A stretch of 57,041 nucleotides of DNA from Chiloscyllium plagiosum (taxonomy: Eukaryota). Each line of letters starts with the position of its first letter. Positions within the stretch are counted from its first letter, which is position 1. Where the stretch lies: assembly GCF_004010195.1 (NCBI RefSeq), contig NC_057719.1, positions 3,486,679-3,543,719 of the forward strand. The letters are read 5' to 3'. The position numbers and the translations under genes are program-made. This document shows positions 1-57,041 of the stretch, in pieces. A model generated the notes under the pieces. The model worked only from the letters and a program-made list of their open reading frames with translations, made no database searches and had not been told where the DNA came from.

Positions 1-520
1 CCTGGCATATGATTCCTTTTTTTTCTTAACCAAACCCTCAATTTCTTTAGTCATCCAGCATTCCCTATACCTACCAGCCTTCCCTTTCACCCTGACAGGA
101 ATATACTTTCTCTGGATTCTCGTTATCTCATTTCTAAAGGTTTCCCATTTTCCAGCCATCCCTTTACATGCGAACATCTGCCTCCAATCAGCTTTTGAAA
201 GTTCATGCCTAATACCATCAAAAGTGGCCTTTCTCCAATTTAGAACTTCAACTTTTAGATCTGGTTTATCCTCTTCCATCACTATTTTAAAAGTCGTAGA
301 ATTATGGTCGCTGGCCTCAAAGTGCTCACCTACTGACACCTCAGTCACCTGCCCTGCCTTATTTCCCAAGAGTAGGTCAAGTTTTGCACCTTCTCTAGTA
401 GGTACATCCACATACTGAATCAGAAAATTGTCTTGCATGCACTTATTTCGTTATCTCATTTCTGAAGGCTTCCCATTTTCCAGCCGTCCCTTTATCTGCG
501 AACATCAGCTTTCGAAAGTT
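1..520 (-). mobile_element. CR1 LINE ORF2 fragment (endonuclease C-terminus/linker)
   Basis: Minus strand reads PTREGAKLDLLLGN...GEHF..SDHNS. 449-520 repeats about 121-200. Confidence 0.8.
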
Positions 521-830
521 TATGAAGTGCGTTTGAATAGTTTGGGCCTGTATCCATTAGAACATAGAAGACTGAAGCATACAAGAATCTTAGGGAACTT
601 GACAGGGTAGGTGTGGAAAGATTACTTTCCTTTGAGGGCGAGTCTCAGACCAGAGGGCATCATCTCAGAATAAGGGGTCACACAGTTAAGACAGAGATGA
701 GAAGGAATTTCTCTTGGGGGGGGTGGGGTGGTGGGAGGGGTGTATCTGTGGAATTCTTTCCTGCAGATAGATATTGAAGAGAGTAGTTAAGTACTTTGAA
801 GGCTGAGATAGACAGGTTTTGAATCCCTAG
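520..830 (+). mobile_element. Degenerate CR1 3' fragment
   Basis: LNSLGLYPLEHRRL...RGH...KTEMRRNF pattern. Confidence 0.7.
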
Positions 831-1534
831 TCATTACAATCATCTTCATTGAAAGACTCCACAGGAAAGCCCAAAATTCAAAATAAAGCTTAATAAACCT
901 CTGCTGACCTTCTGCACTGGAACCTGGTTAGCTTGTTTAGTGACAAAATGCGCAAAAAAATGCATTAATTCAAAGCTAGGCCTCAAAAACTCTTTTAAAA
1001 GAAATCACCATGGTTACAGAAATACAAGATAATTATTAATTTCAGACGTGCAGAAAAGCTCATGCCTCTCACAAACCCATAACCCAAGAACACATCATTG
1101 CAATAAATGATATTAAATTTATGCAGGTACAGTACATCAGGAAGTGAAATGGCCTTTATTGTAAAGGCAGCCATTTCAAAGTCAGGAGTTTTGGCTACAC
1201 TGCACAGAGCCCTGGTGAGATCACAATCAGTAGCACTCTATTGGTCTCCTTACTGATGGAAGAATATAGTTGTGATGGAAAAGGTTCGGGGAAGGTTCCC
1301 TGGGTAGATTAATAGGTTAAAGTGATTACCTCTTCCAGAAAAGTTGAGCAGATTGTCCTCTGCTCATTGATTTGGAGAAGAATGAGAGGCAACATTTCTG
1401 AAATATATAAAACTCTGAGAGGGCTTGCCAGGGTGGATGCTGGGAGCAGGTTTCCTTTTCTGGGGACCAAGAATTAGGATCCAGTGTAAAAATAAGCCCC
1501 CCCACCAAGTTAAGAAGCATTTGAGGAGGAGTTT

Positions 1535-1877
1535 GCAGCATGGTGGCTCAGTGGTTAGCACTGCTGCCCCACAGTGTCAGGGATCTGGGGTTGAGTCTGC
1601 TCTGGGGTGACTGTCTGTGTGGAGTTTGCACATTCTCCCTCTGTCTGCATGGGGGTGCTCCAGTATCCTCCCACTGTCCAAAACTGTGCAGTTTAGGTGG
1701 ATTGGCCATGCTAAATTACTACAGTGTCTAGGGATATGTAGGCCAGGTGGGTTAGCCATGTGCTATGTCGGATTAAACTTGGGGGAGTAGGGGACTGGTG
1801 GTCTGGATGGGATACTCTTCAGAGTGTTGGTATAGACTTGACAGGCTGAATGGCCTGCTTGCACACTGTAGGGATTT
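1535..1877 (+). mobile_element. tRNA-derived HE1/V-SINE-type SINE
   Basis: A-box TGGCTCAGTGG head, GTGGAGTTTGCACATTCTCCC core, CR1-like 3' tail. Confidence 0.85.
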
Positions 1878-2904
1878 TGTGAGTTTTTTTCATTGGACGG
1901 TCATTAATTTTCAGACTCTCTGCAGTGGCGGCTGGCAATTGGATATATCCAAGGTTGAGAAAGTCAGGTCTTTGAACAACGTGGGAGTGCAGGGTTGAAG
2001 GGAAGAGACTGGAAGGTGGAGTGAGGGTCACAATCAGTTCAACCACTCTCCTATCGGTTGCTGCAGCAGCCTGGCTGACTAATACCATACTGCTCCTCTG
2101 AGTGGGGGAAGCGGTGGCATAAGGGTAATGTCATAGGCTGGTCGTTCAGAGACCCCAGATTAATGCTGCAGGGGAGGGAGAGTTCAATCTTGCTGTGTCT
2201 AATTTATAAAGCTCATCTCAAAAAATTACAGAGGAGATCCTCCAGGACTGAAGCCATTCAACTACACAGAGAGTTTAGGTAGGGGTGGAGTTATTTTCCT
2301 TAGAGCAGAGAGGGCTGAGGGAGGGGCTGAATATGATTGAGGTGTTCAAAGTTCTGAGCGATACATTTACACCTTTTCACTGAGAGAGGGATTAATAATT
2401 GAAAGGTGAAGTGTTACAGTATGGAGCAGGAGGTTTGGAGGTTTGGAGAGGATTTGAGGAATTTTTACTTCACCTCCGGGAATCACAGCCAAAAAGGGTG
2501 GCACAGGCTGGAACCTTCATTTGTGAGGTTTTCCAAGAAATTTGAAATGCAGAGTTTACAAGGCTGCAGGCCAGAGGGGTGGAAAATGGGATTAGGGGAG
2601 ATAGTTGACCAGCAGGTGTACAATGTGCTGGAAAATTCTTACTAAGTCAATCACTTGTGATGTTACGGACAGATCCAATCGCGGCCACCATTTCTAGACC
2701 TATCCCTCATGTGGTATTTGCAGGATTTGCTGCCATATTTGCAGCATTCAGAACAATGATTGCATCTGCAGGTACATTCTCTGTTTGTAACAATCTTCTC
2801 AATTTTCCTCCCTTCCCGGCTGGCTAATCCAGAACCTTTAACAGATTACTAGAAATAAAACAGATTCAAGCAGGAAGATTGTTGCTGCTGAAGGTAGTGC
2901 ATAG

Positions 2905-3223
2905 AACCCCTACAGTGTGGAAACAGGCCCTTCAGCCCAACAAGTTTACACCGACCTTCCGAAGAGTAACCCATCCAACTACCCTACATTTACCCCTGAC
3001 TAATGCACCTAACCTACACATCTCTGAACACTGTGGGCAATTTAGCGTGGCCAATTCACTCTAACCTGTACATCTTTGGACTGTGGGAGGAAACCAGAGC
3101 AACCCCACACAGACACGGGGAGAATGTGCAAACTCCACACAGACAGTTGCCTGAGGCTGGAATCGAACCCGGATCCCTGGTGCTGTGAGGCAGCAGTGCT
3201 AACCACTGAGCCACCATGCCACC
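2905..3223 (-). mobile_element. HE1/V-SINE-type SINE
   Basis: Reverse complement of the same head (A box, GGTTCGATTCC B box), core and tail. Confidence 0.9.
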
Positions 3224-3467
3224 TGAGTTACCCCTGAGAAAGAGGTGATGAGCCACACTCCTCCCCATCAGAGTTTGTGCTGATACAGCTCTGACCGTCG
3301 CTGGTGAATAGTTTCCGTGTTTTGACCCAGCGACTGTGATGGGACAGATTCCTTGTGAAGAGAAGGCTGACAGAGAGTGACAGCACAGAGAGATTTGGGA
3401 GTACTAATCCCAGACTCACAAAAAACAAGCATCTGAGTCCACTAGGTAATAGGGAAGGAACATGGAA

Positions 3468-3746
3468 TGGATGTAGGTTTGCTCTCTGAGCTGGAAGGTT
3501 CATTTTCAGATGTTTCATCACCATACTAGGTAACATCTTCAGTGAGCCTCTGAATGAAGCACTAGTGATGTAGCCCACTTTCAAATGTATAAATAAAAAA
3601 CGGGCTACACCACCAGTGCTTCATCCGGAGGCTCACTGAGTATGTTATCTAGTATGGTGACGAAACGTCTGAAAATGAACCTTGCAGCTCAGCGAGCAAA
3701 CCTACATCCAGAACCTCAACCTGAGCTACAAATCTTCTCCAAACTC
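3468..3746. mobile_element. Fold-back Penelope-like terminus (family D) with degenerate hammerhead core
   Basis: Inverted arms about 3468-3576 and 3602-3710. Combined consensus CTGAAGA-T-GTTACC-tagtat-GGTGAC-GAAACGTC. Confidence 0.7.
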
Positions 3747-3754
3747 ATTAGGCT

Positions 3755-4830
3755 CATTGAATGTATGTAGGGAATGGTGTTTAAAAATAGGGAGGTTTTA
3801 CTAAAAATGCACAAGGCACCAGTCAGACCACAAAAGACAACAAGCCAAAAGAACTGAGGATGGTGGAAATCAAAAACAGAAATTGCTGGAATAACTCAAC
3901 AGATACTTCAGAGAGAGAAATCAGAGTCAATGCCTCAGGGGCAGTGCGCTTCCTTCAGAACACAGCTGGAATACTGTGAACGACGGAGGGCCCACCACCC
4001 CCCCGAGCCAGGAAAGACTGGCATTTTGGAGGCAGTCCAGAGACGGTCCACTCGGCTGATCCTGACAATGGAGGGATAGCATTGTGAGGAGAGGTTGAGT
4101 AGGTTGGGCCTGGAGTTTAGAAGCAGCCTTATTGAAACACATAAGATTGCTAGGAGAGGTGACAGGGGAGATATCGAGAGATTGTTTCTCCTCATAAGAG
4201 AGTCCAGGAACAGAGGGCATGGTCTCAGATTTCAAGCGTACACATTGAAGACGGAGATGAGGAGGAATTTCCTCTCTCAGAGGGGAGTGAGTCTGTGGAA
4301 CTCTTTACCATAGAGTGATGTTGAGTCTGGGTCATTAAGTATTTTGGGGGAGGTGATGATCGCTTGGCATTATTGCTGGATTAATAATCCAGAGACTGGG
4401 TTCAAATCTTGCCATGGAGTTCAAATTCAGTAAAAACAAAACAAGAATTAAGAGTCCAACAAGGACTATAAAACCATTTTGATTGTCAGCTATACCCATC
4501 TGATTCACTAATGCCCTTCGGGGAAGGAAATCTGCCATCCTTACCCAGTCTGGCCTACATATAACTCCACATCCACAGCAACGTGGGTGTCTTTTAACTG
4601 CCCTCCAGGCATTTAGGGACAGGCAATGAATGTTGGCAAAGCCCTTGTCCCATGAGTGAATCTAAAAATATAGTCATAGCTGAGACAGATTTTAATCAGA
4701 AAGGGAATCAAGGGATATGGGAAAAGGCAGGAAAATGGAACTGAGGATTATCAGATCAACCAATTGAATGGCTCATCTCACTTGATGGGCTGAATGGCCT
4801 ACTCCTTCCCCTACTCTTATGGTCAAATAT
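3755..4830 (+). mobile_element. CR1 3' fragment interrupted by other repeats
   Basis: ORF 4095..4313 (SRLGL...RGHGL...KTEMRRNFLSQR) and CR1 3'UTR at about 4680-4830. Confidence 0.75.
4345..4670 (+). mobile_element. tRNA-headed SINE / bipartite non-autonomous LINE derivative
   Basis: B-box GGTTCAAATC. Body TTCACTAATG.CCTT..GGGAAGGAAATCTGCCATCCTTACC is shared with 48770-49050; tail is shared with LINE 3' ends at 8605 and 43200. Confidence 0.7.
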
Positions 4831-5028
4831 GGGAACCAGCCATCACCCAGACTGCATCTTGAAAGTGATGGTGAATGTGTGCATAAGAATGAAATACTTG
4901 TTTTAAACAGCAAACCAAAACCAATAAATGCATTTATTCTTTCCTCAGCTGCGGTCACCTGACTGAGAGAGCAGTTTTACTGAAGAAAGGAGCCTGGTGT
5001 TGAGTTGGCTGGGAGAAACGGGTAAGGA

Positions 5029-6391
5029 ATGGCGGAGGGAGAGAGTGGAATGGCCAAGGGAAGGACTCGGAGGTTGTGCAAGAGGAAGCCGCCACCCAGA
5101 GCATCTTCAGTTGATGATGGATCCCATTCTTCGCCCCAGTTGTCGGATGTTGAATCCTCCTCCTCCAAATCCTATGTCATCGAGTGGCTTTGTGCCCACC
5201 CATATCCTTCAACTGCCCTCACGTTCCCTTCTCCTGCTGAAGACCCCCCTTCGTTTCATGACATCTACCACCACAACCTGGAGAAGGTTGCATCCAGCAA
5301 CTCGTCACGGAGCTCGTTCGTGGTCAGCAGGCGGAGGCCGAATTCTGGGGCGGACATTTTCTGCCACACCAGCACACCCGGGCTGGAGATGGAGGAGGTG
5401 CCAACCTGCTGGCAAGCGCACACGGGGGGTGAATCTGCCCGACCTTGGAATCTGGCTCAACCGGTCAGTGCCAAGGCCCCCGCAGGGCTGGAGAGTCCCG
5501 GTACCGGCCTTCCCAATGGGCTCAATAACTACGCCCAAACTATTCGCTACTGCAACTGCAAACAGTCGGGGGGCTTTAAACACGGGAGGAGAAAAGACTC
5601 ACCTCTGGCTGGCCATCCAACTGAGATGTTGACCAACAGGCCAGAGAGAAAGGAAAACAAGATCGGTTCTTGTGAAATTCCTGGTGACGGGGGGCATTTA
5701 TCCCCAGGGGACGCCATGAAACCTGAGCCCAAAACCGCAAAAAGAACCCTCCCAGAGGCTGCTGGGACCTCTGTCCCCGAGGCCATTGTGACCTCTGACC
5801 CCGAGGAGAGCCAGTTTGCCAAGGGTGACCCGTGGCCGACGGACCCAGGACAGGCCAGACGAGGGGCGGCTGGACCGAAAATCAGCTCCACTCACCACAA
5901 GAAGACGTCCGGGCCGGATCTGCAGTTGAAGACACTGGGGATCACTGTGTCCGTGGGGGAGTGGAGGAACGAGGCGTCAGTCACAGAGTCCGCACAGCGT
6001 GCCTCCAGGCCTGGTGTGGCGCTAGGCCGAGCCGAGAACTCACCTCACGCTGCCGCTCAGTCTGCCTCACGGCCTGCGGGAAGCCCACCGAAGGCAACTC
6101 ACACAAAGCGTCAGGAAACTCAGCTCACCTTTAACCTCACAGCTGGGAAGGGTCTGTGTAGGAAAGGCGATGACCAGTGCAGGAGGACTGACCCACTGCC
6201 CAACGCCCAGGCGAAAATGCCGGCCTGTTCAGAAAGCTCAGGCTCTGACTCAGTGGAGGCAAGTCCCAGGTGCAGTCCTGAAGCCGGGACTTCCTCTCAG
6301 CTCCCCAGAGTCTCAGAAAAGGTCACCACGTGTCAAAGTTCACCACGGGTTCCGGAAGAACACCTGGGGCTGGGTGAAGTTTCAGGATCAG
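5029..6391 (+). CDS. First coding exon of an uncharacterised tandem-SAM-domain protein; large S/P/G/A-rich, probably disordered N-terminus (454 codons + 1 nt)
   Basis: Longest non-repeat ORF (5029..6474). Acceptor ttattctttcctcag|4949, an in-frame upstream stop (TGA 4960-4962), ATG in strong context (G at -3, G at +4), and donor CAG|GTATGT after 6391 (phase 1) that matches the next exon's phase. Confidence 0.75.
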
Positions 6392-6551
6392 GTATGTGTA
6401 CGGGGAAACACTCAGCACTAATACCATACTCGGGCCGAACGCAACATAACCAGGCGGGTGATGGAACGAAGTGAGGGTTTAACACGTCTCGCTTAAAACT
6501 TGCTCTGGCAGATTGATGGCCAAATGGCAAGTGAGCTGTCCTCCTCCATCC

Positions 6552-6737
6552 ATGATGTGGAGGAGCCGGTGTTGGACTGGGGTGGACAAAGTCAAAAATC
6601 ACGCAACACCAGGTTATAATCCAACAGGAAATCACAAGCGTTCGGAGCCTCCAACCTTCAAGGGGCAACACTCCGAAAGCTTATGTTTTCAAATAAACCT
6701 GTTGGACTATAACTTGGTGTGTGTGATCTTTGACCTT
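6552..6737. mobile_element. Short fold-back PLE terminus (family B)
   Basis: CACCAGGTTATAATCCAACAGG ... CCTGTTGGACTATAACTTGGTG inverted pair. Confidence 0.7.
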
Positions 6738-6975
6738 CTGCAACAGCCAATGAGCTGTGTGCAGTGATTCTAATGTCCAGCAGTATAGCCAGACCCTTAG
6801 AGAGCAGTGAAAGGGAACTTGGTAACTGTACTTTGGGGAATTGTACGTACGTTTATAAAAACATTAATTTTCGGGGCATACGGGAATAAGTGGGCCTTGG
6901 TTTCCAGCCCCAACGACATGCGAAACAAACCATCCGTTAAAATCATCACCAATGTTTCATTTGCTTGCTGTGCAG

Positions 6976-7058
6976 GTGGTGAGGGTCAGGATATCGGACA
7001 GGGAAACTCCGAGAGTCAGACACACAAGCCCAGGCTCAGCACATCAGAAACAGAGAAG
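6976..7058 (+). CDS. Coding exon, 83 nt, phase 1 to 0 (linker of module A: GGEGQDIGQGNSESQTHKPRLSTSETEK)
   Basis: Acceptor ttgcttgctgtgcag|, donor AAG|GTAACC. Keeps frame between 6391 and 9497. Same length and phases as 13609-13691. Confidence 0.7.
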
Positions 7059-8224
7059 GTAACCGAATGGGGAAGGCAGCTGTGGAGAGACAGGGAGAGG
7101 GTGGCGTTGCACTGGATGGGAAATCTCAAACTGCCTGAGGTGATGATTTGGGGGAAATTTTCTTTTGTACTGTCATGTGGATCCGAAACAGACGATTGGA
7201 TGGTGTGGCCCAAACTGAGATTAGTCCAACCTCCTTCCAATGCTTCCACACCATCCAGTCTTTTATATAATTCCATGCTGAGGGCTGCAATGGATTAACC
7301 TCCAATGCCTTTGGGTTTTCGGTTAGTCTGGGGATCAAGGGTTACGGGGAGAAGTCAGCAGAATGTGGTTGAGAAACACATCAGCCACGATCGAATGGTG
7401 CAGCAGATTCGATGGGCCGAATGTTTCCCTAATACTGCTATCTTATGGTCTTTACAAACAGTGTATCCTTGATCAGAACAATGTGCACCATCTTGAAAAG
7501 CTGCCTAATTCTATCTGAGTGCCACCTCTCCACTTTGCTCCATCTCAGCTCATCTCCTGCTGAACCCCTCACACACACACCATCTTGACTGGTTCAGGAT
7601 TTGACCTTCCCATCCCAGACTGCCGGCTAGTTTTCCGTCTTCCCCCCTCCATACACTTCAGGTCATGCCAAACCTCGGCTGACCATGTGCTAGCTTACAC
7701 CATTGGCCCAGGACCCTAGCCCATACGGTCTCGCATGAAGCTATAGATCCTTTACAGCAGAGAAACAGGCCCTTCCACCCATCAAATTTATAATCAAGTA
7801 AAAGCTCGATTGTAAAACTCTGATATTTATCTTCGAATGGTACTGCTGCCCTCCATACCTGGGTTATTACCCACAATCCCACTGGCCTCGGAGATATCTG
7901 TGCTGAACTAATTCTGATTGCTTGATTGTTCTCAGTTTTAATCAAGAACATGCCTTCAGCTGTCTGGGCCCTGGTTCTGGCTGATTGCCCTTTATCTTTT
8001 CAGAAGCTTCTGAGGACCCGCATGCAGCTCTCTCATTATCACCTTTTTGTGTGTCAGCCTCTCATTTTGTTTTGTATGAAGTGCTGGTGCAGGTTTCTCA
8101 GTGCTTGGTCTTTCATGCACTTGTTTGTTCCCGCAGTAAGAAAAGCACATTCCCTGCAGCTAACAGCTCCCGTCTCAACCCGGGTTGCTTTCCGTCAACA
8201 GTCGTGAAGGGTGAGCTCAGTTAG

Positions 8225-8388
8225 TGAGCCTTTCTGCACCCCAGAGGCTCCCAACCTCATTCCTGATGAAGGGCTCCGGCCTGAAGCGTCGATTCTCCTG
8301 CTCCTCGGATGCTGCCTGATCTGCTGCGCTTTTCCAGCACCACACTATCAACTCTGATCTCCAACATCTGCAGTCCTCACTGTCTCCT
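8225..8388 (+). mobile_element. PLE 3' terminus (family A), single arm, hammerhead core mutated (GAAA to GAAG)
   Basis: CTGATGAAGGGC..GCCTGAAGCGTC followed by GATGCTGCCTGA..CTGCAGTCCTCAC. Confidence 0.75.
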
Positions 8389-8604
8389 AGTGCTGGGTTA
8401 TCCAGGCAGGACCTCTCCAGGACTGGCCACACGTGTGACAGTAACCCGGTGTCTCCTGAGGCTATGATTTGCTGATCAAGGTCACATGTGCCGCAGAACT
8501 GCTCGTAACTCATGTCAACAGACTGAGATTTGTAGCACAGTTAGGAGTGTCCTTTAACCACTGTCACACAGGAAAGGTCTTGAAGCTGTTAATTTTTATT
8601 TTGA

Positions 8605-9210
8605 TTCACTCCTGGGACGTGGGTGTCGCTGGCTGGGCCCAGTATTTACTGCCCGTCCCTAGTTGCCCCTTGAGAAGGTGGGGGTGAGCTGCCTTCTTGA
8701 ACCGCTGCAGTCCACGTGCTGTGGGTTGACCCACAACACCCTGAGGGAGGGAATTCCAGGATTTTAACCCAGTGGCACTGAAGGAACGGTGATATATCTC
8801 CAAGTCGGGATGGTGAGTGGCTTGGAGGGGAACTTGCAGGGGGTGGTGTTCTCATGTACCTGCTGCCCTTGTCCTTCTAGATGGAATGGTCATGGGTTTG
8901 AAAGGTGCTGTCTGAGGATCTTTGGTGAGTTTCTGCAGTACATCTGCAGTGCTACTGAGCGTCGGTGGTGGAGGGAGTGGATATTTGTGGATGTGGTGCC
9001 AATCAAGTGGCTGCTTTATCCTGGATGGTGTCAAGCTTCTTGAGTGTTGTTGGAGCAGGGCAAGTGGGGAGTATTCCATCACACTCCTGACTTGTGCCTT
9101 GGAGATGGCTTTGGGGAGTCAGGAGATGTGTTACTCACAACAGGATTCTGATCCTTTGACCTACTCTTGCAGCTATATTATTCACGTTCATTAGTCCAGT
9201 GCAGTTTTCG
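8605..9210 (-). mobile_element. 3' part of a CR1/L2-superclade LINE (tRNA-headed family)
   Basis: ORFs 8606..8803 and 8852..9082 (MEYSPLA...; SWNSLP...GLQRFKKAAH). Homologous to 42020-43260. Confidence 0.8.
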
Positions 9211-9496
9211 AAACATGTGAATAACCTTATGCCTCTGTCATCTTTGCTATTTGAAATTCTTGGAGCCACAGTTTCCCACGTCAATCAGTTAATGCTGTAA
9301 TAATATGTTCCACCAGGAGGGGGTGTCACAATATCTCCACTTTGGAATTTCCATCTTCTCAGCAAGAAGAGAAATCTCTCTACTTCCTCGCTGTTTGATA
9401 GCTCAGCCCATCCTGAGGTTGTGAAACGTAGATACAAATGATTCCTTTTGTTAATCCGACTGTATGCCACTCTGATGTTGTAAACCCCTCTCCCAG

Positions 9497-9605
9497 GTCA
9501 CCAATGTCTCAGGAGCACCCGTGTCTGTGGAGAAGATGGCGGCTGAGGAAGTCCGTCACTGGCTGATCAACTCTGGCTTCCACTCATGCCTTCAGCGAGT
9601 GAAAG
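9497..9605 (+). CDS. Coding exon, 109 nt, phase 0 to 1: N-half of SAM-like domain 1 (VTNVSGAPVSVEKMAAEEVRHWLINSGFHSCLQRVK)
   Basis: Acceptor cccctctcccag|, donor AAG|GTGAGA. The 'EEV..WL...GF' pattern is typical of SAM helix 1. Paralogous to 19904-20012. Confidence 0.85.
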
Positions 9606-10884
9606 GTGAGAGGCGTGCTCACTGTGAGAACACCTTACCTCACCGCAAGGTTTCGGTAAATCTGAGCTCGCTTAGTACACATCGAAATGGATAGGTCAAT
9701 GCTCTTCACCTCGCTGTCTCCCCACCTCCCCTCACCCCCTCCTCTCCTCCCCTGAACCCCCTCCGCTCCTTCCCTCCTCCCCTCACTCCCCCTCCCCTCC
9801 TCCCCTGAACACCCTCCCTTCCTTCCCTCCTTCCCTCCTCCCATCACTCCCCCTCCCCCTCCCCTGNNNNNNNNNNNNNNNNNNNNNNNNNNNNNNNNNN
9901 NNNNNNNNNNNNNNNNNNNNNNNNNNNNNNNNNNNNNNNNNNNNNNNNNNNNNNNNNNNNNNNNNNNNNNNNNNNNNNNNNNNNNNNNNNNNNNNNNNNN
10001 NNNNNNNNNNNNNNNNNNNNNNNNNNNNNNNNNNNNNNNNNNNNNNNNNNNNNNNNNNNNNNNNNNNNNNNNNNNNNNNNNNNNNNNNNNNNNNNNNNNN
10101 NNNNNNNNNNNNNNNNNNNNNNNNNNNNNNNNNNNNNNNNNNNNNNNNNNNNNNNNNNNNNNNNNNNNNNNNNNNNNNNNNNNNNNNNNNNNNNNNNNNN
10201 NNNNNNNNNNNNNNNNNNNNNNNNNNNNNNNNNNNNNNNNNNNNNNNNNNNNNNNNNCCCTCGTCCCTCCTCAGCCACTCCCCCTCTCCACTCCTTGCCA
10301 TCATCCCATCCCTGCCCCATCCCATCCGCTCCTTATCGCTTCGTCCTTCAGACATCCTAATGTTGGAAGTCTGCTGTTGACTGCCTTGGTCATTTTCTTC
10401 TATAGTGTAGATGTTACCCTTCCCCCCACACCCCCACTTCCATTCTGGAAAAGTCTCACCCAACCACAGCCTCCGAGATCACTCTGAAGGATGTCTGGAT
10501 CACTATGAGAGATCCACTGGGGTCTGTGAGACCCCAAAGATCCAAGTGAATCATTCTGACCCTTTAGATAGGACTACTTCCGTTGAGAGAGCCGATGAGT
10601 CATCCCGCCTATCCATTGGCTCTCCATATCTGGGAAAGTAGCTAGGATGGTAATTGGCTCACTTTGGCATTGAGCGATGGCAGGGCTCAGAAATCGGAGA
10701 GTCACCTTCCCCACCCCGACACAGTCCTGTGTGTCACCAGGGCTAAAGCCAGAAGATTGCATCTCGTCTTCCGGCATCTTCTTCAGCTAACTCCTTCACT
10801 GGCCGACAATCTTCCTCAGCAAATGGTATCAGGAAATGCTGGGATGTGGTATGTGTAATGTTGATCTGTCTCCTCTCTCCTTAG

Positions 10885-11034
10885 AGCTGGGGATTAGCAG
10901 TCAGCACTTAGCCAGTGCTGACCCAGACCTGTTTGACCAGCTGAAGTTACAAGATGCAGAGGACAGAGTGCGTTTGCTGGTTGCTCTCTACCAACAACTC
11001 AGTCCATCCGCCCCGACTGTCAAGCAGCTGCTGG
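10885..11034 (+). CDS. Coding exon, 150 nt, phase 1 to 1: C-half of SAM-like domain 1 (ELGISSQHLASADPDLFDQLKLQDAEDRVRLLVALYQQLSPSAPTVKQLL)
   Basis: Acceptor tctcctctctccttag|, donor TGG|GTAAGG. 28/50 aa identical to exon 22576-22725 (hand count). Confidence 0.88.
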
Positions 11035-11274
11035 GTAAGGAATAGCGAAAGGTCAGGCTCTGTAAAAACATGGAACCCTTGTGAAGCTGGGCCACAGGTT
11101 GTGAGTTCAAGTCCAACTATGGCGAGTTTTTGGCATTTAATTGAGTAAGGGATTATTATCAATTTTGCTCAAATCCAGAAAAAGTGACTAGTTATGGTCA
11201 AAATTCAACCAGGTGATTAATTCCTTTCAAAGAAGAAAATATACTACTCTTACCTAACCTGGGATATGCTTCAT

Positions 11275-12410
11275 AGAATATACACCCTTCGGCCTACAAT
11301 GCTTTGTCGAGCATGACGCCAAACTAAACTAATCCCTTCTGTCTGTCAATATCCCTCCATCCCTTGCATATTCATGTGCTAATCTAACATATTTGCCTCC
11401 ACCACCCCCCTGGCAGCACGTTCCAGACTCCTCCCACTCTCTGTGTAAAATACTTGCCCCTCACATCTCCTTTGAACTTTCTCCCTCATCTTAAATGCAC
11501 GTCCTCTAGTTTTAGACATTTCGACTCTGGGAAAAGGATTCTAACCATCAACCCTATCTAGGCCTCTCTTAATTTTAATTTTATAAACTTCTATCAGCTT
11601 CTGCCACTCAAGACAGAAAACATCCTAGTTTGTCCAGCCTCTCCTTATAGCTCATATCCTCTAATAGACAACCATAGAATCCTACACATGGAGACATGTC
11701 TGTCCACACTAACCCTGTTTCCCTGCACATGGGCCATACCCTTCTAATCCTTTCCTATCCATGTATTTGTTCAAATGCCTTTTAAATGTTGTTAATGTAC
11801 CCACCTCAACCACTTCCACTGGCAGCTCATTCCATATGCGTACCACCCTCTGTGTAAAAGAGTTGCCCCATAGATTCCCTTTTATTCTTTCCCCTCTAAC
11901 CTTAAACTGATGCCCTCTAGTCCTCGATTCCCCAACCCTGGGAAAAAGACTGAGTGCATTCACCCCACCCATGCCTCATGATCTTATACATTCCTTATAA
12001 GATACCCCACAGTCTCCTACGCTCTCAAGAAAAAAAGTCCTAGCTTTGTCCAACCTCTCCCTATAACTCAGATCATTGAGTCCCGGCAACATCCTTATAA
12101 ATTTATTCTGTAATCTTTCCAGTTTAATAACATCCTGCCTGTAGCAAGGTGACCAAAACTGAACACAATACTCCAAGTATGGCCTCACCAATGTCCTGTA
12201 TAACTGCAACATAATGTCCCCAACTTCTATACTCAGTGCCCTGACTGATGAAGGCTAGTTTGCCAAAAGCTGCCTTCACTGCCCTGTCGACCTGTGACTC
12301 CACTGTCAGAGACCCGTGCACCTGAACTTCAAGTTCCCTCTGTTCCGGTACACTCCTTAAGGCCCTACCATTCACCATGAAACTCCTACCTTGATTTGCA
12401 TCCCGGTAAA
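11275..12410 (-). mobile_element. Two adjacent CR1 3' fragments (about 11275-11665 and 11675-12410)
   Basis: LYRTLVRPYLEYCVQFWSP; RTRGH...FTQRVVRIWNELP. Confidence 0.9.
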
Positions 12411-13087
12411 TCTCTCCCACTTCACTCCATATTAATTTTTGTTCAGATATAAGTCTGATAAAATACAGGAATAGACATCTTGAATATTGAATGGGTTTGT
12501 TGTGTGAGCACTGCATTGTAATGTCAGGCCGGGTATGACTCAGTGCAAAACATTTTTATTGACTGCCCCCCCCTAGTGTAAGTTCAAAAATATTCACACA
12601 AAGAAAATAAACAATAACACTCTCACTCAGTATAGAATTGTCATCTTCAGCAATTCCTTTCCTCTATCTTTCCATGAAGTTAAATATAAGATTATTATCG
12701 AGATCTCGTCATGCCTATGATGTGGAGGTGCATTGCACCTGACAAAAAGGTTATGTTCCGAAAGCTTTTGATTTCAAATAAACCTGTTGGACTATAACCT
12801 GGTGCCGTGTGACTTCTGACTCAGTCATGTCTCGTAATTCCTTCAAAGAAATTGCTTTTCAGCTTCCTGACTGAGCTGACAACAATTGCCCTCCTCATTT
12901 CTGATGTAAAACTATAACGGGATGATGTTTAGGTTTCCAAATGCAAGTAACGAGAGTTCAGGGAGGTTTTCTAAAGAGTGACTGAGGGCTCTCTTATCAG
13001 GAAAGTTGATGACTCGTTAATTCTTCAGTCACTGTAAACAAAAAAATAATCTCCATCCTGACAAAGCTTTATCGTGCTAAATGACAG

Positions 13088-13266
13088 GGAGAAAGTGAAT
13101 ACTGCAGATGCTGGAGATCAGAGACAAAGAGTGCAGTGCTGGGCAAACACAGCAGGTCAGGCAGTGTCCGAGGAACAGCAGAGTCAACATTTCGTGCATA
13201 AGCTTGTCATTATTGCTGATGCTGCCTGACTGGCTGTGCTTTTCCAGCATCACACTTTTGGACTCT
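13088..13266. mobile_element. Degenerate fold-back PLE terminus (family A)
   Basis: GGAGAAAGTGA..ACTGCAGATGCTGGAG arm followed by inverted GATGCTGCCTGAC..TTTTCCAGCA. Another half arm lies at about 13445-13540. Confidence 0.7.
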
Positions 13267-13608
13267 TGCTAAATGACAACCAAACCGTAAATAAGGCTTA
13301 GTACCAACCTTTCATGAACATCCAGGTTCATATCTTCAAACAGGAAAAACCAACAGATAAGAATCATAGCACCGAATGAGATTAAATGAATGATAATTGG
13401 TTTCTGCACAAATCCGGCGGGGTTGTGTGGGGGGTGGCGAGGGGTGCCTTTGCCCGAAACGTCACTTTTTCCTGCTCCTTGGATGCTGCCTGACCTGCTG
13501 TGCTTTTCCAGCACCACTCTAATCTTGACCTTCTCCTGTGTGATAGGCTTACAGTTATTCCTATCCTTACCTCTCCATCTGACTGAAATTGGCCATGTTT
13601 CCAAGCAG

Positions 13609-13691
13609 ATGACCAGAATAAGGTGCAAGAACAGCAGACCGAGGAGCTCTGGACCACGAAGGAGAGTTGCAACCCCTCTGGATCCGACAAG
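13609..13691 (+). CDS. Coding exon, 83 nt, phase 1 to 0 (linker of module B: DDQNKVQEQQTEELWTTKESCNPSGSDK)
   Basis: Acceptor gtttccaagcag|, donor AAG|GTGATT. Supplies the phase 1 to 0 change needed between 11034 and 19904. Same length as 6976-7058. Confidence 0.65.
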
Positions 13692-13836
13692 GTGATTGGT
13701 GCACTGGGAGTCAATATTATTGTGTATTCTAATGGAAAAGCTACATTCAGCTTTAAGGACCATTTGTCTTCAAAAATACAAACAAAAACATAAAAATATA
13801 ACTCACAAACTTGGATGTGGACTAGAGTTCAGGACA

Positions 13837-14015
13837 GGAGAAAGTGAGGACTGCAGATGCTGGAGATCAGAGCCGAGAGTGTGGTGCTGGGAAAGCACAG
13901 CAGGTCAGGCAGCATCTGAGGAGCAGGAGGATCGACGTTTCGGGCATAAGCTCTTCATCATGCCCTGCTGCTGGGATGCTGCCTGACCTGCTGTGCTTTT
14001 CCAGCAACACACTCT
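13837..14015. mobile_element. Fold-back PLE terminus (family A) with target-site duplication
   Basis: Inverted arms flanked by TAGAGTTCA(G/A)GACA direct repeats. Confidence 0.8.
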
Positions 14016-14454
14016 AGAGTTCAAGACAGAATTGTAAAACACAGAAAAACAGGAGGCCATTCGGCCCTTCAACATGATCATGGCTCATCATCCAACTCAA
14101 TCCCCTGTTCCCAGTCTCTCCCCATTCCCTTTGATCCCTTTATCCCTCAGGACAATATTGAACTCCTTCTTGATAACATTCAATGTTTTGGCTTCAATGG
14201 TTTTCTGTGCCAGAGAATTCCACAGGCTCAGCATTCCCTGGTCATCGGGATTTCCTTCCAAACAGATGCTGACAGCCTGTTAATCCTGAGATTTTGTTCT
14301 ATTCTTTTTAAATTATGTTTGGAAGCATCAGAACATTTACCTCAGAGGGATATTATTCACTCCCTTGCCAGTTTGACATTACCACCTCTTTTGGGCAATG
14401 ATTTTATATTGTCCTCACCTCACCTCCCAGCTGTACAATTTTACAATGGAATAC

Positions 14455-15075
14455 AAAACAATACAGCACAGGAACAGGCCCATCAGCTCACCAAACCTGC
14501 CCTGTATCCTAATCTTTGTTTAGATCATCTGCTTATTGCCCATGTATGGTTTCCAACCCTCTGTTCAACTCCCATGTGTCTATCAAGGTACTCCTTAAAC
14601 ACTGCTAACGTACCTGCTTCCACCACCCCCACTGACAGTGCATTCCAGACACCCACCATCCTTTGTGTGAAAAACTCTCCTCGTACCTCTCCCCCAAACC
14701 TCACCCCCTCTCACCTTTAACCTGTGCCCTCTTGTAGTTGACCGTTCCACCCTGGGAAAAAGCCTCAGCTTATCCACCCTATCTATGCCTCTCATTATTT
14801 TGTAGGCCTCTATCAGGTCTCCCCCTCAGCCTCTATCTTTCCAGTAAAAACAGTCCGAGTTTATCCAACCTCTCCTCGTAACTGAAACCCTCCAGAGCAG
14901 GCATCATCCTGCTAAACCTGCTGTGCACTCTCTCCAAAGCATCCATGTCCTTCTGATAGTGTGGTGACCAGAACTGCTGGCAATATTCCAAATGGGGCCG
15001 AACTAAAGTTTTGCACAGCTGTAACATGACTTGCCGATGAAGGAGAGTGTGCTGTCTGCCTTCTTGCTCATCACC
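14455..15075 (-). mobile_element. CR1 3' fragment
   Basis: ORFs 14595..14795 and 14833..15078 (LVRPHLEYCQQFWSP). Confidence 0.9.
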
Positions 15076-15130
15076 CACTAATTAACCAGGACTCTCCTTG
15101 TGTGTTGTACTTATTCTAACTTCGATCATT

Positions 15131-15290
15131 ACTTGCGAGAAAGCCCTGTCTCTATCTGCAGTTCCCAACACAAACCGGATGGGGGGGGTGGGCACTGCTG
15201 GTTAGAATGTGCTGGGGGGACCTCTCATTGGGCGCACTCCCTGATTGGATAGCAAGCCAGACCATTCGTTGGCTGCCCGCTGCAGAATGG
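15131..15290 (+). promoter_or_regulatory. Candidate internal promoter (housekeeping-type motif cluster)
   Basis: Inverted CCAAT boxes (ATTGG 15227-15231, CTGATTGG 15241-15248), G-rich GGGGTGGGC (15185-15193), CTGCAGTTCCCA (15156-15167, ZNF143/Staf-like), TTGCGAGA (15133-15140) and YY1-like AATGGCGG overlapping the ATG at 15287. Confidence 0.45.
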
Positions 15291-15304
15291 CGGTAGATAT
15301 AGTT
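15287..15304 (+). CDS. Candidate alternative first coding mini-exon (MAVDIV), phase 0
   Basis: AGA-ATG-G strong Kozak context, 6 codons, then donor GTT|GTAAGG. In frame with the phase-0 exon at 19904. Confidence 0.45.
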
Positions 15305-15956
15305 GTAAGGCGTCTGTGAAAATATGACTCCAAACTACCCTCCCTAGGCATAAATGAAAGTCACCCCTAATTATTGCCTTACCCTTCTTACAGACTATTC
15401 TAATTGGGTCATTTTGCCCTGGGGGTGAGGTGGGGGCTTAATGTTAAAATCCCTGGCCTAGCAACTCCACGCAGTCTCAGACTGTGAGCTCAAATCCCAA
15501 TATGGCAGCAGCTGGTTACATTTTGAACGCATTTAAATCTAGAATTAAATCTGGCTCAATCAGTATTTAAAAAAAAACCCATCTTGTTTGTTGAAGTCTG
15601 TTCTGGACAGAAAGCTGCTGCTCTTACCTGGGCTGGCCCACATGTAACTTCCAACAGAGTAATGTGATTTATTCTTCATCACCTTCAGATCAAAGATGAA
15701 CGATGGCCCCATCAGAGTTACCCACATTGATTGAAAGAATAAATTCAATGTACCTGCCTTTTAAAAAATCTGCCTTTTGCTATTTGTGTGAGGTTAGATG
15801 TTTAAGAATCACTGAAAAGTTATAGCTATCAGAACAGATGAACATAAAAACAGAGAGGACTGCAGAAACTCAGCAGCTCCTCACTCTCTGCAAAAATCCA
15901 ATTCATCCGATAAATGCTAATTCCTCATGTATCCCATTAACAGCTCAAAAAAGAAA

Positions 15957-16393
15957 TGATTTGGAGATGTCGGTGTTGGACTGGGGTGGACAAAGTTAAA
16001 AATAACACACCACATTATAGTCCAACAGGTTTAATTGGAAGCACTAGCTTTCAGAGCGCTGCTCCTTCATCAGGTGGGAGAAAGTGAGGACTGCAGATGC
16101 TGGAGACCAGGGTTGAAAAATGCGGTGCTGGAAAAACACAGCAGGCCAGGCAGCATCCGAGGAGCAGGAGAATCGACGTTTCCTGAAGAAGGGCTTATGC
16201 CCGTAACGTCGATTCTCCTGCTCCTCGGATGCTGCCTGGCCTGCTGTGTTTTTCCAGCACCACATTTTTCAACTCTGGTCTCCAGCATCTGCAGTCCTCA
16301 CTTTCTCCCACCTGATGAAGGAGCAGCGCTCTGAAAGCTAGTGCTTCCAATTAAACCTGTTGGACTATAACCTGGTGTTGTGTGATTTTTTAA
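15957..16393. mobile_element. Composite nested palindrome: PLE family B arms enclosing PLE family A arms; 13-bp TSD
   Basis: CTCAAAAAAGAAA at 15944-15956 and 16394-16406. Inner family A block 16077-16308. Confidence 0.85.
16309..16343 (+). ncRNA. Minimal type-I hammerhead ribozyme motif (family B); mirror copy on - strand at about 16042-16076
   Basis: CAC-CUGAUGA-A-GGAGC-agc-GCUCU-GAAAGCUA-GUG: helix I CAC/GUG, helix II, palindromic AGCU in place of helix III. Confidence 0.65.
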
Positions 16394-16779
16394 CTCAAAA
16401 AAGAAAGGTGTACTTGGTGAAAACCTTTTCACTTGTCAGGGAGACTAAAGCAAGGGATCACTATTATCACCAACAGAGCAACAGGGACCTCAGAAGAAGG
16501 TGTCTTTGTACCGAAAGCATTGAGAAGGTGGAATTTGCTGCAGCAGGAGTGGCTGGTATTGTCTCACTCAAGCAGAATGCCTGAGGGAAAGTAGATCGCA
16601 GGATGTGGAATACGGAAGGAATTTAGAGGAAACACATTGGATTTTCCATGTAGCTATGATCCCAGCTGAAGCTGCCCTTTCATACAGTCAAATCCGGACT
16701 GACATCTGGCTTGATTCATTATATTTTGATTTGTTTGGTTTTAAGAAAGTGAAACATGCAATGCTGCAGATTTTGGTTT

Positions 16780-18715
16780 ATAGAGATGTACAGCACAGAA
16801 ACAGGACCTTCAGCCCAACTCGTCCATGCCAACCAGATATCTTAAATTAATCTAGTCCCATTTGCCAGCACTTGGCACATATCCCTCTAAACCCTTCCTA
16901 TTCATATACACATCCAGATGCCTTTTAAATGCTGTGATTGTTCCAGCCTCCACCACTTCCTCTGGCAGCTCATTCCAGACACGCACCACCCTCTGCGTGA
17001 AAAAGTTACCCCTCAGCTCCTTTTTCAATCTTTCCGCTCTCATCTTAAACCTAGTTCTGGATGTCCCCACCCCAGAGAAAAGATCTTGTCTACTTATCCT
17101 ATCCATGCCCCTCATAATTTTGTAAACCTCTATAAGGTCACCCCTCAGCCTCCGATGCTCCAGGGAAAACAGCCCCAGCCTGTTCAGCCTCTCCCTGTAG
17201 CTCAAATCCTCCAACCCTGGCAACGTCCTTGTAAATCTTTTCTGAGTCCATTCAAGTTTAATAACATCTGAACTTTTTTACTGTATTCGGACCTTTTTAC
17301 TTCTTTATGTTTCTAATTTATTCCTATCATCAATAATGCTGGACTAGTAATTTCTTTACTTTTCTATGCTTTTTTGTTTCCTAAGAATTTGATCTTAAGG
17401 ATCTGTACCAAGGTACCTTTATACCTAAGACAACACAGTAATGCAGTGACTGTAAACCTGTCACTGTACTCATTTGAGTACATGTGACAATAAAACAAAT
17501 TCAATTCAATTCATCCTTCCTGTTGCAGGGAGACCAGAATTGTACACAGTATTCCAGTACAATTCTACTCCTGTACAGTGGCAACATGATGTCCCTACTT
17601 ATATACTCAATGCACTGCCCAGTGAAGACAAGCTTATCAAATGCCTTCTTCATCACCCTGTCTACCTGCAACTCCACTTTCAAGGAACTTTGCGCCTGCA
17701 CCCCTAGGTCTCTGTTTGGCAACACTCCGCGGGACAACAACATTACACAGGGCAACAAAATGCTGAGAGGCAGAGATAGGGTGAATAGTCAGAAGACTTT
17801 CCCCAAGGCCAACAACAAGAGGGCACAGGTTCAAGGTGAGAGGGGGAAGAGTTAGAGGAGAGGTGTGCGGAGAATATTTCATACAGAGGGTGGTGGGCAC
17901 TTGGGACACACTGCCAGTGGAGATGGCAGAAGCAGGCACATTAGCAACGTATCTTGATAAACACATGTGCAATAAGTAATGGACCTAAATAAGGGTTAGG
18001 AATTGGCACAGGTTTGGTGGGCCAAGGGCCTGCTCCAGTCATAAAGTCATAGAGATGTACAGCATGGAAACAGACCCTTTGGTCCAACCCGTCCATGCCG
18101 ACCAAATATCCCAACCTAATCTAGTCCCACCTACCAGCACCTGGCCCATATCCCTCCAAACCCTTCCTATTCATATACCCATCCAAATGCCTTTTAAATG
18201 TTGCAATTGTACCAGCCTTCACCACTTCCTCTGGCAGCTCATTCCATATACACACCACCTTCTGCGTGAAAAGGTTGCCCCTTAGGTCCCTTTTATATCT
18301 TTCCTCTCTCATCCTAAATCCATGCCCTCTAGTTCTGGACTCCCCCATCCCAGGGAAAAGACTTTGTCTATTTACTCTATCCATGCCTCTCATAATTTTG
18401 TAAACCTCTATAAGGTCACCCCTCAACCTTCGATGCTCCAGGGGAAACTGCCCCCGCTTCTCCCTATAGCTCAAACCCTCCAACCCTGGCAACATCCTTG
18501 TAAATCTTTTCTGAACCCTTTCAAGTTTCACAACATCTTTCCAATAGGAAGGAGACCAGAATTGCACACAATATTCCAAAAATGGCCTAACCAATGTCCT
18601 GTACAGCCGCAACATGACCTCCCAACTCCTGTACTCAATACTCTAACCAATAAAGGAAAGCAAACCAAACGCCTTCTTCACTATCCTATCTACCTGCGAC
18701 TCCACTTTCAAGGAG
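16780..18715 (-). mobile_element. Cluster of CR1 3' fragments (16780-17725 -, 17730-18040 +, 18040-18715 -) with a different LINE tail inserted at about 17270-17513
   Basis: ORFs 16852..17223, 17501..17758 and 18121..18615. The insert ends GTGACAATAAA..(ATTCA)n. Confidence 0.85.
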
Positions 18716-19181
18716 TCCTGTATTGAATTGTATATACACGGAGGTTTATTAACAAAGCAAATGAAGATAAAATAGAATAAATAAACGCACCCATCTACTT
18801 AAAACACTGATCCAAAGATTGTTAAATAAAATTATATTCTCATTAATCCCAAAACACTCAGATTATAACTTGAAAAGAAGAATGGTCTTGTTTGATGATA
18901 ACCAAAACACATCCTGCTATCCGAAGAATGCACCTTGTATAGAACCTCGAAATATCACTTATACAATACCCACACCAAAGGACCTGTCTTTAACACCTCG
19001 TTAAGTTTAAATCTTTGGGTTACAAATTATAGACTTGAAATGCTCATAGCTTTTGGCAGGAGTTATTATATACCATACCTTAAATATACTCTGTTTTAAT
19101 AAACCTCTTCACTATTTTATCTTCACACGTTTGAGACGAATATTAAATCTTTACTCTGTGTTAACCAAATTCCACTTTATA

Positions 19182-19310
19182 CTGAGGAAGGCTCACTGGA
19201 CCCGAAACGTTAACTCTGGTCTCTCTCCACAGATGCTGCCAGAGCTGCTGAGCTTTTCCAGCAATTTCTGTTTTTGTTTCTGATTTACTGCGCCTGTAGT
19301 TTTTTGGATT
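19182..19310 (+). mobile_element. PLE 3' terminus (family C) with hammerhead-like core
   Basis: CTGAGGAAGG...GACCCGAAACGTTAACT then AGATGCTGCCAGA.CTGCTGAG..TTTCCAGCA. Related copies at about 3845-3930 (-), 24370-24450, 34570-34685 (-) and 46560-46655. Confidence 0.7.
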
Positions 19311-19903
19311 TCCTCGTTCAATTAATCAAGATCACTGATCTGTACATGCATCTTCAGTGTCCAAAATTCAAAGCAAGACTGCACAAAATCTCTCTCTCTC
19401 CGAACTATCAGTGCTTCCTTTAGGCTTAAAAAAAAGTCTTCTCAAACTTCGAAACAGGAGCTTGTTCATCTTGTCATAAAACCCTCCAATTTTCATAAAA
19501 TCCATTAATTCTAAAGCTAAGCCTCAAAAACTGCTCAATAGCAAATCTCTACGGCCTGACAAATACAAATCAATTACTAATTTCAGGCTTACAGAAAATC
19601 CACAAATTATTAACTCAAAAGCCAAAAACCCAACCTTTCAATACATGATAATAAATGTATACATTAATTGACAGTTTATATTATAATGCACAGTTATTAA
19701 TTTGGATCAAATTGCTGGGTCTTTGTCGTGTAAATCTATGTAAATCATTATCATATTAAAGTGTCAAAGAATCTGGATTGTAGAAGGGGTTGAGATGCCA
19801 ATCAGGTCCAGTCTGATTCTATATTAATTAGCTTCCCTCCTTACCTCTGTGCCAGTGAAATGTTCATAGGCTTTCTGATTCTATTGCCAAATTCTTTTCA
19901 CAG

Positions 19904-20012
19904 GGAACTGACACATCAGGAGCAGGAATACCCCTGGAGAAGATGACGACCGATGAGGTTTGCAAGTGGCTGATCGAGTCTGGCTTTGAGGCCTATGTGC
20001 CACATATCCGAG
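19904..20012 (+). CDS. Coding exon, 109 nt, phase 0 to 1: N-half of SAM-like domain 2 (GTDTSGAGIPLEKMTTDEVCKWLIESGFEAYVPHIR)
   Basis: Acceptor ttcttttcacag|, donor GAG|GTAAGG. 15/36 aa identical to 9497-9605. Confidence 0.88.
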
Positions 20013-20160
20013 GTAAGGGCAGTGCGAATCTCAACCTGTGGGAACGTCCTCTCCATTCATGGAGCCCCGGAGATATTGACCTGACTGGGGCAAGCCATTT
20101 GCTGCTATCCCTGTCTGCTTCTCTGACTGTTTCAAGAGTAATCTTACCAATTATTTTCAT

Positions 20161-20411
20161 GTTAAAAATCACACAACACCAGGAAATGGTCCAACAGGTT
20201 TATCTGGAAGCACTAGCTTTCGGAGCGCTGCTCCTTCATCAGGTGGTTATGGAGAATAAGATCGTAGGACACAGAATTTAAATTAAACTACCTGATGAAG
20301 GTGCAGCGCTCCGAAAGCTAGTGCTTCCAAATAAACCTGTTGGGCTATTACCTGGTGCTGTGTGATTTTTAACTTTGTCCGTCCCAGTCCAACACCGGCT
20401 CCCCCACATCA
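20161..20411. mobile_element. Fold-back PLE terminus (family B) with hammerhead cores on both strands
   Basis: Arms about 20161-20244 and 20290-20373. The - strand 20211-20245 reads CACCTGATGAAGGAGCAGCGCTCCGAAAGCTAGTG. Confidence 0.85.
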
Positions 20412-20514
20412 CAATTGTTTTAATGATCACCTTAATCACCTGTTTCAAAAAGTAATTTGATGCAGAGTTTTCAGCATGATCCTGCCTTTCATATTTTATG
20501 GGTCTATCACACAC

Positions 20515-20651
20515 ACTAGTGTTCGGTGCAGTAGTCAGAGGGAAACGGGTCTGGGTGGGTTACTCTTTGGAGGGTCGGTGTGGACTGGGTGGGCCTGTTT
20601 CCGCTCTGTAGGGAATCTAATCTAATCTAATCTAATCTAATCTAATCTAAA
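20515..20651 (+). mobile_element. HE1-type SINE 3' fragment with (AATCT)n tail
   Basis: GGGTCTGGGTGGGTTACTCTT...GGGCCTGTTTCC, tail 20614-20651. Confidence 0.8.
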
Positions 20652-20889
20652 TGAAAGAATTGCTCACCCACTGTTTTAAGGCAACCCTCACTCACCAATT
20701 TAAATGTCATTTGACCCACCATTTTAAGGGATGCTTCACGCACCATTTTAACTCCAACTTTAAGGGTAGTCTCATTCAAAACGTTAACTGTGGCTCCTTC
20801 TGCTATTTCAAATGAAACCTTACTAATCATGTTCAGGCAAGTCTCGTCATTTATTTTAAAGGTCACGTCCATAAGGGCACGAGCCGTCA

Positions 20890-21950
20890 AGACATAGAAG
20901 CAGAGGGAGACCATTCAGCCCATCGGATCTGCTCCACCATTCAATGAGATCATAGCTGATCTGATCACCCCCAATTCCACCTTCCTGCCTTTTCTCAATA
21001 ACCCTTGATTCCCTTTCTGATTAAAAATCTATCTCTCTCAGCCTTGATTAGGCCTCAACAGCAGACTGTGGTGACAAATTCCACAGATTCACTCCATCTG
21101 AGATAAGAAATTCCTCCTCTCTCAGTCTTGCTTTGCCACTCCGAGATGATGTCCCTCTGATCCTAGACCCTTCCACATGGGGAAACCACTTTTCCCCGTC
21201 TCCCCTGTGAAGTCACCATAAGAACCTGCTATGTTTCAATAAGGTTGCCTCTCATTCTTTTAAATTCCAATGAGTACAGGCCCAACCTACTCTCTAGCTC
21301 CTCATAAGACAGTCCCTTCGTACCTGGGATCAGCCGAGTGACCCTTCTCTGCACTTCCTCCAATGCTGGTATATCTTTCCTCAGATAAGGGACCCAAAAC
21401 CATTCCCAGTATGCAAGCTGGCATCTGATTAGGGTCTTGTACAACTTTCACAAAAGCATCCTTACTTTCATTTTCCATTCCCCTTGAAATAAAGGCCAAC
21501 GTTCTATTTGGGTTCACTTGGACTGAATGTGGGTAGCAAGACATTATTCTGATAAGTCTCCAGGGAAGCAGCAGTGAATCAGCTGGGGGATACGAAGCAA
21601 TGTGTCGTGACTAATGTGGAGTTTTGGAGCGGGGTGAAGGATTGTTGCGGAGTTCCCCAGGGTCGCTCTGGGAACCTTTACTTTTTCAGGTGGATATCAA
21701 TGATCTCAATCTTGCCGTGCAGGGAACACTTTCAAAGTTTGTGAACAATGCAAAATTTGAGAGGATTGTAGACAGTGAGGGGGGGCGGTGCAGGATTTTA
21801 AAAGGACATTGACAATTTGTGGAATGGGCAGGGAGGTGGAAGGCGAAGTCATGGTGGAGAAGTATGAGGTGTCCTTTGGTACAAAGAACACAGACAGACA
21901 GTAAAATAAAGGCCACTGTTCTAAAGGGAGTGATGGAACAGAGGGATCTT
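20890..21950. mobile_element. CR1 fragments (20890-21520 -, 21530-21950 + RT core)
   Basis: ORFs 21229..21444 and 21624..21812 (PLLFQVDINDL). Confidence 0.75.
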
Positions 21951-22575
21951 TACGCTTTTGTGTTCTTATCCTTATAACTTGTTGCAACTTCTATTCTGAC
22001 CCTACAATTCAGGCCTGAAGGCAATCAAAGGAAATATTCTTCAAACTTCTCTGTTGACTAAGATAATCAAGTGACTTCCAAGAGACAGCAACAATTTCTG
22101 CCATTTATAATCTCCTATAACTTAACAGGTCCTCACACATCTGTTGTGGAATAAAGCTGAACTCACGGAGATGAGATTGATCTTCAGGAAACCACTCTGA
22201 GCAAGATCAGGGAGAAACTATCTGCTTTGATTTCTGATCGGTTATGTTCACTTTTTTTTTATTTTTCTTTTCTTTGGAAGAAAGGAAACACCAGAGTGGC
22301 CTGTGACAAGCAGTGCCCTTCACATTAAACGGCAATGCTGTGTGACATGTTCACTATTTATAAATGAATTGGCAATGGCGCAAAGAGTCTTTAGACTAAT
22401 TGGAGATAATTAGAAACAGGAGCTCTGAGAAGAGAGGGAAGTCAGATTTAAAAATCCAGACCAGTTTGGTAAATTTATCCCCACAACCCTGAATTAGAGT
22501 TTCAGTCATGTTCAAAGATGTACCATTGTGGTTTAATTGTAATCCGACTTCTAACCGTGTCTTATTTCTCTTCAG

Positions 22576-22725
22576 AGTTTGGGATTACTGGGAGACAGTT
22601 AGCAAACACTGATTCGGAATTATTCGACCAATTACAATTGCGAGATGCTGAGGACAGGGAGAAATTGCTATTTGCTCTGTACCAGGAGCTGAATCCATCA
22701 GACATGAATGTTGAAGACATATTGG
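22576..22725 (+). CDS. Coding exon, 150 nt, phase 1 to 1: C-half of SAM-like domain 2 (EFGITGRQLANTDSELFDQLQLRDAEDREKLLFALYQELNPSDMNVEDIL)
   Basis: Acceptor cttatttctcttcag|, donor TGG|GTAAGG. The 'GITG..L' motif matches the SAM 'I.G..L' signature. Confidence 0.9.
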
Positions 22726-22837
22726 GTAAGGGACGCAAAACTTTACTCAAAAGAACGTAAATACAGAGTGCTCCAATCATACAAAAAAGTGACAAAGCAT
22801 TACATCTGAGCAAGGGATTCAGTTAAAGCAGTGCAAT

Positions 22838-22980
22838 ATGTCAGCTGTGGCTAAGTGGCCAGCACTTTTATATCTGAGCGCAAAGGTCACAGGATAAAAA
22901 CCTGAACCAGAGACCCAGGCTTAGAAATCTAGGTTGCAGCATTAGTATAGGACTGAGGGAGTGCTGCACTGTCAGAGGGT
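22838..22980 (+). mobile_element. Degenerate DeuSINE/SacSINE-type head leading into the minisatellite
   Basis: TCAGCTGTGGCTAAGTGG A-box-like head...AAATCTAGG...ACTGAGGGAGTGCTGCACTGTC. Similar Deu-like relics at about 24520-24600 and 24705-24860. Confidence 0.55.
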
Positions 22981-24325
22981 CAGTGCTGAGGGAGTGCTGC
23001 ACTGTCAGAAGGTCAGTGCTGAGGGAATGCTGCACTGTCAGAAGGTCACTGCTGAGGGAGCGCTGTATTGTCAGAACTGAGTACTGACGGAGTGCCGCAC
23101 TGTTGGAGGTTAAATACTGGGGGAGCGCTGTATTGTTGGAGAATCAGTACTGAGGGAGTGCCGCACTGTTAGAGGGCCAGTGCTGAGGGAGTGCTGTACT
23201 GTCGGAGGGTCAGTGCTGAGGGAGTGCTGCACTGTCGGAGGGTCAGTGCTGAGGAAGTGCCGCACTGTCAGAGGGCGAGTACTGAGGGAGCACCGCACGG
23301 TCGCAGGGTCAGTACTGAGGGAGTGCTGCACTGTCAGAGGGTCAGTACTGAGGGAGATCTACACTGCAGACGGTCAGTCACACTGTTGGAGGGTCAGTAC
23401 TGAGGGAGTCCCGTACTGTCGGAGAGTCAATGATGAAGGAGCGCTGCGCTGTCGGAGGGTCAATACTGAGGGAGTGCTACACTGGCGGAGGGTCAGTACT
23501 GAGGGAGTGCCACACTGTCAGGGGGTCAGTACAGAAGGAGTGCTACAGTGTCGGAGAATGAGTTCTGAAGGAGTGTCAGACTCTTGGAGGGGCAGTACTG
23601 AGGGAGTGCAGGACTGTTGGAGGGTCAGTAGTGAGAGAGAGCCACACTGTCGGAGAGTCAGTGCTGAGGGAGGGCCGCACTGTTGGAGGGTGAGTACTGA
23701 GGGAGGACCACACTGTTGGAGGGTCAGTACTGAGGGAATGCTGCACTGTCGGAGGGTCAGTACTGAGGGAGGGCCATACTGTCGGAGGGTGAGTACTAAG
23801 GGAGCGCCGCATTGTCAAAGGGTCAGTCCGGAGGGAATGCCGCACTATGGAAGGGTGAGTTCTGAGGGACTGCCACACTCTCGAAGGGTCAGTGCTGAGG
23901 GAGTGCAGCACTGTTGGAGGGTCAGTACTGAGGGAGAGCAACACTCTCAGAAGGAGAGTGCTGAGGGAGTGCTACATTGTTGGACAGTCAATACTGAGGG
24001 AGAGTCGCACTGTTGGAGAGTCAATACTGGAGGCAAGCAGCAATGTTGGATGGTCAGTTCTGAGGGAGTGCCACTCTGTTCGAGGGTCAGTGCTGAGGGA
24101 GTGTCTCACTATTGCAGGTTCAGTGCTGAGGGATTGCCACACTGTTGGATGATCAGTGCTGAGGGAATGCTGCACTGTCGGATGGTCAGTGCTGAGGGAA
24201 TGCTGCACTGTCGGATGATCAGTGCTGAGGGAATGCTGCACTGTTGGATGGTCAGTGCTGAAGGAATGCTGCACTGTCGGATGGTCAGTGCTGAGGGAGT
24301 GCCGCACTGTAGGAGGGTGAATACC
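22950..24325. repeat. 33-bp minisatellite, about 41 units, consensus CAGT(A/G)CTGAGGGAGTGCTGCACTGTCGGAGGGT
   Basis: Direct inspection. The 11-aa periodicity in ORF 23180..24487 confirms the unit length. Confidence 0.95.
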
Positions 24326-24939
24326 TCATCAGTTTCCAGTCGCATTTCAATTCTAAAGAACAATCTCTCAACTCGAAATGTTAACACTGTTTCGCTCCCC
24401 GCAGATGCTTCCAGACCCACTGAGTTTTTCCAGCACTTTCTGTTTTCACGTGAAATGGATTTTCCCATGATCAATGTTCACCCCTGAACCTGCATTACAC
24501 AAAGCTGCATTCCGTTGTCTTTAGTAGGATCTTGCTGTGCCGAAAGTGGCAGCTGCATTGCCTACGTAACAGCAATAGATGGGTCATGCCAGGAATTTAT
24601 TGTTGGTTCAGTGATTGCAGATTCCCAGGAAAGCCAATTTAAAAATGTGACTCCTTTGTGCTGTGTCATGTGTAAGGCAGTCAGCAGCACCTTTGTCTGT
24701 AGCATCATCAGGGCTGGCACTTCGAGGCAGTATCGAGGGAGTGCTGCTTTGTCAGCGGGGCTGTTTTTGGAATAAGTGTATCACTGAGGCCCTGCCTCTC
24801 CTCTCTGACACCCAATAGTTTTAGTGAGAGTTGTTTCATCTGGTATCCTGATAATAATACATAGAGATGTAATAATTATCTGTCAGCCACCTCCCTAGCC
24901 ATCTGAAATGCATCTATCTCATTATGTTCACTGGGCAAG

Positions 24940-25245
24940 GAGCAGCACAGTGGCTCAGTGATTAGCGCTGCTGCCTCACAGCACCCGGAACCTGGGTTTG
25001 ATGCCACCCTTGGGTGACTGTCTGTGTGGAGTTTGCACATTATCCCTGTGTCTGTGTAGGTTTCCTCCCACAATCTAAAGATGTGCAGGTCAGGTGAATT
25101 GACCGTGCTAAATTGCCCATAGTGGTAGGTGCACTAGTCAGGGGTAAATGTAGGGGAATGAGTCTGGATAGGTTAATCTTTGGAGGGTTGGTGTGGGCTT
25201 GTTGGGCTGAAGGGCCTGTTTTCACACTGTAGGGATCCTAATCTA
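24940..25245 (+). mobile_element. HE1/V-SINE-type SINE
   Basis: Head, core and tail as in other copies. Confidence 0.9.
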
Positions 25246-25552
25246 TTATCAAATGCTTGTTTGTGGTCCTCTGATTTATGAAGTACTTACGAAGACTCAT
25301 GCTTACAAATCCAATCCTGTACAGGGGAGTGATGTTAAAGAGCCAACCTTTCCAGTCCTTACCAGCAGCTGCTTTAGATTCTCTTACGTTGTATCCCGGC
25401 GAGCGTAGAAATTGATTTATGACCAGACTCCAGAACAGAACTTGTACACACCCTGGGGACTCTCTATAAATAGCTCTGCGCCCCTATCAGCTGCTGCCTT
25501 TCCAGTATTAAATACACGATAAAAAACACAAATTGTTCTTTCTTTCTTGTAG

Positions 25553-25677
25553 GTAGTAGCAATATTGGCAATGTGTTCTCTAGTGTGGAGTTACCAATGA
25601 GCAAGTCAAACTCCAAGGCTTGGGCATCTGAAGATTTATCCAAGGAACAGCATTCATTCCAGGATAGTCCCAGGTAG
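25553..25677 (+). CDS. Probable next coding exon, phase 1 in (GSSNIGNVFSSVELPMSKSNSKAWASEDLSKEQHSFQDSPR*); ends at TAG 25675-25677 or splices at 25673
   Basis: Strong acceptor ttgttctttctttcttgtag| and open in the required phase. Possible donors CAG|GTAGAC (25674) and ACA|GTAAGG (25681, after the stop). Confidence 0.6.
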
Positions 25678-26319
25678 ACAGTAAGGAGCTTTGATTTCTT
25701 GTCTCAGTCCAGAATTATCCCAATTATTAGCCCGAGTCCCCGAATAAACCCCTCACCTCCATGTCGTTCACTCCGTTTGACATTAGCTGCAGCAATTAAA
25801 GGAACTGAGCCCGATCTGAAATTGTTGATAGCCGCGTGGGTAAAGCAAACAGAATAAGAATGCAAGGTACAGGGAGCAGGGCTACCCTGTAGAGCTGGGA
25901 GGAGATGTAGCTTCTCATTGTGACTACTCAATAATGTCATTGCACTATCACCAATCTGAACTCTGCTCCCCACCCAGGCAGCACCGTATCCCAGGGTCCC
26001 CTTGGCCCTGTTCATCGGGATGTTTAACCCCAAAAACCAGGATGTTATGTTGAACCTCCACAAAGGTGCCACCCAACCAGAATATTCTGCTCAATTCTGG
26101 GCATGAGCTTTGAGGCAGAGTATCAACACAAATTTTGCAAACCTTCATTTTGATGTGCATGCATACGCTCTAGGAGGAACAGAATTCATTGAAGAGTTAG
26201 TGGTACAGTGGTAGTGTCCCTCCCTCTGTCCCAGAAGGCCTGGATTCATGTCTTACCTCCTCCAGAGGTGTGTAATACCATGTCTATGCATGTTGATGTC
26301 TTTTTTAAACAGAGGGTGA

Positions 26320-26655
26320 TTGGTCAAGATCTTTTCCCTGGGGTAAGGAAGTCCAGAACAAGAGGGCATAGGTTTAAGGTGAGAGGGGGAAGATTTAAAA
26401 GGGACCTAAGGGGCAGCTTTTTCACGCAGAGGGTGGTGCATGTATGGAATGAGCTGCCAGAGGAAGTGGTGGAGGCTGGTACAATTGCAACATTTAAAAG
26501 ACATCTGGATGGGTATATGAATAGGAAGGGTTTAGCGGGATATAAGCGAAATGCTGGCAAATGGGACTGGATTAATTTAGGATTTTGGTCAGCATGGACG
26601 AGTTGGGCCAAATGGTCTGTTTCTGTGCTGCACAGCTCCACGACTCTATGCCTCT
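26320..26655 (+). mobile_element. CR1 3' end
   Basis: ORF 26208..26657 (RTRGHRFK...FTQRVVHVWNELP). Confidence 0.9.
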
Positions 26656-26959
26656 AAGGGATTTATCGAGGATAACAACCTGTGTTCACTACAGAAAGTG
26701 TGCAGCAGCTCCCATTTCCACTTTAAACAGATGAACATTAGCTGTGGTTAGTGGAAGGAATGATGTAGGTGGAATGTCATCTGACCCAGAAACCAGGCTA
26801 CTGCTGTGGGCACATAGGTTCAGTTCAAAACTCCCTGTGGAAAATTCAAGTAATTGTCTAACCTTAGAAATGTAAAACTATTCTCAGGGATGGCGACCAT
26901 GAAATTGTTATCAAAACCCATCCAGGTCACTAATGCTCTTCAGGAAGAGAAATAGTTCA

Positions 26960-27655
26960 TAAGTTCATACGATATAGAAGCAGAATTAGGCCCTTCGGCC
27001 CATCAAATCGGCTCCACCATTCGATCATGGCTGATATGCTCCTTACCCCCACTTTCCTGCCTTCTCCCCTTAACCCCTTCAACCCATTATCAAATAAAAA
27101 TCTGTCTAACTCCTCTTTAAATTTACTCACTGTCCCAGCATCCACCGCACTTTGGGGGATAGCTAATTCCTCAGATTCACAACCCTTTGGGGGAAGCAGT
27201 TTCTCCTCAGCTCTGTTTTAAATTTGCTGCCCCTTGCCCTGAGACTGTGACCTCTTGTCCCAGAATGCCCCACAAGTGTAAGCATCCGCTCCATGCCTAT
27301 TTTATCCTGACCTTTTATCATCTTGAATACCTCAATGTGATCTCCCCCCATTCTTCAAAGTTCCAGAGAGTATCGGCCTAAACTTTTCAATCTCTCTTCA
27401 TGTGACAAACCCCTCACCTCTGGGATCAATCTGGTGAACCTCCTCTGAACTGTTCCAATGCCAGTATGTCGTTTCTCAAATAAGGGGGCCAAAACTGTGC
27501 ACAATACTCCAGGTGTGGTCTCACCAATGCCTTGTAGGGTTGCAACAATACTTCCTTACCTTTATATTCTATTCCTTTAGCTATAAAAGCCACGTTTCCG
27601 TTTGCTTCCTTTGTTATCTGCTGTATCTGCATGCTAGTTTTCTGTGACTTGTGAA
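26960..27655 (-). mobile_element. CR1 3' fragment
   Basis: ORFs 27163..27351 and 27426..27632. Confidence 0.9.
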
Positions 27656-29101
27656 CTAGTCTGGCCTACATGTCCCTCCAAACCAAAAGCAACACGGTTG
27701 AAGAGGAGATTTACCAGAATGGTACCATGGAGAGGCGGATGAAACTCAGATCACTCTCCCTAGAGCAGGAAGGTTAGGTAAGAGGCCAGGAAAGAGGAAC
27801 AGCAAGAGGCCATTCAGCTCTTCGAGCCTACTCCTCCCTTAAAGAGAGCAGAGCTGATCTACTTCAGTGCAATCTTCCTGCAATATCCTCTTATCCCTTT
27901 ACCTTTCTTCTTAGACTGTAGAAATCTATTGACCTAAGTTTGTACCTCAGTTTCGAGAGAAGTGGCCACCATGGGGGATACAGTACTTTATTTCCCCCTC
28001 CAACTCCATTTCGATTTAGCTCCTTCCCTCACTCCCTCCTCTTACCCCCTCTTTGGTTAGTATCGCCCATGAATGCAATGCCTATCCACATTTAATGGCT
28101 ATACGGGTGATTACTGTTTAATAATCAGTGATAGCAGTTTAAAAAGAAACAAAATAAGTGACAGCGATTTGGTGATTGGAGAGTCACAGAGTTGGGTGTG
28201 ATACCATTTCTGGGTGGATAAAAGAAAAGATTCAGTCATGGTGACTGAGAGAGATACTTTTATAAAAGATGTTTCACTAATGCCATTTAGGGAAGGAAAT
28301 CTGTTTTCCTTACCCAGTCTGGCCTGCATGTGACTACAGACCCACAGCATAAATGCGCCCTGAAATGTTCCGTTCAAGGGCAACTAAACAAATGTCAGTG
28401 ACACCCATATCCTATGAAAAAATAACTGGGCTCAAAGCGTGCTTTGGGAAATTTCCCTGAGCTGTGTGACCTGTCTGAGGTTTAACCCCTCACCGCCCAG
28501 TTATGCCCAAAACGTTGATTCTCCTGCTCCTCGGCTGCTGCCTGACCTGCTGTGCTTTTCCAGCACCCCACTCTCGACTTCAACCTGTCCAGTCAGGCTG
28601 ATGTAAAGTTTAGTGAAAGTGAGGAAAATGCAGAGTGGGGGAGTGATTTTGTTTTCACCTCACCGTGCTCCAATGGGTCTATGGTGGGGTATGTTTTCCC
28701 TCTTCCCTTTGCTGTGTGAAAGGATTTCCCCCAAACCTCAATTTCCCCAGTGACACTGCAGCCATCAAGCAGATGTTCAACTTCCACATTATTCCCATGG
28801 ACCTTCCATGAAATGAAGCTTCACATTACCTTCTTTTGCTTTGTCTAAGAATCCTGCAGTTAGACCTCAAAGTTACCCTGACTTTGCCTGTTGGCCAGAT
28901 CACTGGCTCTGCCCTTTCATCGTTTATCAGCTCCCTTAGCTTATTCTTGCCTCCTTCTGTGACTGTTCACCTAACATACTGGCCCCTTTACCTCCTTCAG
29001 GCTCTGTCCTGACTTTTTCTGACACTGCCAGCTAGATGTTTAACTCGAGGGACTCTTCTGAAATCACTCCATTCCTCAAGGCTTTGGAATTCTGAAGTTC
29101 T

Positions 29102-29595
29102 CTCAGTTCCCAGCCTCTCTATGGGCAGCACAGTGGTTAGCACTGCTGCCTCACAGTGCCAGGGACCCGTGTCCAATTCCAGCCTCAGGGGGTCTGTCTG
29201 TGTGGAGTTTGCATATTCTCCCCGTGTCTGTGTAGGTTTCCTCCAGGTGCTCCGGTTTCCTCTCACAATCCAAAGAAGGCATCTGGATGGGTATATGAAT
29301 AGGAAGGGTTTGAAGGGATATGGGCCGGGTGCTGGCGGGGTGGGACTAGATTGGGTTGGGATATCTGGTCGGCATGGATAGGTTGGACCGAAGGGTCTGT
29401 TTCCATGCTGTACATCTCTATGACTCAACGTGCAGGTCAGGTGAATTGGCCATGCTAAATTGCCCTTTGTGTTAGGTGCATTAGGCAGGAGTAAATATAC
29501 GGTACAGGAATGGGTCTGGGCGGGTTGCTCATCCAAGGGTCGGTGTGGACTTGTTGGGCTGAATGTTTCCATACTGTAGGGAATATAACCTAATC
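29102..29595 (+). mobile_element. HE1-type SINE with a CR1 3' end inserted at about 29277-29425
   Basis: SINE core is broken after CAAAG and resumes at GTGCAGGTCAGG. The insert ends CTCTATGACTC. Confidence 0.85.
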
Positions 29596-30421
29596 TATAA
29601 TTCCCTTCTGGCTGTCTCAAACTCTCTGGACAATCCTTCACTTTTTAGGGTTATATTTTGTTGTCAGCAAGACTATACGCCAATTAAATATCTTCTCTTG
29701 GCATTGATGAGACTGGGACTACACTCACTGCTAACAGCCCCGTAACACGTTCACTCTCGAAATGAGCTGTAACCAGTGACACTGTGATAGTCTTCCCCTT
29801 ATCTCAACCTTTTTCTCAGCTTCCAGGTGAAAAAGCTTTCATCTTCCACATTCGCAACAGTTGTGGGTGTCCTGTGTCTCAAGGAATGCTCTTACCTTGG
29901 GCTAAGTCTTACAACAAGCCTTCTCGAAATCTAAATGCAGCTGAATTACTGGTTCCTTCATAAATATCCTGCTCGTTTCTTCCTTAAAAAAACTCCGAAC
30001 AGATTGTTGAAAAAAATTCACCCAGAAGACAGTGCTGGACTGGAACTCGCTATTTAAAAGGATGGTAGAGATGGGAGCCCTCAAAATATTTAGGAACTAT
30101 TTCAACAAGGCACTTCAAATGCAGAGACACACAAGGCCACGGACCAAGAGCTGGGAAGTAGGGTTTGAATCGATGAATATCTAATGACCAGCACAGAGAC
30201 GATGGGCCAAAAGACCTCTTTCTATCCTTCCATGTATGATTTCCTTTTCACAAATTTATGTTGATATTACCCAGCCTACCATTATTTTGTAGGTGACCTG
30301 TTGCCCTTTGTTAGAGATTCAGGCATTTTCCCCAATGCCTACTGTTAGACAGGCAACTCAACAGCTCTCTCTCTTTTCTCTAGCCCTGCTTTCTGAAACA
30401 GTGGGGTTACATTTGTAACCA

Positions 30422-30854
30422 GGAGAAAGTGAGGTCTGCAGATGCTGGAGATCAAAGTTGAAACTTTATTGCTGGAACAGCACAGCAGGTCAGGCAGCAT
30501 CCAGGGAACAGGAGATTCGACGTTTCGGGCACAGGCCCTTCTTCAGGAATGAGCAGAGAGTGTTCAGCAGGAGAAGATAAAAGGTAGGGAGGAGGGACTT
30601 GGAGGAGGGGCGTTGGAAATGTGATAGGTGGAAAGAGCTCCATCCTACTCCGACCTATCACCCTCACCTTGACCTCTTTCCACCTATCACATTTCCAACG
30701 CCCCTCCTCCAAGTCCCTCCTCCCTACCTTTTATCTTCTCCTGCTGAACACTCTCTGCTCATTCCTGAAGAAGGGCCTGTGCCCGAAACGTCGAATCTCC
30801 TGTTCCCTGGATGCTGCCTGACCTGCTGTGCTGTTCCAGCAATAAAGTTTCAAC
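30422..30854. mobile_element. Young fold-back PLE element (family A): 183-bp inverted arms, 36-nt spacer, 15-bp TSD
   Basis: Arms 30455-30637 and 30674-30856. TTACATTTGTAACCA at 30407-30421 and 30855-30869. ORFs 30452..30712 (-) and 30599..31204 (+) translate identically over the arms. Confidence 0.92.
30761..30796 (+). ncRNA. Intact minimal type-I hammerhead ribozyme motif (family A); mirror at 30515-30550 (-)
   Basis: AUUC-CUGAAGA-A-GGGC-cugu-GCCC-GAAACGUC-GAAU: helix I AUUC/GAAU, helix II, palindromic ACGU, GUC cleavage triplet. Confidence 0.75.
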
Positions 30855-31549
30855 TTACATTTGTAACCACCCAATCTGCAGAGACCATTCCAGAGACCAT
30901 TGAGCTTTTGTGTGCTAACCACCAGTTGCCCCTTCCAACTCCCTGGGATATACCTCACAAGGTCGAGGGCAATTATCTAGTTTTCAAGTACTACTTTTTA
31001 GTGAATATTAACACCTTGCAGTTTCTCATTTACAGTATACCGGTGATGCTCCATTATTTCCGGGAGGTTTTCACCCTGTGGACAGGCATGAAGTATTTGT
31101 TAGTTTCTTTTCCATTTCCTTATTCCCCATTATACGTTCACCTGGCTCTGTTCATAATAAACACTTATTTCTTTTGTGCTATGCTCTTCCTTTCAATATA
31201 CTGACAGAAGCTTTGATGGTCTATACATGTTTCTGGGTAATTTATTATCGAGTTTGTTTTCCCTTGCTTCATCTTTTCTTGTCCTTCTTTGTAGAGTTCA
31301 AGAATGCTCCAATCCTCAATGTCCTGACCACTGAAAGCAAACATGCCAAACCTTTTCTCCACCACCCTGTTACTTTAATCGTAAAGTCGATCGCAGATTT
31401 CAAAAGGAAATTGAATAGTAATCTGAAGATAAAAGATTTCTGGGGTTAAAGTGGGACTGGCTGAGATGGTCTGTCAGTGAGCTAACACAGATGTGATAGG
31501 CCGAGTCGCCCCCTGTGCTCTAACCATTGTATGATTTTATGACTCCATA

Positions 31550-33845
31550 AGTATTCTGACGAGCCTATCCCAACAGTCACTGCATCAGAGGTCAGATCAG
31601 TTTTCCTTCAGGTGAATCCAAGGAAAGTGATGGGACCAGACGGAGTACCAGGCCGTGCACTCAGAGCATGCGCAGATCAACTGGCAGAGGTCTTCTCGGA
31701 CATCTTCAACCTCTCCCTGCAGCAGGCCACTGTCCCTGCCTGTTTCAAGAGGGCCAGCATCATCCCTGTGCCTAAGAAGGCTCATGCAACATGTCTCAAT
31801 GACTACCGTCCAGTGGCCGTAACTTCGGTGGTCAGGAAGTGCTTTGAAAGGCTGGCCATGGCATTAATCAACTCCAGCCTCTCCATTAACCTTGACCCAC
31901 TGTAATTTGCCTATTGGACCAACAGATCCACATCAGATGCCATATCACTTGCCCTTCACTCCTCCCTCGAACATCTTGACACCAAGAACAGCTAGGTAAG
32001 AATCCTACTCATTGACGACAGTTCAGCCTTCAACACTATTATCCCCTGGAGACTGATTACTGAACTCAGTGATCTCGGACTAAGCCCCACTCTCTACAAC
32101 TGGATCCTCAGTTCCCTGACCCACAGGCCACAATCAGTGAAGATTGGGGACAATATTTCATCCTCACTAACACTCAACACTGGAGTCCCCCAGGGGTGTG
32201 TACTCTGCCCCCTACTGTACTCACTGTATACCCATGACTGCGCCATCAAATAACAGACTAATGCCATTTACAAGTTCACTGATGACACCACCATACTCGG
32301 TCGAATCTCAGATGGCAACAAAACAGACTACAGACGGGAGGTGGAAGACCTGGAAAAGTGGTGCTCGGAGAACAACCTAGCTCTCAATGCTGGCAAAACC
32401 AAGGAGCTCATTATTGACTTTCGGTGGGATGTTACTCATGCGCCCCCCCCCCCCCCCCACACACACACACATTAACAGCACAGAGGTGGAACGAGTGGAG
32501 AGTGTCAAGCTCCTGGGAGTGGTCATCCACAACAAGCTTCCTTGGACTCTTCATGTGGATGCACTGGTTACAAAGGCCCAACGATGTCTCTTCTCCCTCA
32601 GGCAGCTGAGGAAATTTGCCATGACGGTGAATACCCTTGCCAACTTTTATAGGTGCGCCATTGAGAGCACTCTGTCTGGATGTATCACTACCTGGTATGG
32701 CAACTGTACCATTCAAGATCGGAGACGGTTACAGAGAGCGGTGAACTTGGCCCAGACAATCACAAAGGCCAACCTCCCATTTATAGAATCCATCTACCAG
32801 GCCCGTTGTCAAGGAAAGGTGGCCAGCATTCTCAAAGATCCATCCCACCCTGGCAAAGGTTTTCTACAACTTCTACCATCAGGGAGAAGGTACAGAAGCC
32901 TGAACACATGCACCAGCCAGTTTTGAAACAGAAGCCTGAACACATGCACCAGCCAGTTTTGAAACAGTTTTAATAGACAATAGACAATAGGTGCATGAGT
33001 AGGCCATTCTGCCCTTCGAGCCAGCACCACCATTCATTATGATCATGGCTGATCATCCACAATCAGTATCCTGTTCCTGCGCCTTCTGGGGCAGAGCATT
33101 CCATACACCCACCACTCTCTGGGTGAAGAAGTTTCTCCTCAACTCTGTTCTAAGTGACCTACTCCTTATTTTTAAACTGTGTCCTCTGGTTCGGCACTCA
33201 CCCATCAGCGGAAACACGCTTCCTGTCTCCAGAGTGTCCAACCCTTTAATAATCTTATACACCTCAATCAGATCCCCTCTCAGCCTTCTAAACTCAAGTG
33301 TATACAAGCCCAGTCACTCCAATCTTTCAACATATGATAATCCTACCATTCCGGGAATTGACCTTGTGAACCTACGCTGCACTCACTCAATAGCCAGAAT
33401 GTCTTTCCTCAAATTTGGAGACCGAAACTGCACACAATACTCCAGGTGCGGTCTCACCATGGCCCTGTACAGCTGCAGAAGGACCTCTTTGCTTCTATAC
33501 TCAATTCCTCTTGTTATGAAGGCCAGCATGCTATTAGCTTTCTTCACTGCCTGTTGTACCTGCATGCTCGCTTTCATTGACTGATGTACAAGTACACCTA
33601 GATCTCATTATACTTCTCCTTTACCTAACTTAATTCCATTTAGGTAGTAGTTGACTCCATTTAGATAGTTGTTTCTACCCTACTGTTGTTAAAGTACTCA
33701 ATGGACTCACAAACTCTTAACATTTGCCGCTGTTTACCTACTATTTACTTATCGATGTTACTTAACTCTGTGTTCTGCCTGTATTGCTCGCAAGATAAAG
33801 CTTTTCACTGTGCCTCGGTACACGTGACAATAAATTCAATTCAAG
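31550..33845 (+). mobile_element. Rex1/Babar-type LINE (decayed RT plus 3' end), interrupted by a CR1
   Basis: GPDGVPGRALRACADQLAEVFSDIFNLSL...[37 protein letters not shown]. Stops and frameshifts present. 36-bp tandem duplication 32892-32963. Tail GTGACAATAAATTCAATTCAA. Confidence 0.85.
32972..33650 (-). mobile_element. CR1 3' fragment nested in the Rex1-type LINE
   Basis: ORFs 33053..33307 and 33383..33577; (ATAGACA)n tail. Confidence 0.9.
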
Positions 33846-33939
33846 TAGAACAGACTATTAAAGTTAAAGTCACCATGGCCTTAACAGACCCTAGGGCTGC
33901 TTTCTCATTAGAGACAGATGACAGATGTCTCATTAGAGG

Positions 33940-34295
33940 CAGATTAGCGTTCATTAGCAGAGGGATTGAATTCAAGAGTCGTGAGGTGATGTTGCAGCTG
34001 TACAGGACCTTGGTTAGGCCACATTTGGAGTACTGTGTGCAGTTCTGGTCGCCTCACTTTAGGAAAGATGTGGAAGCTTTGGAGAGGGTGCAGTGGAGAT
34101 TTACCAGGATGTTGCCTGGAATGGAGAATAGCTCGTACGAGGATAGGTTGAGAGTGCTAGGCCTTCTTTAAGTGGCAATTGGATAGGTACATGGATGGGT
34201 GCTTAAGCTAGGACAAATGTTCGGCACAACATCGTGGGCCGAAGGGCCTGTTCTGTGCTGTATTGTTCTATGTTCTATGTTCTATGTTCTATGAA
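33940..34295 (+). mobile_element. Internally deleted CR1 3' fragment with (TTCTATG)n tail
   Basis: LAFISRGIEFKSREVMLQLYRTLVRPHLEYCVQFWSP. Confidence 0.9.
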
Positions 34296-35999
34296 GTTCA
34301 CCAGGCTGAGGTGAGGGGAAAGGTTGAGATGTAGAGTCCTTCATAGTCATCTCAGCCTGTGCAGGAATTGAACCAAAATGGTTGCAATCTCTAAGCATTA
34401 CAAACCAGCTATCCAGCCAATTAAGCTAACCAAAACATAATTAGATAGCTCCGTGAATGAGCTAACACAGACCTCCTTCTGTGTGGCATGACATAAGGAG
34501 AAGGGAAAATAGGGTTGACAATTTTTAGCCTTGTCTATCTGGAAGAACTGAGTTAAATAAAAGAAATACTGTGGACACTTCTGAAATCTGAAACAAAAAC
34601 AGAAATTGCTGTAGAAACTCAGCAGGTCTAGCAGCATTTGTGGAGAGAGAAACAGAGTTAAGGTTTCAAGTCCCTTCTTCAGAATATTTTTATTTGTGAA
34701 AGAAGTGGGTGACATGGCTGATTCACAATTTGGCCCTCCACCCTCCTACTTCATCAGAAATATTTCCAGGGATTAGACCATAAGACCATAAGACACAGAG
34801 GCAGAAATTAGGCCATTCAGCCCATCGAGTCTCTGCTCTGCCATTCAATCATGTTTGATAGGTTTCTTAACCCCATTCTCCCACTTTCTCCTCTTAAACC
34901 TTGATACTCAAGAACCTATCTGTCTCTGTCTTAAAAAACACTCAATGACCTGACCTCCGCAGTCTTCTGAGGCAATGGATCGTGTCGTGGATGAGGCTAA
35001 AGTCGGCTAATTGATGGCTTTGCTGATCTATCGAAAGTAGACTTTTATTTTGACACCTGAGCCAGGCTGAATGACCAGAACAAAGTGCATGTACATAGTG
35101 ACTTTAATGTACCATACAGACTGAGTTAAGGTAGGAAGCCTTTTACATACAGGGATGATGTTTGTGAGGGTTTGACCTCATGTGAGGGTTTGACTTGATG
35201 TGAAATTCACAATTGACCAGCAGTGTCGCAAAATCCAAGAAACGACATCAGCCTGGATTTGCCAATAAGAAGCTGGGTGTTGTAGTTGTGTATGGGAGCT
35301 GCATGCTGGGACAATGTGGATATCCCAGGCCAGCTGGCACCCTGGGAATTTCCAGAGAAGTTGAAATTTCCTTGAGAGAATTACTCAGCATCTTCAGTCC
35401 TCAGGAAAAGCCTCCTATTCCAAGTTAGATTCAGGGATTTTGGAGTTTCAATTCACTTCATCTTAAGAGCTACCCAAAATCCTGGAAGTCCAATCCGAAT
35501 GGCACAATACGTTTCTATATCCATGGACTACAGCAGTTCAAGAAGGCAGCTCAGGACCACCTTCTCAAGGGCAACTCACAATGGGCAGCAAATGCTGGGC
35601 CAGGGGGTGATGCCCACATTCAGGGAGAGAATGCTGAGCAAGGTCAGAAGAATGAAGAGGTCAAGAGATTAAAATCGCAGGTTATGAGTCACTAGTTAGG
35701 CCTTTATAGTAGAGCATTCTGGACCTGGTGTGGCAGAGGTTCACCAAAATTTTACCAGAGATGAAGAACCTCACTCATGCCAGTGATCAAAAAGGGTTGG
35801 GCTGTTACTCTCGGAGTGAGAAAGGTTAAAAGCTGAGCAGATACAGACTTTCAAAATGACAGATTTTATTTTGCAGTAAGCAGTGAAAACCTATTTCGCT
35901 GGGGCAGATTCAATGTCAATTTTATTTCATTCAGAGAATTGTCTCAAACCTCTCGCTGTGAAAGCCTTGTAGAAACCGACTTCCCTTTAAGAAGTACAC

Positions 36000-38183
36000 A
36001 GGACATAGAACATAGAACAATACAGTTCATTACAGGCCCTTCAGCTCTCGATGTTGCGCCCACCTGTGAACTATTCTCAGCTCATCCCCCTACACTATCC
36101 CAAAATCATCCATGTGCTTATCTAAGGATTGTTTGAATCTCCCTAATCTCTCAGCCTTTCTTCATAAGACCTTCCCTCCAGACCAGGCAACATCCTGGTA
36201 AATCTCCTCTGCACCTTTTCCAATGCTTCCACATCCTTCCCGAAATACGGCGACCAGAACTGTGCACAATATACCAAGTGTGGCCGCATCAACGTTTTGT
36301 ATAGTTGCAGCGTGATATTGTGGCTCCGGAACTCAATCCCTCTACCAATGAAACCTAACACACCGTATGCCTTCTTAACAGCACTATCCACCTGGGTGGC
36401 AACTTTCAGGGATCTATGCACATGGACTCCAAGATCCCTCTGCACATCCACACTACCAAGAATCTTTCTATTGACCCAGTACTCTGCCTTCCTGTTATTC
36501 TTCCCAAAGTGCAACACCTCACATTTAGCTGCATTGAACTCCATTTGCCACTTCTCAGCCCAATTCTGCAGTTTATTTAGATCCCCCCTGCAACCTGTAA
36601 CATTCTTCCACACTATCCTCTACTCCACCGACTTTAGTGTCATCTGCAAATTTACTAACCCATCCACCTATGTCTGCGTCTCAGTCATTTATAAAAATGA
36701 CAAATAGCAGTGGCCCCAAAACAGATCTTTGTGGCACACCACTAGTAACCGGACTCCAGGCTGAATATTTTCCACCACTTGCTGCCTTCTTACAGAAAGC
36801 CGCTTTCTAATCCAAGAAAGGAACAGGGTGGTCATTATGGGGGACTTTAACTTCCCCAACATTGACTGGAAATGCTATAACTCTGGTACGTCGGATGGAT
36901 TAGTTTTTATCCAGTGTGTACAGGAGGGTTTCCTGACACAGTATGTCGAGGGGCCGACAAGAGGGGAAGCCACACTGGATCTGGTGCTTGGTAATGAACC
37001 AGGCCAGGTGTTTGATTTAGTTGTAGGTGAACACTTTGGAGAGAGTGACCATAATTCAGTTACATTTAGTTTCGCGATGGAAAGGGATAGGTACATGCCA
37101 CAGGTCAAGAGTTATCGATAGGGGAAGGCAATTATAGTGCGATTAGGCAAGAATTAGGATGCATAGAATGGGGTAGCAAAATGCAGGGGATGCAGGCAAT
37201 GGAGCTGGTTTAAGGAACAGATATTGCGTGTCCTTGATAGGTATGTCCCTGTCAGGCAGGGAGGAAGTGATAAGATAAGGGAATTGTGGTTTACTACAGA
37301 AATTACATCTCTTGTTAAGCACAAGAAGGAGGCTTATGTGTTGATGAGGCAAGATGGTTCAGATGACGCAATGGAGAGTTCCAGATCAGCTAGGAAGGAT
37401 TTAAAGAGAGAGTTAAGAAGAGCAAAGGGAGGACACGAGCAGCCTTTAGCAAATAGAATAAAGGAGAACCCTAAAGCTTTCTATAGGTATGTGAGGAATA
37501 AAAGGATGATTAGGGTAGGATTAGGGCCAGTCAAAGACAGAAGTGGGAAGTTGAGTGTGGACCCTGTGGAGATCGGAGGGGTGCTAAACAAACATTTCTC
37601 ATCTATTTTCACTCAGAAAAAGGAGAATATTATAGAGGAGAAGAATGAGGTACGAGATATTAGACTGAAAAGGATCGAGGTTAGTTACGCACAGGTGTTT
37701 TCAATTCTAGAAGGTGTGAAAGTAGACAAGTCCCCTGGACCGGATGGGATTTATCTGAGGGTTCTCTGGGAAGATAGGGAGGAGATAGCAGAGCCTTTGA
37801 CTTTGATATTTGAGTCATCATTGTCTACAGGTTTAGTACCAGAGGTCTGGAGGATTGCAAATGTTGTGCCCTTGTTCAAGAAGGGCAGTAGAGATGAGCC
37901 AGGTAATTATAGACCAGTAGTCTTACTTCTGTTGTAGGAAAGGTTTTGCAAAGGATTATAAGAGATAGGATTTATAATCTTCTAGCAAGCAACAATTTGA
38001 TTTCAGATAGTCAACATGGTTTTGTCAAGGGCAGGTCATGTCTCACAAACCTCATTGAGTTTTTTGAGAAGGTGACTAAGCATATAGATGAGGGTAGTTG
38101 ACGTGGTGTACATGAACTTCAGTAAAGCCTTTGATAAGGTTTCACATGGTAGGCTGTTGGAGAAAATGCAGAGGCACGGAATT
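36000..38183. mobile_element. CR1 with inverted 5' segment (3' part on - strand 36000-36812; upstream ORF2 part on + strand 36813-38183)
   Basis: ORFs 36143..36613 (-), 36828..37121 (GDFN, SDH) and 37224..37937 (KSPGPDG, PGNYRPV). Confidence 0.9.
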
Positions 38184-38259
38184 TAACGGGTTACTGACAA
38201 AAGCAGGGATGTTGGGCTGCCCTTTCAAAGACTCTGCACAGTTACAATGAGCCAGAAGG

Positions 38260-40500
38260 CCATAAGACATAGGACCAGAATTAGGCCATCGGTCCATTGA
38301 GTCTGCTCTGCCATTCCATTATGGCTGATACGTTTCCCAACCCCAATCTCCCGCCTTCTCCACGTAACCCTTGATCTCCTTACTAATCAAGAACCTATCT
38401 ATCTCTGTCCTAAATGCCCTCCACAGCCCCCTGTGGCAATGAGTTCCACAGATTCCCTACCCTCTGGCTGAAGAAATTCCTCTTCCTCTCAGTTCTAAAG
38501 GGTCCTCCTTTCACTCTGAGGCTGTGCCCTTGGGTCCTAGTCTTTCCTACTAGTGGAAACATCTTCTCCACATCCACTCTATTCAGGCCTCACAGTATTC
38601 TGTACAGATAACCCCGCCAACCCCATCCTTCTAAACTCCATCGAGTATGGACCCAGAATCCTCAAATGACAAGCCCTTCATCCCCAGGATTGCTTTTATG
38701 AACCTCCTCTGGACCCCCTCCAAGGCCAGTACATCCTTCCTTAGATATAGGGCCCCAAACTGCTCACAATATTCCCAATGCAGTCTGACTAGAGCCTTAC
38801 CCAGCCTCAGCAGTACATCCCTGCTCTTGTATTCTCGCCCTCTTGAGATGAATGCTAACATTGCATTTGTCTTCCTAACTGCCAACTGAACCTCCATGTT
38901 AACCATAAGAGAATCGTGAACAAGAACTGCAAAGTCCCTTTGTGCTCCAGATTTCCAAAGCCGTTCCCGTTTAGAAAATAGTCCATGCCTCTATTCTTCC
39001 GACCAAAATGCATAACCTTCCACTTGCCCGCATTGTATTCCATCTGCCACTTCTTTGCCCACTCCCATGGCCAGTCCAAGTCCTTCTGCAGCCTCCCAGT
39101 TTCCTCAACACTACCTGACCCTCCACCTCTCATTGTGTCATCTGCAAACTTAACAACAAAGCCCTCGGTTCCTTTGCCCAGATAGTTCATGTGTAATATG
39201 GATAGTTATGGTCCTAGCACTGACGCCTGCAGAACTCCACTGGTCACCAGCTGCCATCCTGAAAAAGACCTCTTTACATCCACTTTCTGATTTCTGCCAG
39301 GCAGCTAATCCTCTCTCAAGGCGCCACTCTGTCTAACTTGCTCATTACCTCCTCAAAGAATTCTAACAGGTTTGTCAGACATGACCTCTCCTTGATGAAG
39401 CCATGCTGACTCTGCCTTATTTTACATGCACTTCCAAATACTCTGCAATCTCATCTAAAATCTCTTCAACAACCAACGTCAGGCTAACCAGTCTATAGTT
39501 TCTTGTCTTCTACCTTCCTCCCTTCTTAAACCGAGTGTTACATTAGTCATTTTCCAATCCTCTGGGACTCTCCCTGACTCCAATGATTCCTGAGAGATCA
39601 CCACCAATGCCTCTACAATCTCCTCAGCAATCTCCTTCAAAACTCTGGGCTGTAGTCCACCTTCAGACCTTTCAGCTTGCCCAGCACCTTAGATTAGATA
39701 AGATTAGATTACAGTGTGGAAACAGGCCCTTCGGCCCAACATGTCCACACCGACCCGCTGAAGCGCAACCCACCCATACCCCTACATTTACCCCTATACC
39801 TAACACTACGGGCAATTTAGCATGACCAATTCACCTAACCTGCACATCTTTGGACTGTGGGAGGAAACCAGAGCACCCGGAGGAAACCCACGCAGACACG
39901 GGGAGAACGTGCAAACTCCACACAGTCAGTCGCCTGAGGCGGGAATTGAACCCGGGTCTCAGGCACTGTGAGGCAGCAGTGCTAGGCACTGTGAGGCAGC
40001 AGTGCTAACCACTATGCCACCATGCCGCCCACCTTCTGCTCAGTGACGGCCACGACATCCACCTTTGCCTCCCTGACTCTCTGAAAATTCTGCGATGGTG
40101 CTGGTGTCTTCCACTGTGAAAACTGAAGCAAAGTATCTATTCAGCCATTTCTTTGTCCAGCCTCATTTTTCTCCAGCCTGAGTTTTCAGTGGTCTAACGC
40201 CCACACTTGTCTTTCCCTTTCCCTTACCTTTTAGATAGCTAATAAAACCATTTGCAATTTTCTTTTATATTATTGGCTAGCTTACCCTCATATTTTATCT
40301 TCTCCCCCCTTACTGCTTTTGTAGTTATCCTCTGCTGGCATTTAAAGGCTACTCAATCTCTGACTACTCACTAATGCTCACCACATTGAATGCTTTCTCT
40401 CTTGTTTTTATGCTGTCACTGACTTCCCCCGTTAGCTTTAATTGCCTTGTTTTTGCTTTGTATTTGTCTTCTTCCGTGGGATGAGTTCCCTATCCAGTGC
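38260..40500 (-). mobile_element. Long decayed CR1
   Basis: ORFs 38631..38906 and 38855..39190 (KFADDT). Confidence 0.85.
39691..40030 (-). mobile_element. Young HE1-type SINE nested in CR1; 23-bp tandem duplication in head (39961-40006)
   Basis: Full head-to-tail copy flanked by CACCTT repeats. Confidence 0.9.
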
Positions 40501-41039
40501 TGTAAATTGTGGTTATAATTCTGGGTTTATATGGTTGCATTGTTTGGAGCTGAGCCCACTCCAGAGCTAACACCCAGTCTATACATACGTCGACCCTCTG
40601 CCCACTATCAACTCTCAAACCTCAATTTTTAAACTCTCACTGAGTTTTAAGACCTTGGCCTACTCCCACTCCCAGCTCCCAACCTTCTGTCCTGTAACCT
40701 TTCAAGATCAACGCATCCCTGAACTTCCATTGTTCCACCATTAATGACCGTGCCCTTAGCTGCCAGGGCCTGAGTTCTGGATTTCTCTCTCTCACCTTCA
40801 GCAACTCAAGATATTGTTTAAAGTCTAGCTCTTTGACCAGTGTTAATGTGTTTGGGGCTCAAGGTCAAACTGTGTTTGATAATTATCCTCGTGGGGAGCT
40901 TTTGAGTACATTACAGCAGTAAAGACTCAGTATCAACGCAAGCCATTGAAGTGATGAGGGAACCAGTCCCTCACCCTCAGCTAGAGTACTACGGCTGAAG
41001 TATATTATGCCTGAATTTCCAGGTTCTCATTGACAGTCC

Positions 41040-41196
41040 TTGGTTTGTGTCACTCTCTCCACCAATCCCCTGAATCCCCAGGTACCTTCCTGCAAGTATA
41101 AAAGATGTAAATCCTGCCGGTACCCCACCCCCCTCACCTCTATCCAGAGCCCCCCCAAACAGCCCTTCCAAGTGAGACAGAGGTTCACCCGTCTCT
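41040..41196 (+). mobile_element. PLE (Neptune-like) RT-endonuclease linker fragment, cut by assembly gap
   Basis: CKYKRCKSC..LTSIQSPPKQPFQVRQRFT, a Cys-rich linker. Confidence 0.65.
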
Positions 41197-42019
41197 NNNN
41201 NNNNNNNNNNNNNNNNNNNNNNNNNNNNNNNNNNNNNNNNNNNNNNNNNNNNNNNNNNNNNNNNNNNNNNNNNNNNNNNNNNNNNNNNNNNNNNNNNNNN
41301 NNNNNNNNNNNNNNNNNNNNNNNNNNNNNNNNNNNNNNNNNNNNNNNNNNNNNNNNNNNNNNNNNNNNNNNNNNNNNNNNNNNNNNNNNNNNNNNNNNNN
41401 NNNNNNNNNNNNNNNNNNNNNNNNNNNNNNNNNNNNNNNNNNNNNNNNNNNNNNNNNNNNNNNNNNNNNNNNNNNNNNNNNNNNNNNNNNNNNNNNNNNN
41501 NNNNNNNNNNNNNNNNNNNNNNNNNNNNNNNNNNNNNNNNNNNNNNNNNNNNNNNNNNNNNNNNNNNNNNNNNNNNNNNNNNNNNNNNNNNNNNNNNNNN
41601 NNNNNNNNNNNNNNNNNNNNNNNNNNNNNNNNNNNNNNNNNNNNNNNNNNNNNNNNNNNNNNNNNNNNNNNNNNNNNNNNNNNNNNNNNNNNNNNNCACC
41701 CTCTCTTTCTCTTACATCAATATAAGTCTCCCTGAGCCTGTGGGTCCCGTTGAGGTTTTTAAAAGTTCCTTCATTTGGATTGGAGTTGGCGAGGCCTCGT
41801 CTGCGCTCTCCGCTTGTCTTCAATGAACTACAACAATTCATGCACACGCAAATGTTCTTCTGATGCATCGGAGATGTGGCCTCTGTGTTCGAGCTTTTTC
41901 CCAATCTCCGCCTCTTTCCCCACTGGGTCATTTATGGCACAGAAGGTAGCCATTTGGTCCATCGGGTGCACACTGTCACCCCTCAATTGATCCAGTCAGA
42001 AATATTTCTGCTGCACAAA

Positions 42020-43260
42020 TGCCAGGCAATGACCATCCCCAGTAAGAGACTATCCAACCTGCACACCTTGACGTTCAACTATACTATTTATTGAGGTGGA
42101 GATGCCAGTGTTGGACTTGGGTGGACTCGGTTCAAAGACACATGACACCAGATTACAGTCAAACGGGTTTATTTGAAATCACAAGCTTTCGGAGCAGAGC
42201 TCCGGAATAAACCTGTTGGACTGAAACCTGGTGTTGTGTGACTTCTGACTGTTATTGAAGGCCTCACTATCAACATCCTGGGAGTTACCACTGATCAGAA
42301 ACTCAACTGAACTCACCACATAAACACAATGGTAATGAGAGCAGGTCAGAGGCTACGGATACTGCGGTGGGTAACTCACCTCCTGACTCCCCAAAGCCTG
42401 CCCACCATCAACAAGACACAAGTCAGGAGTGTGATGGAATCCTCCCCACTTGCCCTGGATGGGGGCAGCTCCAACAACACTCAAGAAGCTTGACACCATC
42501 CAGGACAAAGCAGCCGCTTGATTGGCACCACATCCACAAACATCAACTCCCTCCACCACCGGCGCTCAGTAGCAGCAGTGTGTACCATCTACAAGATGCA
42601 CTGCAGAAACTCATCAAAGATCCTCAGACAGCACCCTCCAAACCCATGACCACTTCCATCTAGAAGGACAAGGGCAACAAATACATGGGAATACAGCCCT
42701 CTGCAAGTTCCCCTCCGAGCCACTCACCATCCTGACTTGGAAATATATTGCCGTTCCTTCACTGTCGCTGGGTCAGAATCCCGGAATTCGCTTCCTAAGG
42801 GCATTGTGGATCAACCCACAGCACATGCATGGATAGGGTAAATAGGCGGAGTCTTTTCCCTGGGATCAGGGAGTCCAGAACTAGAAGGTGAGAGGGGAAA
42901 AATATAAAAGAGACCTACGGGGCAACTTTTTCACACAGTATGGAATGAGCTGCCAAAGGAAGTGGTGGAGACTGGTACAATTGCAACATTTAAGAGGCAT
43001 TTGGATGGGTATATGAATAGGAAGGGTTTGGAGGGATATGGGCTGGGTGCTGTCAGGTGGGACTAGATTGGGTTGGGATATCTGGTCGGCATGGACGGGT
43101 TGGACTGAAGGGTCTGTTTCCATGCTGTACATCTCCATGACTCTATGACATGGACTGCAGCGGTTCAAGAAGGCAGCTCACCCCACCTTCTCAAGGGGCA
43201 ACTACAGAGGGGGTAATAAATGCTGGGCCAAGTCAATGACACTGCTCCCAAAAATGAATT
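42020..43260 (+). mobile_element. 3' part of tRNA-headed LINE family, with a family B PLE hairpin (about 42093-42250) and a CR1 3' end (about 42826-43148) inserted
   Basis: Homologous to 8605-9210 in the opposite orientation. Confidence 0.8.
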
Positions 43261-43669
43261 AGACAAAGAACACCCATCTCTACCCAATCCCAGAAGCACT
43301 AAAAAAGGTATTTGCTTCAGGAGATTATCCAGTTTCCTTTGGACATAACTATTTCCACTTCTGCCATCTTTGTGGGCAGTGAGATCCTAGTCATTCCCAC
43401 ACTCTGCCTGAAAGGGTTCATCCTCACATTTCCCCTGTGACTCCTGCCCAATGTCCTCATAGCGTCAGTTAGTGGGAGAGGCTTTCCCTGAAATCACCAC
43501 TCCCTCTGTCTCAATCTTCTTTCTTCAAGAAACGTAACCCCAGCCTGACTGTAACTAACCCTGTATCTCCAAAACTCATCTAGCAAATCACCTTCAGTAA
43601 GACCCTCACATCATTCCTCAAGTGAAGTGACCAAAGCTCAATACTCAAGTTGGGAGCTAGGCAGAGCTT

Positions 43670-44910
43670 TAAGAACGTAGAGTTCGATGGCACAGTAACA
43701 GATCCTTCAGCCCATCTTATCAGTACATGGTCGGTATCACTCTATTTTCTGCCTGTTCGTGTGTCTGGCTAAATGCCTCTTATATATTGTTGTTGTATCT
43801 GCTTCTACTTGCCCTGGAAGCACCGACCACACTCTGTGTAACAAAACCTGCTTCACGCATCTCCTTTAAACTTTCCCCCTCTCATGTGAAACTTATGCCT
43901 GCTCGTCTTTGACATTCCCACTCTGGAAGAAACTGACTATCCACCCTATCCATGTCTCCAATAATTTTATACACTTGTACATGGTCACCCTAGAGCCTCC
44001 GAAGCTCCAGTGAAAGCAACCCAAGTTTGTCCAACCTCTCCCTGTAGCTAATGCACTCCAATACAGGCAACATTCCCCCTAAACCTCTTCTGCACCCTTT
44101 CCAAAACCTCCACATCCTTCCTTTAGTGTGGGGACCAGTCTGCACACAATATCCCAAATGTGGCCTCACTAAAGTCTTATACAACTGCGACAAGACTTGC
44201 CAATTTCTATGCTCAGTGCCCCAGCCAATGAAAACAATATGCCATTTGCCTTCTTTACCATGTTGGAGGAGAAAGTGAGGACTGCAGATGCTGGAGATCA
44301 GAGCTGGAAATGTGTTGCTGGAAAAGCGCAGCAGGTCAGGCAGCATCCAGGGAACAGGAGAATCGATGTTTTGGGCATAAGCCCTTCTTCAGAAGAAGGG
44401 CTTATGCCCGAAACGTCAATTCTCCTGTTCCCTGGATGCTGCCTGACCTGCTGCGCTTTTCCAGCAACACATTTCCAGCTTCTTTACCATGTTATCTACT
44501 TGTGTTGCCACTTTGGTCTTGTACCCCAAATCCCTCTAAAATCAATGTTCCACATGGTACTGCCATTGACTGTGTACTTTCCTCTTGCATTTGACCTCCC
44601 ACAATGCATCATGTCACACTTGTCCAGATTAAACTCCATCTGCCATTTCTCTGCCCGACTTTCCAACTGCTCTACATCCTGCTGTATCCTTTGATGACCT
44701 TCCTCACTATCCACAACTCCACCAATGTTCATGTCATCAGCAAACTTACTAACCAGACCAGCTACATTTTCATCCAAATCATTCATATATATCACAAACA
44801 GCAAAGGGCCCAGCACTGATCCTTGTGGAACACCACTGGTCACAGACCTTCAGTCAGAAAACACTTCTCCACAACTACCTTCTGTCTTCTCTGAACAAGC
44901 CAATTTATAA
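43670..44910 (-). mobile_element. CR1 RT/3' fragment
   Basis: [21 protein letters not shown]...KFADD. Confidence 0.92.
44265..44478. mobile_element. Fold-back PLE terminus (family A) inside CR1, 15-bp TSD
   Basis: CTTCTTTACCATGTT at 44250-44264 and 44479-44493. Arms meet at CTTCTTCAGAAGAAG. Confidence 0.88.
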
Positions 44911-44941
44911 AAGTTCAGCGTGACTTCCCCAAAGTCATGCT

Positions 44942-45228
44942 GGGTGGCACAGTGGCTCAGTGGTTAGCACTGCTGCCTCAGAGACCCGGGTTCAATTCCC
45001 CCCTCAGGCAACTGTCTGTGTGGAGTTTGCACATTCTCCCCGTGTCTGCGTAGGTTTCCTCCCACAGTCCAAAGATGTGCAGGTTAGGTGAATTGGCCAT
45101 GCTAAATTGCCCATAGTGTTAGGTGAAGGGGTAAATTGTAGGGGAATGGGTCTGGGTGGGTTACTCTTCGGAGGGTCGGTGTGGACTTGTTGGGCCGAAG
45201 GGCCTGTTTCCACACTGTAGGGAATCTA
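44942..45228 (+). mobile_element. HE1/V-SINE-type SINE
   Basis: A box, GGTTCAATTCC B box, core and tail. Confidence 0.9.
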
Positions 45229-46665
45229 AAACAATTTTGTTACTCAGCGTTTCTATTTGTGAAGTCCAGGATGCCATATGCTTTCCTTTTGACTCTTAGA
45301 ATAGACAATAGACAATAGGTGCAGGAGTAGGCCATTTGGCCCATCGAGCCAGCACTACCATTCATTACAATCATGGCTGATCATCCGCAATCAGTATCCT
45401 GTTCCTGCCTTATCCCCTTAACACTTGATTCCACTATCTTTAAGAGCTCTATCTATCTCTTGCCACCTTCAGGGATTGAGACATACGCATTGCTGGGTAC
45501 TGTACCAGTGCATCTGCAGCACCTTTAGGGAAAGAAACTGCCATCCTTACTTGGTCTGGCCTACATGGGACTCCAGACCCACAGCAATGTGGTTGAATCT
45601 TAACTATCCTCTGGGTAATTAGGTTGGGCAATAATGGCATGGCTCAGCCAGTGATGCCCTCATTCCATGAATGAATAAGAAAAGTCTATACTGCCATGCA
45701 TTGTCCCTTCTGCAATACTTCAAACCCCCCTTCACTAACTTCCATTTGCCACAAGTCTGTGCACTCAGCCAACCTATCAATGTCCTGTTCTATGTGAGTC
45801 AAATCATTCTCTTTATTTGGTATAGAGTATATCCTCATATTCAGTTGTAGTTACATTCCTGAAAATTACAACTTTAAGTGAAATGACTTTAAGTGAATCC
45901 GGGTTTCCCATAAGATACATGTTAAACCCTTTGGTTAAATCCTTGGGATAGTTCTCACCCAGAACAACTGATGTGTAAATTCAAATGTTGCAATAAACAT
46001 GTGCATTACAAGCTGAAAGAATTGGCAAACTAAAATAGATTACTAAATACAAACGATAGAAAATATACAAGTTTTTTTTTTAAATGCACTCATTGTACAT
46101 TCAAATAAGAGAAAAATGCTGCAGATGCTGGAAATCAGAAACAAACACAGGAGTTGCAGGAGAAACTCAATAAAATAAAGCAAAGATAGTGAAGTAAACA
46201 AGACACAAATAAGATAAGGTTGTTCTCTGTAGAAAGGAACCATCTTCTTCCTTTCCCACCTTAAATTACACCCATTTTACATCTCCATTTCTCATTCTTT
46301 TCAATTAATAACTTCCTCACCTACTGTACTGCAACACCACACCATCTGTTCCTGTTGTCCGTCTTCTCCCTCTGTCAAAAAGCCTAACAGAGGAACAACA
46401 GAATAGGAGGAGGCCATTCAGCCCCTCAAGCTTTCAATGAGATTCAATGAGATCATGGGTCATCTGTGGTCTAACTCCCTATATCTGCCTTTGACCCATA
46501 TCCCCAAATAAGTTTGTTTAACAATTTTGCTTGTAAATCCTGATTTCCAACCACTTTCAGTTGTGAAGAAGGGTCACTGGACTCGAAACATTAGCTCTGT
46601 TTCTCTGTTTACAGATGCTGCCAGATCTGCTGAGTTTTTCCAGCATTCTCTGTGTACATTTACAT

Positions 46666-47611
46666 TGATGTGAAGGAGCCAGTGTTGGACTGGTGTGGAT
46701 AAAGTTAAAACTCACACAACACCAGGTTACAGTCCAACAGGTTTAGTTGGAAGCACTAGCTTTCAGAGCGCTGCTCCTTCATCAGGTAACTAAAGGGGCA
46801 GGATAATAAGACACAGAATTTATAGCAATTAAAACGATATATTGAACAATCCTGGATTGCTGATAAATCTTAGACAGACATGCAAACTCTCTCTCAGACA
46901 CACGCTGTCTTTCAGAAACACTCGCTCATTCTCTCTCACACACACATCTCACAGGTTTATACTCTGTCACACTCACGCACACACTCCACTGAGCACGCAC
47001 ACACAAAAACACACTCTCTCATGTGCACACACACTCACACGTGCACACTCACATGCACACACAAAAACACACTCTCTCAACACACACACACACTCTCTCT
47101 CTCCCTCACATACATGCACACACATACAATTTGCAGAAACATTCTATTTTTGCTCAAAAAGCACACAATCTGCAGGCAGTCAATCCATATATTATATCAA
47201 TTCCTACTTTGGAAACAGAACCAGTGTGTCTCAAAATTAGGATACAGATCGACTCTAATCTCACACCTTTATGTGGTAGAGCCAGTGTTGGACTGGGTTG
47301 GACAAAGTTAAAAATCACACAAAATAGACTACTACCTGGTGATGTGCGATTTTTAACTCACACCTTTAGTATATTGTCTGAGCTGAGATGTCACCTTTTT
47401 TTAATAAAATCTTATGTTATCTTAAGAATGTGACTTGAAAGAAGTTCTGGGACTTACACATTAATGAATCAATACCTGCAACCCATTCTAAAAGATGAAA
47501 GACTTAACAGCACTAGTTACCTGACGGAGGAGCAGAGCTCTGAAAGCTAGTGCTTCTGAATAAATCTGTTGGACTAGAACCTGGTGCTGTGCTAGTTTTA
47601 ACTTTGTCCAC
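46666..47611. mobile_element. PLE family B remnant: inverted terminus plus CA-rich 3'UTR plus sense terminus
   Basis: 46666-46875 is the inverted end. CA-rich tract 46880-47130 as in 56470-56660. Terminal hammerhead-like CTGACGGA...GAAAGCTAG at about 47521-47550. A mini hairpin is inserted at about 47272-47357. Confidence 0.8.
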
Positions 47612-47650
47612 TGGCTGCTTTAGATCAATGTAAGTGTACACAGAGAATGC

Positions 47651-47847
47651 TAAAAATCACACAACACCAGGTTATAGTCCAACAGGTTTGTTTGGAAGCA
47701 CACTAGCTTTCGGAGTGACGCTCCTTCATCAGATGATTGTCGCTCCGAAAGCTAGTGCTCCCAATTAAACCTGTTGAACTATAATCTGGTGTTGTATGAT
47801 TTTTAACTTTGTACACCCCAGTCCAACACCAGCATCTCCAAATCATG
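47651..47847. mobile_element. Fold-back PLE terminus (family B)
   Basis: Inverted arms flanked by ACAGAGAAT(G/A)CT direct repeats. Confidence 0.8.
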
Positions 47848-47964
47848 ACAGAGAATACTGGAATGGTGTTGTGCAATGTTTAACTGCATTTACATTGTCC
47901 AGCCTCCATCTAGTGGCAGATGTTGCTCAGTGCAGGTTATAATCAGAATCCCAGACAATCAGGA

Positions 47965-48765
47965 ACAGAGTCATAGAGTTATACAGCACGGAAACAGACC
48001 CTTCAGTCCAACATGTCTGTGCCAACCAAAAGTCCTAAACTGATTGCATTCCCATTTATCTACATTTGGCCCATATCCCTCTAAACTTTCCTACCCATGC
48101 ACCTTACAGAGGTTTATAAAATCATGAGGAGCATGGAATGGGTGAACAGCCGAGGCCTTTTCCCTGGAGTGGGGGAGTCCAAAACTAGAAGGAATAGGTT
48201 TGAGGTGAGAGGGGAAAGATTTAAGAGGAGTAACTTTTTCACTCAGAGGGTGGTGCGTGTATGGAAGGAGCTGCCAGAGGAAGTGGTGGCAGCTGGTGCA
48301 GTTATAGCATTTAAAAGGCATCTGGATGGGTACATGAGTAGGAAGGGTTTAGGGGGGTATAGGCCAAATGTTGGCAAAAGAGTCTAGATTAATTTAGGAT
48401 ATCTGGTCAGCATGGGTGAGTTGGACCAAAGGGTCTGTTCCATTCTGTACATCTCTATGACTCTATGAATCTATTAACCCAGAAGACCATAAAAATAGGA
48501 GCAGGAGTAGGCCCTTCAGTTTGTTGTGCGTGTTCCACCATTCAGTAGAATCGGGGCTGATCTGACACTCCTCACTCCACTTTCCTGCCCTTTCCCTTGA
48601 CTCCCCGACTGATCAAGAAACTCTCTCTCTCTCTCTCAGCGTTGAATATAGACAAGGACTCTGCCCTCACAGCTCTCTGTGGCAAGGAGTTCCAAAGACT
48701 CACAACCCTCTGAGAGAAAGATTCCTCCTCATCTCAGGTGTAAGTTGGTGTCCCTTTATTCAGGG
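47965..48765. mobile_element. CR1 3' ends (47965-48097 -, 48100-48468 +, 48480-48765 -)
   Basis: ORF 48097..48387 and (CTCTATGA)n tails. Confidence 0.85.
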
Positions 48766-48769
48766 ACGT

Positions 48770-49660
48770 GGGGAAGACGATGGCCTTGTGGTATTATTGC
48801 TGGATTATTAACCCAAAGAAATCTGGAGATCTGCGTTTGAATCCTGCCATGGCAGATAGTGGAATTTGAATTCAATTAAAAGAAATCTGAAACTAAGAGA
48901 CAATTGATGAAGGCACTGTCGATTGTCGAAAAAACCCATTGAGTTCACTAATGTCCTTTAGGGGGGGAAACTGCTATCCTTACCTAGCCTGGCCTACATG
49001 TGACTCCAGACCGACAGCAATGTGGTGACTCTCAACAGCCCTCTGAAATGGCCGTGCAAGCCATTCAGTTGTTTCAATCACTACAAAGTCTCAACAGACC
49101 ACCTGGCAAGGACCAAGGCACAGGAAAGGCCAATGGCTGAAACAGTCCTGTCAAACCTACACACTTCTCCTCACTAACATTGGAGAGTTTGTGCTAAAAT
49201 TGGGAGGACTGTCTCACAGACTCGTCAAGCAACAGTCTGACATAGTCATAACCACACAGGATCATACCTTACGGACAGTGTCCCAGACCCTGCCATCACC
49301 ATCCCTGGATATGTCCTGTCCCACCAGCAGAGGTGATGGTAGAGTGAGATAAGTTGGGAGGGAGGTGCCATTGGAGACTCTAACATTGACTCTGGGTCCT
49401 ATGATGTCTCATAGCTTCAGGTTAAACATGGGCAAGGAAACCTCCTGCTGGTTACCACGTACCGTCCTCCCTCAGATGATGAAACAGTACTCCTCCATTT
49501 TGAACAACACTTTGAGGAAGCGCTGAGGATGGCAAAGGCACAGAATGTACTGTGGGTGGGGGATTTCAATGCCCCCCCAACAAGAGTGGCTTGGCAGCAA
49601 TACTACAGATAAAGCTAGTCAGGCCCTAAAGGGCATAACTGCAAGACTGTGTCTGCCCCA
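48770..49660 (+). mobile_element. 5' part of a LINE: tRNA-like head, SINE-shared body and decayed APE endonuclease
   Basis: Head TGGCCTTGTGG...GTTTGAATCC. Translation gives RLVKQQSDIVI, TIPGYVLSH, TTYRPPS, VLWVGDFN. Confidence 0.75.
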
Positions 49661-49664
49661 GAAA

Positions 49665-50215
49665 GTCATAGAGTTCTAGAGATGTATAGCACGGAAACAG
49701 ATCCAGTCCCATTTGGCCCATATCCCTCCAAACCCTTCCTGTTCATATACCCAACCAGATGCCTTTTAAATATTGTGATACCAGCCACCACTACTTCCTC
49801 TGGCAGCTCATTCCATACATGTACCACCCTCTGCATGAAAAAGTTGCCCCTTAGGTCTCTTTTATATCTTTCCCCTCTCACCCTAAACCTATACCCTCTA
49901 GTTCTGGACCTTGCCTATTTACCATATCCATGCCCCTCATGATTTTATAAACCTCTATAAAGTTATCCCTCAGCCTCTGACATTCCAGGGAAAACAGCCC
50001 CAACCTATTCAGCCTCTCCCTATAGCTCAAATCCTCCAATCCTGGTTGAGGGCAAAACACTGAATGATTTTAAAGAAGGGTTCAATATAGTTCTTAATGT
50101 GAAACGGACCAAAGGGTATGGGGGAGAGAGTAGAAACAGGCGATGGAGTTGGATGACCAGCCATGATTGTATCGAATGGCAGAGCAGGTTTGAAGGGCTG
50201 AATGGCCTTCTCTTG
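49665..50215. mobile_element. CR1 3' fragments (49665-50045 -, 50050-50215 +)
   Basis: ORFs 49666..49881 and 49878..50060. Confidence 0.85.
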
Positions 50216-50606
50216 CAGTGAGTAGGACAGCCAAGTGTTGGAGTGGCACTATGTAAAAACCTCCATAACAGGATTTGAACTGAATTGATTTCAAACATCT
50301 TAATATAGCCCTTCCCTTGATCCTATTGTTTGATGTGATTGTGGCAGCACTGGCAGTGAAATCATTGGCATTGCGAATGCTTGGCATCACAGTGCTCCCT
50401 GGCAATGTGGTGTCAGCAAACAGCCTTGCTTCAGTAAACTAGCTGCATGATTAAATAGATGCAGCATTTCCATAACACAGCTACTAAAGGATGTTGTAGG
50501 AAAATATGTATGCAAATCTACAATGTTTGATGCAATGTGGGAAAAAAACAATTGCCTCAGGCAATAAGCGAAAATAATTTATCTTCAAGATAGGATTTGT
50601 TACATT

Positions 50607-51070
50607 TACACGCACGCACACACACAGACACACACACATGCACACACACACACACACGTACGCAGACACACACGCACGCACACAGACACACGCACACACA
50701 CACGCACACACACACGCACACACACACGCACACAGACACGCACACACACACGCACACACACACGCACACACACACGCACACACACACGCACACACACACG
50801 CACACACACACGCACACACACACGCACACACACACGCACACACACACGCACACACACACGCACACACACACGCACACACACACGCACACACACCATACAG
50901 ACACGCACAAATGCACACACAGACACACACACACATGCACAAATACACTTGGAACACACACAAACACACACATGAACACACACAAATACACACACAGACA
51001 CACACAAATAAATACACACAGATGCACACATACACACACAGACACACAAATAAATACACACACACACACG
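50607..51070. repeat. Compound CA microsatellite with a higher-order 12-bp unit (CACGCACACACA)n
   Basis: Direct inspection; regular at 50690-50892. Confidence 0.95.
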
Positions 51071-51486
51071 TGCTTGAGTGAGTGTTAACTTCCCTTTCCA
51101 TTGGCCATTAGCTCAATCACAGCCCCAGCTCCAAAAACAGCCCAACAGAAACCTGGGCAAGCTTCAGAAAGTAACATTTTAGCTTCCTTTTAACTCTGAA
51201 ACCTGAATGCTACTTCCATGCTGAGAGTTAGGTCTAACTGATACCCTTTCAACAGAGGTCTGATGAAAAGACCTGCCATTGATTCTCCAGCTGTCAGCAT
51301 TGTAACGTCAGTGACAAGAAACCAAGCAAACTGGGAGAATTCTTCAGGGTTTTTTTTGGTTACCCTTTGACTTCAAACCCTTAGCCCGAAAGGAAATGTT
51401 CCCCATTAAAACCCACATCATCACTGCCAAATTGTGTTGTCTTGTGCAATTGTGTGCATGTGTGTGTTTGGTCTTAAGAGAATATG

Positions 51487-51765
51487 GGTGGCATGGTGGC
51501 TCCGTGGTCAGCACCACTGCCTCACAGCACCAGGGACCTGGGTTCAATTCCAGCCTCAGGTGACTGTCTGTGTGGAGTTTGCACATTCTCCCCGTGTCTG
51601 CGTGGGTTTCCTCCCACAGTCCAAAGGTGTGTAGGTTAGCCATGGGACTTTCAGAGTTACAGGGACAGGGACAGGGTAAGGGGCTGGGTCTAGGTGAAAT
51701 GCCCACCAGAGGATTGGTGTATATTCGATGGGCCAAATGGGCTGCTCCCACACTGTAGGGATTCT
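51487..51765 (+). mobile_element. HE1/V-SINE-type SINE
   Basis: Head, core and tail. Confidence 0.85.
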
Positions 51766-51843
51766 CTGAATTAGCAGTCCCCAACAGTAGTGTAGTTAAA
51801 GTTGTAACGTATTGGTTTCTGTTAGACAATGGCTAACAAGGAA

Positions 51844-52061
51844 GGAGAAAGTGAGGTCTGCAGACGCTGGAGATCAAAGCTGAAACTTTATTGCTGGAAC
51901 AGCACAGCAGGTCAGGCAGCATCTAGGGAACAGAAGATTCGACGTTTCGGGCACATGCCCTTCTTCATTCCTGAAGAAGGGCATGTGCCCGAAACGTCGA
52001 ATCTTCTGTTCCCTAGATGCTGCCTGACCTGCTGTGCTGTTCCAGCAATAAAGTTTCAGCT
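51844..52061. mobile_element. Young fold-back PLE terminus (family A): 90-bp arms, 4-nt loop, TSD; intact hammerhead at 51967-52002
   Basis: Arms 51878-51967 and 51972-52061. GCTAACAAGGAAGG at 51832-51845 and 52059-52072. Confidence 0.9.
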
Positions 52062-52178
52062 AACAAGGAAGGTCAAAGGTTGAATTCGATAAAAGAATGG
52101 GCCTTGCAAAGTTGCAGAAAAATGTCAGCCTTAGGCTTGGGATCTTTTGGATTTCTGTAATGATGTCAGTCATACCAG

Positions 52179-53530
52179 TAACGTGGAAGTGCCAGTGTTG
52201 GACTGGGGTGGACAAAGTTAAAAATCACAGGTTATAGTCCAACAGGTTTATTTGGAATTATTAGCTCTCAGAGTGCTGCCCCTTCATCAGGTAGTTGTGG
52301 GGGTTAAGATCATGCTCACTGAATTTATAGCCAAAGGAGTGCAGTGTCATGGAGATATGATACATTAAACAATCTTAGATTAAAACTTTCATTTTTTACA
52401 ATGGGATATACAGGTTTCTGCGCTTTGATCTGTAAATCCCAGAATGTCTTTAAATAACATTCCCAAGATAGCTCCGCTTTTTAAACAGTAGGTGTGAAGT
52501 CTGTCTGTGTCCCAATGCTATGTCAGACTGACATACCCTCGGTATAGTTTTACAGGGTTTTACATGGATTCATGCAGTTTTTGAGCAAAATAAAATGTAA
52601 TTCAGCAAAAACAAATCCACCCCATAAGCTTTTAAAAGTGCGCGTGTAGGAACGGCAGATTGATTGTGCGTGTGAGTGTGTGCGTGTGCGTGTGAGTGTG
52701 AGCATGTGAGTGTGAGCATGTGAGTGTGTGCATGTGAGTGTGTGCGTGTGAGTGCATGTGATAAGAGTGTGCGTGTGTGTGTATATATATATATGTGTGT
52801 GTGTGTATAAGCTTGGTTAAGTATGTGTGTGAGTATGATGGGGTATGTGTGAGAGGGTGCATGTGTTGGTGTGAGTGTGGAAGATGCATGTGTGTGCATA
52901 TGAGAGACATCTTGTGTGTGGTGTGTGTGTGTGTGTGTCTATGTATGTGTGCATGTGTGTGTGTGTCAGACAGAGAGTGTCTGTGTGTGTCTGTGTGTGT
53001 GCAGTGGGTACTGAACTTAGCTATCAGCCTCTGCTGGGTCACTTTGCATTGTTGCTTGACCCAAAGTCCGCCTTGGAGGATGGTTATACAAAGGTCCGAG
53101 ATCGAATGTCCCGGACCGCTGAAGTGTTCTCCAACTAGGAGGGAACACTCCTGTCTGTGGATTGTTGTGCGGTGCCCATTCACCCGTTGTCGTAGCCTCT
53201 GCTCCATCTCACCGATGTGCCATGGCTCAGGGCATCCTTGCCTGCAGTGTATGAGATAGACAATGTAGGCCGAGTCACATGAGTACTCACTGCATACATG
53301 ATGGGTAGTGTCCACATGTGTAATGGCATTACCCGTGCCGATACTCTGACATGTCTTGCAGCAGCTGCTGTGGCAGGGTTGTATAGAGCTGTTGTGCCGA
53401 AGGCTGGGCAGTTTGCTACGAATCTGTTTAAGGTTTGGTGGCTTTTTAAAGATGAGAAGTTGAGGCTTGGGGAAGGTCTTGGCGAGGTGCTGATCCTCAT
53501 CGATAATGTGTTGCAGGCTGTGAAGAACAT
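52179..53530 (-). mobile_element. 5'-truncated Penelope-like (Neptune-like) retroelement with GIY-YIG endonuclease, family B terminus
   Basis: ORF 52632..53315: YIVYLIHC...HIGE...LRQRVNGHR...VGEHF. Upstream linker QPCHSSCCKTC. CA-rich UTR and terminus 52179-52300. Confidence 0.9.
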
Positions 53531-53569
53531 GGGGTGGCTATGTTCATATCAGCGTAATTCCTAAGTAGT

Positions 53570-55620
53570 TAGTCATAGAGTCCTACAGCACACAGACAGG
53601 CCCTTTGGCCCAAACTGGTCCATGCCGACCAAAATGTCCATCCATGCTAACCCCATTTCCCTGTACTTGGCCCATACCCTTCTAATCCTTTCCTATCCAT
53701 GTATTTATCCAAATGCCTTTTAAATGTTGTTAATGTACCCACCTCAACCACTTCCACTGGCAGCTCATTCCATATGCGTACCACCCTCTGTGTAAAAGAG
53801 TTGCCCCTCAGGTTCCCTTTCATTCTTTCCTCTCTAACCTTAAACTGATGCCCTCTCGTCCTCGATTCCCCAACCCTGGGGAAAAGGCTGAGTGCTTTCA
53901 CCCCATCCATATCTCTTATCATCTTATACACCTCTATAAGGTTCACCCCTCAATCTTCTACACTCTAAAGAAAAAGGTCCTAGCTTCTCCAACCTCTCGT
54001 TATAATGCAGATCCTGGATTCATCTTTGTAAATTTCTTCTGCACTCTTTCCAGTTTAATAACATCTTTCCTATTAGCAAGGCCAGTGTTCCAAAAGCCGC
54101 CTTCCCTGCCCTGTCAACCTGTGACTCCACTGTCAGAGACCCGTGCACCTGAACTCCAAGGTCCCTCTGTTCCACTATACTCCTTAAGGCCCTACCATTC
54201 ACCATGAGACTCCTACCTTGACTTGACTTTCCAAAATACAGCACTTCAAACTTATTCATATTAATCTCCTTTTGCTATTTCTCACCTCACTTTCCCAGGT
54301 CCTGCTGCAATTTCTAATAACCTTCCTCACTGTCTATAATATCTCCTATTTTAGTTTCCCGCCTTGTATATTCTTATCCAAATAATTGATATAGATAACA
54401 AACAGCAATGGGCCCAGTACCGACCCCCTGAGGCACTCCACCAGTAACAGGCCTCCAATCCGACAAGCATCCTCCCTCTATTACCCTCTGCTTGCTACCA
54501 ATTGTGTGTCCAATCTGACAGCTCCCCCTGGATTCCATGTGATTTAACCTTCCAGAGCAGCCTACCATGTGGAACNNNNNNNNNNNNNNNNNNNNNNNNN
54601 NNNNNNNNNNNNNNNNNNNNNNNNNNNNNNNNNNNNNNNNNNNNNNNNNNNNNNNNNNNNNNNNNNNNNNNNNNNNNNNNNNNNNNNNNNNNNNNNNNNN
54701 NNNNNNNNNNNNNNNNNNNNNNNNNNNNNNNNNNNNNNNNNNNNNNNNNNNNNNNNNNNNNNNNNNNNNNNNNNNNNNNNNNNNNNNNNNNNNNNNNNNN
54801 NNNNNNNNNNNNNNNNNNNNNNNNNNNNNNNNNNNNNNNNNNNNNNNNNNNNNNNNNNNNNNNNNNNNNCACGACACTCCTTAAGGCCCTACCATTCACC
54901 ATGAGACTCCTACCTTGACTTGACTTTCCAAAATACAGCACTTCAAACTTATCCATATTAATCTCCTTTTGCTATTTATCACCTCACTTTCTCAGCTGAT
55001 CTAGGTCCTGCTGCAATTTCTAATAACCTTCCTCACTGTCTATGATATCTCCTATTTTAGTGTCACGCCTTGTATATTCTTATCCAAATCATTGATATAG
55101 ATAACAAACAGCAATGGGCCCAGTACCGACCCCCTGAGGCACTCCACCAGTAACAGGCCTCCAATCCGACAAGCATCCTCCCTCTATTACCCTCTGCTTG
55201 CTACCAATTGTGTGTCCAATCTGACAGCTCCCCCTGGATTCCATGTGATTTAACCTTCCAGAGCAGCCTACCATGTGGAACGTCATCAAAGGCCTTACTG
55301 AGATCCACATAGACTACGTCTACCACCCTGCCCTCATCAACCTTCCTGGTCACTTCATCAAAAAACTGTGACAAATTTGTGAGGCAGGGTCTCCCACTCA
55401 CAAAGCTGTACTACCTGCTCCTAATCAAACCCTGTCTTTCCAAATGCACATGTATCTTATCTCTCATAATCTTCTCAATTAACCTACCTACCACAGATGT
55501 TAGGCTGGCTGGGCTATAGTTCCCAGGTTTCTCTTTGCCGCCCTTCTTGACAAAGGGCACCAACATCCGCCAGCCTCCAGTCTTACGGGAACTCACCCGT
55601 GGCTAACGATGATGCAAAAT
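53570..55620 (-). mobile_element. CR1 RT/3' region spanning an assembly gap
   Basis: ORFs 53647..53946, 55201..55401 (YVDLSKAFD) and 55411..55596. Confidence 0.9.
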
Positions 55621-55624
55621 TATC

Positions 55625-55810
55625 AGGCGAGAGTGAAGACTGCAGAGGTTGGAGGTCAGAGTTGAGAGTGTGTTGCTGGAAAAGCACAGCAGGTCAGGCA
55701 ACATCCAAGGAGCAGGAGAATCGATGTTTCGAGCATAAGCTCATCATCAGGATCCTGCTCCTGCTCCTCAGATGCTGCCTGACCTGCTGTGCTTTTGCAG
55801 CACCACATGT
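55625..55810. mobile_element. Degenerate fold-back PLE terminus (family A)
   Basis: Inverted arms, with an imperfect TGAT(G/A)CAAAA.TATCAG direct repeat on the flanks. Confidence 0.7.
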
Positions 55811-56084
55811 TTTGATACAAAAATATCAGCCAGGTAAAAAATATCAGCCAAGCCTTTCACTGGTAATAAACAATATCTTGTTGATGACTATATTTTCCAT
55901 TTCAATTAGGAAGTGGTTTTCCAAGATTATCCCATTGTTTTTGACATGTAAAAGCAATGACTCAGCAACATTACAACAGGTATATTAGTTAAAGATTATC
56001 TTTTGATCGGAGAGTCATACAGCATGTGAATAGACCCTTTTATCCAACTTTATCCATGCTGGTTATGTTTCCTAAACTTAACTA

Positions 56085-57041
56085 TTACCACCATTACATG
56101 TGGGACACCTCCCACCATGTATGTGGCAGGTACTCATGTGTCTCAGCCAACGTTGTCTATCTCATACACTGCAGGCAAGGGTGCCCTGAGCCCCGGGACA
56201 TTGGTGAGACGAAGCAGACGCTACAGCAACGGATGAATGGGCACCGCACAACAATCAACAGACAGGAGTGTTCCCTCCCGGTTGGGGAACATTTCTGCGG
56301 TCCGGGACATGTGATCGTGGACCTTCGGGTGACCGTCCTCCAAGGCAGACTTCGGGACAGGTAACAACGAAAAGTGGCCGAGCAGAGGCTGATAACCAAG
56401 TTCAGTACCCATGGGGATGGCCTCAACCGGGATCTTGGGTTCATCTCACACTACAGGTGACCCCACTACACAACACACACACACACACTCTCATGCAGAC
56501 TCTCTCTCTCGTATGCTCACACACGCGCCCTCTCACAGACTTATACTCCTTTACACTCACACTCACACACATACACACTCTCTCACAGACACTCATAACC
56601 CCTGCCCCCTCCCCCATACCCACTCCCCCACATACACCCACATGCACACATACACATATAAGTTTGTGGGGTGAATCTGTACTTGCAGAATTACATTTTA
56701 CTTTTCTCAAAAACTGCATGAATCCATGTGAGATTCTGTAAATCCGTTCTTTAAATTAGAATCAGTCTGACCAGTGTGGCACAGACAGTCTCACACAGAG
56801 AAGCTCACAACTTAAATGCATTATCTGGGCTGACATGACACCTATTGTTAAAGTTCCCTTGAGAATGTAACTTTTAAAAGTTCTGGGATTTACATATAAA
56901 AGAGCTGAAACCAACATGGTCATTGTAAAAGATGACAGGCTTAACGAATAATCTAGGTCTTTTTCAATATATAATTTCAGTTACATCACACCGTAAACTT
57001 TTGCTATAAATTCTGTGTCTTACGATCTCATACTCCACAAC
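56085..57041 (+). mobile_element. 5'-truncated Penelope-like element, GIY-YIG domain plus CA-rich 3'UTR (runs off window)
   Basis: NVVYLIHC...IGETKQTLQQRMNGHR...VGEHF...(stop)...GDGLNRDLGF. Homologous to 52179-53530. Confidence 0.9.

Follow-up and report, generated by a model that had tools for sequence, protein, structure and literature searches.

Asymmetric head-to-head inserts of non-coding Penelope-like ends in a stretch of the Chiloscyllium plagiosum genome

Penelope-like elements (PLEs) usually carry an inverted, 5'-truncated copy and have a tail of 30-40 bp at one end (PMC8557442; PMC3846280; the papers cited here are represented by excerpts of their text). Their minimal hammerhead ribozymes are reported to cleave as dimers (PMC6765202; PMC4209133). 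Besides numerous solitary motifs associated with truncated PLEs, Cervera and de la Pena 2014 (PMC4209133) described pairs of hammerheads on opposite strands 100-700 bp apart. For Poseidon of Anolis carolinensis (PAc), both strands are cut and extended, two start sites bound the tail, the enzyme is predicted to be a dimer, and ribozyme cleavage is unnecessary (PMC11167929). How inverted and tandem PLE structures are formed is a stated open question (PMC8557442; PMC11167929), and the excerpted text of PMC11167929 is silent on the joining of inverted arms and on the position of RNA polyadenylation. Non-LTR retrozymes of animals have been found in one cartilaginous fish (bioRxiv 10.64898/2026.07.22.740005).

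Inserts made of PLE ends were analyzed in a 57,041-nt stretch of Chiloscyllium plagiosum DNA (GCF_004010195.1, NC_057719.1, positions 3,486,679-3,543,719, forward strand), called the window here. Thirteen head-to-head hairpins lie in it (Table 1). The 12 start coordinates listed by the first-pass annotation are all outer ends of head-to-head inverted inserts; beyond these, there is a 13th hairpin at 47273 and an old, interrupted family C pair at 46105. Twenty-two inserts, bounded by hand, total 3,894 bp or about 7% of the window, and most units have no coding sequence and measure 85-440 bp. Some hairpins are nested inside older insertions, and divergence between the arms of a hairpin reaches 17%. 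Target-site duplications (TSDs), which had been reported for several inserts, were scored against 1,500 attempted random flank pairs, with N-containing pairs dropped. They were found at P<0.03 in 10 of the 13 hairpins; the hairpin at 42093 is borderline (7 bp, P 0.067) and those at 3468 and 6552 have none. Comparison of the flanks of single arms in the window gave no convincing TSD.

The arms had been described as a PLE terminus plus its inverted copy. They are inverted, but they are not simple copies, since an extra tail of 33-38 nt is always present on one arm only. Numbered from the ribozyme cut site, the distal ends lie at +97 in family A, +87 to +91 in family B and about +76 in family D (one copy), and the proximal ends at +58 to +64, +52 to +58 and +41, respectively. 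Every hairpin (13/13) has one long and one short outer end (P 1.2e-4 under an independent 50:50 choice; the long end of family D is known from one copy). This pairing of a tailed with an untailed arm matches the two reverse-transcription start sites of lizard Penelope (PMC11167929). The inserts have neither symmetric terminal inverted repeats nor a fixed TSD length: the ends are asymmetric and the TSDs vary from 9 to 17 bp among hairpins.

The ends are also fixed in position. All nine long A arms end exactly at +97, and the lengths of eight of them fall in a single 28-nt interval (P 0.0004 compared with exponential truncation). Loose ends of contigs accumulate in three places: the long end of family A, the vicinity of its short end, and the end of family B. 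Among the 38 arms tallied for their starts, 24 begin between -43 and -8, the front edge of the hammerhead. The stop has exceptions: of the other arms, seven begin downstream of the cut site (+4 to +37) and seven far upstream. The suggestion that the inserts are truncation products does not hold in the sense of random truncation, as the ends sit at fixed places. In 7 of the 13 hairpins, the untailed arm extends further upstream than the tailed arm, which means that both arms contain sequence absent from the partner. A later, asymmetric deletion at the palindrome center could mimic this pattern. The centers of three of the youngest hairpins show microhomology of 3, 1 and 3 nt.

Table 1. Coordinates of PLE-derived features (positions are those of the window)
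Feature	Position	Strand or arms	Flanks and details
Family D hairpin	3468-3745	short arm - (3468-~3590), longer arm + (to ~3745)	no clear TSD
Family D ATG	in helix II of the 3468-3745 hairpin		opens 34 codons across the presumed tail
Family C single arm	3866-3972	-	
Old family B hairpin	6552-6735	long arm left, short right	TSD not found
Family A single long arm	8256-8387	+	begins at helix I
Old family B single short arm	12745-12821	+	
Family A hairpin	13088-13265	long/short	TSD 12-15 bp
Family A single short arm	13446-13525	+	
Family A hairpin	13837-14015	long/short	TSD 16 bp, 1 mismatch
Nested chimeric palindrome	15957-16395	B long (-), A long (-), A long (+), B short (+)	A-to-B junction identical in both arms; 13-bp TSD; 3-nt center microhomology
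Family B poly(A) module	16350-16390	+	A(A/T)TAAA, cleavage 16367/16370, GU-rich tract downstream
Family C single arm	19172-19300	+	
Family B hairpin	20161-20411	short arm left, long right	TSD 14 bp, 2 mismatches
Family C single arm	24355-24446	+	
Family A single short arm	28504-28577	+	
Young family A hairpin	30422-30856	arms 185/186 identical	15-bp TSD; far upstream reach, -122 and at least -152
Family C single arm	34562-34685	-	
Old family B hairpin	42093-42255	long/short	borderline TSD
Family A hairpin	44265-44481	long/short	15-bp TSD; center within CUGA core
Probable old family C hairpin	46105-46655	long arm -, short arm +	TSD-like flanks, ~380 nt of other DNA between
Complex family B insertion	46666-47880		contains two younger B hairpins
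Family B hairpin	47273-47358		without hammerhead; 12-bp TSD
Family B hairpin	47651-47845		9-12-bp TSD
Young family A hairpin	51844-52061	arms 90/90 identical	14-bp TSD; 3-nt center microhomology
5'-truncated Penelope-like element	52179-53537	-	GIY-YIG-type C-terminal frame, CA-rich 3' region, family B long end
Family A hairpin	55626-55812	long/short	17-bp TSD, 2 mismatches
Second truncated copy of GIY-YIG element	56104-57041	+	runs into family B upstream sequence at window end

Four distinct families had been proposed. The core and tail of family A recur in family C, matching at 88% over 34 nt (E 6e-9), which reduces the number to three lineages, of which D amounts to a single insertion. A strict descriptor of the minimal type-I hammerhead found 8 intact motifs, compared with a mean of 0.03 (maximum 1) in 60 Markov-resampled windows, while Rfam at gathering scores gave no matches in the window. 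The motif takes the form CUGAnGA-N-helix II-GAA-palindrome-H plus helix I. Its palindromes, ACGU in A, C and D and AGCU in B, were seen as first annotated, as were helix I strands that differ between families yet pair. The claim that all inserts keep the motif stands at the level of families. Of 40 arms examined, however, just 8 satisfy the descriptor, and the hairpin at 47273 lacks a hammerhead altogether. In most arms, the ribozyme is cut off or decayed. An exact 27-nt family A pattern was found at no locus in metagenome contigs.

The proposal that family B is the end of the GIY-YIG element was borne out. The family B end is contiguous with the frame at 53004-53531(-), and family B upstream sequence follows the second GIY-YIG fragment. 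Shark proteins, among them one with RVT_1, match this frame at 63-67% identity, and the motifs of the frame suggest the GIY-YIG and Neptune types. A Pfam search of the GIY-YIG frames returned no families. Families A, C and D have no adjoining coding sequence within the window, and a weak homologue search with a 41-codon family D frame gave eight candidates, none of them scored.

RNA reads place the 3' end of family B transcripts. About 2% of one poly(A)-primed single-cell RNA run (X21) was used, with duplicates retained, and 1,631 of 6,844 reads (711 + 920 loose ends) end in poly(A) just past the B AATAAA. These ends lie at +27 and +30, upstream of both B start sites, and the 20 nt of template that follow them contain just 1-3 A. 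The reads are assigned to family B generally, and their source loci may differ from the poly(A) module in Table 1. The position of this poly(A) site is a new observation here. Since it precedes both start sites, priming would be forced into the 5' copy in the RNA, which would yield run-off stubs. Pairing probabilities for five long B arms led us to reject masking of the B AAUAAA by the tail: in four of them, the hexamer is less paired when the tail is present. The data are not taken as evidence of A-to-I editing of hairpin RNA: A>G and T>C sites are commoner in the RNA run, yet every other kind of change is commoner too, and the strand bias is inconsistent. Single arms fold no better than shuffled sequence (z +0.6 to -1.5, 5 arms).

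We conclude that the inserts are minimal non-coding Penelope-like ends, probably made afresh at every insertion site, with reverse transcription priming on each of the two nicked target strands, a reading we hold with some reserve. The GIY-YIG endonuclease would nick the two strands 9-17 nt apart, as the TSDs and PAc biochemistry suggest. Priming would then use the distal start site on one strand and the proximal start site on the other, consistent with the two kinds of outer end. Most cDNAs would stop at or inside the hammerhead front, where the arm starts cluster, either because the template RNA has its 5' end there or through stalling of the enzyme; run-off from the RNA 5' repeat is favored because the B poly(A) site is upstream of both start sites. 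The two cDNA ends may finally be joined via 0-3 nt of microhomology. The resulting hairpins are likely dead ends, and in read-through RNA the hammerhead would be buried in a long duplex.

Another explanation, which we find unlikely but take seriously, is that the inserts are one-off PLE by-products whose second arm arose by fold-back self-priming, with the copy stopping at the short site and the center being trimmed asymmetrically later. For the arm similarity described below, this is a simpler account than two primings, which require that one source RNA be copied twice, and it needs no coordination to produce a long end and a short one. For rotifer PLEs, self-priming has been proposed (PMC3846280). 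The arms of the youngest hairpins are also closer to each other than to any other scored copy: in the four youngest with A arms, arm-to-arm identity is 100, 99.5, 98 and 97%, and the best other scored copies reach 95.6, none scored, 91 and 90.5%, respectively. The chimeric A-to-B junction shared by both 15957 arms fits this explanation as well. However, in 7 of the 13 hairpins neither arm is a subset of its partner; these include the hairpins with 100% and 99.5% identical arms, and such identity leaves little time for trimming of the center. At the short ends, 1-3 nt are shared between arm and TSD, as expected of primed ends, and in vitro PAc uses the two start sites on each of the two strands (PMC11167929). 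If ribozyme self-cleavage instead defined the stubs, as in retrozymes, the cut would create the RNA end that is copied. The seven arms starting at +4 to +37 agree with this, as do two better-supported contig joints with one side at +4 (A) and +3 (B). Yet joints near +1 are favored by helix I complementarity alone, the reach of old copies is under-called by local alignment, and 31 of 38 arms pass through the cut site. Uncleaved reads are present in run X21, with no pile-up of RNA ends along the stretch, a test in which short 3' products would be lost. There are no tandem unit arrays as in non-LTR retrozymes, and cleavage is unnecessary for PAc insertion (PMC11167929). We therefore consider self-cleavage as the origin very unlikely.

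The first-pass annotation also offered a self-propagating, MITE-like hairpin class, in which whole hairpins are transcribed and re-inserted. The PLE origin and the alternative of extreme truncation or by-products were supported; this class was not, within the reach of the tests below. Abundance speaks for it: 92,582-126,579 contigs per run match a 261-nt piece, with a summed depth of up to 1.9e7 compared with 15.5 on unique flank, and the 15957 palindrome may derive from a non-coding chimeric transcript. Recurring loop junctions were the proposed sign of such propagation, but all 13 centers are unique in the window, the one extra match being the reverse complement of 44265 itself. In three public contig sets, junctions are scattered; the joints are spread over at least 342 rows, and among 15 of these the best head-to-head joints have 5-14 contigs each, at a depth of at most ~540, compared with ~10^5 contigs per run, in a survey that is biased against very high-copy junctions and can miss one fragmented into short unitigs. 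The A-to-B junction reaches 0.5% of the family peak depth, and no piece among the matches listed spans the composite. The strict long/short outer ends are not expected of a re-copied hairpin. Unique centers and the lack of a dominant contig junction make this class highly improbable. Opposite-strand joints between the A long end and the B end were the strongest among the matches listed (up to 75 contigs) and were not accepted as fusions because contigs across unique DNA between neighboring elements give the same result. Assembly or library fold-back artefacts, finally, deserve hardly any credence. Palindromes do arise from fold-back chimeras and no contig piece spans the whole examined stretch, but this is opposed by the TSDs of 10 of the 13 hairpins, by ends that are fixed for each element, by the divergence between arms and by nesting in older insertions.

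A more specific and tentative form of the two-strand priming model is possible, in which the stubs would correspond, for PLEs, to the strong-stop DNA of retroviruses, with copies integrated by the hundred thousand. With B RNA polyadenylated 27-30 nt after the hammerhead, the start sites would be usable only in the 5' repeat, where a dimeric enzyme would prime both target strands and run off the RNA 5' end just ahead of the hammerhead. Full-length copies would then need read-through or a template jump. If this is true, the shark genome preserves, on a very large scale, natural traces of the second-strand step that is still missing from PLE transposition. The stubs form a very large, countable set of insertion footprints that obey a strict long/short rule, and the B poly(A) position offers a testable reason why most copies are tiny. 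They also place poly(A) signals and long RNA hairpins genome-wide.

MITEs are short, non-coding elements with inverted ends, TSDs and high copy number. The shark stubs differ from them in their asymmetric ends, unique centers, variable TSD length and retroelement-derived ends. A crocodilian parallel to the stubs may be 'Chompy'. Non-LTR retrozymes of animals resemble the stubs in being non-coding and PLE-derived, with type-I hammerheads and many dispersed monomers, but they are head-to-tail tandems with two hammerheads on one strand, whereas the stubs are head-to-head with hammerheads on opposite strands (bioRxiv 10.64898/2026.07.22.740005). No same-family head-to-tail tandem occurs in the window, and two motifs share a strand only in the chimeric A-then-B arms at 15957, where the A motif is damaged or cut. 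Metazoan PLE hammerheads are likewise minimal type-I motifs in which helix III is palindromic and helix II is preceded by an unpaired base; the excerpted text of PMC4209133 does not describe the long/short rule or the 5' clustering and names no sharks. The stubs share with EN+ PLE insertion units the head-to-head inverted ends, the tail at one end, the TSD and, in family B, the C-terminal GIY-YIG frame, and differ in that they are mostly non-coding and short and make up about 7% of the window. The stub class is already described and is probably not a new mobile element. PAc, an active coding element studied in vitro, also has two fixed 3' ends bounding the tail and an ATG in helix II, as in shark family D, and for PAc as for the stubs, sequencing data show an absence of RNA ends where the ribozyme cuts (PMC11167929).

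The 13 hairpins in the window (named here by their start coordinates) are built by one rule. Each consists of two arms, that is, two copies of a Penelope-like element (PLE) 3' end, and all 13 are head to head, with the hammerhead-bearing strand facing outward at both sides. At the outer ends, one arm is long, carrying an extra tail, and the other is short in 13/13 hairpins (1.2e-4 if independent), with the D long end known from one copy. The inserts listed by the first-pass annotation were all recovered in inverted-repeat and self-alignment scans of the window. Forty arms (17 A, 16 B, 5 C and 2 D) were aligned, using single window arms as references and counting ends from the predicted ribozyme cut site. 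The four distinct families proposed earlier become three lineages because A and C have core and tail in common; D is one locus. Target-site duplications (TSDs) were detected in 10 of the 13 hairpins, with lengths of 9-17 bp (P<0.03 compared to random flank pairs). None was seen for 3468 and 6552, and 42093 is borderline. No convincing TSD was found for single arms in the window.

The 3' ends are fixed. All nine long A arms end at +97; in B, the long arms reach +87 to +91. The ends of the short arms lie near +58 to +64 in A (for three older arms, taken from the arm alignment plus their TSDs), +52 to +58 in B and +41 in D. The extra stretch is the 30-40-bp tail known for PLEs (PMC8557442; PMC3846280). 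In Poseidon of Anolis carolinensis (PAc), a lizard Penelope, two reverse-transcription start sites delimit the tail, both target strands are cut and extended, and ribozyme cleavage is dispensable (PMC11167929). In long arms of A, B and D, base pairing is possible between the tail and a segment 15-25 nt past the cut site, which would place the short end inside the paired structure. This pairing is 9 bp in A (6/9 long arms, P at most 0.012), 9-10 bp in B (6/7 long arms, P 0.02-0.16, one of the six using a different segment) and 7 bp in D. A shared recognition fold is possible.

The 5' ends are clustered. After two self-reference arms were dropped, 24 of 38 arms have their starts between -43 and -8; a further seven lie at +4 to +37 and seven far upstream. 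Four of these values are minimum estimates, and a single B arm was assigned by hand to the upstream class. Eight of nine long A arms fall within one 28-nt length window (P 0.0004). Most arms, single arms included, thus cross the cut site and halt at the front edge of the motif, where either the RNA would begin or the enzyme would stall. Drosophila Penelope has a start site 46 nt before an intron (PMC2377424) whose end adjoins helix I (PMC4209133), a precedent for a start close to the motif.

A strict descriptor detected 8 intact minimal hammerheads in the window compared to 0.03 expected; an Rfam search of the window found no hammerhead. The compensating helix I was confirmed, as its sequence differs between lineages while pairing is kept in each, a pattern suggestive of selection on the source elements. 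Since the two motifs of a hairpin lie on opposite strands, the same-strand dimer that cleavage is believed to require (PMC4209133; PMC6765202) is not open to them. Read-through RNA of hairpins is predicted to be one long duplex, with 98-196 pairs in three young copies.

Coordinates of features in the window
Feature	Position (strand)	Description
D frame	3642-3743 (+)	ATG at helix II start opens 34 codons through the tail
Open frame	5026-6474 (+)	482 codons; without a Pfam family; probable large exon of the host
Short coding motif	near 9530 and 19930	apparently repeated
Chimeric palindrome (15957)	15957-16395	nested; A long end joined to B at helix I
Region compared with public data	16180-16440	one A arm and one B arm
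B poly(A) positions	16367 and 16370	A-run read ends
Recurrent joint	16390 to 16357	two extra letters
Flank of chimeric insertion	16414-16440	single-copy depth in organism B contigs too (flank alone)
Tandem repeat	22949-24324	~1.4 kb; open frame on one strand
CxxC-type frame	41034-41196 (+)	short; broken by assembly gap
Complex B insertion	46666-47880	long end with 13-nt deletion, ~30 nt of own left flank inverted, short degenerate B end, TSD-like repeat; two younger B hairpins nested within
B end of element	52179
GIY-YIG-type frame	53004-53531 (-)	contiguous with B end through a CA-rich stretch
Second element fragment	56104	runs into B upstream sequence at window end

Two routes to the second arm were weighed. 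In the chimeric palindrome, the A-to-B junction is identical in both arms. Such a chimera requires that copying jumped between templates of the two families or that a non-coding transcript, already chimeric, was copied again. Fold-back copying with subsequent asymmetric trimming at the centre accounts well for this doubled junction and for the likeness of the youngest arms, which resemble one another more closely than they do any further copy. However, in 7/13 hairpins (6552, 15957, 20161, 30422, 47273, 47651 and 51844) the untailed arm extends further upstream than the tailed one. Each arm therefore has sequence absent from the other, which a plain fold-back copy cannot yield, and we regard the fold-back route as rather unlikely. 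Two separate primings are the explanation we favor, with some reservation. The centre overlaps in three young copies are 3, 1 and 3 nt. By either route, a hairpin is a one-off product. The structure of the complex B insertion is suggestive of template switching to target DNA.

The proposal of self-propagating, MITE-like hairpins was not supported. Centres are unique in the window, where no 23-nt centre word recurs (up to 2 mismatches). The region containing one A and one B arm was also compared with three public contig sets, two from organism A and one from organism B, and with one raw RNA run. Matching contigs numbered 92,582-126,579 per set. Summed depth, which is no copy number, peaked at 1.9e7 compared to 15.5 on unique flank; rough copy bounds are 4e4 to 1e6. 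Head-to-head joints were scattered, the best occurring in 5-14 contigs with depth up to ~540 (best 15 of 342 joints), in a count that is incomplete and that could miss a very frequent junction broken up into short unitigs. This scatter supports, but does not prove, the case against propagating hairpins. The A-to-B junction had a contig depth of 0.5% of peak, and among the listed pieces none spans the stretch; in public contigs, it is not a large family. One joint recurs at depths of 917, 434 and 1,208 in the three sets; in a joint table without orientation, its most natural reading is a truncated B copy placed head to tail after a B short end.

A poly(A) site was found in family B. In one single-cell poly(A) run, ~2% read and with duplicates kept, 711 and 920 of 6,844 matched reads end in A-runs at two positions, with host 3' UTRs possibly among the sources. 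These ends sit ~12-15 nt past the B A(A/T)TAAA and ahead of a GU-rich tract, and sense-strand depth drops there from 2,415 to 668. For these copies, internal priming is an unlikely source of the ends, since the next 20 nt of template hold only 3 and 1 A, and no genomic A-run was found at this position in any window copy. A total of 1,367 reads extend beyond helix I and enter sequence upstream in B, suggesting that longer B copies are a main read source. Both B ends (+54, +91) lie downstream of this site, which is at +27/+30. RNA finished at this position lacks any 3'-terminal start site, so priming would need the 5' repeat, and might then yield short run-off cDNA. The RNA run, from which short products would be missing, showed no accumulation of read ends at the two cut sites. 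A survey of openly available papers, mostly at the level of listings, found no report on PLE polyadenylation relative to start sites.

The link between the B end and a GIY-YIG-type element was upheld by their contiguity. The frame shows 63-67% identity to unnamed shark proteins, one of them with an RT domain. A Pfam search of the GIY-YIG-type frames gave no match; from its motifs, we take the B frame to be GIY-YIG and Neptune-type. A, C and D are assigned to PLEs by architecture only. The motif of the CxxC-type frame is presumably similar to the linker found in a different PLE family; the frame's match to P0002 was not significant (E 0.23).

The window inserts are a real, dense population of PLE stubs and not a new mobile class. 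What they add is mechanistic: the long/short rule in three lineages, a chimeric palindrome and a poly(A) site upstream of both starts. A homologue search with the D frame found none; PAc likewise has an ATG in helix II that opens a frame. The layout of an inverted copy plus tail is a known one, and opposite-strand pairs of minimal hammerheads were tied to truncated PLEs in 2014 (PMC4209133).

Follow-up and report, generated by a model that had tools for sequence, protein, structure and literature searches.

In the bamboo shark Chiloscyllium plagiosum, a cassette of three exons of 83, 109 and 150 nt has been duplicated in tandem, and two SAM domains result. The cassettes lie on the forward strand of a 57,041-nt stretch of DNA (the window), in which eight exons are predicted. 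These likely make up the first half of an unnamed SAM-helical-PDZ-coiled-coil scaffold that would continue beyond the window.

A duplicated three-exon cassette and its SAM domains

The reading frame opens in a coding exon of 454 aa (5029..6391; donor GTATGT, phase 1). From the sequence, a probable 5′ UTR part of this exon spans 4949..5028, with an acceptor AG at 4947-4948 and an in-frame TAA (5023-5025) shortly before the ATG. Exon 1 is of low complexity and likely disordered, with zero Pfam matches and with the short conserved motifs SYVIEWL, PPSFHDIYH and NGLNNYAQTIRYC; its identity is 94.5% to the Chiloscyllium punctatum model (P0001) and 44% to that of S. canicula (P0003). The first cassette consists of linker exon L1 (6976..7058; 83 nt, phase 1-0), exon A1 for helices 1-2 of SAM copy 1 (9497..9605; 109 nt, phase 0-1) and exon B1 for its helices 3-5 (10885..11034; 150 nt, phase 1-1). 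Their counterparts in the second cassette, L2 (13609..13691), A2 (19904..20012) and B2 (22576..22725), repeat these lengths and phases exactly, as an earlier note on this DNA had reported, and all six exons are flanked by AG and GT. Joined to exon 1 and to a last exon read as 25553-25677, they make 2172 nt, or 723 aa plus a stop, with zero internal stops from ATG 5029. The open frame described earlier as running to TAG 25677 is therefore present in the sequence, although that TAG is probably intronic.

Realignment of the SAM domain halves of copies 1 and 2 reproduced the earlier figure of 43/86 identical aa, without gaps. At the nucleotide level, the 109-nt exons are identical at 64/109 positions and the 150-nt exons at 95/150, values that 0/20000 shuffles reached in either case. 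The 83-nt linkers had been said to keep their length and not their sequence. Length is indeed kept, but some sequence is retained as well: 40/83 nt are identical against a shuffle mean of 23, a value of 40 arising in 2/20000 shuffles. At the protein level the match falls to 6/27 aa (494/20000 shuffles). A six-frame search of the 57,041-nt window gave no third SAM copy. The cassette is a symmetric class 1-1 module with same-phase flanking introns and matching internal intron positions, which confirms the phase 1-1 symmetry first noticed from the exon phases; tandem duplication of such a symmetric exon block is a textbook process. Between the copies dN is 0.35, pS 0.74 and dS about 3, the last being saturated. 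Intron-to-intron BLAST between the cassettes returned 30 matches, two of them the exon pairs; as the other 28 are non-colinear and multi-copy and read as dispersed repeats, there is no dateable intron homology.

The same gene is found in Cetorhinus (LOC144693548), Scyliorhinus (LOC119979694), Leucoraja (LOC129700591), C. punctatum (chiPu_0021600) and Latimeria (LOC102349508). These orthologues share the exon-1 motifs, the SAM cassette and exon 8 with the window, and Cetorhinus has all six cassette exons. Named full-length orthologues are all 'uncharacterized' or 'hypothetical', and fragments carry automatic labels only, such as 'kinectin-like' or 'mucin-5AC-like'. No well-characterised gene matches, in keeping with the earlier note's lack of a named family; its term 'unrecognised' was too strong, because the six-exon cassette is already in the NCBI model Cetorhinus XP_078419518.1. 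Literature searches, with most subscription papers outside their coverage, found no mention of six locus identifiers and nothing on this domain architecture or on symmetric exon duplication of SAM domains in sharks.

The identification of the domains as SAM held up in the six-exon Cetorhinus orthologue (P0049), in which Pfam SAM_2 matches two stretches (49.5 bits; cut-off 20.5) and structure prediction gives two SAM folds. It aligns ungapped to the window chain L1-A1-B1-L2-A2-B2, with 12/27, 24/36, 36/49, 20/27, 32/36 and 46/49 identical residues for the six exons in that order. P0001 of C. punctatum scored 25.8 bits with SAM_2 (gathering score 20.5), and its copy 2 is identical to that of the window over 78 aligned columns. 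Single window exons gave weak SAM_3 matches only; in the sole scoring of the spliced form, against the family profile, copy 1 of the window protein reached iE 8e-14 and copy 2 iE 3e-20. An AlphaFold model of the Cetorhinus protein contains two five-helix units (pLDDT blocks about 80-97). Compared with the SAMs of SARM1, DGK-delta, CNK2 and Shank3, these gave Z 11-12 and rmsd 1.2-1.9 Å, and copy 1 superposed on the SARM1 SAM with Z 12.3 and rmsd 1.2 Å over 70 aa. The five-helix SAM fold is thus predicted for both copies via this orthologue.

Age of the duplication and fate of the two copies

The earlier proposal of an old internal tandem duplication was borne out, as the event predates the shark-ray split. 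In the SAM tree the 14 elasmobranch rows grouped together to the exclusion of Latimeria (support 95/91), and rays retain A1 plus A2-B2. A single tandem event would have doubled the phase-1-to-1 block after the bony-fish split and before sharks and rays parted. AU tests did not reject an older duplication (copy 2 with Latimeria, p 0.057; copy 1 with amphioxus SAM1, p 0.118), and homogenisation of the SAM copies may be an alternative that bears on the date.

The copies have fared unequally. Between the window and Cetorhinus, copy 2 is identical at 78/85 residues and copy 1 at 60/85, and the window's end branch measures 0.083 for copy 2 and 0.33 for copy 1. Purifying selection, as suggested before, therefore fits the conserved coding sequence, and copy 2 strongly, but copy 1 is relaxed. 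In gene models of other species copy 1 is truncated, lost or fused with copy 2, and complete SAM copies in orthologue models range from two down to none, with one in Latimeria; these lineage patterns are those of gene models, some of them plainly faulty (P0001; P0023, which ends before B2). As phase-1 junctions follow exon 1, each A and each B, loss or skipping between them stays in frame, and lineages could shorten, lose or fuse copies without breaking the 3′ half. Copy 2 would keep the ancestral job while copy 1 is relaxed.

Taken further, the asymmetry could mean that copy 1 is a remnant in decay: most transcripts would skip its exons, and only one SAM would be left in the working protein. 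Its roughly fourfold faster evolution on the window's end branch fits this reading, as do models in which B1 is cut to 23 residues (five in Scyliorhinus) or absent (a sixth there, and Pristis and Leucoraja) and the Narcine models without A1 and B1. We find it somewhat doubtful, however, given that A1 and B1 are fully open, with canonical splice sites, in the window, Cetorhinus and Carcharodon. In addition to the identity with Cetorhinus, window copy 1 matches that of Carcharodon at 57/85 residues, dN between the copies is low against dS, even if the latter is saturated, and copy 1 of Cetorhinus is confidently predicted as a SAM fold.

Exon 8 and the probable downstream half of the gene

Exon 8 (25553..25673; 121 nt, phase 1-2) is likely internal, and the 723-aa end at TAG 25677 is probably wrong. 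The TAG (25675-25677) occupies intron positions +2 to +4 of a phase-2 donor at 25673 (CAG/GTAGAC). The split codon at this donor, AG+Y, would encode Ser, and Ser precedes Tyr or Cys in 8/8 orthologue rows. Cluster representatives other than P0001 all continue in frame beyond exon 8 (8/8), as do the Cetorhinus and Latimeria proteins. In the sister species C. punctatum the consecutive models chiPu_0019831, which is the coiled coil (48/61 to S. torazame), and chiPu_0019830, which comprises the last exon and the tail, share one 179,789-bp contig, and the SAM half is on a separate contig of 31,440 bp. The TAG might instead have arisen from a Tyr codon by a nonsense mutation, with the donor at 25680; this reading was rejected, as it needs three adjacent amino-acid changes and the donor at 25673 needs none.

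After the SAMs, orthologues from sharks, rays and coelacanth run on, unlike the window sequence, to a helical region, a PDZ domain, a long coiled coil and a conserved tail, and reach up to about 1600 aa. The earlier picture of a 723-aa protein with a disordered N-terminus and two SAMs is thus probably wrong. In the Cetorhinus model, residues 309-445 are predicted as three long helices and 460-535 as a PDZ-type fold, after which come a long helix (546-684) and disorder; the PDZ compares with NHERF1 PDZ1 at Z 11.9 and rmsd 2.0 Å over 83 aa. The whole-model pTM is 0.29, so no domain arrangement is predicted. Within the window, tblastn, block HMMs and a scan for acceptor plus motif all failed to turn up an exon of the 3′ half between 25.7 and 57 kb; the scan peaked at a score of 11, where true rows score 23-43. 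Either the next intron would therefore be longer than 31 kb, or the exon would lie inside an N gap.

These 31 kb without a 3′ exon would also be expected if the bamboo-shark gene truly ended at TAG 25677, either because fission had split the gene or because a short isoform, made by intronic poly(A), predominates. Its product would be the 723-aa disordered plus 2xSAM protein, possibly a SAM-only decoy. The frame is open up to the TAG, the donor GTAGAC lacks a +5 G, and two possible intronic poly(A) signals lie downstream, AATAAA (25743..25748), a candidate for the 723-aa short form, and ATTAAA (25795). The sole Chiloscyllium model of the SAM half, P0001, stops at the same place, but it is a faulty model on the 31-kb contig, without L1, A1 and L2. 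By established splicing logic, read-through of a phase-2 donor always yields a stop there; with orthologues continuing past exon 8 and 3′ exons conserved in C. punctatum, we regard the short gene as quite unlikely and favour an internal exon 8 in a longer scaffold.

Relatives and proposed function

The gene belongs to an unnamed family with a fish paralogue and an amphioxus relative. The paralogue (for example, Poecilia LOC107836177) is also present in zebrafish, gar, bowfin, paddlefish, Callorhinchus, sharks and rays. Like the shark gene, it and amphioxus LOC109464519 have colinear SAM and PDZ domains by profile. Unlike the shark gene, the paralogue has one SAM and a ubiquitin-like beta-grasp fold, whose profile gave no match to the orthologues of sharks and coelacanth or to the amphioxus RA domain, and none in the window, where the best iE was 0.8. 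The amphioxus protein also shows similarity to the second coiled coil (iE 3e-7) and a weak one to the tail (iE 0.002, from a search of few proteins). Its two SAMs do not pair with the shark copies in the best tree, and it differs from the shark gene in carrying a Pfam RA domain (E 2.5e-17).

Three known groups resemble parts of this architecture, and the gene lacks defining features of each. With CNK/CNKSR it shares the order SAM, helical region, PDZ and likely a similar scaffold mode of action; the N-terminal SAM and following PDZ are present in orthologues, the PDZ exons lying outside the window. The five best Foldseek matches of the Cetorhinus model were CNK SAM-CRIC-PDZ chains (E 6e-7 to 1.6e-6), but with rmsd about 35 Å and target TM 0.24-0.27, so that SAM and PDZ match separately. 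CNK, as described in an excerpt of PMC11257983, has a four-helix CRIC bundle between SAM and PDZ and a central PH domain. At the CRIC position the full Cetorhinus model has three long helices, which match generic hairpins (Z about 10-11). No PH or CRIC family appeared at E ≤ 1 among 17 scanned proteins, full-length orthologues included, and none of the three PDB sequence matches was a CNK chain. Two SAMs and a long coiled coil after the PDZ set the gene further apart, and a divergent CNK-type RAS-MAPK scaffold with the helical region as CRIC is very unlikely.

Neurabin and spinophilin, too, each carry a SAM, a PDZ and a coiled coil and are the nearest Atlas clusters (0.87-0.88 and 0.83), a proximity that is a lead only, as all Atlas matches are below 0.9. 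Their order is PDZ, coiled coil, SAM, with the SAM C-terminal, whereas the SAMs precede the PDZ in every orthologue having both; a Pfam scan of the orthologues gave zero matches to the neurabin PDZ_5 family. Rab11-FIP proteins have a C-terminal RBD with a YID/YMD motif (PMC3279423). The amphioxus tail is similar in having YLD and a weak Pfam RBD-FIP match over positions 1-39/41 (E 0.028, 14.7 bits; cut-off 23.3), whereas jawed-vertebrate tails have YID/YMD in 0/7 cases and no RBD-FIP match in Pfam. Against the PDB, the tail profile gave three matches at E ≤ 10, all chance-level and none a FIP. Stand-alone CRIC or FIP structures were not among the fold-search matches listed, where absence is not exclusion.

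Its domain content suggests that the product would act as a signalling scaffold in the cytoplasm or at the cell cortex. It would dimerise through the coiled coil and hold membrane proteins by their C-terminal tails through the PDZ, with the second SAM as an optional gain in valency. For the acidic SAMs, the likely ligand would be the basic SAM of a partner protein rather than RNA, bound head-to-tail as in the SAM pair of CNK and HYP (PMC11257983, excerpt); a complex prediction with two copies of SAM2 scored 0.00, which is uninformative either way on binding. RNA binding, an option raised in the earlier note and a known function of the common SAM fold (PMC9893680, excerpt), is scarcely credible here in the Smaug/Vts1 manner of gripping RNA hairpins, because both SAMs are net acidic (-3 and -7), helix 5 starts with acidic AEDRE where liprin-beta has SLHRK, Vts1 uses Arg/Lys and Leu-Gly residues (same excerpt), and the PDZ and coiled-coil context fits protein scaffolding; the lack of a basic surface is judged here by charge and helix 5.

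The cassette duplication is in itself ordinary and will not surprise specialists: symmetric-block duplication is well known, and gene predictions in several shark and ray genomes already include the locus without a name. What the locus does show is how a duplicated module fares later within one clade, with outcomes that run from two retained copies, through truncation or loss of one or their fusion into a chimera, to no complete SAM at all. It also draws attention to a SAM-PDZ-coiled-coil scaffold family that is unstudied and has a paralogue in zebrafish open to knock-out. A broader scenario, which we judge rather unlikely as a whole, is an undescribed chordate family with the architecture SAM - RA/ubiquitin-like - helical - PDZ - coiled coil - FIP-like tail. 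Such proteins would once have connected PDZ cargo with Ras-family and Rab GTPases; fishes would retain two paralogues and tetrapods none, and the duplicated phase-1 cassette of elasmobranchs would serve as a dial for two, one, chimeric or no SAM by lineage and splicing. If this is true, the elasmobranch dial of SAM number would be a natural series for testing the effect of SAM valency.

The duplicated cassette and its SAM domains

All six exons of the duplicated cassette proposed in the earlier note have canonical ends, lengths of 83, 109 and 150 nt in each copy and phases 1-0, 0-1 and 1-1. Each copy consists of a linker exon and two exons encoding SAM halves: L1 (6976-7058), A1 (9497-9605) and B1 (10885-11034), followed by L2 (13609-13691), A2 (19904-20012) and B2 (22576-22725). 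From ATG 5029, exon 1 extends to a donor after 6391, the sole strong phase-1 donor in its frame, and joining the chain to 25553-25677 yields 723 aa, as had been computed. The two domain halves are indeed identical at 43/86 aa, and DNA identity within the A-exon pair and within the B-exon pair was well above all 20000 shuffles. The linkers had been described as keeping length and not sequence; their length is kept, but the loss of sequence was slightly overstated because DNA similarity is retained (40/83, reached in 2/20000 shuffles). The duplicated cassette is real and well supported, and its mechanism of duplication is ordinary. A strong donor-like site, GG/GTAAGG, lies after 5021 (window 5019-5027), 7 nt upstream of the ATG, and could remove the entire large coding part of exon 1 by splicing; the large exon is likewise skipped in a Narcine isoform (P0017).

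The proposed SAM identity was confirmed by two SAM_2 matches in the basking-shark (Cetorhinus) protein XP_078419518.1, whose alignment with the six cassette exons is gap-free. The AlphaFold prediction for this protein (36-row alignment) has two SAMs of five helices each, along with three long helices, a PDZ fold and a helix of 140 residues, and fold searches with the model agreed for each domain separately. In the window's spliced protein both SAM copies were matched by the family profile, and the predicted fold was that of the basking-shark orthologue. A query with exon B2 found seven proteins among 20 candidates; each belongs to a shark or ray and is labelled uncharacterised or hypothetical. 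The closest of them is Chiloscyllium punctatum chiPu_0021600 (94.5% across exon 1).

The 3' end and the rest of the window

The 723-aa model, ending at TAG 25675-25677, probably covers half the gene. All eight other cluster representatives run beyond exon 8 (25553-25673), as do Cetorhinus and Latimeria; the Pristis model ends after the helical region, its tail being a separate model. Window 25671-25679 reads CAG/GTAGAC: reading through this phase-2 donor gives Arg and then the stop of the earlier model, and splicing there can yield the Ser seen in orthologues. C. punctatum retains the coiled-coil end and last exon, as two consecutive models on another, longer contig. A long form, continuing into the helical region, PDZ, coiled coil and tail, is quite probable. 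An AATAAA at 25743 counts against it, as does the search of the remaining 31 kb of the window, in which no 3'-half exon was found; a short isoform may exist besides the long form. A second donor-like site, GTAAGG (25681-25686), lies 7 nt beyond the 25673 donor, and its use would retain the TAG in the transcript.

The intron after B2 holds a 33-bp minisatellite of about 40 copies (22952-24323), which keeps open a 457-codon frame (23114-24487); this frame had only weak, sub-threshold Pfam matches and was read as non-coding. LINE-like fragments are numerous in the introns and across 26000-57041, among them Pfam matches to Exo_endo_phos_2 (endonuclease-RT, 36768-37118) and ALKBH8_N (32384-32923). 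The stretch 52632-53537, which looks Penelope-like, had no Pfam match. A 412-bp direct repeat (96%; 54173-54575 and 54870-55281) flanks an N gap (54576-54869) and is likely a scaffolding overlap artefact. No further host genes were seen among window ORFs of at least 100 aa.

History of the cassette

A SAM tree of 25 rows, from which most paralogues were omitted together with the chimeric Mobula SAMs, the C. punctatum rows and the faulty copy 2 of Carcharodon, placed the 14 elasmobranch rows in one clade (support 95/91). The lone SAM of Latimeria, the two from amphioxus and the paralogues, themselves a clade, fell outside it. Support was 93/91 in a fuller 41-row tree, and AU tests left older origins of the duplication unrejected (p 0.057 and 0.118). 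Rays keep A1 alongside A2-B2; judged from this exon content, the duplication is therefore older than the shark-ray split. Copy 2 has changed slowly and copy 1 fast: the window and Cetorhinus are identical at 78/85 positions in the former and at 60/85 in the latter.

Variants recur within lineages across 21 gene models, compared as annotated. In Scyliorhinus, B1 is shortened to 23 residues in five models and omitted in one isoform; Pristis and Leucoraja models lack B1. Four models from two Mobula devil-ray species (P0004, P0014-P0016) join A1 to B2, apparently a natural chimeric SAM with its first half from copy 1 and its second from copy 2. A1 alone is kept in Hemitrygon and Hypanus (four models), and A2-B2 alone in Narcine (four models). 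The C. punctatum model is missing L1, A1 and L2 but retains both B1 and B2. If the window's phases apply there, all variant junctions would join phase 1 to phase 1.

Wider family and possible function

Searching the Mobula protein against 1.84 billion representatives gave 33 matches at E <= 0.001, 27 of them new. Of these, 23 were named. They comprise fragments of the orthologue (sharks, rays, Callorhinchus and Latimeria), a paralogue seen in ray-finned fishes as well as in chimaera, sharks and rays, and amphioxus sequences; no tetrapod was among them. A profile search gave 167 matches, and every named one among the 120 listed was from a ray-finned fish. The fish paralogue has a predicted order of SAM, ubiquitin-like fold, helices and PDZ; no ubiquitin-like domain was seen in the window's lineage. 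The amphioxus relative has SAM, SAM, RA, PDZ and a weak FIP-like tail. Amphioxus models P0034/P0052 read SAM-SAM-RA-(RA)-coiled coil-PDZ-coiled coil-FIP-like tail, an unusual set for which no named counterpart was found. The literature search found nothing on the loci or the architecture.

Domain content suggests a scaffold, in which the coiled coil would mediate dimerisation, the PDZ would bind C-terminal tails and the SAMs would bind protein partners. Shark orthologues carry W-G-F at the expected place of the PDZ carboxylate-binding loop. Neurabin was rejected on domain order, and CNK membership because there is no PH domain; a CRIC domain in the helical region is putative. Rab11-FIP was rejected because the YID/YMD motif (PMC3279423) is absent. 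Both SAMs are acidic, as is the start of helix 5, which argues against RNA binding of the Smaug/Vts1 type (PMC9893680) and favours pairing with the basic SAM of a partner, by analogy with CNK-HYP (PMC11257983); the protein may work in a way similar to CNK. Overall, the unnamed family and the duplicate copy's decay from lineage to lineage are of modest interest.
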